Positions 1 through 64,000 of a stretch of 64,000 bases of DNA are shown piece by piece. This DNA is from Podarcis filfolensis (Eukaryota). The stretch lies in NCBI GenBank assembly GCA_964270895.1, contig OZ185440.1; one strand, written 5' to 3'. The notes beneath the pieces were generated by a model. It saw only the letters and a list, made by a program, of their open reading frames with translations. It was not told the DNA's origin and did no database searches. A program made the translations under genes and the position numbers. Position 1 is the first letter of the stretch. Each line of letters starts with the position of its first letter.

Positions 1-2000
1 TCACAAAAACTCGTACAAAGAGTGTTCACATTTTATTGGAGTCCACCTACACACCTGCATTATTGATAATAAAATCCACACAAAGTAATAGGCATGGGTA
101 GTTGAGTTTTACTAAGATCCCTGCCAAGTGTCAACAAGATGAGTGGCACATTTTATCATGATCCAATGATACATTTGCAACTCATAATAGAGGGCAAAGG
201 AAGTATGAGATTGTGCTATATTACATGAATAAAGATCTGTTGGAGGGGTCAGTTGAAAGAATTTATTATTTAGTGCTTGAGTGTGATAACATTTTATGTT
301 TTTAATTATCAGAGTATCTGCTTTAAAAGGAACAGAAATAGCATTTTTGTCTTGATCAGAGGGTATACCCAAATTGTACTGCAGGGTGTTGTGGCACTCC
401 GACTAAGGAATATCCAACCAGAGAAAAAATGTAGAAACTTCATCAAGAGAACTTAATTTCTCCGAGTTTGATAGCTTAACATTTTGGGGAAAACATGCTA
501 CACTTCCTTGTCTGGATCAAGAACTGATTGCAGTCAGATGTAATTTGATGATGGTGTTAATGAGGAAACAGTTCTAGGTGTCAGTATCACTAGGCATCTT
601 TGTACTGGGCTTCTTTTCACAAAATGTATGATAAAGGAAAGAACTGAACGATCTGTGGCACCTTTACACGTGGGTAGTGAGAGTTGGGTAATGTACCAAG
701 AAGAAATAAGAATGGTGCAGGAGAACATCTTGCAGATAATCTAGCCTTAAATGAATTAGTTAATTTACACAAAAAATAATTCCTTCTTTGCACTCTTCCA
801 ACTCACCCTGAGTTAATTAAGGTTAGAATTAAATAGAAAAAAGTCAGCAAATATCTCCAAGGGCATCAATACTAAGGAAAAGAAGTAAGTGCTGAGAGAG
901 AGAAAGAGAGGGAATATATGCCAGTATAAAAGGTTAAAAGAACGCTGAAAGTTTAAAGTCTTAAGTCAGGAAAAGTTAGTGAAGAAGTAAGCAATGAAGA
1001 AATTTTAAGGTCAGCTTAGAATTGCATTTTAGAACTATTCAGCAACAAATCTAATAAAGACAGTTTTAGAGTCTAATAAAAGTTTGGCTACCATACTGAA
1101 ATGAACAGTGCTCGATGGCATGTGTTGGTGGGTTGTGTCTGTATAATGGGTTCAACTCATATATTCTGAGGGGTTAGAACAGCTCAACATTCTGGCTCAA
1201 TTGGAGAAAGGTGGCTCCCATGGTAGTAGAAAGATAAATTGAAGTGTCGAGGAGATTTGTTTTAGTTTTTGTTCTAAATGCTGGTTCATATGGTGTGAGG
1301 ATAAAAAAAGTACATGATACAACATGAATTATTTTGGTTCTAAAAATGTCCCTTTGTTAAAGGCAACCACCTAATTTTCCACATGATAAGAGTCTGGGGG
1401 TGTTATATCGTAGCCCATATAACTCATTATGATTAAAAAATAGTTCAGTTCTTTCTTAATAGGTATGTTTTGGCTTAGGAATGTATTTGTAAGAAGTCAG
1501 ATAGCTTGGCATCTTATGAATCTGGCCTCCCACCCCAAGGTAACTTGGGTTTAAATATTGTTGTACCCTGAGTCCTGCAGTGGGAGGGGACCTGTTGGAA
1601 GACATAGAGAAAGGCTGACCTAAGTAAACCAATGCTCAGAACTGTCCACAATGCTCTTCTTGTACAATAACACTCCCAAGGAAACAGGAGATGGCCAACC
1701 TTGCACCTTTAGTGCCCTTTCATGGACATGAATTATATCTTATGTTCAGTTGCAAGTAGGAACTAAACACACTTGACTGTCAGTAAAGTTCATATACCAT
1801 CGAATGAATTTCATTCAGCATTTCGACTGCACAGACATAAGTTTCAATCTTTTAGATGAGGCCTTGAAAGAGCAAGATTTTGGGAAAGGCAAACTTTTCA
1901 GTTTAGTGTTCATGCAGGCGTGCTTCCATTTTCAAGGACTTCCAAGTGTCACCAAAAGAATAGAGACAGCGTAATGATGAGAATTAGATTAGAAGTGGAT
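1..2000 (+). mobile_element. Possible decayed endogenous viral envelope-like coding remnant (tentative)
   Basis: Frame +1 has long stop-free runs (544-741, 66 codons; 1777-1971, 65 codons; 1624-1971 has only 2 internal stops). It also has RERKR at 895-909, heptad-like NLIKTVLESNKSLATILK at 1048-1101, and Cys/Trp-rich segments. No homology search was possible. Confidence 0.3.
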
Positions 2001-3598
2001 CAATAGGCCTGACAATAAATGAAAGCAACACAGACATTATTGAGCAGATTAGGAGAGATAAATTAAAGTGGACAGTATATTCTGCAATGCCAGTGCTACA
2101 CAAATGTTGGACGAAGAGAGTTTAGAAGAATAACAACTATTAGGAAGTGTAAGGAAAAAGAAGTAAATGGCTGTAACATTTGAATGATGAAGGGGGAAAA
2201 AACTCTCTGTGCTGTAGTGAATGTCAAACGAATGCTAGGTGCACCAAAATAAATGAATTGTCAATGTGAATAGCACTAGTAGTTTCTTAGAATTTAGTTA
2301 CCTACCATTGATGGGTGACGAGTGCACAGTGACATGCTTAAAGATTAAAATAATTATAAGATAACTTGTTCGGAACATACTTAGTCTAACCACCTTTGTT
2401 AGTTATATGTATGTGAGATCTGCAGAAATAAGGCTTATCTTTTCAGAGCTCATTAGTTGTTCTACTATGAGTTCCAGATCCAGACTGCTCATTTTTCAAA
2501 TTCATTGTACTGTTTTTATAATGTTTCACCTGAGCCAACCTATTCTGAACAAATTCTGTAAATGGTTTTGGACAGGTAAGCTCACCTTTCAGATGTGTGG
2601 GTAGATCATCACATCACAGTGACATGTGCACTCTTAAGTACACAATTATACAAATATGCTTGGAATTCATATCAAATATATGCGAGCAAAGCCAATATTG
2701 CAGCTTCTTAACCAAGATATCAAAACTGTATTTTAGTCAGTATTTTAGTGGAAGAGGATAAAATATTGTAGGAATTTCTACTTTCCCTAATCACAGTACA
2801 GCTCCAATGCCAATTTGAAGAAATGATCACATTCATTTACTTATACAGATGAAGTTACAGGGAGGTAGTTGTGTTGGTCTGCTGTAGTCAAAACAAAATA
2901 AAAAAATTCCTTCCAGTAGCACCTTAGAGACCAACTAAGTCTCTAAGGTGCTACTGGAAAGGTTTTTTTTTATTCTACAGATGAAGACAGTGGAAAGTTT
3001 CCAAGTGATTTGACTAGAGAGCAGTGGACTTCAAAGTGTGTTCCTACAACCCTGGGCAGCTTGCAAACTATTACTTATTTCTCCTTGATCTGACATTTGT
3101 ACCAGCAAGGGGGAGTAGGGGACATTTTAGGGCAGTTTGTCAATTTGCTAGGGATGTCAAACAGGTAGGCCACCATGCCTTGCTGGTGGCCAAGGCAAAC
3201 CGAGAGGCCCTGTAGAACAAATATGCCCCACTCCAATAATCAGGTTTTAACAGTACATAGCACCATGACTGTCAAATCAATGTGGAAAGGCTTCCCTGAA
3301 TGTAGGATATCTGAAATTCACTGGACCATCTAACAAAGTTTTGGAAAACTGTATCTCAGAAAAGCATTGAAACAATTCTTGCTTTTCCTCACTGAAAATT
3401 TGTGCATATATTTCCTGAATCCAAGGGCTGACATTTTCAGAGGTGATGTGAGAACAGCTTCCATGTGGTTGGATTCCACACCTCTCTAGAACCATGTGAC
3501 TTAATTCCTGCCCCCTTTTCTCCTCCAAGCTTTCCCAGTTGGATGAATAGGTCTCTGCTGTTTGGTGTTTGTTTTTTATTGCTTCTTAACACTAAACA

Positions 3599-3959
3599 TG
3601 TGGGTGATGCTGTGGGTAAAACCTCAGTGCCTAGGACTTGCCGATTGTATGGTCGGCGGTTCGAATCCCCGCGGCGGGTGAGCTCCCTTCTTTCTGTCCC
3701 AGCTCCTGCCCACCTAGCAGTTCGAAAGCACCCCTAAGTGCAAGTAGATAAATAGGTACCGCTTTATAGCGGGAAGGTAAACGGCGTTTCCGTGTGCTGT
3801 GCTGGTGCTGGCTCGCCAGAGCAGCTTCGTCACGCTGGCCATGTGACCCGGAAGTGTCTCCGGACAGCGCTGGCTCCCGGCCTCTTAAGTGAGATGAGTG
3901 CACAACCCTAGAGTCAGACATGACTGGCCCGCACGGGCAGGGGTACCTTTACCTTTACC
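3599..3959 (+). mobile_element. Sauria-type (Squam1) SINE with 12-bp TSD
   Basis: tRNA-like B box (GGTTCGAATCCC), typical body and (ACCTTT)n tail. Perfect flanking repeat TAACACTAAACA at 3587-3598 and 3960-3971. Confidence 0.9.
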
Positions 3960-4722
3960 TAACACTAAACACTACTGTTTTAGTTTATTATGTTTTGTAC
4001 ATTGCCTTGAGATATATATGTGAAAGGTGACTGACTGACTGACTGACTGATTGATATATGTTGCCAGAATGGTAATGGGAGCCGTGCAAAAGTAACTTCA
4101 ATGCTGTTCTGGTCATGAAGTGGGCCTCAATGTTTATAGTTCTACTTCCTGGTTCTCTGTATTGTTTTCCTGCAAGTGCTGGTATTGTGTCCAATGGCAT
4201 GAAGCTTCTGGAAGGATAGTTACAGGATCAGTTATTTGTGGTAACAACAAAGCCCTTGATTATCCAAGGCCTCTTTCTCTCACTTTTAATTAACTTCTAT
4301 CTCATTTACTCCTCCACTGTGAAAATAAGGTGTTGTTTTATTTTTATAAAAAAACAACAAGGATGCTAATTTGTGCCACAGAATCCTGCACATCAGTACC
4401 ACACTTTAAATCATATAATAGCCTTTGCCGATGTGTTAAATGCTTCCTTGGTTTGACAAAGGTTGTTAAATCTAAGCAGACATGCATATGTGCATTTTTA
4501 CCACTAAATTAATTACCAACACTCTAACAGAGTGCAAGAGAGAAGGCATTCAAAGGGCTGGGCACGGTACCGGCACATGGCTTCCATCCAAAAGAGTAAC
4601 ATTGAGCCATGTAAGTCATAATTAATTCTATTGCAAATGTCAGAACACTTGCTTGGCATGTCTAAGCTGACCTACGAAAATTAGTCATCTTTCAGCAACT
4701 CCTTTTATCATTTGTTTTTCAG

Positions 4723-4762
4723 CAACAGCGGCAACTTGACCTCTTGACTATAACCAACCCTG
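4723..4762 (+). CDS. AGBL4: Internal coding exon of AGBL4/CCP6 (equivalent to human exon 6), 40 nt, phase 0 in, phase 1 out
   Basis: tttgtttttcAG|CAA CAG CGG CAA CTT GAC CTC TTG ACT ATA ACC AAC CCT G|GTgagt translates to QQRQLDLLTITNP. This matches the recalled human AGBL4 segment QQRKLDLLTITSP, also a 40-nt exon. Splice sites are canonical and the position upstream of BEND5 matches the known arrangement. Confidence 0.9.
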
Positions 4763-7700
4763 GTGAGTAAGCCACAAGGCTCAGCTCTTTTTATGTTTTC
4801 TTAAAGAGATGGTTGTCTGAATGTGTCTCTTTCTCCCCTCCCTGACATGCAAAATGAAAAACACTGTTCACCAGAAAATCTTTAACATAATAACAACTGA
4901 CAGCTATATTGTGCTTGGTAAAGCCGCGGGCAGTTATCCGTTCACAGAGCTGCCTCTTCAGACCTTTACTCTGTGAATTTGAGTGCTGATATTTCTTTAA
5001 GCCTCCTGGGGTTACTGTTAGTGGTATGTCTGCAGGGTAGATATGCTATAATTCACAATGTATGTTCAAGTATCACAGAAGCATTCCATTTAACTCTCTG
5101 CAGTGGTAAACTTAGATATTTACTAAAGAACAGAGGAAGCCGATATTATCATTGCTCACTGCTGGAAAGAGAGAATGTGTTTGTCATCTTGAAAAATATA
5201 TTATTAAAAAATACTACATGAAAATAAAATGTTTCTGAAAACCGCTTTCTGAAGAACATACTAGCATGGCTATTATTAAGTGCTACTTGTCCGTTTAGTA
5301 CGGTGGCGATTAATCATGCCAATAATGTTCATACTAGTTTTGTTTGTTTCCTGCTAAGTGCTCAAAACAACAGAATTGGCCGTGTGGGGTGAAGGCTGGA
5401 TGACTCTGCTTAGCAGACACGGGATATTGCAGTAGCTGCATGGCACACCCCATTCTGTGTCGTCGTAGCTAAGCATTGGAGTAAGTCTGAGTTGTGGGTA
5501 ATAAATAGAAAAAAACTGAAAGCTGATACCATGTAGCATTAATGGCAAGGATCCAAATCCAAAGCATTTGGCTTCTTCTGTTCTACTCTGAGAGCATGGT
5601 GATCATGGTGCATTGGAGGATTAGAGCTGAAGAAGGCTATTGCAGCCCAAGGGAGATCCCTTGAGACCTTGTATTGTCTTGTGCAAAGCTTCTGGCATAT
5701 ATTGCTGCCACCTCACCAAAAAGAAAACTCCAGCATAGAACAGAGGCAGTGTGGTGTTACCAAGCCTACACATATCTCAGGTTACGCCTTATGTTTTAAC
5801 AGATCACTATATAGGTGTAATATTTTGAGATCTTGGGTCTAGAGAGGTAGTGTGTCATGAAGAAGTTGTACTGTAGTCCTATTACTAGGGAAAATTAGCA
5901 AGGACCACTGAATAACAATTTAGGTTTTAAAAAAAGTTTATTATAACAAGTACCAAAAGAATCAGAAGGTAAAATGCTGATGCTGCTTGAGACTCCAAAA
6001 TGGGATAATCACAAAACTTAAAATGGTAACAGGGCTATATACAGACTGAACAACTCCCATGTGAGCTGGGTCAACAGCTTATTTGCTGCTATAAATGAGA
6101 TAGATGGAGGCAGGGAGCGTTATGGTTGACGTGTGAGAGTGGAGAGTGGTACTAGGGGTCTTGTAAACTGCATGGGAGCCTTAGATGTACCAGACTGAAC
6201 AAAAATGATGGGGTTTGGGCCTCGTGAGGGAAGAATAATCAGTGTCATTTGTGAAATAGAAGAGAGAGAAGTAAACAAGAGTTACAGATATGACTACAAT
6301 TCCAAATGGCCCCACCCAAGCCTGTATGTCGGGGGGAGGGATAGCTCATTGCACTCAAAAACTTGAACATACAAAATTGCCTTAGTATATCCAATACTCT
6401 ATGCTCTGTCTTTAAAAACTCATTTAAACATGAAAATGTAAGATTATCTCCATTTCATTAATTTGTGACTCACACATGGATAATTTTCAGGTGGCTTTCA
6501 TTTCTGCTAGAGCTGTTTTATTGTGTCAAATTATAGATGCAGTTCTGCATTGCTCAGTTAATTTTTCACTGGTTAGAAAATAATATGTTAACCTTCCTAG
6601 AGTTAAATGGGATGATATGTGAGATTTACTGTATTTCTCCTTTGATTGAGGCTTGCTTTCCTCCATACCACTGCCTAGGAAACCGCCGTGCAAAATTAGA
6701 TGAAAAGCAAAGCTTCAGGATGTGTTTTTGGGGAAAAGTTGCTTAAGAACAAATTCCACTATTAAAACTCTCTGAAAAGCCATTCCTATTACAGTCCTGA
6801 ACATTCTGGACGCTTCTGACTAATTGAAGCATGAAAATAATATGAACTCAAAGTCATGAAGCTATAATACACCTATTAGTAAAAATGATACAGGGTAATA
6901 AAATGTGACAGAAAGTTGTTCACCACTGAAACTCATGCTCCAACTATTCTTAATAGGCCATGCTAATTATTACTACATTGATTCTGATCAAAGTACACGT
7001 CAAGGGATCCTGGCTGAGTTTTCAAACAACCACACATAATTACTCTTCATGTTTGTTGGTGAGAGCTTCATAGGCTGTTGTATTTTAAAATGAATTCTTA
7101 CATATCTTCCTATTAATGACAGTCTGCGCTGAAGAAAATATAATAATGCTCAGAAGAAGAGGGCAAATAAATTAGCAGGTAGGGAAGTACGTTAATCTGT
7201 TTGCGAGGTTAAATAGTAATTCTGGAGATAATGTTTACACAACTCTATGGAAGCTGGGAAGAGGGATTAGTTTTCAAGGCTAGTAGATGAGACCTTGGTC
7301 TTATGCATGTATTTTCTCGGACGTACATTCCACCAATATCAAGGGGATTGCAGCCCTAAGCCATTACTGCTCATGTAATCATTACATCTTAGTTTTCCTG
7401 TTTTTAATCAGCAATGGTCTGCTTTGCACAAACCGCTGCTGGGGTGGTAGACCTGTGTTTGGACTACACCAATTCAGACTGCTGGTGAGGAGCTGAATGC
7501 TTCTTTACTGGGGTGGGGATAATCCCTACACTCTAATCTGGCACCCTCCATATGTTGTTTGACTACAGCTCCCCTCATTCCCAGCCAGCATGGCCAATGG
7601 GCAGGAGGATTATGGGAATTGTAATCCAAAACATCTTGAGGGCATCAGTTTCGGGAGGGCTGCTCCATTGGTTCTCGGTCTGTGCAGGTCTCATATAGCA

Positions 7701-10700
7701 CGAATGGCACAGCTGGAACAGCTGGGATAATGCCATCATGGAGTTTTCTAATATCATATAATTTCTGAGATAGCAAAAGTAACTTCTGATACTGTGCCTC
7801 ATCTGATTTACCTAATTCCATGACCAGATAAAGTAGTAGCAGTGGAACATGAAGAAGTATCCTAATAAATCCCAACAGACTACAAAAATAGCATCTCAGT
7901 AACTTAGTTCAGCAAAATACTTAAACCTGCTCTGAAATATTGATTCTGGCATTTTTATCATCCACGGGATACGAAAAGATCCTGGGCCTTTTCAAGGGAA
8001 ACCTCAACCATGTAAGAGAATTCACAATAGTATTTATTTATTTATTGCGTTAATATCCTGCCTTTCCTCCACAGAGCCCAAGGCAGCATACATGAGTCCT
8101 CCACACACACCCTCCCATTCATTCTCATAACAACCCTGTGATATATGCTAGGCTGAGAGATAGCAACTGGTTCAGAGACATGGCTGAGATACAGCAATCC
8201 CAGTTGTTCTTTTTCCAAGGTTGCCTCCTATCATGATCCAATATTTGTGTGTCCTTCAAATGAATCCTGGCTGCCTGCAGAAGAATATTTTCACAGTAGA
8301 AAATCAGCAGGCAGGTGTACAGAGGGGGTGGAACAGCAATACCTGGGGAGCAGAGGTTAGGCTTCTTTTTTAAAGCCATAAACGGAATGATTTATTGTGT
8401 GACAGCTTCCCAGTTTCAGGTGCAGAAATGGCCTTTTCAATCCTTGTAGCCTCTGTTCCTCATAGCTTTGCATCATTTTGTATATGTCCACCTAAACTTC
8501 TAAAACCTCTGCCAAATTATAAGTGTACTCTGTTTACACAGCAGAGAAATATCCTATGCGAAAAGAGCTGCGTGGGGGCTATTGCCAGGTTCTCCTATGC
8601 CATTGCTTGTTTGTCCCCTCATGCAGGATATTCATATAAATTCTCCTCCTAGCAGCCATTCCGTTCTGTCACAATCAATTGAGCAAAATGGAGATCCAAC
8701 AGCTATGGACTCCCACCCTATTCTTCCATCTTGTTTGTGCTCTACTGCATTATCATGCTTCATTGCCTCTGTTCTTCAGACCAGCTTTTGCATCTTCCAA
8801 ATCATGATTCCAGAATAAGTCTTTGCTGTTTACATAAGCTCCCTTCACTGGACTCATATTCGAAACAGGAGTTTTATTTTATTTGGGGGTCTGAGGCTGA
8901 AACCTGACAATATGTTGTATGAATATTCACATCTTGAAGTACTTGACCTTCATCTACTTATGTCTATCCAGCCTAAATTATCTTTTCTCTTGTATCATCA
9001 GTCTTTCTCCAAAATAATTTGTATGCTTAGATGACTGGATGATACTTACAATTTTGCAGCAGTTTTAAAAACTAGATGGTCATATACAAAGTGATGCAAG
9101 CCTTGCTAACGATACAATCCAGTATTTTGCTGTGGTAGGCAGACAAATCAGCTACTCTGGAAAGGAGCTTCTATGCATCCCCACAGAATATATAGGGATA
9201 TTATATTTTCTCCTCAGCCCCCCCCCATCTTTGTTTTCTGACTAAATATGAGACTCTTCTTTAACCCAATTTCTAGCATAGCGACTTTCGTTGCTAGGTG
9301 TTATTTTAAAAATAGGAATTATAGCAGAGCTGCTTGTAACACTGTAAGATTGGTCTTTTTGCTTGCTTAACATTTAGTTTTGGTGCACACACACAGTATA
9401 TAGGAAACCTGAATATTAAGTGTGTGCGAGTGTGTTTTTTTCTGTCGGGAAATGGTTTTTCATCAAGTTAAATAAAAACCATAGAGAAGGCATTTGAAAA
9501 GCTAACACCATTACTTTTGAAATCTTTCTGCAACACCTTATTATTATTCTAGGTCACTGTGATGTTTCCATGCACCTTGGCATGTCCCTTTAATTGGATC
9601 CTTGCCTACGAAGGTCCAGCATAGTTGCATTGAAAGCTGACATTTCCAACTAACTGACCTTTTCAGGCCCAGTGATACTTCTATAATGATTATCCCCTTG
9701 CATTGTTTGGACACAATACCACATACTTCACAGCACATAAAGAATATGGTCTTTGAAAACTATTCAAAATTTCCAATCTCAAGTTAGCAAAATGAGAAAA
9801 TTGGGTACAAACATTCATCAGAAGTGTTATTGTGCAGGTATCGATTTGAATGCCCTTTCATTTCTCTGGGAAAAAGTGTTGTAGTATAGAGTTCTAAATT
9901 AACTTTTGTTCTGTTTTTTTTTTCTCCCACTAACTATAAAAAGGTCAAATTCATTCATAAGCCTGAATAGATTTGCTGGATATAAGCAATAAGATAACAA
10001 TCAACCTTCAAATAACCTTTAAAGAGACAGTATCTTCCTCTATGAACAATAATTGATCTACTCATTAAGCAGGAGGGAATTCTTTCAGGCTCACCTAAGC
10101 AAAAAAAATGTATAGGAAAAGGACACTATCTAAAACAACAAGGAAATGAAGTTTTAATATCAGAAATGGTTTAATTCTGCACATGTCAGTGACGTCAAAG
10201 GCCTGTTCAGACCTTTATATATTAGAAATAAAAGCCTATATTGCTGGGTCATGGATGGAGATATTACATGTTGAGAAAATATAGAATCTCTTAGTATAGA
10301 GATAGTTGTTACTGTCTACACACTTCATGAAAGACCAAAGGAATGTATAAGCCCTTGACTCATTTCCTGATCTGAATGTGCCTCCAGGGGAAGAAATGGT
10401 ATCTGAACAGGCCACTAAACAACAAAAGGTCACGGTTGTTGTGGTGCACATATTGCCTTTTCAATAGGACAACAAAATAATGAGAATTCTCTGACTATCG
10501 AGTGTTTTGGAGAAGGAAATGGGCTCATTTCTCCTTTCATTCAGGTCCATAGTGGCAGGAAGGTGCTAAGATAGTGGCACATTGTCACTTTCTTTTCACA
10601 CTTAATGGCTAACTTTTAAAAGTGACCACTCCTTTCTTCTGATAGTACTCACCTTTGTCTAGTCATGGTAAATCAAAACTCCTTAAGATTTGTAGACATC

Positions 10701-12180
10701 AAATCAGTGATACCATGACAGGATCTCATGAAGCTTCCTTGATAGAATACATTGTGTTCATCTAGTCCAGTATTGCCTCCACTGTCAGTGACTCTTCAGG
10801 GTCGTGGGTCTCTAATGTCTTTTTACTGAAGCACTGTAACAGCCCACAGGCATAATTTCAGGATTTCTGTTTTAATGTTCGGCTTAACGTTTTACTGTAT
10901 TTTTATTGCATTTGGATGCTATGTACTGACCTTTTGCTTGCGTTTCTATTGTTATAATTTGTGTGAACCACTTAGAGATTTTGTTATATTAAGCAGTATA
11001 TGAATTATTAAAATGAATGCAGATAAGCTGGTAATGGAACAAGTGAGGAACTGCATTTTGGGGGGCAAAGGCAGCTAAAGGTAGCTGAGATGGATGGATT
11101 AATGTGGGCAGCTGTGGCTGTGCTACATTATCTTTTCCAAACATACGGTATGGAAAGTTCTGATCACTGTTCTGATCACTAGGTCCATGAAAGCTACTCT
11201 TCTTACTATTTTGTATCCTTCATAAGTAAAAGGACCATTTTTAACCTCATAAAGGAATAAGATGACTAAAGGAATAAGATGACTAAAATGTTCCCGTTCC
11301 TTGATGAAGTATATTTATGCATTTGCAAGGCTCTCTATAAAGTACTAATAATTAATATAAAAGCTTTAGTGTCCACTTATAAATTTTGCCAGGAAATTTT
11401 AAGAATTATGCTCTGTCAGCCCTTTCTTCTTTTTTTACAAAATGAATACTTAGCATTACCATATTCCATCTTCGACAAATAAGTGTGACATTTTTAATGA
11501 TTCATTTAAGTTGCCGGCGGGGGTGGGGTGGAGAGAAAATGAAACCTTTGAGGTACCAAGAGATGTAAATGTTGTTTTTCCACATTTTATGATTCCCAGA
11601 TGCCTCCTCTAATTGCTTTGCTAACCCCAAGTTTATGAAGTTATTTTCCAGAGTCAAACTCATTTGTATACATGTCAGAATATAAGCTGAATTTTAAAAA
11701 TAAGACCTCTGGATTAGAATTCAGGAATGATAAACAAATTCATTTTGAATGTATTTGCATGCAATTTACATGTGACAAAATGCACCAATATGCGCCTTTC
11801 ACATACAGGTCCAGCATCTGTTTAACATGATGGAATAGCATGAGGGGATTTTGTGTTGCTTTATAAAATCAAATAAAATGATGGATGCTAAAATTCAATG
11901 AGTAAAAAAGACTGGTGAGGGTAGATAAGAGTGTAGGGAATCTATGAATACTAGTTGCATCATCTGCAGCTTTCAGAATAGAGATTTTTGTACCAGTTCT
12001 ATACCTCTCTATTGCCATAGAATCACAAGGCACTTATTATTTATTTCCTAGAAGTAAATAATACTTCTCATGCCTCATACACTTTAAAAAATGGGCCTCT
12101 TTTTCTCTTTGAATTAATATATATGAAAAGATGAAATGATGGCTTCTGTTTGGAATAGCTCTAGAAATCTACAAACTTTG

Positions 12181-12202
12181 GGATGGATGGATGGATGGAT
12201 GG
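12181..12202. repeat. (GGAT)n tetranucleotide repeat
   Basis: Direct reading. (GACT)n also occurs at about 4029-4050 and (TTTG)n at about 22520-22543. Confidence 0.9.
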
Positions 12203-12924
12203 ACAGAATTTACTCTTTGCAAAATAGGATTAAAATGCATCATGTGCTTAAAGTAGGGTTGCCATATTTCAAAAAGTGAAAATCCATACAGAAAAGTTTT
12301 TGAGGTTTTTTTTTGGGGGGGGAGCTTTTTTTAGTTTTGCACTAGCTTCACTTAATTTTTAAATACCACTGTGTGTATTTGAAATGTTTACATAGTGCAG
12401 ATCCAAAAGCAATTTGAGATTATTTTCTCCGTACTGAAACTCTACAAGGTCCAAATGTAAATTGATAGTACTTTAAGAAATAAAGAATTATAAAGAATTA
12501 ATAATCACAAGTGACAGTGGGGATTTGGATACAGATTTTGTAGGCCCATAGAATTTATATGCGTAGAAACTAGTCTGCTAAAGCAGACTTCGCATAAACG
12601 AAGTTTAAAAATAATTATTTCCTATCCCCCCCACCAAATATGTCTCTTGCTCAATTCAGGTCTGGTGACATACGTACAGCTACATAGTGTTCTTCAAAGC
12701 TGTATTTAAACAGTTGATTGGTCACATAATATCAGTAAGTTACCAGGTTGTGAAGAGATTCACAGGTTCTAACCCCAAAGGCTGAGGCAGTTTGTGCTTC
12801 ATGTTTCATTCAGTGCCACACCAACACAGTTTGAAGCCTGCATAGTGCCTTCCCCTCCTGCTAGGGCCATCACTTTAAAATAATAATAATAATTAGTAAT
12901 TATTTTACTATTTTTTAATTATTA

Positions 12925-14424
12925 TTTTTTTGCTCTTCTGATAAGATTCCATATCAACAAAATATGAACAAAAATAATACAATAAAGAAAAATATATGAA
13001 ATAAAGAAAAGAGATCTTTCTTTTTTAAAAGATTTCTAAGAATAGACAAAAAATCAGAAAACATTCCTTGACCTATCAGCTTCCTAACCTCTCCTTCCAT
13101 GGTTCTGTTTATCCCCTCTTTTCCACATGTTTTCTTAGTTCACCCTGTCTATCGCAACAACTTTTATATACTTTATTATTTCTTACTCTGCTGAAAACCT
13201 TACCATCCTGCTAGGTAAATTGTTTGCTTATAGTACTTCTCCATATTTTCCGTAAACAATATCCAGTCCTCTTTGTATCTTTTGTCATTTTGGTTTCTTC
13301 TTCTAGTAGTCATCCTTGTTAGGTTCGCATATTCTAACAGTTTAATATGCCATTCTTCTTTTGTTGGTACTTTAGCGGTTTTCCATTTTGGGGCTAATGG
13401 TACATTGGCAGCTGCTGTTATGTATAGGAACAAATTTCTCTCTCTTTTTTTGTGACTTCTGTTGTTATTAATTCCAGGAGCAATGCTTCTGGATTTTTAG
13501 AAAATGATTTTGTAAACTTTTTTTTAGTTCAGTATAAAATCATTTTCCAATAATTTTTGATTATGCCACATGACCGCCACATGCAGTAGAAGGTTCCTTC
13601 TGCTATTTTACATTTCCAACAGTTACCCTTTATTGATTTTGACATTTTTGCTAATCTGTTAAGTGTCAAATGCAACCTATGTTAAAACGTGTAGTATGCT
13701 GTAAATCTTATATTTACTCTCCAAAGTTGTTCCCATAATATAAAATCAATATTGTGTCCAATGTCTCTAGCCCAATTTATCACTGAAGACTTTACTGTTT
13801 CCTCCATTGCCTCCCACTCAAGTAATAAGTTGCATATTTTTTATAATTTTTTGACCTTGGATCCTAACAGCTCCTTTTCAAACTGAGTTTTTTTCAGCAA
13901 ATCCATATTTTTTGTCTATCTTAAATGTCCGCCTCAACTGGTAGTAACGAAACCAGTCTGTCACTTGGTATTTTATCTTTTCATACTCTATTTACATTCC
14001 TCCCCAGTGATGTTTAGAAGGTCTTTGTATGTACTCCAGTTTGTCTCTATGTTGATTTTTTTTTCATGCCAGGGCTTATGTAGTTTTCTATATTTTCCCC
14101 ATACCCTATAAAGATTTTTTTTTCTGATTATACGGTTTGAAAAGCTCTCATATACCCTTGCCTTTCTGTACTACAGGCACGCATGCCATCCAAATTTTAA
14201 ATCATGCCCTTCCTGGTCTAACAGATGGCTGTTCTTTAGTAAAATCCAGTCTTTCAACCAACATAAGCATGATGCTTCAAAATATAATTGTAGGTCAGGG
14301 AGAACAAAACGACCTCTCTCTTGGGTATCATTCATAATTTTATGTTTTATCCTGGGTTTTCTCCCCTGCCAAATAAACTTAGAAAGATCTTTCTGCAATG
14401 CTGCTTTTGATGGATAGGAAAGCT
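12925..14424 (-). mobile_element. L1-clade LINE 3' fragment (degenerate ORF2 C-terminus plus 3' UTR)
   Basis: Minus-strand peptides QKDLSKFIWQGRKPRIK...LPDLQLYFEASCLCWLKDW (14171-14398) and ...KWKTAKVPTKEEW...DWILF (13200-13433) resemble vertebrate L1 ORF2. Ends are approximate. Confidence 0.8.
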
Positions 14425-16124
14425 AGTGATGTGAGCCTGTCATGGTAGACTGCAAGTGTGTTTTGATGAGCTTCAGTTTTGAAAAGATAGGCTCACCAAT
14501 GGCAACTGTCACTTGAAGTATCAGGGGAATTTGTAGCGCTATCCAGACATTTTGGAAGCCACATGGTTGTACTGCAGGGTGTCTTGTGGTGAGCCTTTTC
14601 CATGAGCTAAAATGTGAAAGAGGTTGCTTCACTGAACACAACGATCTGTACCACCATTGTCAGAGTGGTGGCCATCGGTGATGGCTATGGATAGATCAAT
14701 ACCTTGGGTGTTAAGCATCTGTTGTGGAAGGTTTTCAAGGTTGTATGAAAATCCTCATATATGTGAGATTCAAGTTGCTCAAATAACACTGCTACACTGT
14801 TAGTCTGTAATCCAATGTTGTTTACTTGGAAACAAGTCTATATAATATTTACTCCCAATTAAATCTGGGGTAGGGTTGTCAGACTTCAATCTACAATCAC
14901 TTGTAGAAAAGCCTAATAGATCAGTAAGGCAATGCTAAAATAAGTTGGCTGTAAATTTCTGCTGTATTTAAGTTAATTTTAAACAATACTATTTTGCATA
15001 AAATAAAGTTATGCCCTTTGTCAGGCACACTTATTGTTCTAGCTCCATAACATTCACACATTTAGGGTAAATGAACCACCTTGAGATCTTTGGCCTTCTG
15101 GAGTGTGTCAGATTAGTTCATGCTTATTGAACAGTGTCTTTGACTCTTGTGAATTACAGTAATACCATTGGATGTAGTCCATTAATAACAACACAAGTGA
15201 GACTGCAATTTACATTAAAAGCATAAGAAGTAAAGGTAAAAGTCAATTATATTTAGAGATGGGATAAAATTACTATATATGTACGGAATCCAGAGTTGAT
15301 TATCTATCTTTGTGGTAACTTGTTATAAAAGACATTTTCCATAAAATATTTAGCTGGCTGGCCCTCAATTTCTGTTGCAATTGGCTTTCCTTCATAGCAT
15401 ATATACGTACATATATAATTGCTCTTGCCTGGCAACAAATGCTACTTCCAGTTATCTGTTTTTAGATACTTGGGTTGTAGTCTTATACACACTATATAGT
15501 CCCATACACATTTAGTTGAGAAGAAGCTTTTAGGCCATAGTGGGACAAAAGTTTGAGCAGGCTCAAGGTGAAGTGTGTGGATAACCAAAATAAATTGTTC
15601 CCAATTAAGCACAAGAGTGTCTTAGAAAGTTCTGCGCCTCTCAAAATGCAAAAACATTCATATGGTTTTCTCTGGAAGCAATTTGTTGCCAGACCCATTA
15701 TACCTCACTTTAGAAACTTCTTCCTAGTTTCCTTTCTATCTTTACTTCTTCCAAATAATATTGCTGTAACTAGAGTTAGTGACACTGCCTAGTTCCAGGT
15801 ATGAGGTCAAGGCATTTAAGCACCTTTGAGAGTGAATGCTAAGGCTTGAACCTAAAGCATTTGAAATAAAAGGGAAAGACTGTATATCCTTACCTGGTGT
15901 CAAATGAACTTTGCTCTCCTGTCACCACAATGGATGAGTTTAGAGCAAATGATCCCACTTGCCCACGATGTCCCACTTTGGTGATCTCCCTCCCTCTGTA
16001 GCTCTCCTGTGCCCCTGAAACAAGAAAATGATCATTGCTACAAGCAAGTGAAAACTTGGGTCTAAACCATGGTTTGTTTGTTAGTTTGTTACATTTCTAT
16101 CCTACCTTTCTTCAGGGTGATGTG

Positions 16125-16290
16125 CATAGTTCTCTGTCTCCCCATTTTATCCTCAAAGCAACCCTGTGAAATAGGTTAGGCTAAGATAGTGACTGGACAA
16201 CCAGTGGGCTTCATGGTTGAGCAGGGACTAGAATCCCCATCTCCCACATCTTAGTCCAACACTCTAACCACTACAACACACTGGCTCACA
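16125..16290 (-). mobile_element. Old MIR/core-type SINE remnant
   Basis: cccattttatcctcaaagcaaccctgtgaaataggttaggc...tagtccaacactctaaccactac. Related fragments near 8090-8200, 26960-27120 and 44120-44290. Confidence 0.55.
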
Positions 16291-18069
16291 CTGTATTAGA
16301 GGAAAGGAGTTGCGATGAGAGGGTGTATAATGAGTAATGCCAAATTTACAAGTTTATACATCTTATCATTCCCTGTTTTTGGTTGTTGTTGTTTTAAATA
16401 CAAATCCTGATCAGAATGAAGTTCACTTATCCCTCTAACAAGACAAGAAGCCATTATTAAGCTCTGTATTATTTTAGATATAAGCTGTTTGAGTGCCTTT
16501 AGTCTTACTTGATGAGAAAAGTGACATCTTGAGGAAATATACAACAAATTAAAAACAAAAGTCTTATTAGTCTTGGCAGTTACCTATGTAGCACAATTGA
16601 TTTAGAATCCCCTGGATGGGCAGCCTTCTCCTCAAGCAGCTAACTTGACAAAGGGAATGCATTTATTATTATTTTTTTAGAATTAATGTTTGGATTTCTT
16701 TGGTGGTAATAGCATTTTGCTCTTGAATGCAAAACAATTAAATCAAGACACTCTCGCTACACTGAGATTTAAAGTGCTTCACTCAGGCTGCAATCCTCAG
16801 TGCCACAAAGTCACTGGCCAAAATCCAACACAGAGTTAAGTGTGTTTAAGCCCTTTAAAATGAGAAGCAAGCCACACATTACATTAAATGTGTATTCATC
16901 ACATTTGCATGTTTATGCATTTTTAGTAGCAGCCAAGGGAGCACAGTAGCAGTTCCCCTCCTGGGCCAATAACAGATTTAGAGGTAGTGATTTTTGCTGC
17001 AGTTGTGATATGGAAGAAGTGGGTTAAACTACCCTCCACCTGTTCTATAGTACTGATTCTGTCTGAAACCTGCACAGCTGCTATTTTAAATACACACACT
17101 CACCTGAATGTGAATGTGGTTTTACCATAATATGTGGTTTGGCATTAAATGGATTTAAATATGCTGGATTGTGGCCAAGGTGTTACTTACATCTTGGTTT
17201 TAATCCAGCAGCCTGCATACATTTTCCTCTAGGTATGTATGATACAATTATTGGGCTTGCATCTGGGAAGCACACTTGTGGAGATACCATTTGTATGAAC
17301 TGCAGCTGTAAGTAATTCACACAATTGTCATAGCGGCTGCATGGACAGCCCCCATTTGCAGGTTCATAAAAACTTGCCTCCGTATTAATAGGCTCATCCG
17401 TCAAAGCCTATAAATATACAAAGCAACTCTATGCATATCTTGAAGTAAAATGAATTACAGACAATGCTGTGTAGCTAGAGATGCTAAGAGTCACACTCTC
17501 TCCTTAAGAGTTGGTGGATTGCATGCTCTTGTGTATACCACCCTGATTTTACAATCCGTGCATTTCAGAATCCATGAGGTAAAATTCTCCCATTAAAAAT
17601 ATATCTGATGATGGGATGTGTCAGCACAATGTTACAAGCCAGGATGTCAGGTTGTTCTGGTATCACAATGTGTACTTTTCATTGTAGTACCATACTATGT
17701 TGCTACATCTGTATCTAAAGCAGCCACCACCGTATCACAATCAGGATCTAATTAGACAGAGGTAGGATGAGTCAGCTGCTAGGCACAATCTCAAGATGAT
17801 TTCTGCCACTAAAGGTTACATGACTTCTGCATCATTGTACGCCTTTAGGTCTGGTACAGAATTGTAAGCCTGAGAGTGACCCTTGCTAGAGCCTTCCCTC
17901 AAAGCAAAGAATGAGTGGGAACAACTTTTTAAAATCCTTGTTTTTCTGAACACTTGAGTATAATGAACAAAAACTGGGTTCCTCTCTCTTCCCCCATTTG
18001 TTGTGGAAAATATGGTATGCATATATACCCATGAGCTGTTGTTTTTCACCTCTGCTGCTGTGCTCTGAT

Positions 18070-18797
18070 GTTGTGCATAGCCTGAGAGTCATTTTGGACT
18101 CACAGCTGTCCATGGAGGCACTGGTGAATTCTGTGTCCAGAGTGGCTGTCTATCAGCTCCATCTCGTACGCAGGCTGAGACCCTACCTGTCCACAGACTG
18201 TCTTGCCAGTGTGGTGCATGCTGTAGTTATCTCCCACTTGGACTACTGCAACACGCTCTATGTGGGGCTACCTTTGAAGGTGACCCGGAAACTACAACTA
18301 ATCCAGAATGTGGCAGCTAGAGTGGTGACTGGGAGCTGCCGCTGACACCACATAATACCGGTCTTGAAAGACCTACATTGGCTCTCAGTGTGTTCCAAGC
18401 ACAATTCAAAGTGTTGGTGCTGACCTTTAAAGCCCTAAACAGCCTCGGCCCAGTATACCTAAAGGCTCATCTCCACCCCCATCATTCAACCAGGACACTG
18501 AGGTCCAGTGCTGAGAGCCTTCTGGCAGTTTCCTCACTGCGACAAGTGAAGTTACAGGGAACCAGGCAGAGGGCCTTCTCGGTAGTTGCGCCAGCCCTGT
18601 GGAATGCCCTCCCATCAGATGTCAAAGAAATAAACAACTATATGACATTTAGAAGACATCTGAAGGCAGACCTGTTTAGGGAAGTTTTTAATGACAGTTG
18701 TTTTAATGTATTTTAAATCTTTTGTTCGAAGCCGCCCAGAGTGGCTGGGGAAACCCAGCCAGATGGGCAGGGTAGAAATATATTGTTGTTGTTGTTT
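18070..18797 (+). mobile_element. L2-type LINE 3' fragment
   Basis: Encodes LDSQLSM...RRLRPYL...HLDYCNTLYVGLPLKVTRKLQLIQNVAARVVTG, then HWL...FKVLVLTFKAL. Ends in an L2-like 3' UTR and (TTG)n. Confidence 0.88.
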
Positions 18798-20624
18798 GGC
18801 TGAACAGTGTAAGAGATTCACAGTTCCATGTCTGAAGAAGTTGATCAACTATAACTTGCAGCTGAGTAGGCACAACTCTCAAATTTTAACCTTAAGCCTC
18901 TGCATCTTGATGAAGAAAGCAAAATGTCAGCCCATTAGTCATACTTGGAGTGCCATTTCCCTACTTTATGTGTAGAAAACATGGTTTACTTTCATCTCAA
19001 GGAGTGGAAGTTGAGGTCTGCAGCTCTTTAGAAATCTCTTATTTTGGCACACTGAAGGTATCTAGTTACATAGAGGGCAGGTGTGGCCCTGGGGCAGTTC
19101 ATCACATCAACCTGACAGTGTGTCTCAACTCTCATTTGGGCAAAATGAACAAGTAGGTAATTTAATCTCATCAATGGCATTTCACAGATCAAGTAACAGT
19201 TGTAGCAGTTCAGTTTGCAAAGGAAAAAGAAATGAAATATTGCACATAGTTGATAACAATGGTCCTATTTTAAGCTTCTAGAGGACAATGGCGTGCTTAA
19301 GCCTTACTTACATTTGACCTGTGGGTAAAAGAAAGTGCAATGCCCATTTTCTTCTCATGCTGGTGTGTTGAGTTAGTGTACCTATGTGAAATCAAATTAT
19401 TAATTCATAAGCATCAAAGGAACTATTTATATAACAGAGGCAAACATCAAAGTGAGATGCTCTAAGGGCAACTTGTGTGCATCCACTCAGCCTTTCATTC
19501 TCTTCACAAATGCACTTGATAGAGCTGAATTCCTCACACTTGTGTAAGGGTCAAGAGACACTGTATCTAGAAGGCAAACAGACTAACCTTGGCAAAGCAA
19601 AACTGACCCAGACAAAACAGGCAGCTCTGCCAAGAACCTTTAGACTCAGACCTCAAAATGCCTCTGCTGGAAAACAGGAGGGGGAAAGCTTTGCATCTGT
19701 CTAGTTCAGTTGCCAAATGCATCTCAAGAGCAAGAGAGGAAAACAATGAGAAGGAATGCCAAGGGTGGAGGATATATTTCTGCCATAGAAAGATGCTCAG
19801 GCTGCCATATCTGCATCTTTGAAAACGGGAGGATTGCTTATGAAAGTTCTGGACTGCAGAAAAGGAGTCCTTGGATGAGCATCAGTTTTTACAACTTGCC
19901 AGACATTGATTCAAAGTGACTGGAGCTACAAGAGATGCAGAGGTAAGCTCTGCCCCTGCCAGCTCATCAAATGGAGTCAAGTCAAATTTGCAGTAGAGCC
20001 CGTGAGGGTCCAAGTTTCATAACAATGTGGCATGGCTCATCACTTGGGATCGACGGCTGCCATTTAAACAGGTGGCAAATGGAGTCCACAGAATCCACAG
20101 AGCCATCTAAATTGGAAGCCAAAGAGTTTTGGGGTGATTATGACATGGGAAAAGATGTGTGGACAATCAAAAGCTGGGAGAGAGCATAAAAATTTGAAAT
20201 GATTGGGGATTTGGCTCATATAATAGGCAGTTATATTTAGAGGAATCTCCTTGTGAAAAATCAGTGTGGTTTTAACTTACCTACAACTGAGATGTTGTGG
20301 ATATAACTTCTTTGAGGCATGTGACATGGTGTACAACTGAGCTTCAACAATAAGTGACAATTTAGAAGGTGCATCTAAAACAAAGAGCCAGTGGCACTTC
20401 TGTGACAGGAGTTGGCCCATAACTTGAAACTGAATCCTGATTGGACAGAGGTTTTAGTTTTCTGAAGTCTTGGGCCCAAGAGATGGTAGAAGCTACCTAT
20501 TCTGGAAGGGGCTACACTTCCCTGGAAGGAGCAGGTCTGTAACTTGGGGGGTATTCCCAGATCCAGCATTGCCACTGAGAGCTCTGGAGACCTTGTGGCT
20601 AGGAGTGACACTTCTAGTTCCAGC

Positions 20625-21622
20625 TGGTTTGCCAGCTGTGAACCCTTTTGGAAAGAGATGACTTGGCCACAGTATTCCATGTGCTGTATAACTACCAGAC
20701 TGGATTACTGCAATATGCCATACAGGGACTGCCCTAGAAGCACAACTTGGAAGCTTCAATGATCCAAAACTGAGCAGTCCTATTATGGGCTGGAGTTTCA
20801 TTTAGAATGCATGTAATCCCTGTTTTGAACCAGCTGCATTGGTTGCCAGTTCATTTCTGGACCCAGTTCAAAGTGCTCACATCAGTGTTTAAAGCCCTAA
20901 ATGACTTAGGCCCCAAATCCACGACTCCCTCTGCCTCTACAAATCCTCAGTGTTGAGATCAGCAAAAGGGCCCCCCTTGAGAATTCTACCACCATCAGAA
21001 TTATGGAGTGTGTAGCCCTGAAGAGAGCATTCTCTGTGGCAGCACCCTAACTGTGGAATTTCTTCCCCACAGAGGTGTGTCTGGCACCTTCATTGTATAC
21101 CTTTTATCACACACTGAAGATGCACCTCTTTACACCTGGATGCAGGTGGCACTGTGGTCTAAACCACAGAGCCTGGGGCTTGCTGATCAGAAGGTTGGTG
21201 GTTCGAATCCCCGCAACGGGGTGAGCTCCCGTTGCTCGGTCCCTGCTCCTGCCCACCTAGCAGTTCAAAAGCACGACGCAGTGCAAGTAAATAAATAGGT
21301 ACTGCTCCAGCGGGAAGGTAAACAGCGTTTCCGTGCTCTGCTCTGGTTCGCCAGAAGCGGCTTAGTCATGCTGGCCACATGACCTGGAAGCTGTCTGCGG
21401 ACAAACGCCGGCTCCCTTGGCCTATAGAGCGAGTTGAGTGCGCAACCCCAGAGTCTTCCACGACTTAACAGTCAGGGGCCCCTTTGCCTTTATATATGTT
21501 TTAGAACCCCCTTCTTCCACCTCTTTATTGTAGATTGTTTCAATCGAGTTTAATGTTGTATTTTTACATTGCTGTAACCCACCCTGGGACATTATGGTGA
21601 AGAGCGGGTAAAAAATAATAAA
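20625..21622 (+). mobile_element. Older L2-type LINE 3' fragment, interrupted by a Sauria SINE
   Basis: ITTRLDYCN, KLQ, LHWLP and FKV/FKAL motifs in shifting frames. L2-like tail gtaacccaccctgggac...gagcgggtaaaaaataataaa. Confidence 0.7.
21138..21492 (+). mobile_element. Sauria-type SINE inserted in an L2 fragment
   Basis: Full head (GGTTCGAATCCCCGCAACGGGGTGAGCTCCC), body and cctttgccttta tail. Both flanks are L2-like sequence. Confidence 0.88.
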
Positions 21623-23232
21623 TCATAATGCAATATACTAGGCAATTGGGAATAGAAATGCTCTTTTCTTTGTGTGCCAAACTTGATATGTGATCAAACA
21701 TGACTCACTGTTTTCCATATACTTCAAATAAGACTCCTTTAAACATATCTTGGTTAATAGTAAGGTGTATATATGGATATAGTTTTCTTTCACTAGTAAA
21801 AAGATTAAAAATACCTGGGGGTTCTTGGGAAATTCTTGAACAAACTGAAGGATTTTGTGGCTTGGATCTTTTGCTTCAGGCCATTAATTCATAATTAAGT
21901 AAGTGGAGGTGGGGAGGAATACTGGCTTCACTTATTATTGGTATGAATATGGAATTGAACTATGGGAGGTTAAAATGTATCTTGTGAAGAACTCCATAAA
22001 CAGAGTTGTCTTGTACGGTCTTTTACCATAAGGCAACTTCTTAACTTGTTTCACCTTCGATTTCTGCACCATCAAGAGGCATGTCTCAGGTTGAAGCAAG
22101 GTAGATATGAGCACTTGAATAATGTAGACTTTTCTCCTTCTGCCATTTATATTTATAGACTACACTATTCAAATGGCCTAGAGAAGGTTCTGTAAGTTTC
22201 TGCATTTGCATTCTAACAGGGTATGTCTGTTCCAAAGCACCCACAAATCCTAAAAATTTCTAGTTCGGTGGCTGAGATGCTCAAGATTTCTTCTTTCCAT
22301 TTCCTCGGTGCGTTTAGTCCTTTTCTTTCATCCCTTAAGAACCATGTTCACTACTTTAAGAAACTCATCTAATCTGCTGAGGATAATTATGTTTCTGCAC
22401 TTAGTATATATGACTGAACAAAAAAGACCACCTCGGCACTCTGTAGAGTTTTTCTCTTAACCTGCTCACTGTCAGTTAGTTCCACTGATGTAGTTAACCC
22501 AGGATGTTCATAGAGCAGATTTGTTTGTTTGTTTGTTTGTTTTGATTATACCTTACCTTTTGTCTATATAAGACACCCAACTTGTGTTAAAGCTGTTGGT
22601 TTTGAAGCCTCTCACAACCTTGGGCCACTCAAGCATATAAACAAACATTTTCTTTAGTTCTATAGAGTTGTACCAACAGCCTAGAAAGAAAGCTGTACCA
22701 CAGCAGCCTGACGTTGAGATTATTGACAAGGGGTGTATCTAAAATCTAGACCTTCAGTTCACCCCTGCAACTACACTTTCTGTCACAGACATCTCAGAGA
22801 ACAGGCACCATTTTCTTTTGTCCATCAGTTCAAAGTATGTTTTCTGTGCCATTTCACCAGGGCAGGTATTTATTAAGGACAGTCACGCATAAAACATACT
22901 GAAATGGGGGGGGGGATTCTGGTCACTTGGCTTTGTTTTTACTAAATGTGGCAGAAGTGATACCATGTATTACTTACACTAGTGTTGCACCATTAACTTC
23001 AGTGCAATTACATTATTGTAGGTAGTCCATGAATTGTCCCCTATGGTGGTTTAAAACTAGTGGAGCAGGTCTGTCCCAGGTCTGAAGAACTAGCAGATTC
23101 AGTTTAGATATAGCATCATAATAAAGGATTTGTATAAAGAGTTTGAAATGGATTGTCACTGATTTTTTACTTTCTGTTTCTTCTGTCAGTGGTTAGACTG
23201 TGGTGGGATGAGGGAGATAGGACCAGCTGTCC

Positions 23233-23288
23233 CTAGACTTGTAGAGTTGGAAGGGATCCCGAGGGTCATCTAGTCCAACCCCCTGCAA
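23233..23288 (-). mobile_element. CR1-type 3' terminal fragment
   Basis: Reverse complement of the CR1 tail GGTTGGACTAGATGACCCTCGGGATCCCTTCCAACTCTACAA. Confidence 0.7.
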
Positions 23289-26200
23289 AGCTATTGCAGC
23301 TGGAAGAACCAGTATGGCTATTTTACATGTTTCCCTCCAACTTCTACTACAAGAATACCTTTGAGTTCTTACCTCTTTCTGCTTCTTCGCCCAAGTAAAG
23401 GGTACTTTTAGTTGAAGGAATTGAGTGATATGAACATAATATATATTATTCATCCTTTGGAGTGGAGCTGATGGAATACTGGGGCTTATATCCACATTAG
23501 ATGTACTTTCACAAAAATGGGAATTGATAGGCACAGTTGTACCAGTAAAAGGTAAAAAGAACTGTTGTACCTAAATATGAACTGGTTAATGAATTTAAAA
23601 AAAAAAACACTTTTTGCCTGTAACCAAAGACCACCACAGTAATGAATTAGTTTGCTGCAGAATAATCGATCACATGATGCGGTGCATGTACACCATTTGA
23701 ATGGCAATGCCCATCAACGGGGGGGGGGGGCTCCTCAAATATTTTATTGAGGGATCTGTAGACCCCTTGGCCCCAAGAAGTTAGCTCCTATGCCAGTGCC
23801 CTTCCTCTGATCTGACTTTAGATATGCTTAGTGATTTGCCCTATGTGATCCTGTTCATCCTACATGGATTATAGTATGATGTTACCTAATGGCATGAGAT
23901 GGAGCCAAGGAGAACTGATAGTCACACCACTGTCACAGTGAAACCATTGACCCACATTATTATGTGTGTAAAACACAAGTAATATATATGGGTCATATTC
24001 AACTAACCCATTCTTCTAGCAGAAACCAACAGAAGGACTTTCTTTGGAGCAGTGGGTCTTTGCCTTTCCTCTCTTACCCCCACACCCCTGTGCCTCCCTC
24101 CTATCTGGAGTAGACTGTAGATTTTTTCCATTGGGCAAGCAGAAATAGTTGTGTTGAAGCAAGAATTTCCTTAGCACTGGAATTCCACCCGATATTTCCA
24201 GAAAATAAGAAAAAGCAACAACCCCAGTACAGTACTGTTATGCCATTCTTATTCTGTGCTTCTGCACAATCCTTTCATTTCTATAGTTTGCTATAAGGCT
24301 TACAAAGTTCTTGTATTTCCCATAGTAATGAAGACTTAGATCGCTTTTTGCATGCTCGGCATCCTCTCTGTGCCTATACTGCTCTATTACTGTTGGCAGC
24401 CTAATGTAGAATAACACTTGATTCCCTCTCCTTGCCTCTCTCTCAAATGCCTCTCTGTCTCTCTAAAAATATTTGAGTAACAATTTCTAGATTTATTTTG
24501 TGATCTATTGTTGCTTCCTTTTTTGTAGCAAATGATGGGTATCATTCAGCAGGGACAGCTTAGAAAATGATAGCAGCCAAGTAAATCTCACTCAGAATTA
24601 AACATTGTAGATCAAATGGGATTTGTTCCAGATCTTCCCACTGGATTTAATGTAAGACTTTGACCCTTATGATTTTACAAAAGTGGGTCAAATTTCCTCT
24701 TCATGTTTGCCTGGTCTTCTGACATTTTGCCCAATGCCTGTAGTAGCAAGCAAGGTTTTATCAGCTGCTGCCAAAGAGATAACTACAGCTTTTGAATTCC
24801 AATAAAGAGTGTAATTGAATGGACTGTGTCTCCAGAAAATAACATTTCATGCCAGCTGCTCTGTTTTGTAGTACTGGAACCCTGAACTTTCCCTGTAAAA
24901 CAGGCTTGGCTCAGAGAAAGCACACCTTTAAAACCTTTTGACAAACCACCAGTCAGTGTATGTGTGCCCTAAACACATTGTTTTCCTTTGGCTATCTCCA
25001 CTTTCAGAATGACAGATGCAGAATTCTGTTCAAGATCTATACTTTCATACATCAAATTTATCTCATGTCAGTACCATAATAAATTACCTCATCATGTTCA
25101 CTTCATGTTAACTCCTCCCCTTCTTTATAGCTGACATGAACCCCTTTTAATCTGGTGGATATTGTTGTGCAGGAGCTGGGGATAGCTAGCTAGCAAGTGT
25201 CTATGCACCAACACCTGTCTTCTGCAAGTGAATTTTTCCTCAGAACTTCTTCCTTTGCTGGTTCTGGTACATTTCCCTGTTTTCCCCAGAAAGTGTTACT
25301 TGTTTATATGGCTGTCTCCACACTGAGCAGCTGTTCTCTGCAGGTACAAGTCATATCTAGTGCTGGAAGAGTGAATTGTGTCGGTGGCTAGACACACAAA
25401 TTCGCTGTGTGTGAGAGGAGAATGGGTTTTAAATTAATGTCATGACTGCCAATGCCTTAAAGCCACTGCAGCCTCACAATATTCAAAGCTAGTTGCAACT
25501 CAGCTGTAAGTGGCAGAAAAGTTAATTGTTTCTTTAAATGCTTTTTACAAGTAACATCAGAAAACACATAAATAAACAGTACAGTAAAGTTTGCCAACAG
25601 AGGCTGGTAATTAATTAATTAGGGATAATTTGTTTTCAGATACATGTTTTGTAATTTCAAGGTTGTTTTTTTGAAAAAAAAGCAAGATAAATTGTCTGAG
25701 AGATTTAGGATGTGTCTTCTATGCTGACTGATTGCCCCAAATTTGGGTTTACCTCATCCAGTTCGAGGGTTTGAAAACAGATTAAATGGAGATAATGAAG
25801 CACTTATTTGTGCTCTAGCTGTATTTTTAAGACAGGTGCTTTCCCCTCTTCTCTCTCCTACAAAACCTGGGCTGCTGCCACAGTTCAGATCTTGACCTTT
25901 TCAAAAGAGAAATGTCTTTGAGAATTGCAAATTCTTGTCAGAAGTTAATGAACAAATTGCAGTGCTAATCGAAGGCTGGCCTCTTCCAGGCCTTTGTCTG
26001 ATAGTCACGCCACAAAGGTCACTGTCTAACTAATGAGGGCTTTGGGTGATACTGACACAACATGTGGGCATTTGTGAAAGGCCAAAATTTATGGGTGCCA
26101 CTTGGGGACCATCCTGCTCTTGCAGGCATCTTAGAACTACAAGAACGGATGACCCATCCATCACCCCTCCTTGATGATTAGACTTAAACACTCAGTTCAT

Positions 26201-27346
26201 ATGCATAATTGCTAGACCTTAGGCTCCTCCAAAGGCCCCAATGTCATTATGATAGATCCTCCTCCATGTTTATCAAGGAGAATGAACGTTAGATGGCCCA
26301 TTCTGACATTTAGCATTTCAGCCTATCAAGGTTTTAGGGTGATTTGCAGATATCAAGTCACAGAGTGGGTGATTTAAATGGATGGAACATTTGCAGAACC
26401 ATAAATTTACCCGATGAAATCTCTTATGCTGGTGCTATTTTGCAGTTGGCAAATGGGGAAAAATATGTCTTAGGCTTACATTTTCTCCCAATTTTATGCT
26501 CACCTTTTGTATTTAAAGATTTTTTTTTTGATTTTTTGGAAAGTTATTATTTAAACCAGCATGTCCTCTAGCTGCCAAAGACTCTTCAAATTACCAAAAG
26601 TAACTTCCAGGCTCCCATTTTGATTTTCTATAGTACTATTTACCTGTTGCTGATGTTTTAAAAAACACTTTCATTGCAATACATAAGCAGTAAGATAACT
26701 ACTTCCTTGTGTAGTTATGAAGATAGGACGAGGTGGTATTTCAGGCAATCAGAGCAAAACCTGTTTTTTGTGATTCTACAGTAACAACTAATAAAGATAG
26801 GTAGGATGCTGCTTATTGTATAATGCAAATTGCTCTCTGCAATTTGATTTGTTTATAAAACCATATAAACCCAAAATGAAAAAAACCCTGTAAGTGGTAT
26901 CTCTAAAACAGTTATCAAAACAACACACATAAAAGCATAATGCCTGCATTCATTTTCACTATAGCTTTGTAAGGTATATCACTTATTATTCACATTTTAC
27001 ATCTGTGAAACTGAGGCTGAGTTAGGGTAAGATATGTCCCAAGGCCATATAGAGAGACTACATCAGCTGTGGGGCTTGAACCCATATCTTCAAGATTCAA
27101 GACCAACTGTGCATTCAGTGGACATCACTGTTTCTAGATACCAGATTTCTCCTTAGCCTTCTTCAGGCATTCTTCCATTCCACTTCCCGCAAGCAATTCC
27201 AGTGCCCCCACATTACTGTCACAGTTCAGAGACACATGTTGTTGTTGTTTATTGGACTTACAACCCACCCTTCATCATAAGGACCCAAGTCAGTTTACAA
27301 CAATATAAAAATACAATATTAAAATCAATTACAACAATTTACCATC

Positions 27347-27348
<2 letters not shown>

Positions 27349-27383
<35 letters not shown>
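27349..27383. repeat. (CT)n microsatellite
   Basis: Direct reading. Confidence 0.95.
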
Positions 27384-27387
<4 letters not shown>

Positions 27388-29046
27388 CAAGTGTCAAAGG
27401 CCAGGTAAAGAGAGGTGTCTTCAGCATACAGTGGAAGCTATGCTGATGATAGATGCATCTCTGAGGGAGAGAATTCCATTATTTAGGGGTTGCCACAAAG
27501 CACTGGGGGTTATATTTACAGAGATAGGGAATCAGCCATTATGTGTTTTCTTTTTCCTATGATGCCTAGATGCAACCTGGCTCTTGCAAAGAACCTGAAA
27601 GAGTCTCATTTAAATGTCTGCTTCTTTCTCCCATACTCCATCTTAAGACTCTTACAAGATACAAACAAGGGTGGCTTGAATACTGTCCCTTGCCCCAGAC
27701 ATAGACAGGATTTATGTGGTTTTTTTGGGGGGGGGCAGAACCGAGCTATCTGTAATTGTGATTGGTCAGTTAAGTATTTTTATTTATTTACTTGATTTGG
27801 GGGGGGGGGTAGCTGCCCCTGCTTGGCTATCCCCCCCCCCCAGTTTTTAACTATCTAACCTAATGCAGAATTCCAGGGAACTCAAAACCTTGTGCACCAT
27901 TTTGTGACATTTTGGTTGGCATAATAAAAGCATTGCCCTAACATGTATTTTGGAATGTTACATTATGTTTTTAAAGAGCTTTTTTGACAGCTGTGTTATT
28001 TAATAGCTGAGATTTAATTACCTCAAACTGTCATTTATTCAAAGGAGGAGACATGAAACCCTTTTATTAAAAACAACATAGGAGACCCTAAAAGGTGAAA
28101 AACTTCATAGTTAAAAAGGTAAAAAAAAAGAAATTATAAGCTAAGAGGCTGATAATGTTAGTAGGAAACTGTATGTGTATGTTTTGCTGAAACACCATCT
28201 CAGGTTTCTCACTCTTCTGCCGCTATGTGGTTATTTGATCCTGGTTTAAATGTATTTCCCCACCAAATCTTCTAAATGCTGCAAACCAAATAGAGCCTTG
28301 CTTATGACCCAAGTTACCTCCTCACCTTTAGCTTACCTGTACTTCGGATGGTGTTGAATGGAATAGATCTAGTAATAATAACATAGCATGAAATTGGCAT
28401 TGGCACTGAGAGAATATCAAAAGTAATCTTATTCCCTTATATTTGCTTGTGTTCTTTTGGGGTCCTTTTCTTTATCCTATCTTTATGATAAATGATTTTC
28501 ATACAGCGTAATTTTTATGATAGGCATGAAAACTGAGAACCTCTGGGTTTATCAGTTTCAGGAACCAAAAGTATATCACATTTCATGAACAGAGTACATG
28601 CATTTTGCCTGTTTGTAGTTATGAATATAAATGAAACCACATTTTATCTACATCCCCTAATGGCAGAGTGGGAAATTATTGTTATGAGATGGAATCTACC
28701 TTCACACTTCAAGCATGGTTATCTGTTGCTGCAAAGCACCAAAGGATACCTGCGAACTCTCACCATATCAAGGTGTTAAGCCTCATCAAATGGACTGTTC
28801 TTTGGCCTCTTAGAATCCTGCTGGTATCCAATATAGCAGAAATAATTTCCATCTGGTTTTTCAGAGCACTGAAGAGCTTGTTAACATTGCCTGCTGATCA
28901 TATGTCACCTCTCCTTTTCTTCCATTTTTAGCTGCGCTGAAGAGCCACAGTCTATATAGTTTCAGAAAGTTGAGTTTTATCAGCTGATTAGTTTTTGCAC
29001 AACTTTGAGTACCTCACTTACAAACTAAACTCAAAGTGTTGCTGTT

Positions 29047-29049
<3 letters not shown>

Positions 29050-29087
<38 letters not shown>
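29050..29087. repeat. (CA)n microsatellite
   Basis: Direct reading. Confidence 0.95.
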
Positions 29088-29088
<1 letters not shown>

Positions 29089-29467
29089 ACTGCCAATAGT
29101 GGATTATTTATTTACATAGTTACAGTTGTACACTTGAAAATGTAGTGAAAAAGGTAATAGGTCTTTTCCATTAGGGCTGAATGGAAACATCCAAACATAT
29201 CAGCAATTGGATATCATGAAGATTTCAGAATAAAGTTTCCACTTGTTTGGTATCAGTGATGTTGAGATGCCCCAGTTCAAATATATACAAATATTTTATT
29301 TGTGCATTTATTCATTTCTTGGAATTTATCATTGCTCATATCTGCTTCCTAAATACTTCATTGATTTTTTTTAAACTCAGCATTGATACTTGGATGTTGG
29401 TCAATCTTTGTGTTGTCTAGAATTTTTGTGGTTTCTGCTATATTTCTGCATGCCTCACGCTTGGTTG

Positions 29468-29470
<3 letters not shown>

Positions 29471-29523
<53 letters not shown>

Positions 29524-29530
29524 TGTGTGT
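29471..29530. repeat. Compound (CT)n(GT)n microsatellite
   Basis: (CT) 29471-29506 followed by (GT) 29507-29530. Confidence 0.95.
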
Positions 29531-29880
29531 TTGTTAGTGTGTGTGTCTTTCACAAACACACACCACTCCCCTCTAAAGTGCCAGTGGTTCCTTGAAAAGC
29601 ATTGTTCTATTCCTGATGCAAGATGGCTGGAGCTCTGCTATCACTATGGATATTGTGATAGAATACTAGTAGAGTTGGTCTTATCATGGAGGCATTATAA
29701 GATCTGGGGAGGGATTTGCATTTATCTTTACTGGATGTAGAATGAGTATTTCTGTCAACTTAATTTCCACTGTAAATTTTAAAACTCTTCTTTGGAAGTA
29801 GGCTTGCCATCTACTTATGTGCTAATAACTTTTAAGGACCCAGACATGGCACAACATGAACAATATGGTCTATGTAAATA

Positions 29881-30095
29881 CAGTGGTACCTCGGGTTACA
29901 GACACTTCAGGTTACAGACTCCACTAACCCAGAAATAGTACCTCAGGTTAAGAACTTTGCTTCAGGATGAGAACAGAAATCATGCAGCGGCAGCAGGAGG
30001 CCCCATTAGCTAAAGTGGTACCTCAGGTTAAGAACAGCTTCAGGTTAAGAACGGACCTCCAGAACGAATTAAGTTCTTAACCCGAGGTACCACTG
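29881..30095 (+). mobile_element. Tc1/mariner (Tigger/pogo-like) MITE, family A, 215 bp
   Basis: TIR CAGTGGTACCTCGGGTTA (18 bp, perfect) with TA on both flanks. Confidence 0.9.
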
Positions 30096-33079
30096 TATAG
30101 GGTTTGGTATTCTGCCATTCCTTATAGAGGGAGTTGGGACTATCTTCAGCTTGATACTTTTAAGGAATCATATATCTCCCTGTTTCCTCTTTCTTGTAAT
30201 AAAAATCTTGTGCCAGCCATTCAGTTTCAAATTCATGGTTTTTCCTTTAGGCTTCCTCGATCGTTCTACAGTGGTCTTACATGATTATTCTCATAGATAA
30301 GACATCTTGTTGAAAGGTGATTATAATAACAATTACCCCTACTTTGACCACTAAAGCCTAATCTTCATCTTAATATAAAAAAGCTAAAAAGGACAAAAAA
30401 AAAATACCACAAACCGTTACAAAGTTCTGCTTGAGTTACTTTTCAATTACAGTGGGTGAAGCAGAACGAAATTGTTACAGCCACTTATTGATTGTGTTGC
30501 TATCCGTTAAGGTACAACAGAAGAAGTCCATCATATTGTGTAACAACTCAACTATTTAAAATAACAAAGACTTCCTTTTGTTTTACTTTCTTTTGCCTTT
30601 CTTTTGCCATTATCCTGACAAATACATTTTGCTTCAGTGCCACAATCAAATTCAAGAATCATAATGAAGAAATTTTGTATTAGAGTTGACATTTCTTCTT
30701 CTTACTTACAAAATCCTTCTGTGTTTGCATTCAATTTGAGCAGCTGAAGCAGAACAAAGGTAATGAAATATATTAATTACATTAATGATGTTTTAGTGAA
30801 ACTGGCTGCCTCCTAAAGAGACTGCATATATGAACTATAAGTGCAGATCCTATCTGTAGGCAAGTGATTAAAAGCCACCATGTTGTAGTTATAATTATAG
30901 CTTCTTTTAATAGTTAAACTATGTCACTGGGATCCTTGAAGATTTGATAACAAAGAGCAAAATCTTAGCCCTTGAGCTGGGGAAATGTTCAACCTCTGTG
31001 AAACCTCAGGGTTGCACTGAGTGAGATCTGAGCTATATAGAATTAAACATACTCTTTGACTTCCAGTTGCTTAGGACTCATTGCCTGCATTCTTCATTAG
31101 ATCTCTTACTCATATGGGACACTATGAAAAAAACCAAAAACATTCATTGTGAACTGGGCTGTCCATGGATACAGTCCATTAAAGTCAGCAAATGTTGTCA
31201 TAGATATTGCTATCTAGCATGCTTAATCTTGAAGTGATGTGGGAGACACACACAAATTGAACATATCAAGTGGTGTGCTTTCAAGCTGCTAGGTTGGCAG
31301 GGGACATATCAACAGTAGAGCTGTTCACCAGATTCACCCAACGTCCAAGTTATATAGGGCATATTCAGACAGCATTAGACGAGATGGGTATACAGAGACA
31401 TAGACTGCTGAAAGTCAGGTTTGATTGGCCCAGAGCAATCCATGGCTCTCAGGGGTGAGGGTGGAGGTGCATCTGTGAGAAAGAAGAATCAGGCAAGATG
31501 GTGTGTGCGGGGGGGTGAGACCTGCCAGAACAATGACTGTGTCTTCCCAGGAGAAACAAGGCCCAATCGATCCCATGGGATGCGGGTACTGGGATGCAAG
31601 TGGATTGCGGTGGCCAGCACCATGCAGGATTGGATCCTCCCACTTTTAAAGAGGAGGATTCAATATTTTGTTGTGCCAGTACAGCGCACGCTTTTAAAAA
31701 CCCTATTTTAACTGTATGTTGAGTCTCCATCTGCAGATTATGTATATTTGCCAGGAAATGTATGAAAGAAGTCGATGAATTTATATTCTCCAGCATTTGA
31801 AATATTTATATACTGTCCTTCATCAGAAATTTATTCCAGGCTGGTTCACAATAATGCTGCAGTTGAAAATGCCCAGATATTGATTGGACTATGCACAAAA
31901 ATCCCTATTTATGGTTTCTATTTTTTTATACCTATTCTTCATGCCTTAATGTAAATGTGCACAATTGCTGGTGTTAGTGCATTTTTCTCAATTCAACTCA
32001 CAAACGCAGTAGGTTTGCACAGCTTGTGAAATCAATGACCAGCTGAATACACATAACCCCCCAAAAGTCTTAGGTATGAGCTTGTTTGACACATACAATG
32101 ATATGTTCATTGGAAATGATTACTAAGTGCCCTGATTCCTAAAATATTTGGGTTCATATTCTGTTTTCACTTTTATGTCCACATATCTTATTTTTGAGTC
32201 ATTTAAATAAGAGACATATTATGGAGCTCTGTCATTTAAGCAAAATTGCTATTCTGCCATCCATAAAATTGCTTGCATCTCATGGACACCTCTGACTTAT
32301 TCCAATTGGTTATTACATATGTTTGCTTCTGTTTCAAAAAATATGAAAGTGGAAAAAATGCTTTAAAATTCAGGTCACAGAATCTGGCAGAGAAACACAT
32401 TTTCAAAATGATGTTTTACTTAGTGGTCTTTCTCTGTCTCTCAATTATTGGCTGAGTAACAAAAAATACTTGACAATTCTTCACCAATCTCTGGGACAAT
32501 TCAGATGCTTGAATTAGCCAGTAGGTTAAAAAAAAGGGGGGGATTAAGCATCAAGGCTTCTCTGTTAATCTAGCCATTTGAATATATTTTCATAGCAGCC
32601 AATGCCAGAGCTGCCAATATACAGAAATGGAACTAGGAAAAAAATTGACAGAACTCCAAAATCTAAAATTAAAGTTGCGCAGTCTGATTTACATTTCAAA
32701 TGCAAATAAAAAAGACCCAAGCAATTGAACACCTATTGCTCTTACTGTTATCAGTTTAAACAGATAATTAACTATCTGATAAATGTTGCTAACTTATGGA
32801 ATTCAGTGTCAATATAAAACCATATGTTTGGAAACAGTGGGTGATATCCTGCTAAACCATACTTACAGTAGACCCATTGAAAATAATTAACTTAATTGGT
32901 CAAGTCTATTCATCTCAATGAATACTCTTAGTACAACTTAGTTGGATTTTTAGGCTGCAATCCTATGCAAGTTTGCCAGAGAGCACACACCATTGAACAT
33001 AATGGGACTTCTTCTGATTGAAACAAGCATAGGATTGCACTGTAACTCAGTAAAATCATATAATTTAAATCTCTAGAAA

Positions 33080-33285
33080 CAAAGCTTTCCAAACATTTCA
33101 TGTTGGTGACACCCTTTATAGACATACATCATTTCACAACACAGTAATTCAGTTTTATTAGCAAACTGGAGGTTAAACTAACCCCTTTCCAGCCCCAGGA
33201 AGAGTGTGGGGAGTGTTTGCATGACAAACCTACACACTGCACCCAACATAATAACGTGTCATGACACACAGTTTAGAAAACTCTG
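33080..33285. mobile_element. hAT-like non-autonomous element
   Basis: Termini CAAAGCTTTCCAAAC and GTTTAGAAAACTCTG form imperfect TIRs starting CAG/CAA. Confidence 0.5.
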
Positions 33286-34545
33286 CTTTAGTATGTAATC
33301 TCTAAGCATTTTTGCCGTCGCCTCATAGGACCAAAATCAGCTCCAGTTCTGCCTAATATAGGCCATAGTATATTTTATTTATTTACAAAATATGTTTATA
33401 TACCATGATCTGACTCTGGTTTTTAGCTTGAAAGAAATGTGGACAGAGTTGAAAGATAAATAAATAGCTAGTCCAGCTTTTTCACTACGCAATTATTAAA
33501 CAGTATGTCTATGTCCTATGTCCTTTATGATCCATCCTTATTTTCTCAACAGTTTACTGGCTCTTGACCAAAATGAATGGGAGCATATGTATCTGTACAG
33601 ATTCTGTCTGTTAACATATATTTAGTTGTTGAGCCTTTGGCATTTAGTTGCATTCTTCCCCCCATTTGTAGTATCAAATTTCTCTAGGTAGCATGGTTAC
33701 TATTGTACCCGAGGAAGTGCAGCTAGCAGTTGAGTTTATTTCAGAACACTTCCTTGCGTGTTCTTGAAAATAGGTCATTTTTCTCCAGTGGGAATTGCAG
33801 TAGGTTTCTCTAACATGGCAAACATTCAGCACATGGTCCACAGGCAGAAAGAAAGATGTTTCTGCTAGCTTTTCCTCTGATTAAAATGTGTCCCAAGTTG
33901 GGGGTCAGCCAAGTTGCTAAACTTGTCGGAAGAGTATTTCTCAGATGAAACTACAGTTTTTTAAAAATCATAAACTATGATTATGATGGCCATGTCATAA
34001 AGACTTTGCCTACAACCAAGCAAGTAATTATTCAGAACTGTCTGTTACATTGAAGAGACCATAGATTGCTCCATTGCCTGGCTTTCTGAACAGATATTAG
34101 TTCTAAACCATTGAGTACTATCACAAATTAACCACTGTACCAGAAGGGCAAAGTTAAGAGATGTTGATCCCAATGGGAAAAGATTGACTAGTTTCTGTGT
34201 TGATGTGGAATGTTAGCCTCCTGCTTTTTAGCCAGAAAGAAGAGTGGGAATAACTTTCTACTTGAAAGTCAGAAAGGAACTTGAGTATGAACAGGAGAGT
34301 CTTGTATACTGATGTTATGCCTATTTCGATGATTTTTAGATATTTGCTAGGGGTGGGATGTGTGCCCCTTTGTGATTAAAACCCTGGGATAGAGTGGAAC
34401 AGACTGTCACATTTGTCCAAACCATCTCTAGGTTGCTGTCCACCAACCCCCTTTCTCTCATTCAAATAAACTTCTAAGCTTGTCAATTATGCTGAGTTAA
34501 TTCTAATATTTGGAAGAAATAGTCAAAAGGTTAGATCCAACCAAG

Positions 34546-34628
34546 TTCTACTTGCAGTAGGCCCAATGAAATTAATGGACTTGAATACCTTACGTCCATT
34601 AATTTGAATGGGTCTACACCGAGTAGAA
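34546..34628. repeat. Imperfect 35-bp inverted repeat with 13-nt loop (palindromic repeat family)
   Basis: Arms 34546-34580 and 34594-34628. A related degenerate copy lies at about 32866-32945. Confidence 0.7.
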
Positions 34629-37346
34629 CACAGCCCAACGTGCACAATACTTAAATACAAAAGTATTACAAAAATGGAGAATGTGTAAGTCAGGGATAGC
34701 CAGCATGCTTCCCTCCAGAGGTTGTTGGACCCCAAATCCCAGCAGCCCCAGCCAGCATGGTCCTGGAGGGCACTACATTGACTGCCTCTAGCGTAAGTCA
34801 TTAACAGAGACTTCGCTACCACTCACATTCTCTTTTGTACAGTTATTTCCTTCCTAGTCCCACCTGCCTGTTTTTGTATGCATAGCAGTCTTCCCCAACC
34901 ACAAGGGATGGGGGTGGTAAAACTTGAATTCATGCTAATTTTTAAAAATCAGATTTGAAATTCAGAATACGAAGACATATAACAGTTAGTTCCACCCATT
35001 TTAAAAGAACGTTGGGTTCATTAAGGAAAATCTTTGGGTACCATTTACTTGTCCTAATTTTGTTTACATTGAATAGGATTTTGTTTGTTTATTGTTGATA
35101 GCAATTGCAGAGCTTTAATCTTCCAAGCTGATGTTCCTGTACCTCTTATTTCATATGGGGTGTTGAGATATAGTAGTTTTCATTAAAATAAAATTGTTGA
35201 CAGACGTTGCCTGTAATTTAAGTTAGGAAGGGTATGTAGGCTCTTTGTACAGCCTAAATAAACTTTATTTTGTATCTGTACTCTAAAATATGAAATGACA
35301 GGCAACACATGGTCTGTAAATTATAGGACACAATGGTGCAAGGACATATGGTGATAAAATTGAAGCAATTTCAAAGTACAGCCATATCAACCATTTCCCA
35401 ATTCACCCTCGTAATCACAAGCATGTTGCTTGCTTTGGAATGGCATCCTTAGTTATATTGCTTTCACATGCTTCATGTGGTCTCTGTTAAAAATCTGTCT
35501 ATGCGGGAGACTCACTATATTAATTTGCTTTGTTTTAAATCTTTATTTTTATTTCATGTCTTGTCTCTAGAGAGAGATTATTCTGTGCCTTGATCCTCCA
35601 GCGATTTAAATATGTGTAATGCAGGGCATGTACTACCATCCTTAGGAAGCTTAAACCACATTTATTACTCTTCCCTTCATAACAGTAATGTCAAATGCAA
35701 AGTTCTGTAGCATGCCTGTGGGTATTCTAGGTGCTGTGACACTTCCCTTGAATTTTGCTTAGATCCTAATGAAGTCTTTTCAAGTTTTTCTCCTATGTGT
35801 GTTCTAATTATTGGATGTTTCATAAGGGATCAAAAAACTTGCACAGAAAGATCATTTGTTGCAAAGTGTGTGTGTGTGTGGTGTATTTTCACTTCTTTGG
35901 GAGATTTAATTTAATCAGGATAAAGGCACTCGCATCTTCTAGCTATCCAGAGACCCTAAAGTTTCAGCTATTCATGGTAAATTCAGATGAGCTGCCATTA
36001 ATCCCTGTTGTTATTTCCTATCAGAAACATATATTTCCACTCACTTTTGTGATACTGCAAGAACATCATTCAGTTGTCTCCTATTTTTTCTGCCATTTGA
36101 CCTCTGTCTACCTTCCCAGTCATTAGGTCTTATTCACAATTAGAGAGAAGAGAGAGATGCTTCTTAAACACCTCTCTCTTCTCTCTAATTGTTAATCATG
36201 ATAACAAGTTAGGTGTATAGGTACAAAAGCTACTGTATTTTTTATTATCCCAATAGGATGGTTTTCATCAAAGAATCAGATGAACAGCTCAAATAGCTGT
36301 ACCAAGAATTTATATTGTTCATGCTGTTAACTCTAGGATAGTGTCAGAGTATCTTTGATCCATATATCTTAATTTGCATAATATAAAGACTGATTCTTCT
36401 GAGAAGAATCAGTCACAACAGAAGGTCACCTGGAAATATATAAAAGCTTCACAACCTGGTTCTTTTACAACGCTCTGTGCAACTTTCACAGCCTTGAAGG
36501 ATTGATGAACAGAACTCGAAATATATTAAAATTAAAATTCCATCAAGGTATTCTACCTAATTATATATGAAGTATCACCTTGATTGATTGATTGACAAGT
36601 GGTAAATGAGCACAGAAGAAAGCCCAGAGACATTTCCCCCTGGAAAACATAATGTGAACTAATATATCAGCTGGTGGCATTAGTTTTACTAGTTTTTTTC
36701 CTGGTCATTTCATTTGCTTCTGCCAGAATTCTGGGATCTTTATAGTACAGACTGTTCAGTTTATTTTCATAATAGTTCTTTCAAAGTCTTTTGAATGATC
36801 AAAAGAAATAAGGAAGGTCAAACTGCATTAAGTCACAACTATGAAAGGGAAAAGATAGGATGTGAAGCTAGGAAAACTTCATCACCTAATCCTGTGAATT
36901 ACGGTGTTTGGGTTCCAGTGTACCAGTAAGGCGGTTGTTACCAATGGCACTGCTGTACAAGGTTACATCCATAACTTTTGCAAATTGAAGCTGAGATTTA
37001 GGATGGGACAAGGGACATTTAGCACAAGGATGGTCCAGCAGCAGCAGGTAACGCTAGAAAGAGACAACAGCATCTAAAATAAGAAAGGAGATAGAGCACA
37101 GTAGTTGAAACCTGAAAGGGGAGGAAAGGTAGAGCAGGGAATGTATGCTGCAGAATGTATGCTCAAGTGTGGGTATGTGTGTGCATATACTGTGGCAGAA
37201 CATTTGTCCATCTAGCTCTGTAATATCTACATAGGTAAACTGATGTAATACAACTCCCATCAGCCTCAGGTAGCATAGCCCAGTAGTCAGGGCTGCTAGT
37301 TGTTGTAGTCCAGCCTATATGGAGGATACCCGGTTGCCTACTCCTG

Positions 37347-37468
37347 GTCTACACTGACTGGCAACAGCTTTCCAAGGTTCCACAGTTTTTCCTGACCCCA
37401 GCTGGAGATACCAGAGATTGAACATGCAATCTCTTGCATATGAAACATGCACACTATAACTGAGCTCT
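37347..37468 (-). mobile_element. Degenerate Squam3/MIR-related SINE fragment
   Basis: gtctacactgactggcaacagc...ggagataccagagattgaac...ctgagct. Same family as 50531-50710. Confidence 0.55.
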
Positions 37469-39022
37469 GTCCACAACCGACACCATTTAGTTGCACTCAG
37501 TACAATTGTGAAATGCCATTATTTATTATGATTTTCACTGCACAATTTTACTAAAAAGTAGAGGTAAGCTACCCTGCTTTGGGCAGCAAAATGCCCTGCA
37601 TTGGCCCAAGTGCAATACTGTGGAAGGAATTGGACAATTGAATTGTACAGTGCCTGGCCCTAAAATAGGATGTCAGTATATCCAAGAGATCTTTGGCACC
37701 TGTTATTTAGAGGAGTAGATGCATTCTAGAGTACAGCTAAGATTTACTGCCATGCCAATTTGCAAAGCCTGGAATCTGCAGTTCAGAATGATCTGGTTAG
37801 CTGGTGTCACTAAAGGTTCAACATTGTATCCTAATTAGGTTAGAAATAGGATGTCTGCATCAAACCTTACTCCTACACATGCTTATTAAGATTCTATTCA
37901 CACACCTACAGAGATGATTCCATAATTTGCTATAGCAAAAATTTACACAGCCCTTCTTCTTTCTGGAGTGACAGTGGTGTGTCTGTGACTGAGCTTTTGC
38001 TGGCCAACTTAATCTGCCTGGTTGCAGTTTAAAGCTATATTTTTGTTTTGTTTTTTCCTTTAGTAGACCTGATAAAGTACTGTTCTGCCTCCTCTTACAG
38101 CTAAACTATATGTGTCACCAGTGCATCACTGCAAGTACTAGGAATCTTTAAAAACAAACAAAAAACCTATCCACCAATCCACATGAAGGTGACACAAAAA
38201 CTCCGTACAAACACTATGCAAAAGAATGAAAGATCATTACCCCCTTCTTTCTCCCACCTCTTTCTCCCCACTTCTCCCTCCCCACAACCTCATAATGCCT
38301 ATGATAGCAGTGTCTCACACCCAATGTAACTGACCTGTAGAAAGGACTCTATGAACTGAAAACAGAGACGTTTGTATGCTCCCTTTCATTCTCTTCATTC
38401 TTCTGGCAACTGTCTCCTTATTAAGCCAACCACACTGTGCACTTTCTCATTTCCCCTCTTTGTTATCAATTTGTAACTCCTTGAAATATCTTCTTACTGA
38501 TGTTTGTTCTGCCACTTCTTTATTTATGCTCACATAACTAATTTTTCCCCTCAGGCTTTCTCTGACTTATTTGCTCTTTTGTTGCTGTGCTTTGTAACTT
38601 CCTGCCCCTCCCATTACCTACTGAAAGACAAACCTAGATGGGAGTTAAGCCTGTTACACTGTCCGTAGCTACCAGCGCAGTCCTTTAGAATCAAGTCTGC
38701 TCCTATCTGCATTGTTTCATTCTGGACTCTGTTTCTTGGTCAAGCTTATGCATGGTAGGCTGTTGAAAGACTAAGGCAGAATTATTATTTCATTGTATTA
38801 TCTGCCCTTCACTGTAAGGTCCCATGGCAGATTACAACAATTTAAAACAGAATATATCAACACAACAGATTGTGGTTTGGAGTCATGGTCTCACCAGCAA
38901 GATAGGGGAGCTGTCCAGCTGAGAACGAAGGCAAGTGCCAGATCTTAGTACAAGACATGACTGCTGAAACACAGCAGTGGTGTGTCTATAAGACAGCTAT
39001 AACAAGGAGCTGAGTGGTACAT

Positions 39023-39143
39023 AAAATCATAGAGTTGGAAGGGAGCCTGAGGATCATCAAGGCAGGAATATGCAGTTTCTCATATGGGGATCAAACCTGC
39101 AACCTTGGCATTATCAGCACCATGCCCTAACCAACTGAGCTAC
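39023..39143 (-). mobile_element. Short SINE with tRNA-Ile-like head and CR1 tail (Squam2-like)
   Basis: Minus strand reads GTAGCTCAGTTGGTTAGGGCATGGTGCTGATAATGCCAAGGTTGCAGGTTTGATCCCC (tRNA-Ile-like, CpG-decayed), then ...CCCTTCCAACTCTATGATTTT. Confidence 0.7.
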
Positions 39144-41453
39144 TCATGTATTGCACCAGCCAGGCGGAAACTGAGGGCTCTTTTGCAGATTTTGTGGAGC
39201 CACATTTTCTGCATCAGTGTAAACTATGCTCTGGAAGCACTTAACTTTCCAGGAACTAAGTTTGAAAAGGGGAAACTTTTTGCTGCAAAGTGAGCACCCC
39301 CAACTTGTAACTGGCTCTTTCTGGGTTCACAGCTTCCTTTGCCTTTGGTGTGTGGGACACCCTCTGACAAAAGAAAGTCCCAAGTTATGGCACTTATGTA
39401 CCTGAGTCCATGTTTTTGACGAAGTCCAATGGTAGGCCATTCTTCATAAGGGCTGACCTGGAGACCTGGCTATTAAAATCACATTGCTCCTGGTACCAGC
39501 ACATAACCTAGTCTGGGCTGGTGGGGCTCCCCGTCCTTTTCTAAGGAAGGTTTGTCCTATATGACTCGGGCTCTAGGAGCTGTCACATCCTGAAAGGAAC
39601 TTTTATTTATAGAGAGAAGTGATCAGTCCTTAAACAGTTGCATCAACTCACTCATAACAGATAGTAATTAGCATGAGTCTTATACGTGATACTATGGTTT
39701 CCATGAGTTTGTTGGGATGATGTATGCTGCACAGTGTGTTTCATGTTAAGATTGTATAATACATTTCTTACATTATGTAAGATTTTATGTATTGAAGTAC
39801 ACTGCCCTGAAATTGTCAGATGAAGAGTAGCTTAGAAATAACATGACAATAAGAATAAAAGTTTAGATGAGAGAAACTAGAAATTAGAAAATGCAAGCCA
39901 TCAATAAATACTTCACACATCAGAATATTCCAAGGTTTAAATAAGTCATCAGCAAACAACTAGGAACCAACGTGTAAATTTATATTGAATTTAAATACTC
40001 AGCCTCTCTTACACTTCAGCTGTTACAGTGAAAAAGGTAATACACTATCTCCTTTCTCAAAATCATGAAGATGGCAAGGATGCCTTTCACAAAGTCAACA
40101 TGTCTGCAACATTGCCTTCCTCCCCTGCCCTCCTCATTGACTCTTATTTTCTCACCAGTTTGGACAAAGCTGTAGCTTAAGTCTGTATGTGCTTCAAAAT
40201 ATCTGAGTGCTGTGTTTTGCATACAACATTATAAAGGAATGGTTATACCAAGAGTCTGTGTAGAGGCATCAGAATTTGATTATATGTAGAATGTAATCTC
40301 AGTACTGCACTATCCTCACAGAACAGTGTATTGCAAGAATATTCCAATTGATATTCTGAGTGGTGTATTTCTCTTCAATCATCCTCCTGAATACTATTCC
40401 AACCAGGAGATGATCAGAATACTGAACTGAATCAAAATGTATACATTAAATTGCTTATTTAAATGTCTGGCTTTGATGTTTGTAGAGAATTTAAATAGCG
40501 GGCAGCATATTCTGAGTTTTGTTTGATGAGTAAGAGATGCTACTAACAGCAGAGATTATAAATGCACATAACATGCTGCAAATGTGGAAAAATGCAGATT
40601 TTTGCTATTAGTTTTCACAGCTGCATTTGCATAATATCACTCCAAAGGCTGCATGCCGTCCCATGTAGGAGCCATCATAAAACATATTAATGTTAGCATC
40701 ACTTTTTAAAGATATCTTTAAAAATTCTGTTTTGGGTTTGTGAAAAAATAAATGCCAGTGTTATTAAAAACTTGCAGAGGTCCCCCCCTCTTCTTTTAGA
40801 AACCAATAAAGGCACACAAGAATGCTCAATTTTTGAAAAGGCGATGCTGGGTCTGTATAAATCACACCCTTCTACCTATAAATTATTTTCTCAATCCTAG
40901 TGATGATGTGGCTATTTGCAATTCAGTACTGAACAAAAGGCTCCCCCTTCTTTATTGTTACTGCACATTTTCCAGAGTTGAGCTCTATAACTGAAAACAG
41001 GATTTAATAGAAATTGGTCCTGGTGATCTCTGACTCATGTTAAGATTTTTCATGGACCTAATTTTAGTGTCACTTCAGGAATTGCTGGTAGCCCCTCAGA
41101 GTGGTGATCCTAAAAGCCTAAAAGCACCTTCCACTTGGCTTGCCTGGTTCTGCCAGTCCAAGCACCTCCCCAGCTTCTGAGCTCTGTCTATCATAAGAGT
41201 GACTGGCTAATCAATGTAAACATCTGCAAAGGCCTGCCAGCATAAAAATGTCAAGAGACACCTGGAAGTCAAGAGTGAGGATGCCTGCCAAATCCCTGCT
41301 GGCAGAGTGTTCCATGGCATGGGACTGGCGAGAGTAAATGCTCAACTTCTCCTGGAGGCTCTGTAACATGGAGGACAACTCCAGAGAGAATGCATGCCAA
41401 CAATAAATTCTCTGTAGGGATGAGCAGTTTTGCTCCGTCCTGTTCTGTGTTTT

Positions 41454-41858
41454 GTTGTCGTTTAGTCATTTAGTCGTGTCCGACTCTTCGTGACCCCATG
41501 GACCAGAGCACGCCAGGCACTCCTGTCTTCCACTGCCTCCCGCAGTTTGGTCAAACTCATGCTGGTAGCTTTGAGAACACTGTCCAACCATCTCGTCCTC
41601 TGTCGTCCCCTTCTCCTTGTGCCCTCCATCTTTCCCAACATCAGGGTCTTTTCCAGGGAGTCTTCTCTTCTCATGAGGTGGTCAAAGTATTGGAGCCTCA
41701 GCTTCATGATCTGTCCTTCCAGAGAGCACTCAGGGCTGATTTCCTTCAGAATGGATAGGTTTGATCGTCTTGCAGAGACTCTCAAGAGTCTCCTCCAGCA
41801 CCATAATTCAAAAGCATCAATTCTTCGGCGATCAGCCTTCTTTATGGTCCAGCTCTCA
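41454..41858 (-). mobile_element. 5'-truncated RTE-BovB LINE with 9-bp TSD
   Basis: Open minus-strand frame ESWTIKKADRRRIDAFELWCWRRLL...GVTKSRTRLND* is the BovB RT C-terminus. TSD CTGTGTTTT at 41445-41453 and 41859-41867. Confidence 0.92.
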
Positions 41859-41867
41859 CTGTGTTTT

Positions 41868-42190
41868 ACACCTCCCAAATTCTGCTTTAATTTGCTGTGG
41901 CTTTCAACTACCTATTGGGGTAAGTTCAAAGCACTGGTTTTAGTGTATAAAAGCCCTATTCAGCTTGGGACCAGGATACCTGAAAGATGGTTATCACCCC
42001 ATATATGGATCACTCTGCTTTGCAGCCTAGAGCCCCCTGCAGATCCCATCTTATCAGTACATTCATACTGCACAATACAGGAACCAAACCTTAGTGTTGT
42101 GGCACCTACCCTTTGGAAGTTCCTCTCCTTAAATATTAGACAACTGTCTTTTCTGTCATCCTTTCAACCTACCTCTTTCAACAAGCCAGG
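41868..42190 (+). mobile_element. Degenerate L2 3' fragment adjoining the BovB insertion
   Basis: ttcaaagcactggttttagtgtataaaagccc (FKALVLVYK) and gttgtggcacctaccctttgg (VVAPTLW) are L2 ORF2 C-terminal motifs. Confidence 0.65.
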
Positions 42191-42656
42191 GCTTGCCTGC
42201 CCATGAGGCAGGCTGATGCTGCTGCCTCAGGTGGTGGAACCCCAAGAGGCAGTGCACCCATAAGCACCCTGCCCACTCTGCCACTGCTGGTGGGGAAGCA
42301 GCAGCGACTTCCAGTGAGATCTTGTGCACTCTACAACATCTCACAATGCCTCCACAAGGCTTTTTTTTTCCAGCTAGAACTCACTGAAACTCAGTTCTGA
42401 CACCTCTCAGGTGAGTGCCATTGCCATTATAAGAGAACAAGAAAAATAGCACTGCCAGAATCCACTACTGGCATCACTGCTTTGTGGGTGTTCCCACACT
42501 TCCCAGGTAAGGGAGGCTACATGGGTGGGGGAGCTTTGGCAGAAGTGGGACTTTGCCGTTTCACCTTAGGCAGTGAAACGGGACAGGTTGCCACTGCAAC
42601 AAGACTTTTGAGATCTTTCCCAGTGTGCATCTGTACCTGAATTTTTTTTTATCTTC

Positions 42657-42730
42657 CTAGAATCATAGAACTGTAGTTGGAATGGACACTGGGGGTCCTC
42701 TAGTCCAACCTCCTGCAATGCAGGAATCTC
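42657..42730 (-). mobile_element. CR1-type 3' terminal fragment
   Basis: agaatcatagaactgtagttggaa...ctagtccaacctcctgcaatgcagg, the reverse-complemented CR1 tail. Confidence 0.6.
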
Positions 42731-44827
42731 AATGCATGGTCCCCCATCTAATTTGAAACCATACACAACCCTTAGCTTTGCATTGGGCTAGCAGTTTTAT
42801 TGCTGCACCACTAGGAGGACTTTTTAAATTTCTCTTTGTTTGCCATCCTTGGCTCCTGTGTCAGGAAGTGCAGGATATACATTTAATAAACAAGAATATT
42901 CTCCCCTTCCTTTTTTTTTTTAAAAAAATGAGATTGCTGCCGCTGGGTGACTGTGGAAAAATAAGAGGCCTGATGGAGCTGGTCTTTCAGCACTGTTGTG
43001 TTGGTTAGTGTGTAAGGCATTTTGCAAGAAAAGTAGGAAACATTTTTCTAAATAAATCTTTATTGCTCCGTGTCACCTCTTAATGGTATGAATTGCATTT
43101 CAACATGGAGTGCTTGCTCAGTCAGATTGCATTTGATAGCTCTTTGAATCATGTACAAGGGACCACTCTTTCTCTCTGCTTGCTGTGTATCCTGAAACAG
43201 GCTGCCTGAAGCAGTTTCCCAATGCAGGTGTGTGAAGTAGCTGCCACTGGATGGGATTTGGGGTGGGTGGGTCAGATCTTAATGGCAAACAAAGGGATGT
43301 GATGTGCCCTTGCACCAGCACAGAGCAGTAAATGTGTTAGTGTTTGCTTCCTTTGTTCCTTACACTTTCCCTGACCTGCAAAGGTTTTTTGACTTCACAT
43401 TCGCCATCACAGTAAATCCATGCAATGTTTGGATGGGTGGCATTTGTTGGTATTTAAGTTTAGCCCACTGAACTTGCTTATTAGTAGACATGTATAGGAT
43501 TGCACTGTAAAGCAGCCAGAGCAGGTGCAATGTTTATTAAAATTAGTAAGAAAACTCTCATTTACTTTAAGATGGTAGCATCTTGCAACCCTTAATCATG
43601 CAACTGAACATACTGTATCTACCATTTCAGATTTTACTATGTTACCTATTGCCACAATTGCACAAACCCAGATGTCCCCCTCTGCTTTTCCATATGCTGT
43701 ATATGTATATTGTCTTCCTTAGACCTGTAAAGTATGTTTGCTTAAATTATGTGGTGCAAGTCTACTATGAAACATTACTTTATTACATTTGGCTGCAATA
43801 ATGCTTTAGGATGGGTATGATTCTCCACAATGTTTTGCATTATAGTTTTTTGCTATATTCATGTTGAATAATTCTGAGACACAAGTATAGCCTCCCCCAA
43901 CCCCTACAGACATAGGAATGTGCATTGTTATTATTTCTTGTTCTGAATGGCCATGATGATTTTGCCTATGTTCATAAATTGTATTCCTTTTATATTGTAT
44001 CCATTTTGCAGATCCACAGAGTATCACAAAGCTTTGTTTGCAGAGCTGATACTGGATGGTTACAATGCATATCCACCCAGGCATTCTCTACAGCAGAAAT
44101 GTATTACTCCTTTCATAGAATCTCATCCCTTCCCTAAGAAGCCCAGAGCAAGATCCCTGGGATGTGTGATAGGGTAGCCTGAGAAAATGTGACTGGCCAA
44201 AGGTTGCACAGTGAGCAGTGATTTGAATCCAGATCTCCCAAGTCTGAGGCCAAGACTGTTAAATACTTTACCACACTAGTTATAGCCATATAACTAGTGT
44301 GGTGTGTGTGTGTATAAAATTTCATACACCCACTAACATAATCAGAGGGAGTTACAAGCATATTCTATGTAATACAGAGAATGGAGGTTTTAAAATGGTT
44401 GGTGCATTCATAACACAAAAAGGTGCCAGGAGCAAAAGGCCCTTCTCTATGATACCCACAGAGAAAATTATACTCAAGGGTCTGTGTGGCAGCTCAAGGT
44501 GCTGACATGTTGTGAAGACTTCATAGCAGAATGTCCCAAAGGGTTCATATTATCACTGTGTAATAATACATACATATGACCATTTGGAAGATACACTATT
44601 TTCCAAAGGCAATTCTGAATGAATTTGTACATTTCTGTGATCACTCAAGAGTTGCTTTCTAGGTGCTGTCTTCTCTGTGTAAGTGGGAGGGGTGTTGAGG
44701 GAACTTTAAGATTCCCATGCCTTTAAGAGCTGCCTCAGGGAGGAGTGAAGAATGCTGAAGTGCCTGGAGGGGCCACAGGAGTGTGTCACCTGTGAGGGCA
44801 GCACTGGCACCTCCTCCTCTCTCCTCT

Positions 44828-44846
44828 TCCCACTCAGAGGGCGCCA
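44828..44846 (+). promoter_or_regulatory. Candidate CTCF site upstream of the BEND5 island
   Basis: tcccactCAGAGGGCGCCA matches the 3' core of the CTCF consensus (CCASYAGRKGGCRS). The 5' part is imperfect. Confidence 0.3.
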
Positions 44847-46274
44847 CATAGTTTCTGCCTGCGCTTCCACCAAGATGGGCAAGTGAAAGGAGTAGCTATT
44901 GCTGCCTGCATGCCACTCACTCATCTCTAGCTGGTGGAATAAGGCGGCTGGGGACCCAGAGAACACTGGCTCCCTCTCTGAACTCCAAAGTCCACAGCCG
45001 GGCAATACAGTACCTTGCGGCCAATTGAAGCCTGCATGTGTCATGTCATTTGACTGGGACAAGCAAGACTAAGAGAGCAAGATCGAACAACACAAGAGAA
45101 CAGTGTTTGATCCCTACGGGAGCAGCTGCTCCATACTTGTGCTCTTAACCGGATAGATCCCCCGGGCTCTTGCACGAGCAGTCAGGATTACTCTCCTTTT
45201 CCAAGTATCTCTGCTGGGCCCAATCCTCCATGCTACGTCTCTGAGACGAAGCGTGGGAGGCAGCTCTTTCCGGGAAGCGTCCCTGCCCGCCCGCCGCCTT
45301 TCTGGAGGTGGCGCGACAGGAAGGATCCGCCTGGGCGGCTGGTGGGGCCCTGCGAGAGGAAGTGGCTGCTGTTACTTGTGCAGGGACCTGCCGCCTTTGC
45401 ACGCTCTTCTGTAGCCCTCTGGGAGCTGGAGGGCGTGCAAGCCACAGCTCGCTTCCTCTCGCCTCGGCGGGTGGGAGAGAGAGAGGCCAAGCTAACAATA
45501 GGCACTGGCCCGCTCGCCTATCCCCTCTGGGTGGCTCACAACCTTCCCACCGGGAGAGGAAGCAGCCGCCGCCGAGGGGGCACCCAGCGGGCCGCCGGGG
45601 GAGACGTTTAAACTGTGGCTGAACTTCGCTAAGGGCAACCCAAAGCTTGCTCGCCTCCTCATGGGGATCGGCGATGGGGAGCCTGCGGGAAAGGCCCTTC
45701 CTCCGCGGCAAACGTGCGATCTCGTTGGGCAGCCCTGCCCGGGAGCCTCCCGCTTCCCCCGCCGCGCGTGGCACGGAGGATCGGGGCCGCCGCGCCCCAG
45801 TCCCCGGAGAGAGCGCGGACTCGCAGCTGGCATCTCGCACTCTCTCTCTGGCTGATGGGATGCATGCTCCCGAAAGTCACCCATCACTTGGGAATCCCCT
45901 CTTCCCCCTCCTGCCCTCCGCCATCCCCAGGCAGGGAGCGAGCGGCACTTTCCCCCGCCGCACGCGCCGGGCCGATTCTCTCTGAGACGCGCGCCAGGCT
46001 GAGGTTCGCTCCGCTCGGCGCTCGACTCGTGCTGCTTGCTCGCAGCCCGAGCCCGAGGCTGCCTTGGCAAAGAGAAGCCTGTGCAGCCTAGACCGGCTCA
46101 GCCGAGCGCCGAGCCGGATTTTCAGGAACAATAACAGAAAGCGCTGGGGCTGAGGGAGCCGAGCCGCGCGGCCCCCTCCCTCCCTCGCTCGCCCGCCCGC
46201 CCGTCGCCGGGCCGCCTCCCCCCTCGTCGCCGGGCCGCCTCCCCCCCCACTCGCCCCCCGCTCGCGCCACAATA

Positions 46275-46494
46275 ATGTACGCCTTCGTGCGGTTCCTGGA
46301 GGACAACGTGTGCTATGCGCTGCCCGTGTCGTGCGTGCAGGGCTTCAGCCCCAAATCCCGGCTCGACTTCGACAACCAGAAGGTCTACACCGTCTACCGC
46401 AGCCCTGCCCACGACCCCGAGGACGGCGACGAGAGCCCCCGCGAGCTGGGCGAGCGGCCGCTGCTGCACAAGGCCCAGATCCTGGCGCTGGCAG
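46275..46494 (+). CDS. BEND5: BEND5 coding exon 1 (73 codons + 1 nt, phase 1 out)
   Basis: ATG at 46275 with A at -3. Translates MYAFVRFLEDNVCYALPVSCVQGFSPKSRLDFDNQKVYTVYRSP...LLHKAQILALA, near-identical at both ends to the recalled human BEND5 N-terminus. Donor GCAG|GTGAGG at 46494/46495. Confidence 0.95.
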
Positions 46495-46505
46495 GTGAGG
46501 CAACC

Positions 46506-46542
46506 GGGGGGCGCGCGGGGACGGCGGGAGGAGGGGAGGGGG
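46506..46542 (+). other. G-quadruplex-forming motif just inside BEND5 intron 1
   Basis: GGGGGG-cgcgc-GGGG-acggc-GGG-agga-GGGG-a-GGGGG: five G-runs of 3 or more with loops of 1-5 nt. Confidence 0.6.
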
Positions 46543-48651
46543 TGCAATCCGGAGGCCAGACCAGTTAAAAAACCTCCCTGCTCCTGGAAGGAAAGGGTCG
46601 GGGAGAAGCTGCTGCTCCTACTGCTGCTCCTGCTCCCCCACCCGGGGAAATGGGTGGGAGGGAAGAGGCCCGACTGCAGCCCCGCTATTTGTAGGGCCTG
46701 CCCGTCTCCGTGTGTGTGTGTGTTGCTGAGGGAGGGGTTTCATGCGTCTCCAGGGGTCTCTGCTGCAGAGGCCTAGGATGGGGCTTCTCAGAGGCACAGG
46801 GATGCTCATTCGTATGAGAATAGCAACAGTAATAATCTGGGGTTTTGTTTTTTTGTTTGTTTATTTTTAAGAGAGTATTTTCCCAAGGTGCTCAAGAGTG
46901 CTTGAATGAATGTTTCTGGCTGAAGAAGGAATGGCTACAGGAAAGGATGAGGGCGTTTAGGTCAGGGGTAGCATGCCGAAATGGGCATAATGGCAAGGAC
47001 TGGGAAGTTTGTGAGATCCTAGAAAACGAAGGTCGAGAAGGAACTGTTGCAGCAATTCTGTGCATGGAATGAGGAGGCCTTTGGTTATTTGGCCACGTGT
47101 GAACATGGGCAGATTGGTCATGAGGAAGTTGAGGATGTAGTCACCACAGAAAAAGTCATAAAAAGAGCCCTGCTGAATAAAACAGAAGGATCATCCTGCT
47201 TTCAAAAGTAGTGTGCCAGATGATTCCAGGAATCCCACAAGCAAAGTATGAATGCAACAGTCCTCTGTTGTTTGCAGCCAAACAGCTGCTATTCAAAGGA
47301 ATGCTGCTCTTGAATGTGGATGATCTAGTGAATTACCATGGCTAAAGTCATTGATCAATCGGTTTTTCTTTACATCATCATAACATCTTGGAGCAGCGAG
47401 TTCCATAAGTTAGCTATATTACATGGTGGGATATTTTCCCCTGTATCCTGTATCTGTTCTCATTCAATTCCATTGAGCAAATGTAATAGCATTTTGTGAG
47501 AATTAGTTCTAGTATTAAGTGAGCTTGTATGGACTTTCTTCAAAATGTGTGTCATCTTAAAAACCTCCATGAGCATATAGAGGCCATATTATTACAAGAA
47601 TTGCTCCTTCCTGTGATCCATTTGCAAAGGTGACCTACATGCATAATAGCACAGCTTACCAAAAAATCAGAGGCTGAAGAAGATAGATGGTAGAAAATAC
47701 ATTTTCTTGGTAGTATATACCAGGCTAGAAATACAGTGAGTCCCAGCCCCCAGATTGCAGACAAATGAACTGTCATTAGCCACGAGTGCTAAATGGAACT
47801 TTCATATTCAGAAACCATATACTTCTGAGTACCAGATATTGTTGACAATAACTATGGCTAACCATAGTTTTCTGTCCTTTCTGTTCATGAACTGCCAGAT
47901 GCGGTGCAACAAGGTTTTTCATATGGCTGGTATTTTTACAAATTAACAGTGTAGTCCTATAAACGTCTACTGCTAGGTGAGTATGTATAGGATTGCACTC
48001 TTAAGTCCACAGAAGTACACACAGGAAGTATGCCTCACTGCACATAATGGGCACCTTCTTTTATTCACAGAGTCCATCCCCCCCCCCATCCACATGAATT
48101 AAGGGAGCCATGCTGGAGATAGGTGGACTTTATCCCAGGTAATCTTACCCCCTTCTAGCCCCAGCATATAGATACAGCTTCACTATTTGAACCTAAATTC
48201 TGGCTAATACCGCCATACATTGTTTCAACAGTGCACAAGGAGAAGTAGGCCCCTAGGCATATACCTCTCTCCTTTCCTACTGAGGTGTGGAGAGCAATTC
48301 AGACCTCTGGTCTGCAGCAACATGGCTTAACAGAGCAGAGCAACAACTTTCACACATCCTCACCTCTTGTACCAGCCTGGTTCATTTTGTTAGCCAACAC
48401 CTAAGCTGGTGCACTGAAGAGGCCCAGATCGTGTCCATTGCTGTCATGTGACAGAAGCAGGGTCTGCTGAAGAGCCAGTGATTCATTTACTTGCTCCCTC
48501 TCCACCTTCCAGAATGTCCCATTTTGTAGGTTTATGCTTACCACCGGTGAGTGGGGTAACTGCTGGTGATGGCTCAAAGTGTTCTGTGGCTCAAAGTGTT
48601 CTGTGCCAGCAGAGCCACACAAGGCTGGGCAGAGGTACACGTCTGCTGCAT

Positions 48652-48676
48652 ACACACACACACACACACACACACA
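48652..48676. repeat. (AC)n microsatellite
   Basis: Direct reading. Confidence 0.95.
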
Positions 48677-48879
48677 TCCTGAGAGTTCAGAGAGTTGGAT
48701 CTCAGAGTTCAGAGAGTTGGATCACAGTGATATTTTACGTGTCACATTGCAGACCTATTAAGATGGCCACAGAGGCTGATGGATTCTGAATAATTCCTGA
48801 GAGTCTTTGAGATTTTGTTGTTGTAGCTGCTGGTCCTCTTGAAGCCCTGATCACATTATGGAGTTCTGAAATGATGTGG

Positions 48880-49170
48880 ACTGTAAATTCACTCCTCTTA
48901 TTATTGAGCTGAGGCTGTGCATTGCCGTAGCTTATCCAATAGCTGATGAAGAAGGTGGGGGCAATGTCTAGCATACAAATATGACTGGACAAAAGTAAGA
49001 GCTCATATTTGAGACCACTCTCTGGCAGCGATACTGCCCAACGAGTATTCTGTTCTACCACTATTGTATCATCTCAGTGCCATATACTGATGTGTCTTTG
49101 AATGATGAGATGTCCCCAAATGAGTCCACAGAAAGATCTTAAGGAAACCTTGAAGGCCTACTTGGGGATA
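48880..49170 (+). mobile_element. Possible highly degenerate RTE-like LINE 3' remnant
   Basis: ctgcccaacgagtattctg (LP.RV.F) and a ...RKILRKP/LK-like segment recall the RTE RT C-terminus. Frames are broken. Confidence 0.3.
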
Positions 49171-49301
49171 AAATTGCTGACATTCATCACAGCCTGTACA
49201 GCACAATTAAAACAATTTAGTCACAGATTTAGGGTGTTGCCTAATTATTTTCATAGTACATGCTCAGGAAGTGGTTATTAGTGTCAACTACTGGCTGGTC
49301 A

Positions 49302-49631
49302 GGGACGTGGGTGGCGCTGTGGGTTAAACCTAGGACTTGCTGATCAGAAGGTCGGCGGTTCGAATCCCTGCGACGGGATGAGCTCCCGTTGCTCTGTCCC
49401 AGCTCCTGCCAACCTAGCAGTTTGAAAGCACGTAAAAGTGCAAGTAGATAAATAGGTACTGCTCCAGCGGGAAGGTAAACGGTGTTTCCATGCGCTGCTC
49501 TGGTTCGCCAGAATGACCTGGAAGCTGTACACCGGCTCCCTTGGCCAATAAAGCGAGATGAGCGCCACAACCCCAGAGTTGACCACGACTGGACCTAATG
49601 GTCAGGGGTCCCTTTACCTTTACCTTTACCT
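49302..49631 (+). mobile_element. Sauria-type SINE with 13-bp TSD, in BEND5 intron 1
   Basis: Starts GGGACGTGGGTGGCGCTGTGGG and ends (ACCTTT)n. TSD TACTGGCTG(G/A)TCA at 49289-49301 and 49632-49644, one mismatch. Confidence 0.9.
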
Positions 49632-49709
49632 TACTGGCTGATCACTAATATTACTTCCAGTACCAGATATCAGTCAGATGGTAGCTGGAGAATTACACAT
49701 TCCTAAATA

Positions 49710-49937
49710 CAGTGGTACCTCAGGTTAAATACTTAATTCGTTCTGGAGGTCTGTTCTTAACCTGAAACTGTTTTTAACCTGAAGCATCACTTTAGCTAAT
49801 GGGGCCTCCTGCTGCCGCCGCACCGCCGGAGCACGATTTCTTTTTTCATCCTGAAGCAAAGTTCTTAACCTGAAGCACTATGTCTGGGTTAGCGGAGTCT
49901 GTAACCTGAAGCATATGTAACCTGAAGCGTACCACTG
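49710..49937 (-). mobile_element. MITE family A, reverse orientation, 228 bp
   Basis: TA|CAGTGGTAC...GTACCACTG|TA. The body is the reverse complement of the copies at 29881 and 50711. Confidence 0.9.
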
Positions 49938-50530
49938 TAATGTTGATTATTTAGATCAGGGTTTATGCTTAGGTTTGTCACAGAAACTGATTTGTTGGTT
50001 CTGATAACCTGCTGTGGAAGGACAGAAGAAGTGTGATACTGATAATTTTCTGGATACCTCGGTGGTATTTGATACTATCAGCCACACCATCCTGGACCAG
50101 GTTATTGGAATGTAAGCACTTGGTGGATTCCAGAAGGTTGTCCTGGGGTCCTTTGGCTGTGGTTAAGGACAAAGGTCCAGCTGTAAAATGGAGCTCAGTC
50201 CAAACAAGATGGGATTTTTATTTATTTAAATATTTTAAAGTTACACTTCAAGGTGGGATGCAACCTAAAGCAGGTTCTGTAAGTAAGTAGTCTGCCTGAC
50301 TGAGGATCTGTTCTGCTTAGGGTTGCATGCCCTCTTAAGTCTGCAGTACTGTTAGACCCATCCTTTGCTATGAACACCCAAGTCGTGTTGGTGGCATGCA
50401 GCACTTTTCACAAAGTGCTTCAGACTAGAGTGCCAATTGCTACTCCTTCTGAGTGGACGTAGCCTGGCCATGTTTATCCTTGTACCATTCAGGCTTGACA
50501 ACTACAATACATTAGGAACAATACACTAGG

Positions 50531-50710
50531 AACATAGGAAACTGCCTTATACCAAGTCATGTTATTGGTCCATCTTGCTTATTGACTGTATTGATCTGTA
50601 TTGACTGGCAGATGCTCACCACCATTTCAGGTAGGGAACCTTGCATCCCTACCTGAAGATTCCAGGGACTGAACCTGCATTCAAGGCTGGTGCTCAACTA
50701 CTGAGCTATA
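50531..50710 (-). mobile_element. Degenerate Squam3/MIR-related SINE
   Basis: aggaaactgccttatac...ggtccatc...gactggcag...ctgagcta is the reverse of a tRNA-headed SINE with an L2-type tail. Confidence 0.6.
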
Positions 50711-50952
50711 CAGTGGTTTCTAAGGTTACATACGCTTCAGGTTACATACGCTTCAGGTTACAGACTCCGCTAAACCAGAAATAGTACCACGGGTTAAGAA
50801 CTTTGCTTCAGGATGAGAACAGAAATTGTGCTTCGGCGGTGCAGCGGCAGCAGGAGGCCCCATTAGCTAAAGTGGTGCTTCAGGTTAAGAACAGTTTCAG
50901 GTTAAGAATGGACCTCCGGAACGAATTAAGTACTTAACCCAAGGTACCACTG
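50711..50952 (+). mobile_element. MITE family A, 242 bp, inserted at the head of a SINE
   Basis: TA|CAGTGG...GGTACCACTG|TA, with an internal repeat of GTTACATACGCTTCAG. Confidence 0.9.
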
Positions 50953-52879
50953 TAGTTCTTTTTCAGAAGTGTCTCATATTGAGAACATATCTACCATGCT
51001 GATGATGGGCATGCGTTATCTTGTCATCTTAATTGACTTCCTGTATGTTTCCAGGTGGTGCTGTTGCCTTGATCCCAGGATTTATAGGTTATGCCAAAGA
51101 CCACCGGTTCTGATTATCTCTTAAGAGATTTTTTTCAGTCTTTTGCTTGTTGAGGTTAGGTGATGTGCCTTCTCTGTAGTAGTTTCCAGTCTGTGGAATG
51201 ATTTCCACTAGGCACATGCTGGATGATTTTTTTATTTTATTTTTTACTAATTTCTTCTATGCCATGCAAAAATGGCTTTAGTTTATTGTTGCTTTTTCAG
51301 TTCTGCTGCTTTTATATCTGAAATTTCAACTTGATTGCTTCCTGTGCTGCCACATGTTATTTTGAACTTGCTTATTCATATTTGTTTGTTTTGTTTTTAT
51401 TGTTAAGCTACATGTAGCTAGAAAATACCTTTCTGAAGTGGGATAATACAAGTCTATCAGATAAATAAACAAATCCTTTCTATATGTGCTGTGTAAAATC
51501 ACAATCTTCTATCTGAAACAGCACACCCCCCCCCACTGCCATACAGGTCTTGCAGAATTATAGAAAGTGCTTACATCAAGGATAAGAAGGAAGGCAAAAG
51601 GGGGAGAGAAAAAAAAAACTAGCCTTTAAAAGGCCTAAGCTACTGAACTATGATTCAAAAACTGGAAAGAGTAAATTAATATCATTACTGCTCCTTAGTT
51701 GTTTGCCCCCCTCCCCCTCGTGAATACAAGTTTGTTTGTAGCTTTAAAATATTATTTTTTAGTATATCTCCAGAGTGAGAAAACTACTTGCAGCACACAA
51801 GAATCCCAAGGGTGTTGTTATCTAAGAAAGGTACACATTGAGCAGAACATTCTGGGGGCATGCATAGAGAAGAAGCTCTTCTTTCTATGTATCCATTCTC
51901 AAGTTTGGGCATTATGAGCTGGCAGTTGAGGTGCCATTTTTAAAAAACAAAACCCCCCTCTGTTTTACAGAGTTCGAAACCAAAATGTCCTTTACCCTTT
52001 TAGGATTGTTTGATCCCAAAGACACGCTGAAAAGTTGGGGGTGTGGTGACCCTGTTGGCAGGACTGAGAATTAACAATCCTCTGTGCCGCAAGAGGAAAA
52101 CCTTATATAATCTAGAATAACGCTCTGTATTCAAAATGCCAAATAGCAGGATTTGTGCTAAACACACTTAGGGGGCAAGAAGCATTTCAGGTCACAGGAT
52201 TATTTATGCAATCAGTAACATTAAAAATCCCCATATCTGTATTAAAATATGAGGTGAATCTCATATCTGTTGCAAGACAGGAAGTGAAGCTCTAGCTTGT
52301 AAAAGGTACCTGTTGTTCTATAAATCATTATATATGCTGAGTACAACATACCTAGATGCTAAGTTCAATCAGTGCAGAACAAATGGTAGTTAACAACAGT
52401 GACAATTCCTGATTAGTATCAATTATTTAATCAGGGTGGCCCACTGCAAAGTTTTCACTGCCAGACTGTAGTTCAAACATTTGCTGTAATTTCCCCCAGG
52501 GTTGTGACTTTGATTCTATCATGTATATTTTACTGAAAGAACAACACCCTTCTATGACTACAGCATAACAATTAATTATTCGTATCCAAAATATAGGTAA
52601 TTCAGTGGTGATATTGATGCAAAAATTAGGGTTTTTTTATTGTCAGAAACTTCAAGCAAATGCTTCATACAGTCTTTTAAAAACTCTTCCCTTCCTGGTT
52701 GGCTGGAGGTGATTTTTACCTGCTGCATGCCTGGTTACAAACGTGATGTAGGAAAATAAGAATTCTCAGTATGGGGAATGTTGACTCTCTATTGAGAATG
52801 CCTGATTTGGGGAAGACCCTACTCTTCTGAGGGGTTCCCCACCTCAAAAGCAGTAATACAGAATTTCCAACATTCATTA

Positions 52880-52950
52880 GACTCATAGAAGTGTAGAGTT
52901 GGAAGGGACCCTGAGGGTTTATCTCGTCCAATTCCCTGTAATACAGGAAT
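52880..52950 (-). mobile_element. CR1-type 3' terminal fragment
   Basis: catagaagtgtagagttggaagggaccctgaggg...gtccaattccctg, the reverse-complemented CR1 tail. Confidence 0.65.
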
Positions 52951-53514
52951 GACAAGGATGACAGCAGTTTGGACTAGTGAAGTGAAGGTTCTTGGAGTAG
53001 GCTGAGTTAGCTGTCTACCACTTGCTCATAATCTTGCTCTTCATTCATTTATTTCATGATTGTAAATATTGAACTTGTACAAGGTGTGGTCCATTCTGGC
53101 GGAGTTTTGTGAGCTAGGAAGTTACATATTGCAGTGTGCATTTGAATTTCTTGATAGGTATTCTGCCTGTGCCTGAGGTGGGTAATCTGTGGCTCTTAGA
53201 TGTTGTTGGACTCCCAACCCCAGTCACATTGGTCAGTGATCAGAAATGATACACTGATGGGGTTTGAACTTAGAATGGCTGACAAAGAAAGAGAGGTGGG
53301 GCAGCTCTATGAAAAGGATGAATTTCATGTGATGGATCATTAGGAGTGAAATATGCCTTGATACATATATATAGTAAAAACTGTGCTTGGAATACTTTAT
53401 CTAGTTCTGGTTGTCACATTCAAAAATGTAGAGCCAGAAAACCACAGCTAAAATTATTGAGGGGAAATATTGGAATGTTTTGATGAATAAAGGGGGACAT
53501 GATAGTAAAAAAAA

Positions 53515-53745
53515 CCATGCACGGCGTGAAGAAAGTGAATATGGAGCTCCCCCCCCAAAAAATATTATATATATTAGAATTGTTGTCACTCAGTGAAGCG
53601 GAATGGTGCGAGATTCAGGACAGGCAAGAGGAAGTATAGCACAGAGTTAAACTATGGAAGTTGCTACTACAAGATGTAGTGATGACCAACTTGGTTGGAT
53701 TTAGACATATTCATTCAGGATAAGACTATCATTGGCTACTAGACA
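53515..53745 (+). mobile_element. CR1 ORF2 C-terminal remnant
   Basis: Degenerate MHGVKKV...RFRTGKRKY...VKLW..L.QDVVMT..GLD.F..DK.I.GY* pattern. Confidence 0.65.
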
Positions 53746-55468
53746 CCACAGCTGTTATTACTCTTTCAAATCAGAAACAGGATGCCTCTACCCAGCAACT
53801 TGCTGGGTAACATGAGCGGGAGAGTAATTTTGTGCTAATGTCCTGCTTGTAGACTTTCATAGGCACCTGGGAAGAAAATGCTGACTTGATGGGTCTTTGG
53901 AATGATCCAGCAGGCCAGGTCTTGCATTATTATAATTGGAGTTGTAGTCCAACAACATCTGGAGGACCACAGTTTGCCAACCCTAGTTCCTAGCCTACAA
54001 GGTTTGGATTCGCTGATGTGATCCAGCTGATATGTTGAAGTTGTCCTGTGTAAAAATTGGCATACAGTAAAGTCTTGAGATTGCTTCATCATCTATCTGT
54101 TACAATGCACTACATGCTTGTTATTCTATTGCCCTATCTGCTTTTGACAGCTTTATGATAATATGCTAGCTTGATTATCAGCTGTCTATTTTGCTTTGCC
54201 ATGTATTGGGCTGTGCATGAATCCACACACATCTAATTGAACACGGAGAACCTGCTTCCTTCTGTTTTCTTCTTTTAGTATTAGTAATACTTTCTTTGGG
54301 TTTCAGAAGGATTTCAGGAGCTATCAGATACCAAAGAAGGCTACAAGCACTAACAGATTCTTGAAACATCCCTGCGTGGAGTGTTCATGGGAAGCTGACA
54401 AAGAAAAATAGGGCGTTCTTGAGCAGTTATAGTAACAGCCAGCTTAAAAATTCTCTAAAGTTCAGTAGACCATGATGTTCTGCAGCTTCATTTTCTCTAA
54501 TATCAGGTTCTCATAATTAGTTTGTTTGTAAGGCTTAGTAGGTGTTGACGGGAATGGGTTGGTTAACGATAATATAGATTGAGCCATTGCTTTCTTCTGA
54601 TGTTACTTGACAACATTTTGCTTTCACCATTATCCAAAGCAACCAAAATAAATAAAACAAATCAGTTTTAACACTGGCAGGATCTTTATATGGTCCCAGA
54701 ATACTTGTACTTCCTTGGTTTGTGCTCCATGTTGCAAAAATCTCCCAATAGTTGCTTGCCTGTCAGAACTGCTTCCAGGTGCCCAGATAAAGAAATCTTT
54801 AAATTTGAGGGATTTCTTTACCTTCCTTTCTGGCTGTTGAAAACATGACTGACACTTTTACATATAGATAGACAGGTTCGTGAAAATTTTGAGAGCCAGT
54901 AACTCTTTTTACACCAATCCAAGGCATAAAAAAGCTGACTTGCACTTCTGCTTCATCACTATTTGCTTTCAGGATCAATAGAAAATCAATGAGAATTATG
55001 TTATTAATATTTATTTAAAGTCTTTTTCATAAATCTATTTTGAATTACCCTTTTTTTTCTTACATCCGTAAGCCAAGACTGGACATGTCAACAGGGATTA
55101 TCTCCACCTCCCCAACGTTAAACCACAAATATTCCTCTTCCCTCATCACAAACTGCTCTTGATTTTTCTTTCTTTTAAAGGCAGTTTTCTTTGCAAAACC
55201 CAGAGTTACCTGGTGTTTGAGAAACACATCCAAGGCTTATGTGGGTTTGCAGAAGTAGTCACACACTTATTTCAAACCTAACCTATTTTGTGTCATAGAA
55301 TGTAGCTATGCTGTGTTGCAAGAATGTATTTGTTGATACAACAAAGACTGGAGATTGGGCATTAGCTTCCAACACTCTCTTTAAAATTCAGAAGCTGAAA
55401 GGTTGTCCAGTTTTTTGCCAGTTAAGTAGTATTTTTCCAAGACATGCCATACCTAATATAGTCTAATG

Positions 55469-55594
55469 CAGCCTTCCCCCAACCTGGTGCCCTCCAGATG
55501 TTTTGGTTTACAGCCCCCCTCTCAGCTGCAACTAATCAGGCGTGATGGGAGTTGTAGTTCAAAACATCTGGAGGACACCAGTTGGGGAAGACTG
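55469..55594. mobile_element. hAT-like palindromic MITE
   Basis: Arms CAGCCTTCCCC-AACCTGGTGCCCTCCAGATGTTTTGG and its near-perfect reverse complement. Decayed 8-bp flanks GTCTAATG/GTTTAGTG. Related copies near 7540-7660, 34700-34790, 37250-37320 and 53900-53985. Confidence 0.7.
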
Positions 55595-57582
55595 GTTTAG
55601 TGGACATAAAATTTCAAAGCATAAAAGATGCTATATTACTGATAAAGTGAGGTTAGAATGTTTGTGCTGGTTTTTCCACAACATATTGTAAACACATGAT
55701 TTAATACATCTTTAGGAGTTGCTGATTAGGAAAAGAACATGCACGGACACACTGTGTTCTAAGAAAAAATTCCATGAAGCTCTCTGAAACACTTCCATGT
55801 GGATGCTGCTAGTACCCTATGTACTTAGTTTCATTTTCCTGAAGCAGCAGCTTTCAGTGGGCTCACAAATGGTTAGTGTTGACAGTGCAGAAAAGGAAAA
55901 CAAAGGTAAATCAGGGTTTAATGAGGAGCACAGCATTCATTAGGGATGAGTTACACAGATGAATGCAATTCCTTTTTGTCAAAGACAGAAATGGATCTCT
56001 CAACTAGTGAAATTGTATCCTGAGGCAGAGTAAAGAAAATACATACAAAAGATGCAAAAAAAAGGGAACCAAGACAAGCTAAAATGAACTGCAGATAGTC
56101 ATAAGAAATACCAAGCCAGATGCAAGAAGTAGTGATGAAATAAAATTCTAAACAGCAATCCTCAGAGTCCTCTTCTTAGTGCATTTTATAAGTCTGCCAT
56201 TTTTAACAACACATCAGTCTGATTCCTAGGTCTGGATAATCGCATTTTCATTTCCACAGAGAAAAAATGTAAAGGAGTCATCAGATTGATGTTGTCATAA
56301 GGAGCAGGAGATTAAAAATGAGAGAGTGGGGGTGGGAAAGTTAGGTTTACATAGAAGAAAGGAAATTACAGATAAATATTGATCAGAATTTTAAGTTTGT
56401 CTCACTCATATATTACAAAATAATCATAGGTAAATATATTAAAATTTGCAGGGGTACACCAAAGCAAACTTCCTTTCTTTACAAGATTTATTAGACACCT
56501 TTCAAAAGATCAAAGATGCATACAATAAAAACATTGTCAAGTAAAGTCAGCCCATTAAAAAAATAATAATTAGAATTGATCCAAAAATCAAGAGCAGCAG
56601 AGCAATAGATAATATAATCCCTTGATAAAAGCTGAAAGAGCATGAGAACAAAAAAGCATTAACAAATGAAAATATATTAACCATCTTGCAGAAAGCAGAG
56701 GGAGATTATGCATCTCAGTAAGCAGAAACATCAACCCTGTTTGATTTCTTGGATGTCTTGATAATATCTGCCTTGGTCCCAAATTATGTGTTGCTTGCCA
56801 GGAGCTGAGTGACAAATGAAAGGTATAGGAAGGAAACTATCAGGGCTGATATGGGTTCTGAACAGTCTGCCTGGAAATTGCACCTGAAGGCTCCAGAGTT
56901 CTGCAAATAAACATGCACACTCCTGTCTTGGTTCTCAAGCCACTGGACTCCAGTGGTGGCCTCTGCTTCAGAAAGCAGTAAACATAGATAGAATTGGAAG
57001 GTCCCATTCAGGCCTCTCCCTGTCCCTGGGATCCAGAAAGGACAGTGCTGCTTGTTGTTGCCACTTAATCTTTTCCTTAATCTTGCCAGAGCAAAGGAAA
57101 TGGCATATTTATATATAATGAAAATTTTGACAGTTTTATTTTGAATTGGGCACAGTAAAACAAGGTCTAACTCCTTTCCACAGCAAACCCACTTGCCTGG
57201 ATATTTATCAGTTTGTTATATATTCACGAAATGGCTCGTCCTCCTATTGGAAGACCGGACAAATGCTAGAACATTAGCAGTGGCCAAGTTTTTATTGGTG
57301 GTTGCAAGAACCAATGATCCCTATATTCTGAACGAAATGCTTGTTTAACCTGGAGGTAGGCTGTATGAATTGTCTATTGCTTTGTAACGATTTATTGGGT
57401 CTCTGGACCATAATAAAGGTTGATGATAATGGTTCAGTTTGTATGGCACATTAAACCAAAGTGTAATACACACTGCACAGACATTCCCACAGCACCTTTC
57501 CCTTGCACTTCCTGCTGCCACACGCCAGATAAAACAACCCAGAGTCTGTGTTGTCATGTCATCTGAACCTAGGCTCATGGTT

Positions 57583-57656
57583 TTTCCTCCAAACAAACCA
57601 TGAGCTGTAAGCCAGTTACAAACCTTAGTTACGGTTCATGGTTTGTTTGGAGGAAA
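57583..57656 (+). repeat. 28-bp hairpin with 18-nt loop
   Basis: 57583-57610 pairs with 57629-57656: 26 Watson-Crick pairs plus 2 G-U pairs as + strand RNA. Confidence 0.8.
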
Positions 57657-58365
57657 CACATCACAATCCAGACTTGCTTTGTCCACAGTGCAGCGGGGGA
57701 GAAGAAGAGTGCTGTGGGAGCTTTTGAGCACTATGCACTAGTACATTAATGTAGAGAGCAAACTGGGCAAGTGACAGTGGCAGTGACAGCTTTTTTTTTT
57801 AACAATGCTATAGTGGTAATGTTGGGAGAGTGGTCTCTGTTTTTCTCCACCTGACTCTTGTAAGTTGAGCTGCTACCTGCTGCAGGTGTCAACAGTGCTG
57901 AAAGAACTTCATTTCACAGTATGCCAGCTGCTTGGGAATTTGCTATAACTGTTCTGAGAGATAGGGGAGAGGTATTCTTAATGCATATATGCTGGAGGAA
58001 CGCCAGCATATCTTCTTTAAACATTGCCTCTTCCTCTTTTTTTTGGTAAAAGAATTGTCCTTTTGTAATAGGAAGTTTAAAATTTTCATACATTTAAATG
58101 AAACAACACAAATACAAATGTGGTGATTGTATTTTTTCTGTCTTGGAAAATACAGAATTAAAAAAATGTAGAATTATATGTGGCACTCTTCATTTTGGTG
58201 TTAATGTTTAGAGTCTGTGGAGCAATTGAATTCCACTGCACACTGAAGACAGTTGAGCATGGGAAACTTTAAGTGGTCTGGCCTCAGTGATACAGCATTT
58301 GAATGATAAGTTTGATGAAAAGTTTGATGAATTTGACCATTTTTATTTTTATGTAAATTTTACAG

Positions 58366-58499
58366 AAGATAAAACTGATCTTGAAAACAGTGTGATGCAG
58401 AAGAAAATTAAAATCCCCAAGCTTTCTCTCAATCACCTAGAAGAAATAGGAGAAATTACAGATTATGGGGATGAAGATATGGAACTTAGACACTGTAAG
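58366..58499 (+). CDS. BEND5: BEND5 coding exon 2 (134 nt, phase 1 in, phase 0 out)
   Basis: G|AA GAT AAA... gives EDKTDLENSVMQKKIKIPKLSLNHLEEIGEITDYGDEDMELRHCK, matching recalled human EDKSDLENSVMQKKIKIPKLSLNHVEEDGEVKDYGEEDLQLRHIK. Donor AAG|GTATTG at 58499/58500. Exons 1+2 total 354 nt, or 118 codons. Confidence 0.95.
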
Positions 58500-59299
58500 G
58501 TATTGGAAGTTTTTTTGTTGCTCTTTTTTAAACTTTGTGGCTTCAGACCTTAAAGGAAAGCATACAAAGCATTGTATTACTGGCTATGACTGATGGGAGT
58601 GTGAATGTGATCAAGACTCCTGAATTGCTTTAAATGTCTCTTTTGTAAATGCATGGGGCTTTTTCATTCTATTTGCTCAAGTTCCTTTCTTTAGTCATTG
58701 TTGGACACTGTTTCACTTTGGCCCAAAGAGTTGTTTTGCTAGTTTTTTAATTGAAGGTCAGCTACAGGGTTTTGTGAATATGAGTTTTCAGCGTTGTTAC
58801 TCATTTTGTGTTGTAAATTTAAAAGAAAGTTTTACGACACTTCATGAAAGAAACTTCCCTTTCACATTCATGTCTGTTGCAGAACTCCTTCACTGGTTGC
58901 CTTTTCTTCCCTTTGGTTACTGGTGTTAACTGGTTAACACCAGTAAATAACTTCATAGTGGACTGGCATTCTCTAAAGTGTGGCCTGTGGATGAAGTATG
59001 ATACATGTATAATCCATGTGTTTATGGGTTTGAGAGTATCAGCACCTGCCTTTTCTAGATATTTAAAAGGTCTAATATTAACACAAAAAAACACCCCACA
59101 ATGAAATATATACAACATAATTCATTCTGCTATTGAAGGGGAACATCCAATTCCCTCATCCTATCAGAAAACGATTTCCGCTCATGCAACGGGCCTCTCC
59201 CCTCTCTCCTCCCTCAATATGCTGTGGCCAAATCTGCTCTAGAGAGTTGGGGGAATCCCCCAGAACAGATTTAGAGTGTGCATGAGGGTGGGAAATATT

Positions 59300-59950
59300 A
59301 AACCACTCAGGGTTGTTAAAGGAGCATCGAAGAGCTACAAAAGGACCTCTCCAGACTGGGTATTCACCCAGTGTGGCAAAATGGCAAATGCATTTAAGTG
59401 CAAACTAGTGTAAGGTGATGCCTGTAGGGACAAAAAAAAAAAAAACGTAATTCCACATATATACTCTGAACTGGAGGTGAATGACCAGGAGTGAGAAACC
59501 TTGGAGTTGTAGTAGATACAGTGGTGCCTCGCAAGACGAAAAGAATCCGTTCTGCGAGTCTCTTCGTCTAGCGGTTTTTTCGTCTTGCGAAGCAAGCCCA
59601 TTGATGGATTAGCGGATTAGCGCTTTTAGCGGCTTTTAGCGGCTTATCGGCTTAGCGGATAAGCGGCTTAGCGGCTTAGAAAGGGGGGGGGGAGGAAAAA
59701 AAAACCCGCAGGAACTCGCAAGACATTTTCGTCTTGCGAAGCAAGCCCATAGGAAATTCATTTTGCGAAGCACCTCCAAAACGGAAAACTCTTTTGTCTA
59801 GCGAGTTTTCCGTCTTGCGAGGCATTCATCTTGTGGGGCACCACTGTAGCTAAGTGAAGATGCTGACCCAGTGTACAACAGCTGTGAGAAAGGCAAATTC
59901 CATGCTGGGGATCATTAGGGAAGGAATTGATAATTAAAGTGCTGATACCC
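59300..59950 (+). mobile_element. CR1 LINE RT remnant split by MITE family B
   Basis: Motifs ELQKDLSRLG, KWQM, DQE..LGVVVD|S*VKMLTQCTTAVRKANSMLGIIREGIDN. The frame continues across the MITE once it and one TA are removed. Confidence 0.8.
59519..59846. mobile_element. Tigger/pogo-like MITE family B, 328 bp, inserted in a CR1 RT remnant
   Basis: TA|CAGTGGTGCCTCGCAAGACGAA ... TTCATCTTGTGGGGCACCACTG|TA (imperfect 22-bp TIR), with an internal TTAGCGG array. Confidence 0.88.
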
Positions 59951-61472
59951 AAATTCATGTGATCGATGAGGTTACCGTGACAGCTTTGGGGCTTCATCCT
60001 ATGTTTTTGTTGCTAGATGGAACTTATAGTAGCCTACTTCACAAGAAGCACATGGTAAACTGAAAGTGTCACATAAAAATATCACTATGAAACATAAAAC
60101 AATACACAGTGTGCTTGTCTTTTTAAGTGACTGGCTGAGCAGGAAAATGTGCTCAGTGATTTTAGTCTCACCATCTGGAAACTATTTTTTCCTCAGTGGA
60201 TTTAGGTAATGAAATACACTGACCTTGAGCTAAAAGTTCTCAGGAAAATTCCTTCCTGATTTTTGTCAGGATGCATCTAAAGACATGTACCCTACAAACA
60301 GTTCTCGAACTCATCTGGTTTAAAAGTAAATGGAGTGAATAAATGCTCAAAATGAAGAGATCTGTGATGCATTGAAGAAGCATCATACAAAAAGTACACA
60401 ACAGACATGCAAAAATGGTCTAATATATGTTTGTATTCCAGGTTTTGCTTATGTGATAAAATGGTTTGTGGGACACATAGTTCTGGGTCATATTATTTGC
60501 CAAAGCTTTCCCTCTTTAGCCTGCTACCAGGTACTGTGTAGTAATCAGCCTTTTATATACTGGAAAATAACATTACCTGGCTCTCCTTTGCCAATACATA
60601 CCAGTACTCAAGCCTGCTTGTGGAGGTGTACTTCATTTTAATTCTAGGAAAATCAGATAGGGAGCATATTCATGCGCATTTTGACTATTTTAGATTCATG
60701 ATGACTGCCAATGTTTTCATTAGAGTCAGGGAATAGGTGTTTGGCTTAGTGACAACGTTATAGAGAAACAGCATATACAAAAGCTATTACGTGCGTATGC
60801 CACAGGCATACTGTTTGTGTTTTAATGTTGCAGTGTAAGTTTATTTTATTTGTTTAACAAGAAAAAATGGTAGAAGCATGATAACCACACCATATGATCA
60901 ATGTATAAGAATTGTAGATCGGTATGATGTGATGCACACATGCAAGCAACTATTAATTTACTGCTGGGTTACTTTCTGGGAATAGCTCATGCTAAGGCAA
61001 AACCGTGCGAGATTGCCAGTGTATTTTTTCCTCAATGCCTGTCCCCGTCCCTCACCCTTTTTATTTTTTATTTTTTAAGTTTGCCAAGCACATAAAGCTG
61101 AATGCGCACAAGTTAAATGTGCCCAAGTTGCGAGTTCCCTGTATTTACATTCTGCTTTTACATTGAACTTCATGGAGTAACCGGGTCTCCGATCTTATTG
61201 CCACCAATACTGCCACATGCCAGGCCCAGAAAAGCACATTTTGATTCCCTTCAACCAAACTCAAAAGGCAATCTCACCAGATATGTATTTTTCTGAATTA
61301 TGGGAACAGTTGCTGCTCATTCATTCTCTCACACACATTTCTTAAATCTATATGTAGGATAATCCAATAGCAATACATGGAAAGTTCCATGCTAGTTAGT
61401 TCATTTGCTTGTTGCTGTAGTACACAGTATTCAGTGTGCTATGAAATGCTATACCTCCAGGTATGGCAAGTA

Positions 61473-61832
61473 CCGTATTGGCCTGAATATAAGCCGCACC
61501 TGAATATAAGCCACACCTTTAAAATTGAGGGGGGGGGAAATACCCAAATATAAGCCACTCCATTCCTTGCTGCTCCTGGCTGCATACTTGGGGGGAGGGG
61601 GAGCCACACTGCGTTGCCAGCAGCTTTTCCCTTTCCTCACTCTTTCCCTTCCCGGCCTTGGGGAAGAGGACGGGGGACTACACACAGGGCAGGCGCAGCT
61701 TTGCTGCGCTCCTGCCACTGTTTGCCCCACGCTCCTGACTGCATACCGTAAGGTCACGTTTATAAGCTGCACTTTAACTTTTCACGGTCGGAATTTGGGG
61801 GAAAAGTGAGGCTTATATTCAGGCCAATACGG
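61473..61832. mobile_element. Tc1/mariner-pogo (CCGT-terminus) MITE family C, 360 bp
   Basis: Perfect 23-bp TIR CCGTATTGGCCTGAATATAAGCC with TA on both flanks, plus a subterminal repeat of TGAATATAAGCC. Confidence 0.9.
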
Positions 61833-63586
61833 TATGTTTTCTCATAAATGCTAGCTATAGTCAACATGGGGAGGAACACACCCAGTTACCCAGACTGTCA
61901 AGCTGTTTTGAAAATAGCTTAGTGGCTCGGTTTTGTCAAGATCTTGCTGCAATCTCGTCTCTCAGAGTCTAAATGTCTGCAAGTTCACAGTAAGATGTTG
62001 CTTGATTTAGAGTGACTTTCGAACCCAGCCAATATCTGCCTGTCTTTTAAGGCAAAAGGTTATTTTCCATCTGTATTATGCATTCTGCTGTATTATTTTA
62101 TTACTGCTCCATAATGTGTTTCATGTACAGTTATGGTAGTTATTTTGTCATCATTGTTGTAGCACTTGTTTTTGTTGCTTATTTTATGATTAAGTTGTAA
62201 ATTAGTTTTGTCAACAGCTTAGGTATGTAGGATATGTTGTATTTCTTATTTTGGACATCTTGATGTGAAAAAAAATAAGGTCTTATACATAAAAAGTTTA
62301 AGAAAAGCAGCTTGATTTGGTGTGACAGGTATAATGATGACCTTTTCTGCATAAATAGTATTCTTAAAAGTTTGAGGTGCTTGATGCCCATGAAGTACTG
62401 TCCTTATATCACATTTGTCATGGTTGCATCTTAGTTCTGGTTGTCAGTGAAAACCGATGCAGCAATATGGTAGACTATAGCCTGCAAACTTTCATCCTTC
62501 CCCGCAGTAAAGTTTGCTAAAGTGGTTCTTTATTTTTGCCATAAAAGAGAAAGATTTTCCTCTGAATTGTAGTTTGGTGCTCCTTTCCAAATATTTTAAT
62601 AAGATGAGAATGACCAGCTGCTCAGTGGCACTATTTCACATACTGTACTGTGCCCACAATCATATAGGTATAGTTATATTTTGCTGAAAGTTGAGACCTC
62701 GTCACTAAATTGTGCTAACGAGCTCAACCGCCATTAAAGGAACATCCTGTAGTTCTTAGATATAAACTGTGCCATTGAATATTGTTGCACCATTTCCTAT
62801 AAAATTATCAACCAGGCAACATTTCAAGAAAGTCAAGAGATGTTGTGATCCACCAGAGAACTTTAGAGCACTATCAAGAGGATTCAAAACAACCCCCAAA
62901 TAACAGGATAAGATTGCCTTCAAATAATTCTCCCCCTGTGGCCTATTAAAAGTATTGGCAGAGAATTTCTGGATGCAGTGAAGAACAGTGTATTATCAGA
63001 AAATACTGTTTTTCTTTTGATTAGATCAGTGGATGTTCTGGCATTTGGGCTTTTTGACTGGAGGGACTGACTCCTTTAAGCATTCAGCACACTTATTATT
63101 CAGCAGATAGTTAATAATTTTGGAAATGCACTTGAGCAAATACCTGGACTTAAATACACTGGACCATCTCAAAGAACTGATAATGCTTTCAGTAGCGGAC
63201 AAAAATGTTAATTATGGCTCTTCATCTTTCAGAATTAATATGCTGTCAATATCTTTCTATTTGCATGCACTTGGAGTCACACCTGCTATTTTCTTAGACT
63301 CATCATCACGGTTTCCTTTTGTTGTGACAAGATCAACTGTGGAACAGTAGAAGAATCATTTCAGTCGATGCATGTTTCAGTTTTGAATTTTGCATGATTC
63401 TTCAAATTCTATAGCTAATTGGAATTCAGACCTGGAATTTCTACCCTTTTCAGAAACTGATCTCCTTGTTAAATCCTGGATTTTATACTTCACAATTACA
63501 TTCTTATTTTTATTTTACAAAAACAGTTACCCACTCTTCATTACTGCAGGCACTGCCAGTGTGGACTACAAAACTTGAAATAAGAC

Positions 63587-63589
<3 letters not shown>

Positions 63590-63649
<60 letters not shown>

Positions 63650-63705
63650 CTCCTCCTCCTCCTCTCTCCCCTCCTCTCTCCCTAACTCTCCCTCCCTCCC
63701 CTCCC
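63590..63705. repeat. (CT)n/(CCT)n polypyrimidine tract, 116 nt
   Basis: Only two purines (AA at 63684-63685) in 116 nt. Confidence 0.95.
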
Positions 63706-63909
63706 ATTTTAAACTTGCAAGAGAAGTTACAAAATTCTAAAACAATAGACAAAACACTATTGTTTGGTATACACTTGTGTAAAAAGATATGTCTTCAGAA
63801 AACATTTGAAATTCAGAGCTGTATGTTCTTTAAAAATAGGTGTGGCATTCAGAAAAAAGTGCACTAATGGCTTTTGAACGGGTTTGCTGTTTTTATGTTG
63901 CAAGTATAC

Positions 63910-64000
63910 TCAGGGATCCCATATTTCATACAGTGAAAAACTGGACATAAAAGTTGTTGAGCTTTCCCCCCAAAAAATCGCAAAAATGAAGTTTTTGAGC
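63910..64000 (+). mobile_element. Start of a repeat shared with 12253-12305 (TAGGGTTGCCA-type, hAT-like terminus)
   Basis: gggatcccatatttcatacagtgaaaaactggacataaaagttgttgag aligns by eye to gggttgccatatttcaaaaagtgaaaatccatacagaaaagtttttgag. Confidence 0.5.

What the first reader, a model, noticed from the sequence alone, without database searches (positions are those of the whole stretch)
4723..58499. Phase-matched host/guest junction: in-frame AGBL4 exon -> BEND5 exon 2 chimera is possible
Seen: the AGBL4 exon ends ...AAC CCT G|gt (phase 1) and BEND5 exon 2 begins ag|AA GAT (phase 1), on the same strand. In AGBL4 pre-mRNA, BEND5 exon 1 is a first exon with no obvious acceptor, so BEND5 exon 2 offers the first gene-grade acceptor found downstream of the AGBL4 donor. 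Splicing 4762->58366 gives ...LTITNP-EDKTDLE... in frame. Known: the CCP6 zinc ligands (HPGE motif onward) are encoded after this exon, and the BEN DNA-binding domain is C-terminal in BEND5. Inference: a chimera would join the CCP6 N-terminal region to the BEND5 coiled-coil and BEN domain, and would divert AGBL4 transcripts to the BEND5 poly(A) site, acting as a possible off-switch for tubulin deglutamylase output.
Basis: partly seen in the sequence, partly recalled or inferred. Interest (0 to 1): 0.75.

Follow-up and report, generated by a model that had tools for sequence, protein, structure and literature searches.

The report
In-frame AGBL4–BEND5 host–guest chimera

Summary
All three exons lie on the + strand:
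- 4723-4762: a 40-nt AGBL4/CCP6 coding exon that ends in phase 1.
- 46275-46494: BEND5 exon 1, which ends in phase 1.
- 58366-58499: BEND5 exon 2, which starts in phase 1.

A phase match alone is expected about 36% of the time. The predicted junction (..LTITNP|EDK..) is nevertheless already present in public gene models:
- Podarcis raffonei BEND5 isoform X2 and Lacerta agilis X1.
- Pogona, a snake, an amphisbaenian and a gecko.
- Chicken and many other birds, alligator, many mammals, echidna and frogs.

Of the 293 proteins fetched, 94 carry this junction alone. Two related in-frame forms are also annotated:
- BEND5 exons 1-3 joined to the AGBL4 catalytic half (dog, tailed frog).
- AGBL4 with BEND5 exons 2-3 as an internal cassette (canids, seal, a rodent).

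The chimera keeps the CCP6 N-domain, lacks all zinc ligands, and carries the BEN domain.

Usage level and the "off-switch" idea therefore remain untested. No paper in the library describes the chimera.

Verdict: real, ordinary conjoined isoform, known to databases; modest interest.

The parts
4723..4762 (+). AGBL4/CCP6 coding exon, 40 nt. Encodes QQRQLDLLTITNP plus the first base (G) of the next codon. Starts in phase 0, ends in phase 1.
   Evidence: tblastn gives 13/13 identity to the AGBL4 part of the Rhineura chimera. Corresponds to residues 219-231 of Podarcis muralis CCP6 X1.
4763..4768 (+). Donor gtgagt of the AGBL4 exon. It is the 5' splice site of the host intron and of the chimeric intron.
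   Evidence: Rough matrix score 10.7 bits.
4763..58365 (+). Stretch removed in the host-to-guest chimera (53,603 nt). It is the first part of the much longer AGBL4 host intron and contains the BEND5 promoter, exon 1 and intron 1.
   Evidence: No other AGBL4 exon and no BEND5 exon 3 were found in the window.
44000..48000 (.). CpG island around the BEND5 promoter and exon 1.
   Evidence: GC 0.51-0.55 and CpG observed/expected 0.52-0.64, against about 0.1-0.25 elsewhere.
46275..46494 (+). BEND5 exon 1 coding part (ATG to donor), 73 codons plus G. Ends in phase 1. The donor is CAG|gtgagg.
   Evidence: Matches the N-termini of BEND5 proteins.
58346..58365 (+). Acceptor region of BEND5 exon 2 (T-rich tract interrupted by purines, then cag).
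   Evidence: Rough matrix score 3.5 bits.
58366..58499 (+). BEND5 exon 2, 134 nt. Starts in phase 1, ends in phase 0.
   Evidence: The peptide is identical to the P. raffonei X2 and Rhineura X4 models.
58495..58500 (+). Alternative donor gtaagg, 5 nt upstream of the main exon 2 donor. Using it shifts the frame.
   Evidence: 5.8 bits against 4.0 bits for the main donor. The alternative-frame peptide MGMKIWNLDT (58465-58494) is the N-terminus of Lacerta agilis BEND5 X3.

Best explanation
The window holds one AGBL4 (CCP6) coding exon and, 41.5 kb downstream on the same strand, the first two exons of BEND5. BEND5 is nested in the AGBL4 intron that follows that exon.

The AGBL4 host intron, BEND5 intron 1 and BEND5 intron 3 are all phase 1, and each upstream exon ends in G. 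Any host/guest exon combination across these boundaries therefore stays in frame.

Transcripts started at the AGBL4 promoter can pair the donor at 4762 with the BEND5 exon 2 acceptor at 58366. They then run to the BEND5 stop and poly(A) site. The product has two parts:
- CCP6 residues 1-231: the Pepdidase_M14_N domain plus the first 36 residues of the M14 domain, with no zinc ligand.
- BEND5 from exon 2 onward: the coiled-coil region and the BEN domain.

Shown:
- The exons, their phases and their strand.
- The same junction in gene models of the same genus and many tetrapods.
- The domain content of the product.

Inferred:
- The junction is used in this animal.
- It arises because the exon 2 acceptor is transcribed long before the distant AGBL4 acceptor.
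- It is a minor conjoined isoform rather than a tuned switch.
For: - Exons, splice sites and phases were read directly.
- The exact junction ..LLTITNP|EDK.. occurs in these models:
  - Podarcis raffonei BEND5 X2 (574 aa) and Lacerta agilis X1 (573 aa).
  - Pogona X2 and X4, Pantherophis X4, Rhineura X4. The gecko model reads ..TITNP|DDK..
  - Chicken X1, alligator, dog, Tasmanian devil, echidna, and the frogs Mantella and Rhinophrynus.
- Of 293 fetched proteins:
  - 94 carry this junction alone.
  - 15 carry it together with the return junction.
  - 4 join the same donor to BEND5 exon 4.
  - 2 are guest-to-host.
- Several annotation sources agree: RefSeq XP models, Ensembl-derived UniProt entries and third-party annotations.
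- Residues at all three boundaries are almost always E, D, V, A or G. These are codons that start with G, as expected for phase 1 with a terminal G.
- Pfam on the parts gives:
  - PF18027 at residues 67-154.
  - PF00246 at 196-397 in CCP6.
  - BEN at 476-553 of the chimera.
- NCBI names plain AGBL4 proteins 'BEND5 isoform' in P. raffonei, Zootoca and the first P. muralis release, so it merged the two genes there.
Against:
- No listed holder of the stretch is on record as RNA.
- Gene models can be propagated between species by protein alignment. The count of species therefore overstates the number of independent observations.
- The newer P. muralis release names the AGBL4 proteins CCP6 again. 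This may mean the chimeric link was weak there.
- A tandem donor 5 nt upstream in exon 2 would break the frame in part of the transcripts.
- No paper in the searched library mentions the chimera.
Confidence: 0.72

Rival explanations
1. Annotation artefact. The chimeric models arise from gene-prediction pipelines chaining two overlapping same-strand genes, or from copying a chimera from one species to others. No such mRNA exists in lizards.
For: - All support here is gene models, with no reads.
- NCBI's naming is unstable. AGBL4 proteins are called BEND5 isoforms in one P. muralis release and CCP6 in the next.
- Many bird entries in the large cluster come from homology-based annotation.
Against: - The junction types differ between lineages: to exon 2, to exon 4 in birds, the cassette form in canids, seal and a rodent, guest-to-host in dog and tailed frog, and cryptic exons in fox and others. 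Projection of one template would not produce this variety.
- Independent pipelines (RefSeq, Ensembl, third-party) all contain the junction.
- The splice sites used are the genes' own canonical sites.
Confidence: 0.1
2. Regulated off-switch. Splicing into BEND5 exon 2 is controlled in order to divert AGBL4 transcripts to the BEND5 poly(A) site and so lower deglutamylase output.
For: - The chimera lacks HPGE and everything after it.
- Host genes are known to be truncated near nested genes through alternative polyadenylation (PMC11694760; PMC3192792).
- The arrangement and the junction are conserved from frogs to mammals.
Against: - No expression data were obtained.
- Cassette models show that transcripts entering exon 2 can return to the AGBL4 catalytic exons.
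- Conservation of the phases is what ordinary intron-phase stability predicts.
- The exon 2 acceptor is weak by a rough matrix.
Confidence: 0.08
3. Functional fusion protein. The CCP6 N-domain joined to the BEND5 coiled coil and BEN domain is a selected product, for example BEND5 expressed from the AGBL4 promoter with an added protein-binding domain.
For: - The form is annotated in every tetrapod class sampled.
- It has an intact ORF ending at the normal BEND5 stop, so nonsense-mediated decay is not expected (inference).
- The complete PF18027 domain is retained.
Against: - The fusion keeps a 36-residue stump of the M14 catalytic domain. This looks accidental rather than designed.
- There is no protein-level or literature evidence.
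- All its exons are shared with the parent genes, so sequence conservation says nothing specific about the fusion.
Confidence: 0.15

Closest known systems
RefSeq and Ensembl chimeric 'BEND5' isoforms, for example Podarcis raffonei XP_053248467.1 (X2, 574 aa), Lacerta agilis XP_033008074.1 (X1), chicken XP_015146714.3 and dog BEND5 X12
   Same: - The junction is exactly the same: the AGBL4 exon ending ..LLTIT(N/S)P joined to BEND5 exon 2.
- The P. raffonei model is identical to the window's translation across both exons.
   Different: They are computed gene models in other assemblies. I could not see their RNA support, and none has been studied experimentally as far as the searched library shows.
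Conjoined genes, also called transcription-induced chimeras or cis-splicing of adjacent genes (reviews PMC6862657 and PMC5704251, listed)
   Same: One pre-mRNA spans two same-strand genes. Canonical sites of both genes are joined, typically skipping the first exon of the downstream gene.
   Different: Those cases need read-through past the upstream gene's poly(A) site. Here the guest lies inside a host intron, so host-to-guest splicing needs no read-through. Only the guest-to-host and cassette forms need the BEND5 poly(A) site to be passed.
Host/nested gene interplay with premature host termination (Kaer et al. 2011, PMC3192792; Montibus et al. 2024, PMC11694760)
   Same: A same-strand nested gene alters processing of host transcripts and yields truncated host isoforms.
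   Different: The described effects are intron retention, exonization of intronic sequence upstream of the nested gene, and cryptic polyadenylation. They are not in-frame splicing into the guest's coding exons to give a two-gene protein.

Membership tests
Host/nested conjoined (chimeric) transcript | Both genes lie on the same strand, with the guest inside a host intron. | tested here: met
The AGBL4 exon at 4723-4762 and BEND5 exons 1 and 2 are all on the + strand. The AGBL4 catalytic exons are not in the window.
Host/nested conjoined (chimeric) transcript | The join uses the canonical donor of one gene and the canonical acceptor of the other, and keeps the frame. | tested here: met
   The donor is CTG|gtgagt and the acceptor is cag|AAGAT, both phase 1. 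The joined protein exists as models.
Host/nested conjoined (chimeric) transcript | The junction is seen in RNA of this organism. | tested here: inconclusive
The only support is gene models from the same genus and other taxa.
AGBL4 / cytosolic carboxypeptidase 6 (M14 family) | The exon sequence matches CCP6 orthologues at the expected position, before the HPGE zinc-binding motif. | tested here: met
   Identity is 13/13 to residues 219-231 of Podarcis CCP6, with HPGE at residue 250. In that protein PF18027 spans 67-154 and PF00246 spans 196-397.
BEND5 (BEN domain-containing protein 5) | Exons 1 and 2 match BEND5 orthologues, and the BEN domain lies at the C-terminus. | tested here: met
   The exon 1 and exon 2 peptides match lacertid and other BEND5 proteins. 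The BEN domain (PF10523) is found in the orthologue's C-terminal part. The BEN exons themselves lie outside the window.
Regulated premature termination of a host gene by a nested gene (off-switch) | The share of truncated or chimeric host transcripts changes with tissue or guest activity, and inversely with full-length host mRNA. | not testable with these tools
   This needs quantitative junction counts.

The most novel reading that the evidence does not exclude
AGBL4 and BEND5 form one conserved compound locus in tetrapods, and its in-frame mixed products are selected. Those products are the CCP6 N-domain joined to BEN, the BEND5 coiled coil joined to the CCP6 catalytic domain, and CCP6 with a BEND5 exon 2-3 cassette. 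BEND5 exons 2 and 3 form a phase 1-1 block, which could reflect an origin as alternative AGBL4 exons, with BEND5 gaining its own CpG-island promoter later. Choice among the forms could tune deglutamylase output or deliver a CCP6 domain to BEN-bound chromatin.
Probability: 0.12. Interest if true: 0.6.

Novelty: already known. Interest (0 to 1): 0.33.

Why it matters
The call was right, but it is not new.

What may still be useful is the wider picture. Three kinds of in-frame AGBL4/BEND5 mixed isoforms are annotated from frogs to mammals. NCBI often merges the two genes under one name. No paper in the searched library discusses any of this.

Two practical consequences follow:
- Anyone measuring AGBL4 or BEND5 expression, calling fusions at this locus, or naming these genes in new genomes should expect shared-exon transcripts and inconsistent gene names.
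- If the mixed isoforms turn out to be abundant in some tissue, they would link a tubulin-modifying enzyme gene and a BEN-domain gene (a family described as neural transcriptional repressors; from my own knowledge, not checked here) in one regulated unit.

Tried and rejected
- **Reads.** No read-level test was therefore possible.
- **Joined junction.** I did not search or lay the joined exon-exon junction.
By my oversight they covered those places. Both returned nothing.
  - Later searches used database proteins, with regions or parts chosen to avoid the exon 2 equivalent.
  - The local tblastn worked beside the places.
  - Cluster look-ups used whole database proteins of other species by id.
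  - No contig that I take for human was fetched. Primate proteins appeared in hit lists, but I did not follow them.
- **Pfam.** BEND5 exon 1 and four repeat-like ORFs gave no family.
- **Other exons.** I found no HPGE-coding exon, no other AGBL4 exon and no BEND5 exon 3 in the window.
- **Literature.**
  - 15 papers name both genes. None of those I opened, and no title or abstract start among those listed, concerns a chimera.
  - No paper contains 'AGBL4-BEND5' or 'BEND5-AGBL4'.
  - The BEND5 mentions in fusion papers concern NTRK2 tumour fusions.
- **Rejected idea.** The phase match is not evidence by itself. It is about 0.36 by chance.
- **Not run.** I left the third word-based protein search, which would have counted guest-to-host forms, unused. 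It would not change the verdict.
Full report
**What is in the window.**
- At 4723-4762 (+) there is a 40-nt exon, ag|CAACAG...CCCTG|gtgagt. It encodes QQRQLDLLTITNP plus one extra base, so it starts in phase 0 and ends in phase 1.
- A CpG island lies at about 44-48 kb. It holds an ORF starting with the ATG at 46275 that reads MYAFVRFLEDN... The ORF ends at ..GCA G|gtgagg, so the last exon base is 46494 and the phase is 1.
- At 58366 a T-rich tract and cag precede AAGAT... This exon runs 134 nt to AAG|gtattg at 58499, so it starts in phase 1 and ends in phase 0.
The intron of the proposed chimera would be 53,603 nt, and BEND5 intron 1 is 11,871 nt.

**Identity of the exons.**
- A library-wide phmmer search with the exon 2 peptide returned BEND5 proteins and genomic ORF fragments.
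- Word-based searches with database proteins returned lacertid CCP6. They were restricted to the BEN region and to the AGBL4 part.
- In CCP6 of Podarcis muralis and P. raffonei the 13 residues sit at 219-231. They are followed by VNLRPG..VVFITARVHPGE, with HPGE at residue 250.
- Pfam places Pepdidase_M14_N at 67-154 and Peptidase_M14 at 196-397 of that protein.
It found no BEND5 exon 3. No HPGE-coding frame is present.
- The alternative-frame ORF of exon 1 is identical over 60/60 residues to the N-terminus of a RefSeq model shared by P. muralis and P. raffonei. The window is therefore Podarcis or a very close relative.

**Is the phase match meaningful by itself?** No. With textbook phase frequencies (0.46/0.30/0.24, which I assumed) two introns share a phase 36% of the time, and three do so 14% of the time. 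By a rough acceptor matrix of my own, the exon 2 acceptor scores 3.5 bits. Of the 3,573 AGs between the AGBL4 donor and exon 2, 611 score as high or higher. 'First gene-grade acceptor' therefore cannot be argued from the acceptor alone. What makes exon 2 special is that it is a real, defined exon.

**The chimera exists in public annotation.** The search with the BEN region listed dozens of proteins named BEND5 isoform X1, X2 and so on, of about 540-610 aa. They carry both PF18027 (the CCP N-domain) and PF10523 (BEN). Their sequences show the predicted junction..LLTIT(N/S)P|EDK.., in:
- dog, echidna, Tasmanian devil and a parrot;
- the frogs Mantella and Rhinophrynus;
- the squamates Pantherophis, Rhineura and Sphaerodactylus (the gecko reads ..TITNP|DDK..).

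Cluster look-ups added Podarcis raffonei X2 (574 aa), Lacerta agilis X1 (573 aa), Pogona X2 and X4, chicken X1 and alligator. The P. raffonei model is identical to the window's translation over both exons.

Sorting all 293 fetched proteins by junction motif gave the following:

| Junction type | Proteins |
|---|---|
| Host-to-guest via exon 2 only | 94 |
| Exon 2 junction plus the return junction | 15 |
| AGBL4 exon joined to BEND5 exon 4 (owl, duck, sparrow, zebra finch) | 4 |
| Guest-to-host | 2 |

**Related forms.**
- *Guest-to-host.* Dog 'AGBL4 isoform X10' and three isoforms of the tailed frog Ascaphus read BEND5 exons 1-3 (to ..LLLRLGS) and then the AGBL4 catalytic half, starting (D/V)NL..VVFIT.RVHPGE.
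- *Cassette.* Canid, fox, grey seal and Onychomys models read the AGBL4 N-half, then BEND5 exons 2-3, then the AGBL4 catalytic half.
- *Consequence for phases.* BEND5 intron 3 is therefore also phase 1, and exons 2+3 form a 1-1 block.
- *Junction residues.* Across all fetched proteins, the residue at each of the three boundaries is almost always E, D, V, A or G. These codons start with G, as expected if each upstream exon ends in G in phase 1. The downstream exon sets the residue whatever the upstream partner is.
- *Gene naming.* NCBI names plain AGBL4 proteins 'BEND5 isoform' in P. raffonei, Zootoca, several birds and a turtle. It did the same in the first P. muralis release, and the later release reverted to CCP6. 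This shows that the pipeline merges the two genes when shared-exon transcripts are modelled.

**How it most likely works.** A polymerase that starts at the AGBL4 promoter transcribes the donor at 4762. It then transcribes the BEND5 promoter and exon 1, which has no upstream acceptor in the annotated models, and then exon 2.

The AGBL4 catalytic exons are not in the window. An earlier, unchecked note places an AGBL4 exon 256 kb beyond it. The true AGBL4 acceptor is therefore made well after exon 2. Pairing 4762 with 58366 is thus possible for a long time before the proper partner exists; this step is inferred.

The mRNA then follows BEND5 splicing to the BEND5 stop. The protein has the CCP6 N-domain and a 36-residue stump of the M14 domain. 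It has no zinc ligand, and it carries the BEND5 coiled-coil region and BEN domain.

I judge it most likely a low-level conjoined isoform. The off-switch idea and a selected fusion protein remain possible but untested.

**What I could not do.**
There are therefore no junction counts.
Searches scanned the whole window by reference against Rfam and with ARAGORN. Both returned nothing.

**Comparison with what is known.**
- The closest known things are the gene models themselves.
- As a kind, this is a conjoined or transcription-induced chimera. It differs in one way: the guest is nested, so host-to-guest splicing needs no read-through.
- Work on host/nested pairs describes intron retention, exonization and premature polyadenylation upstream of nested genes (PMC3192792; PMC11694760). 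It does not describe in-frame splicing into guest coding exons.
- No paper in the library names an AGBL4-BEND5 chimera. The joint mentions in tumour papers concern NTRK2 fusions.

**Verdict.** The feature is real but already present in public annotation, including the same genus. Interest is modest.

Noticed in passing
window 58465-58500: Exon 2 has two donors 5 nt apart: ACT|gtaagg (last exon base 58494, 5.8 bits by my rough matrix) and AAG|gtattg (58499, 4.0 bits). The upstream donor shifts the frame. The alternative-frame peptide MGMKIWNLDT encoded at 58465-58494 is the N-terminus of Lacerta agilis BEND5 isoform X3, so that donor is used in a gene model.
   Followed up: partly
window 46315-46494: An ORF in another frame of BEND5 exon 1 (MRCPCRAC.., 60 codons) is the annotated start of 'BEND5 isoform X5' of P. 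muralis and P. raffonei. In that model exon 2 is skipped and exon 1 joins exon 3. The window matches it 60/60.
   Followed up: yes
outside the window (proteins P0011, P0020, P0024, P0029): Reverse chimeras are annotated in dog and in the frog Ascaphus truei. They read BEND5 exons 1-3 and then the AGBL4 catalytic half from just before HPGE.
   Followed up: partly
outside the window (proteins P0234, P0219, P0201, P0217, P0218, P0233, P0236, P0191, P0195): Cassette forms are annotated in canids, fox, grey seal and the rodent Onychomys, and in an Ensembl dog entry. They are full CCP6 with BEND5 exons 2-3 (about 169 residues) inserted between ..LLTITSP and DNL..HPGE.
   Followed up: partly
outside the window (naming in public records): Plain AGBL4/CCP6 proteins (PF00246 plus PF18027, no BEN) are named 'BEN domain-containing protein 5 isoform' in several species: P. 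raffonei, Zootoca vivipara, Caretta, Aythya, Melanerpes and Pogoniulus. The first P. muralis release did the same, and the later release renamed them CCP6.
   Followed up: partly
outside the window (protein P0207, Vulpes vulpes): A fox model joins the same AGBL4 donor to a different, cryptic exon and then reads a long G+C-rich, proline- and arginine-rich ORF. This looks like translation through promoter-type sequence.
   Followed up: no
window 41462-42206 and 17998-18716: Long ORFs on both strands look like fragments of interspersed repeats (for example ..RGRQRTRWLDS.. and ..LDYCNTLYVGLP..). None matched a Pfam family at E up to 0.01.
   Followed up: partly
window 58001-62000: A second zone has raised CpG content (observed/expected 0.45 and 0.34, against about 0.1-0.2 nearby). 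It starts at BEND5 exon 2 and runs into intron 2. Its cause is not examined.
   Followed up: no
window 29400-29600, 48600-48700, 63540-63700: Translated ORFs show dinucleotide microsatellites: runs of LS/CV, HT and SL/ER repeats, which indicate CT/GT/CA-type repeats.
   Followed up: no
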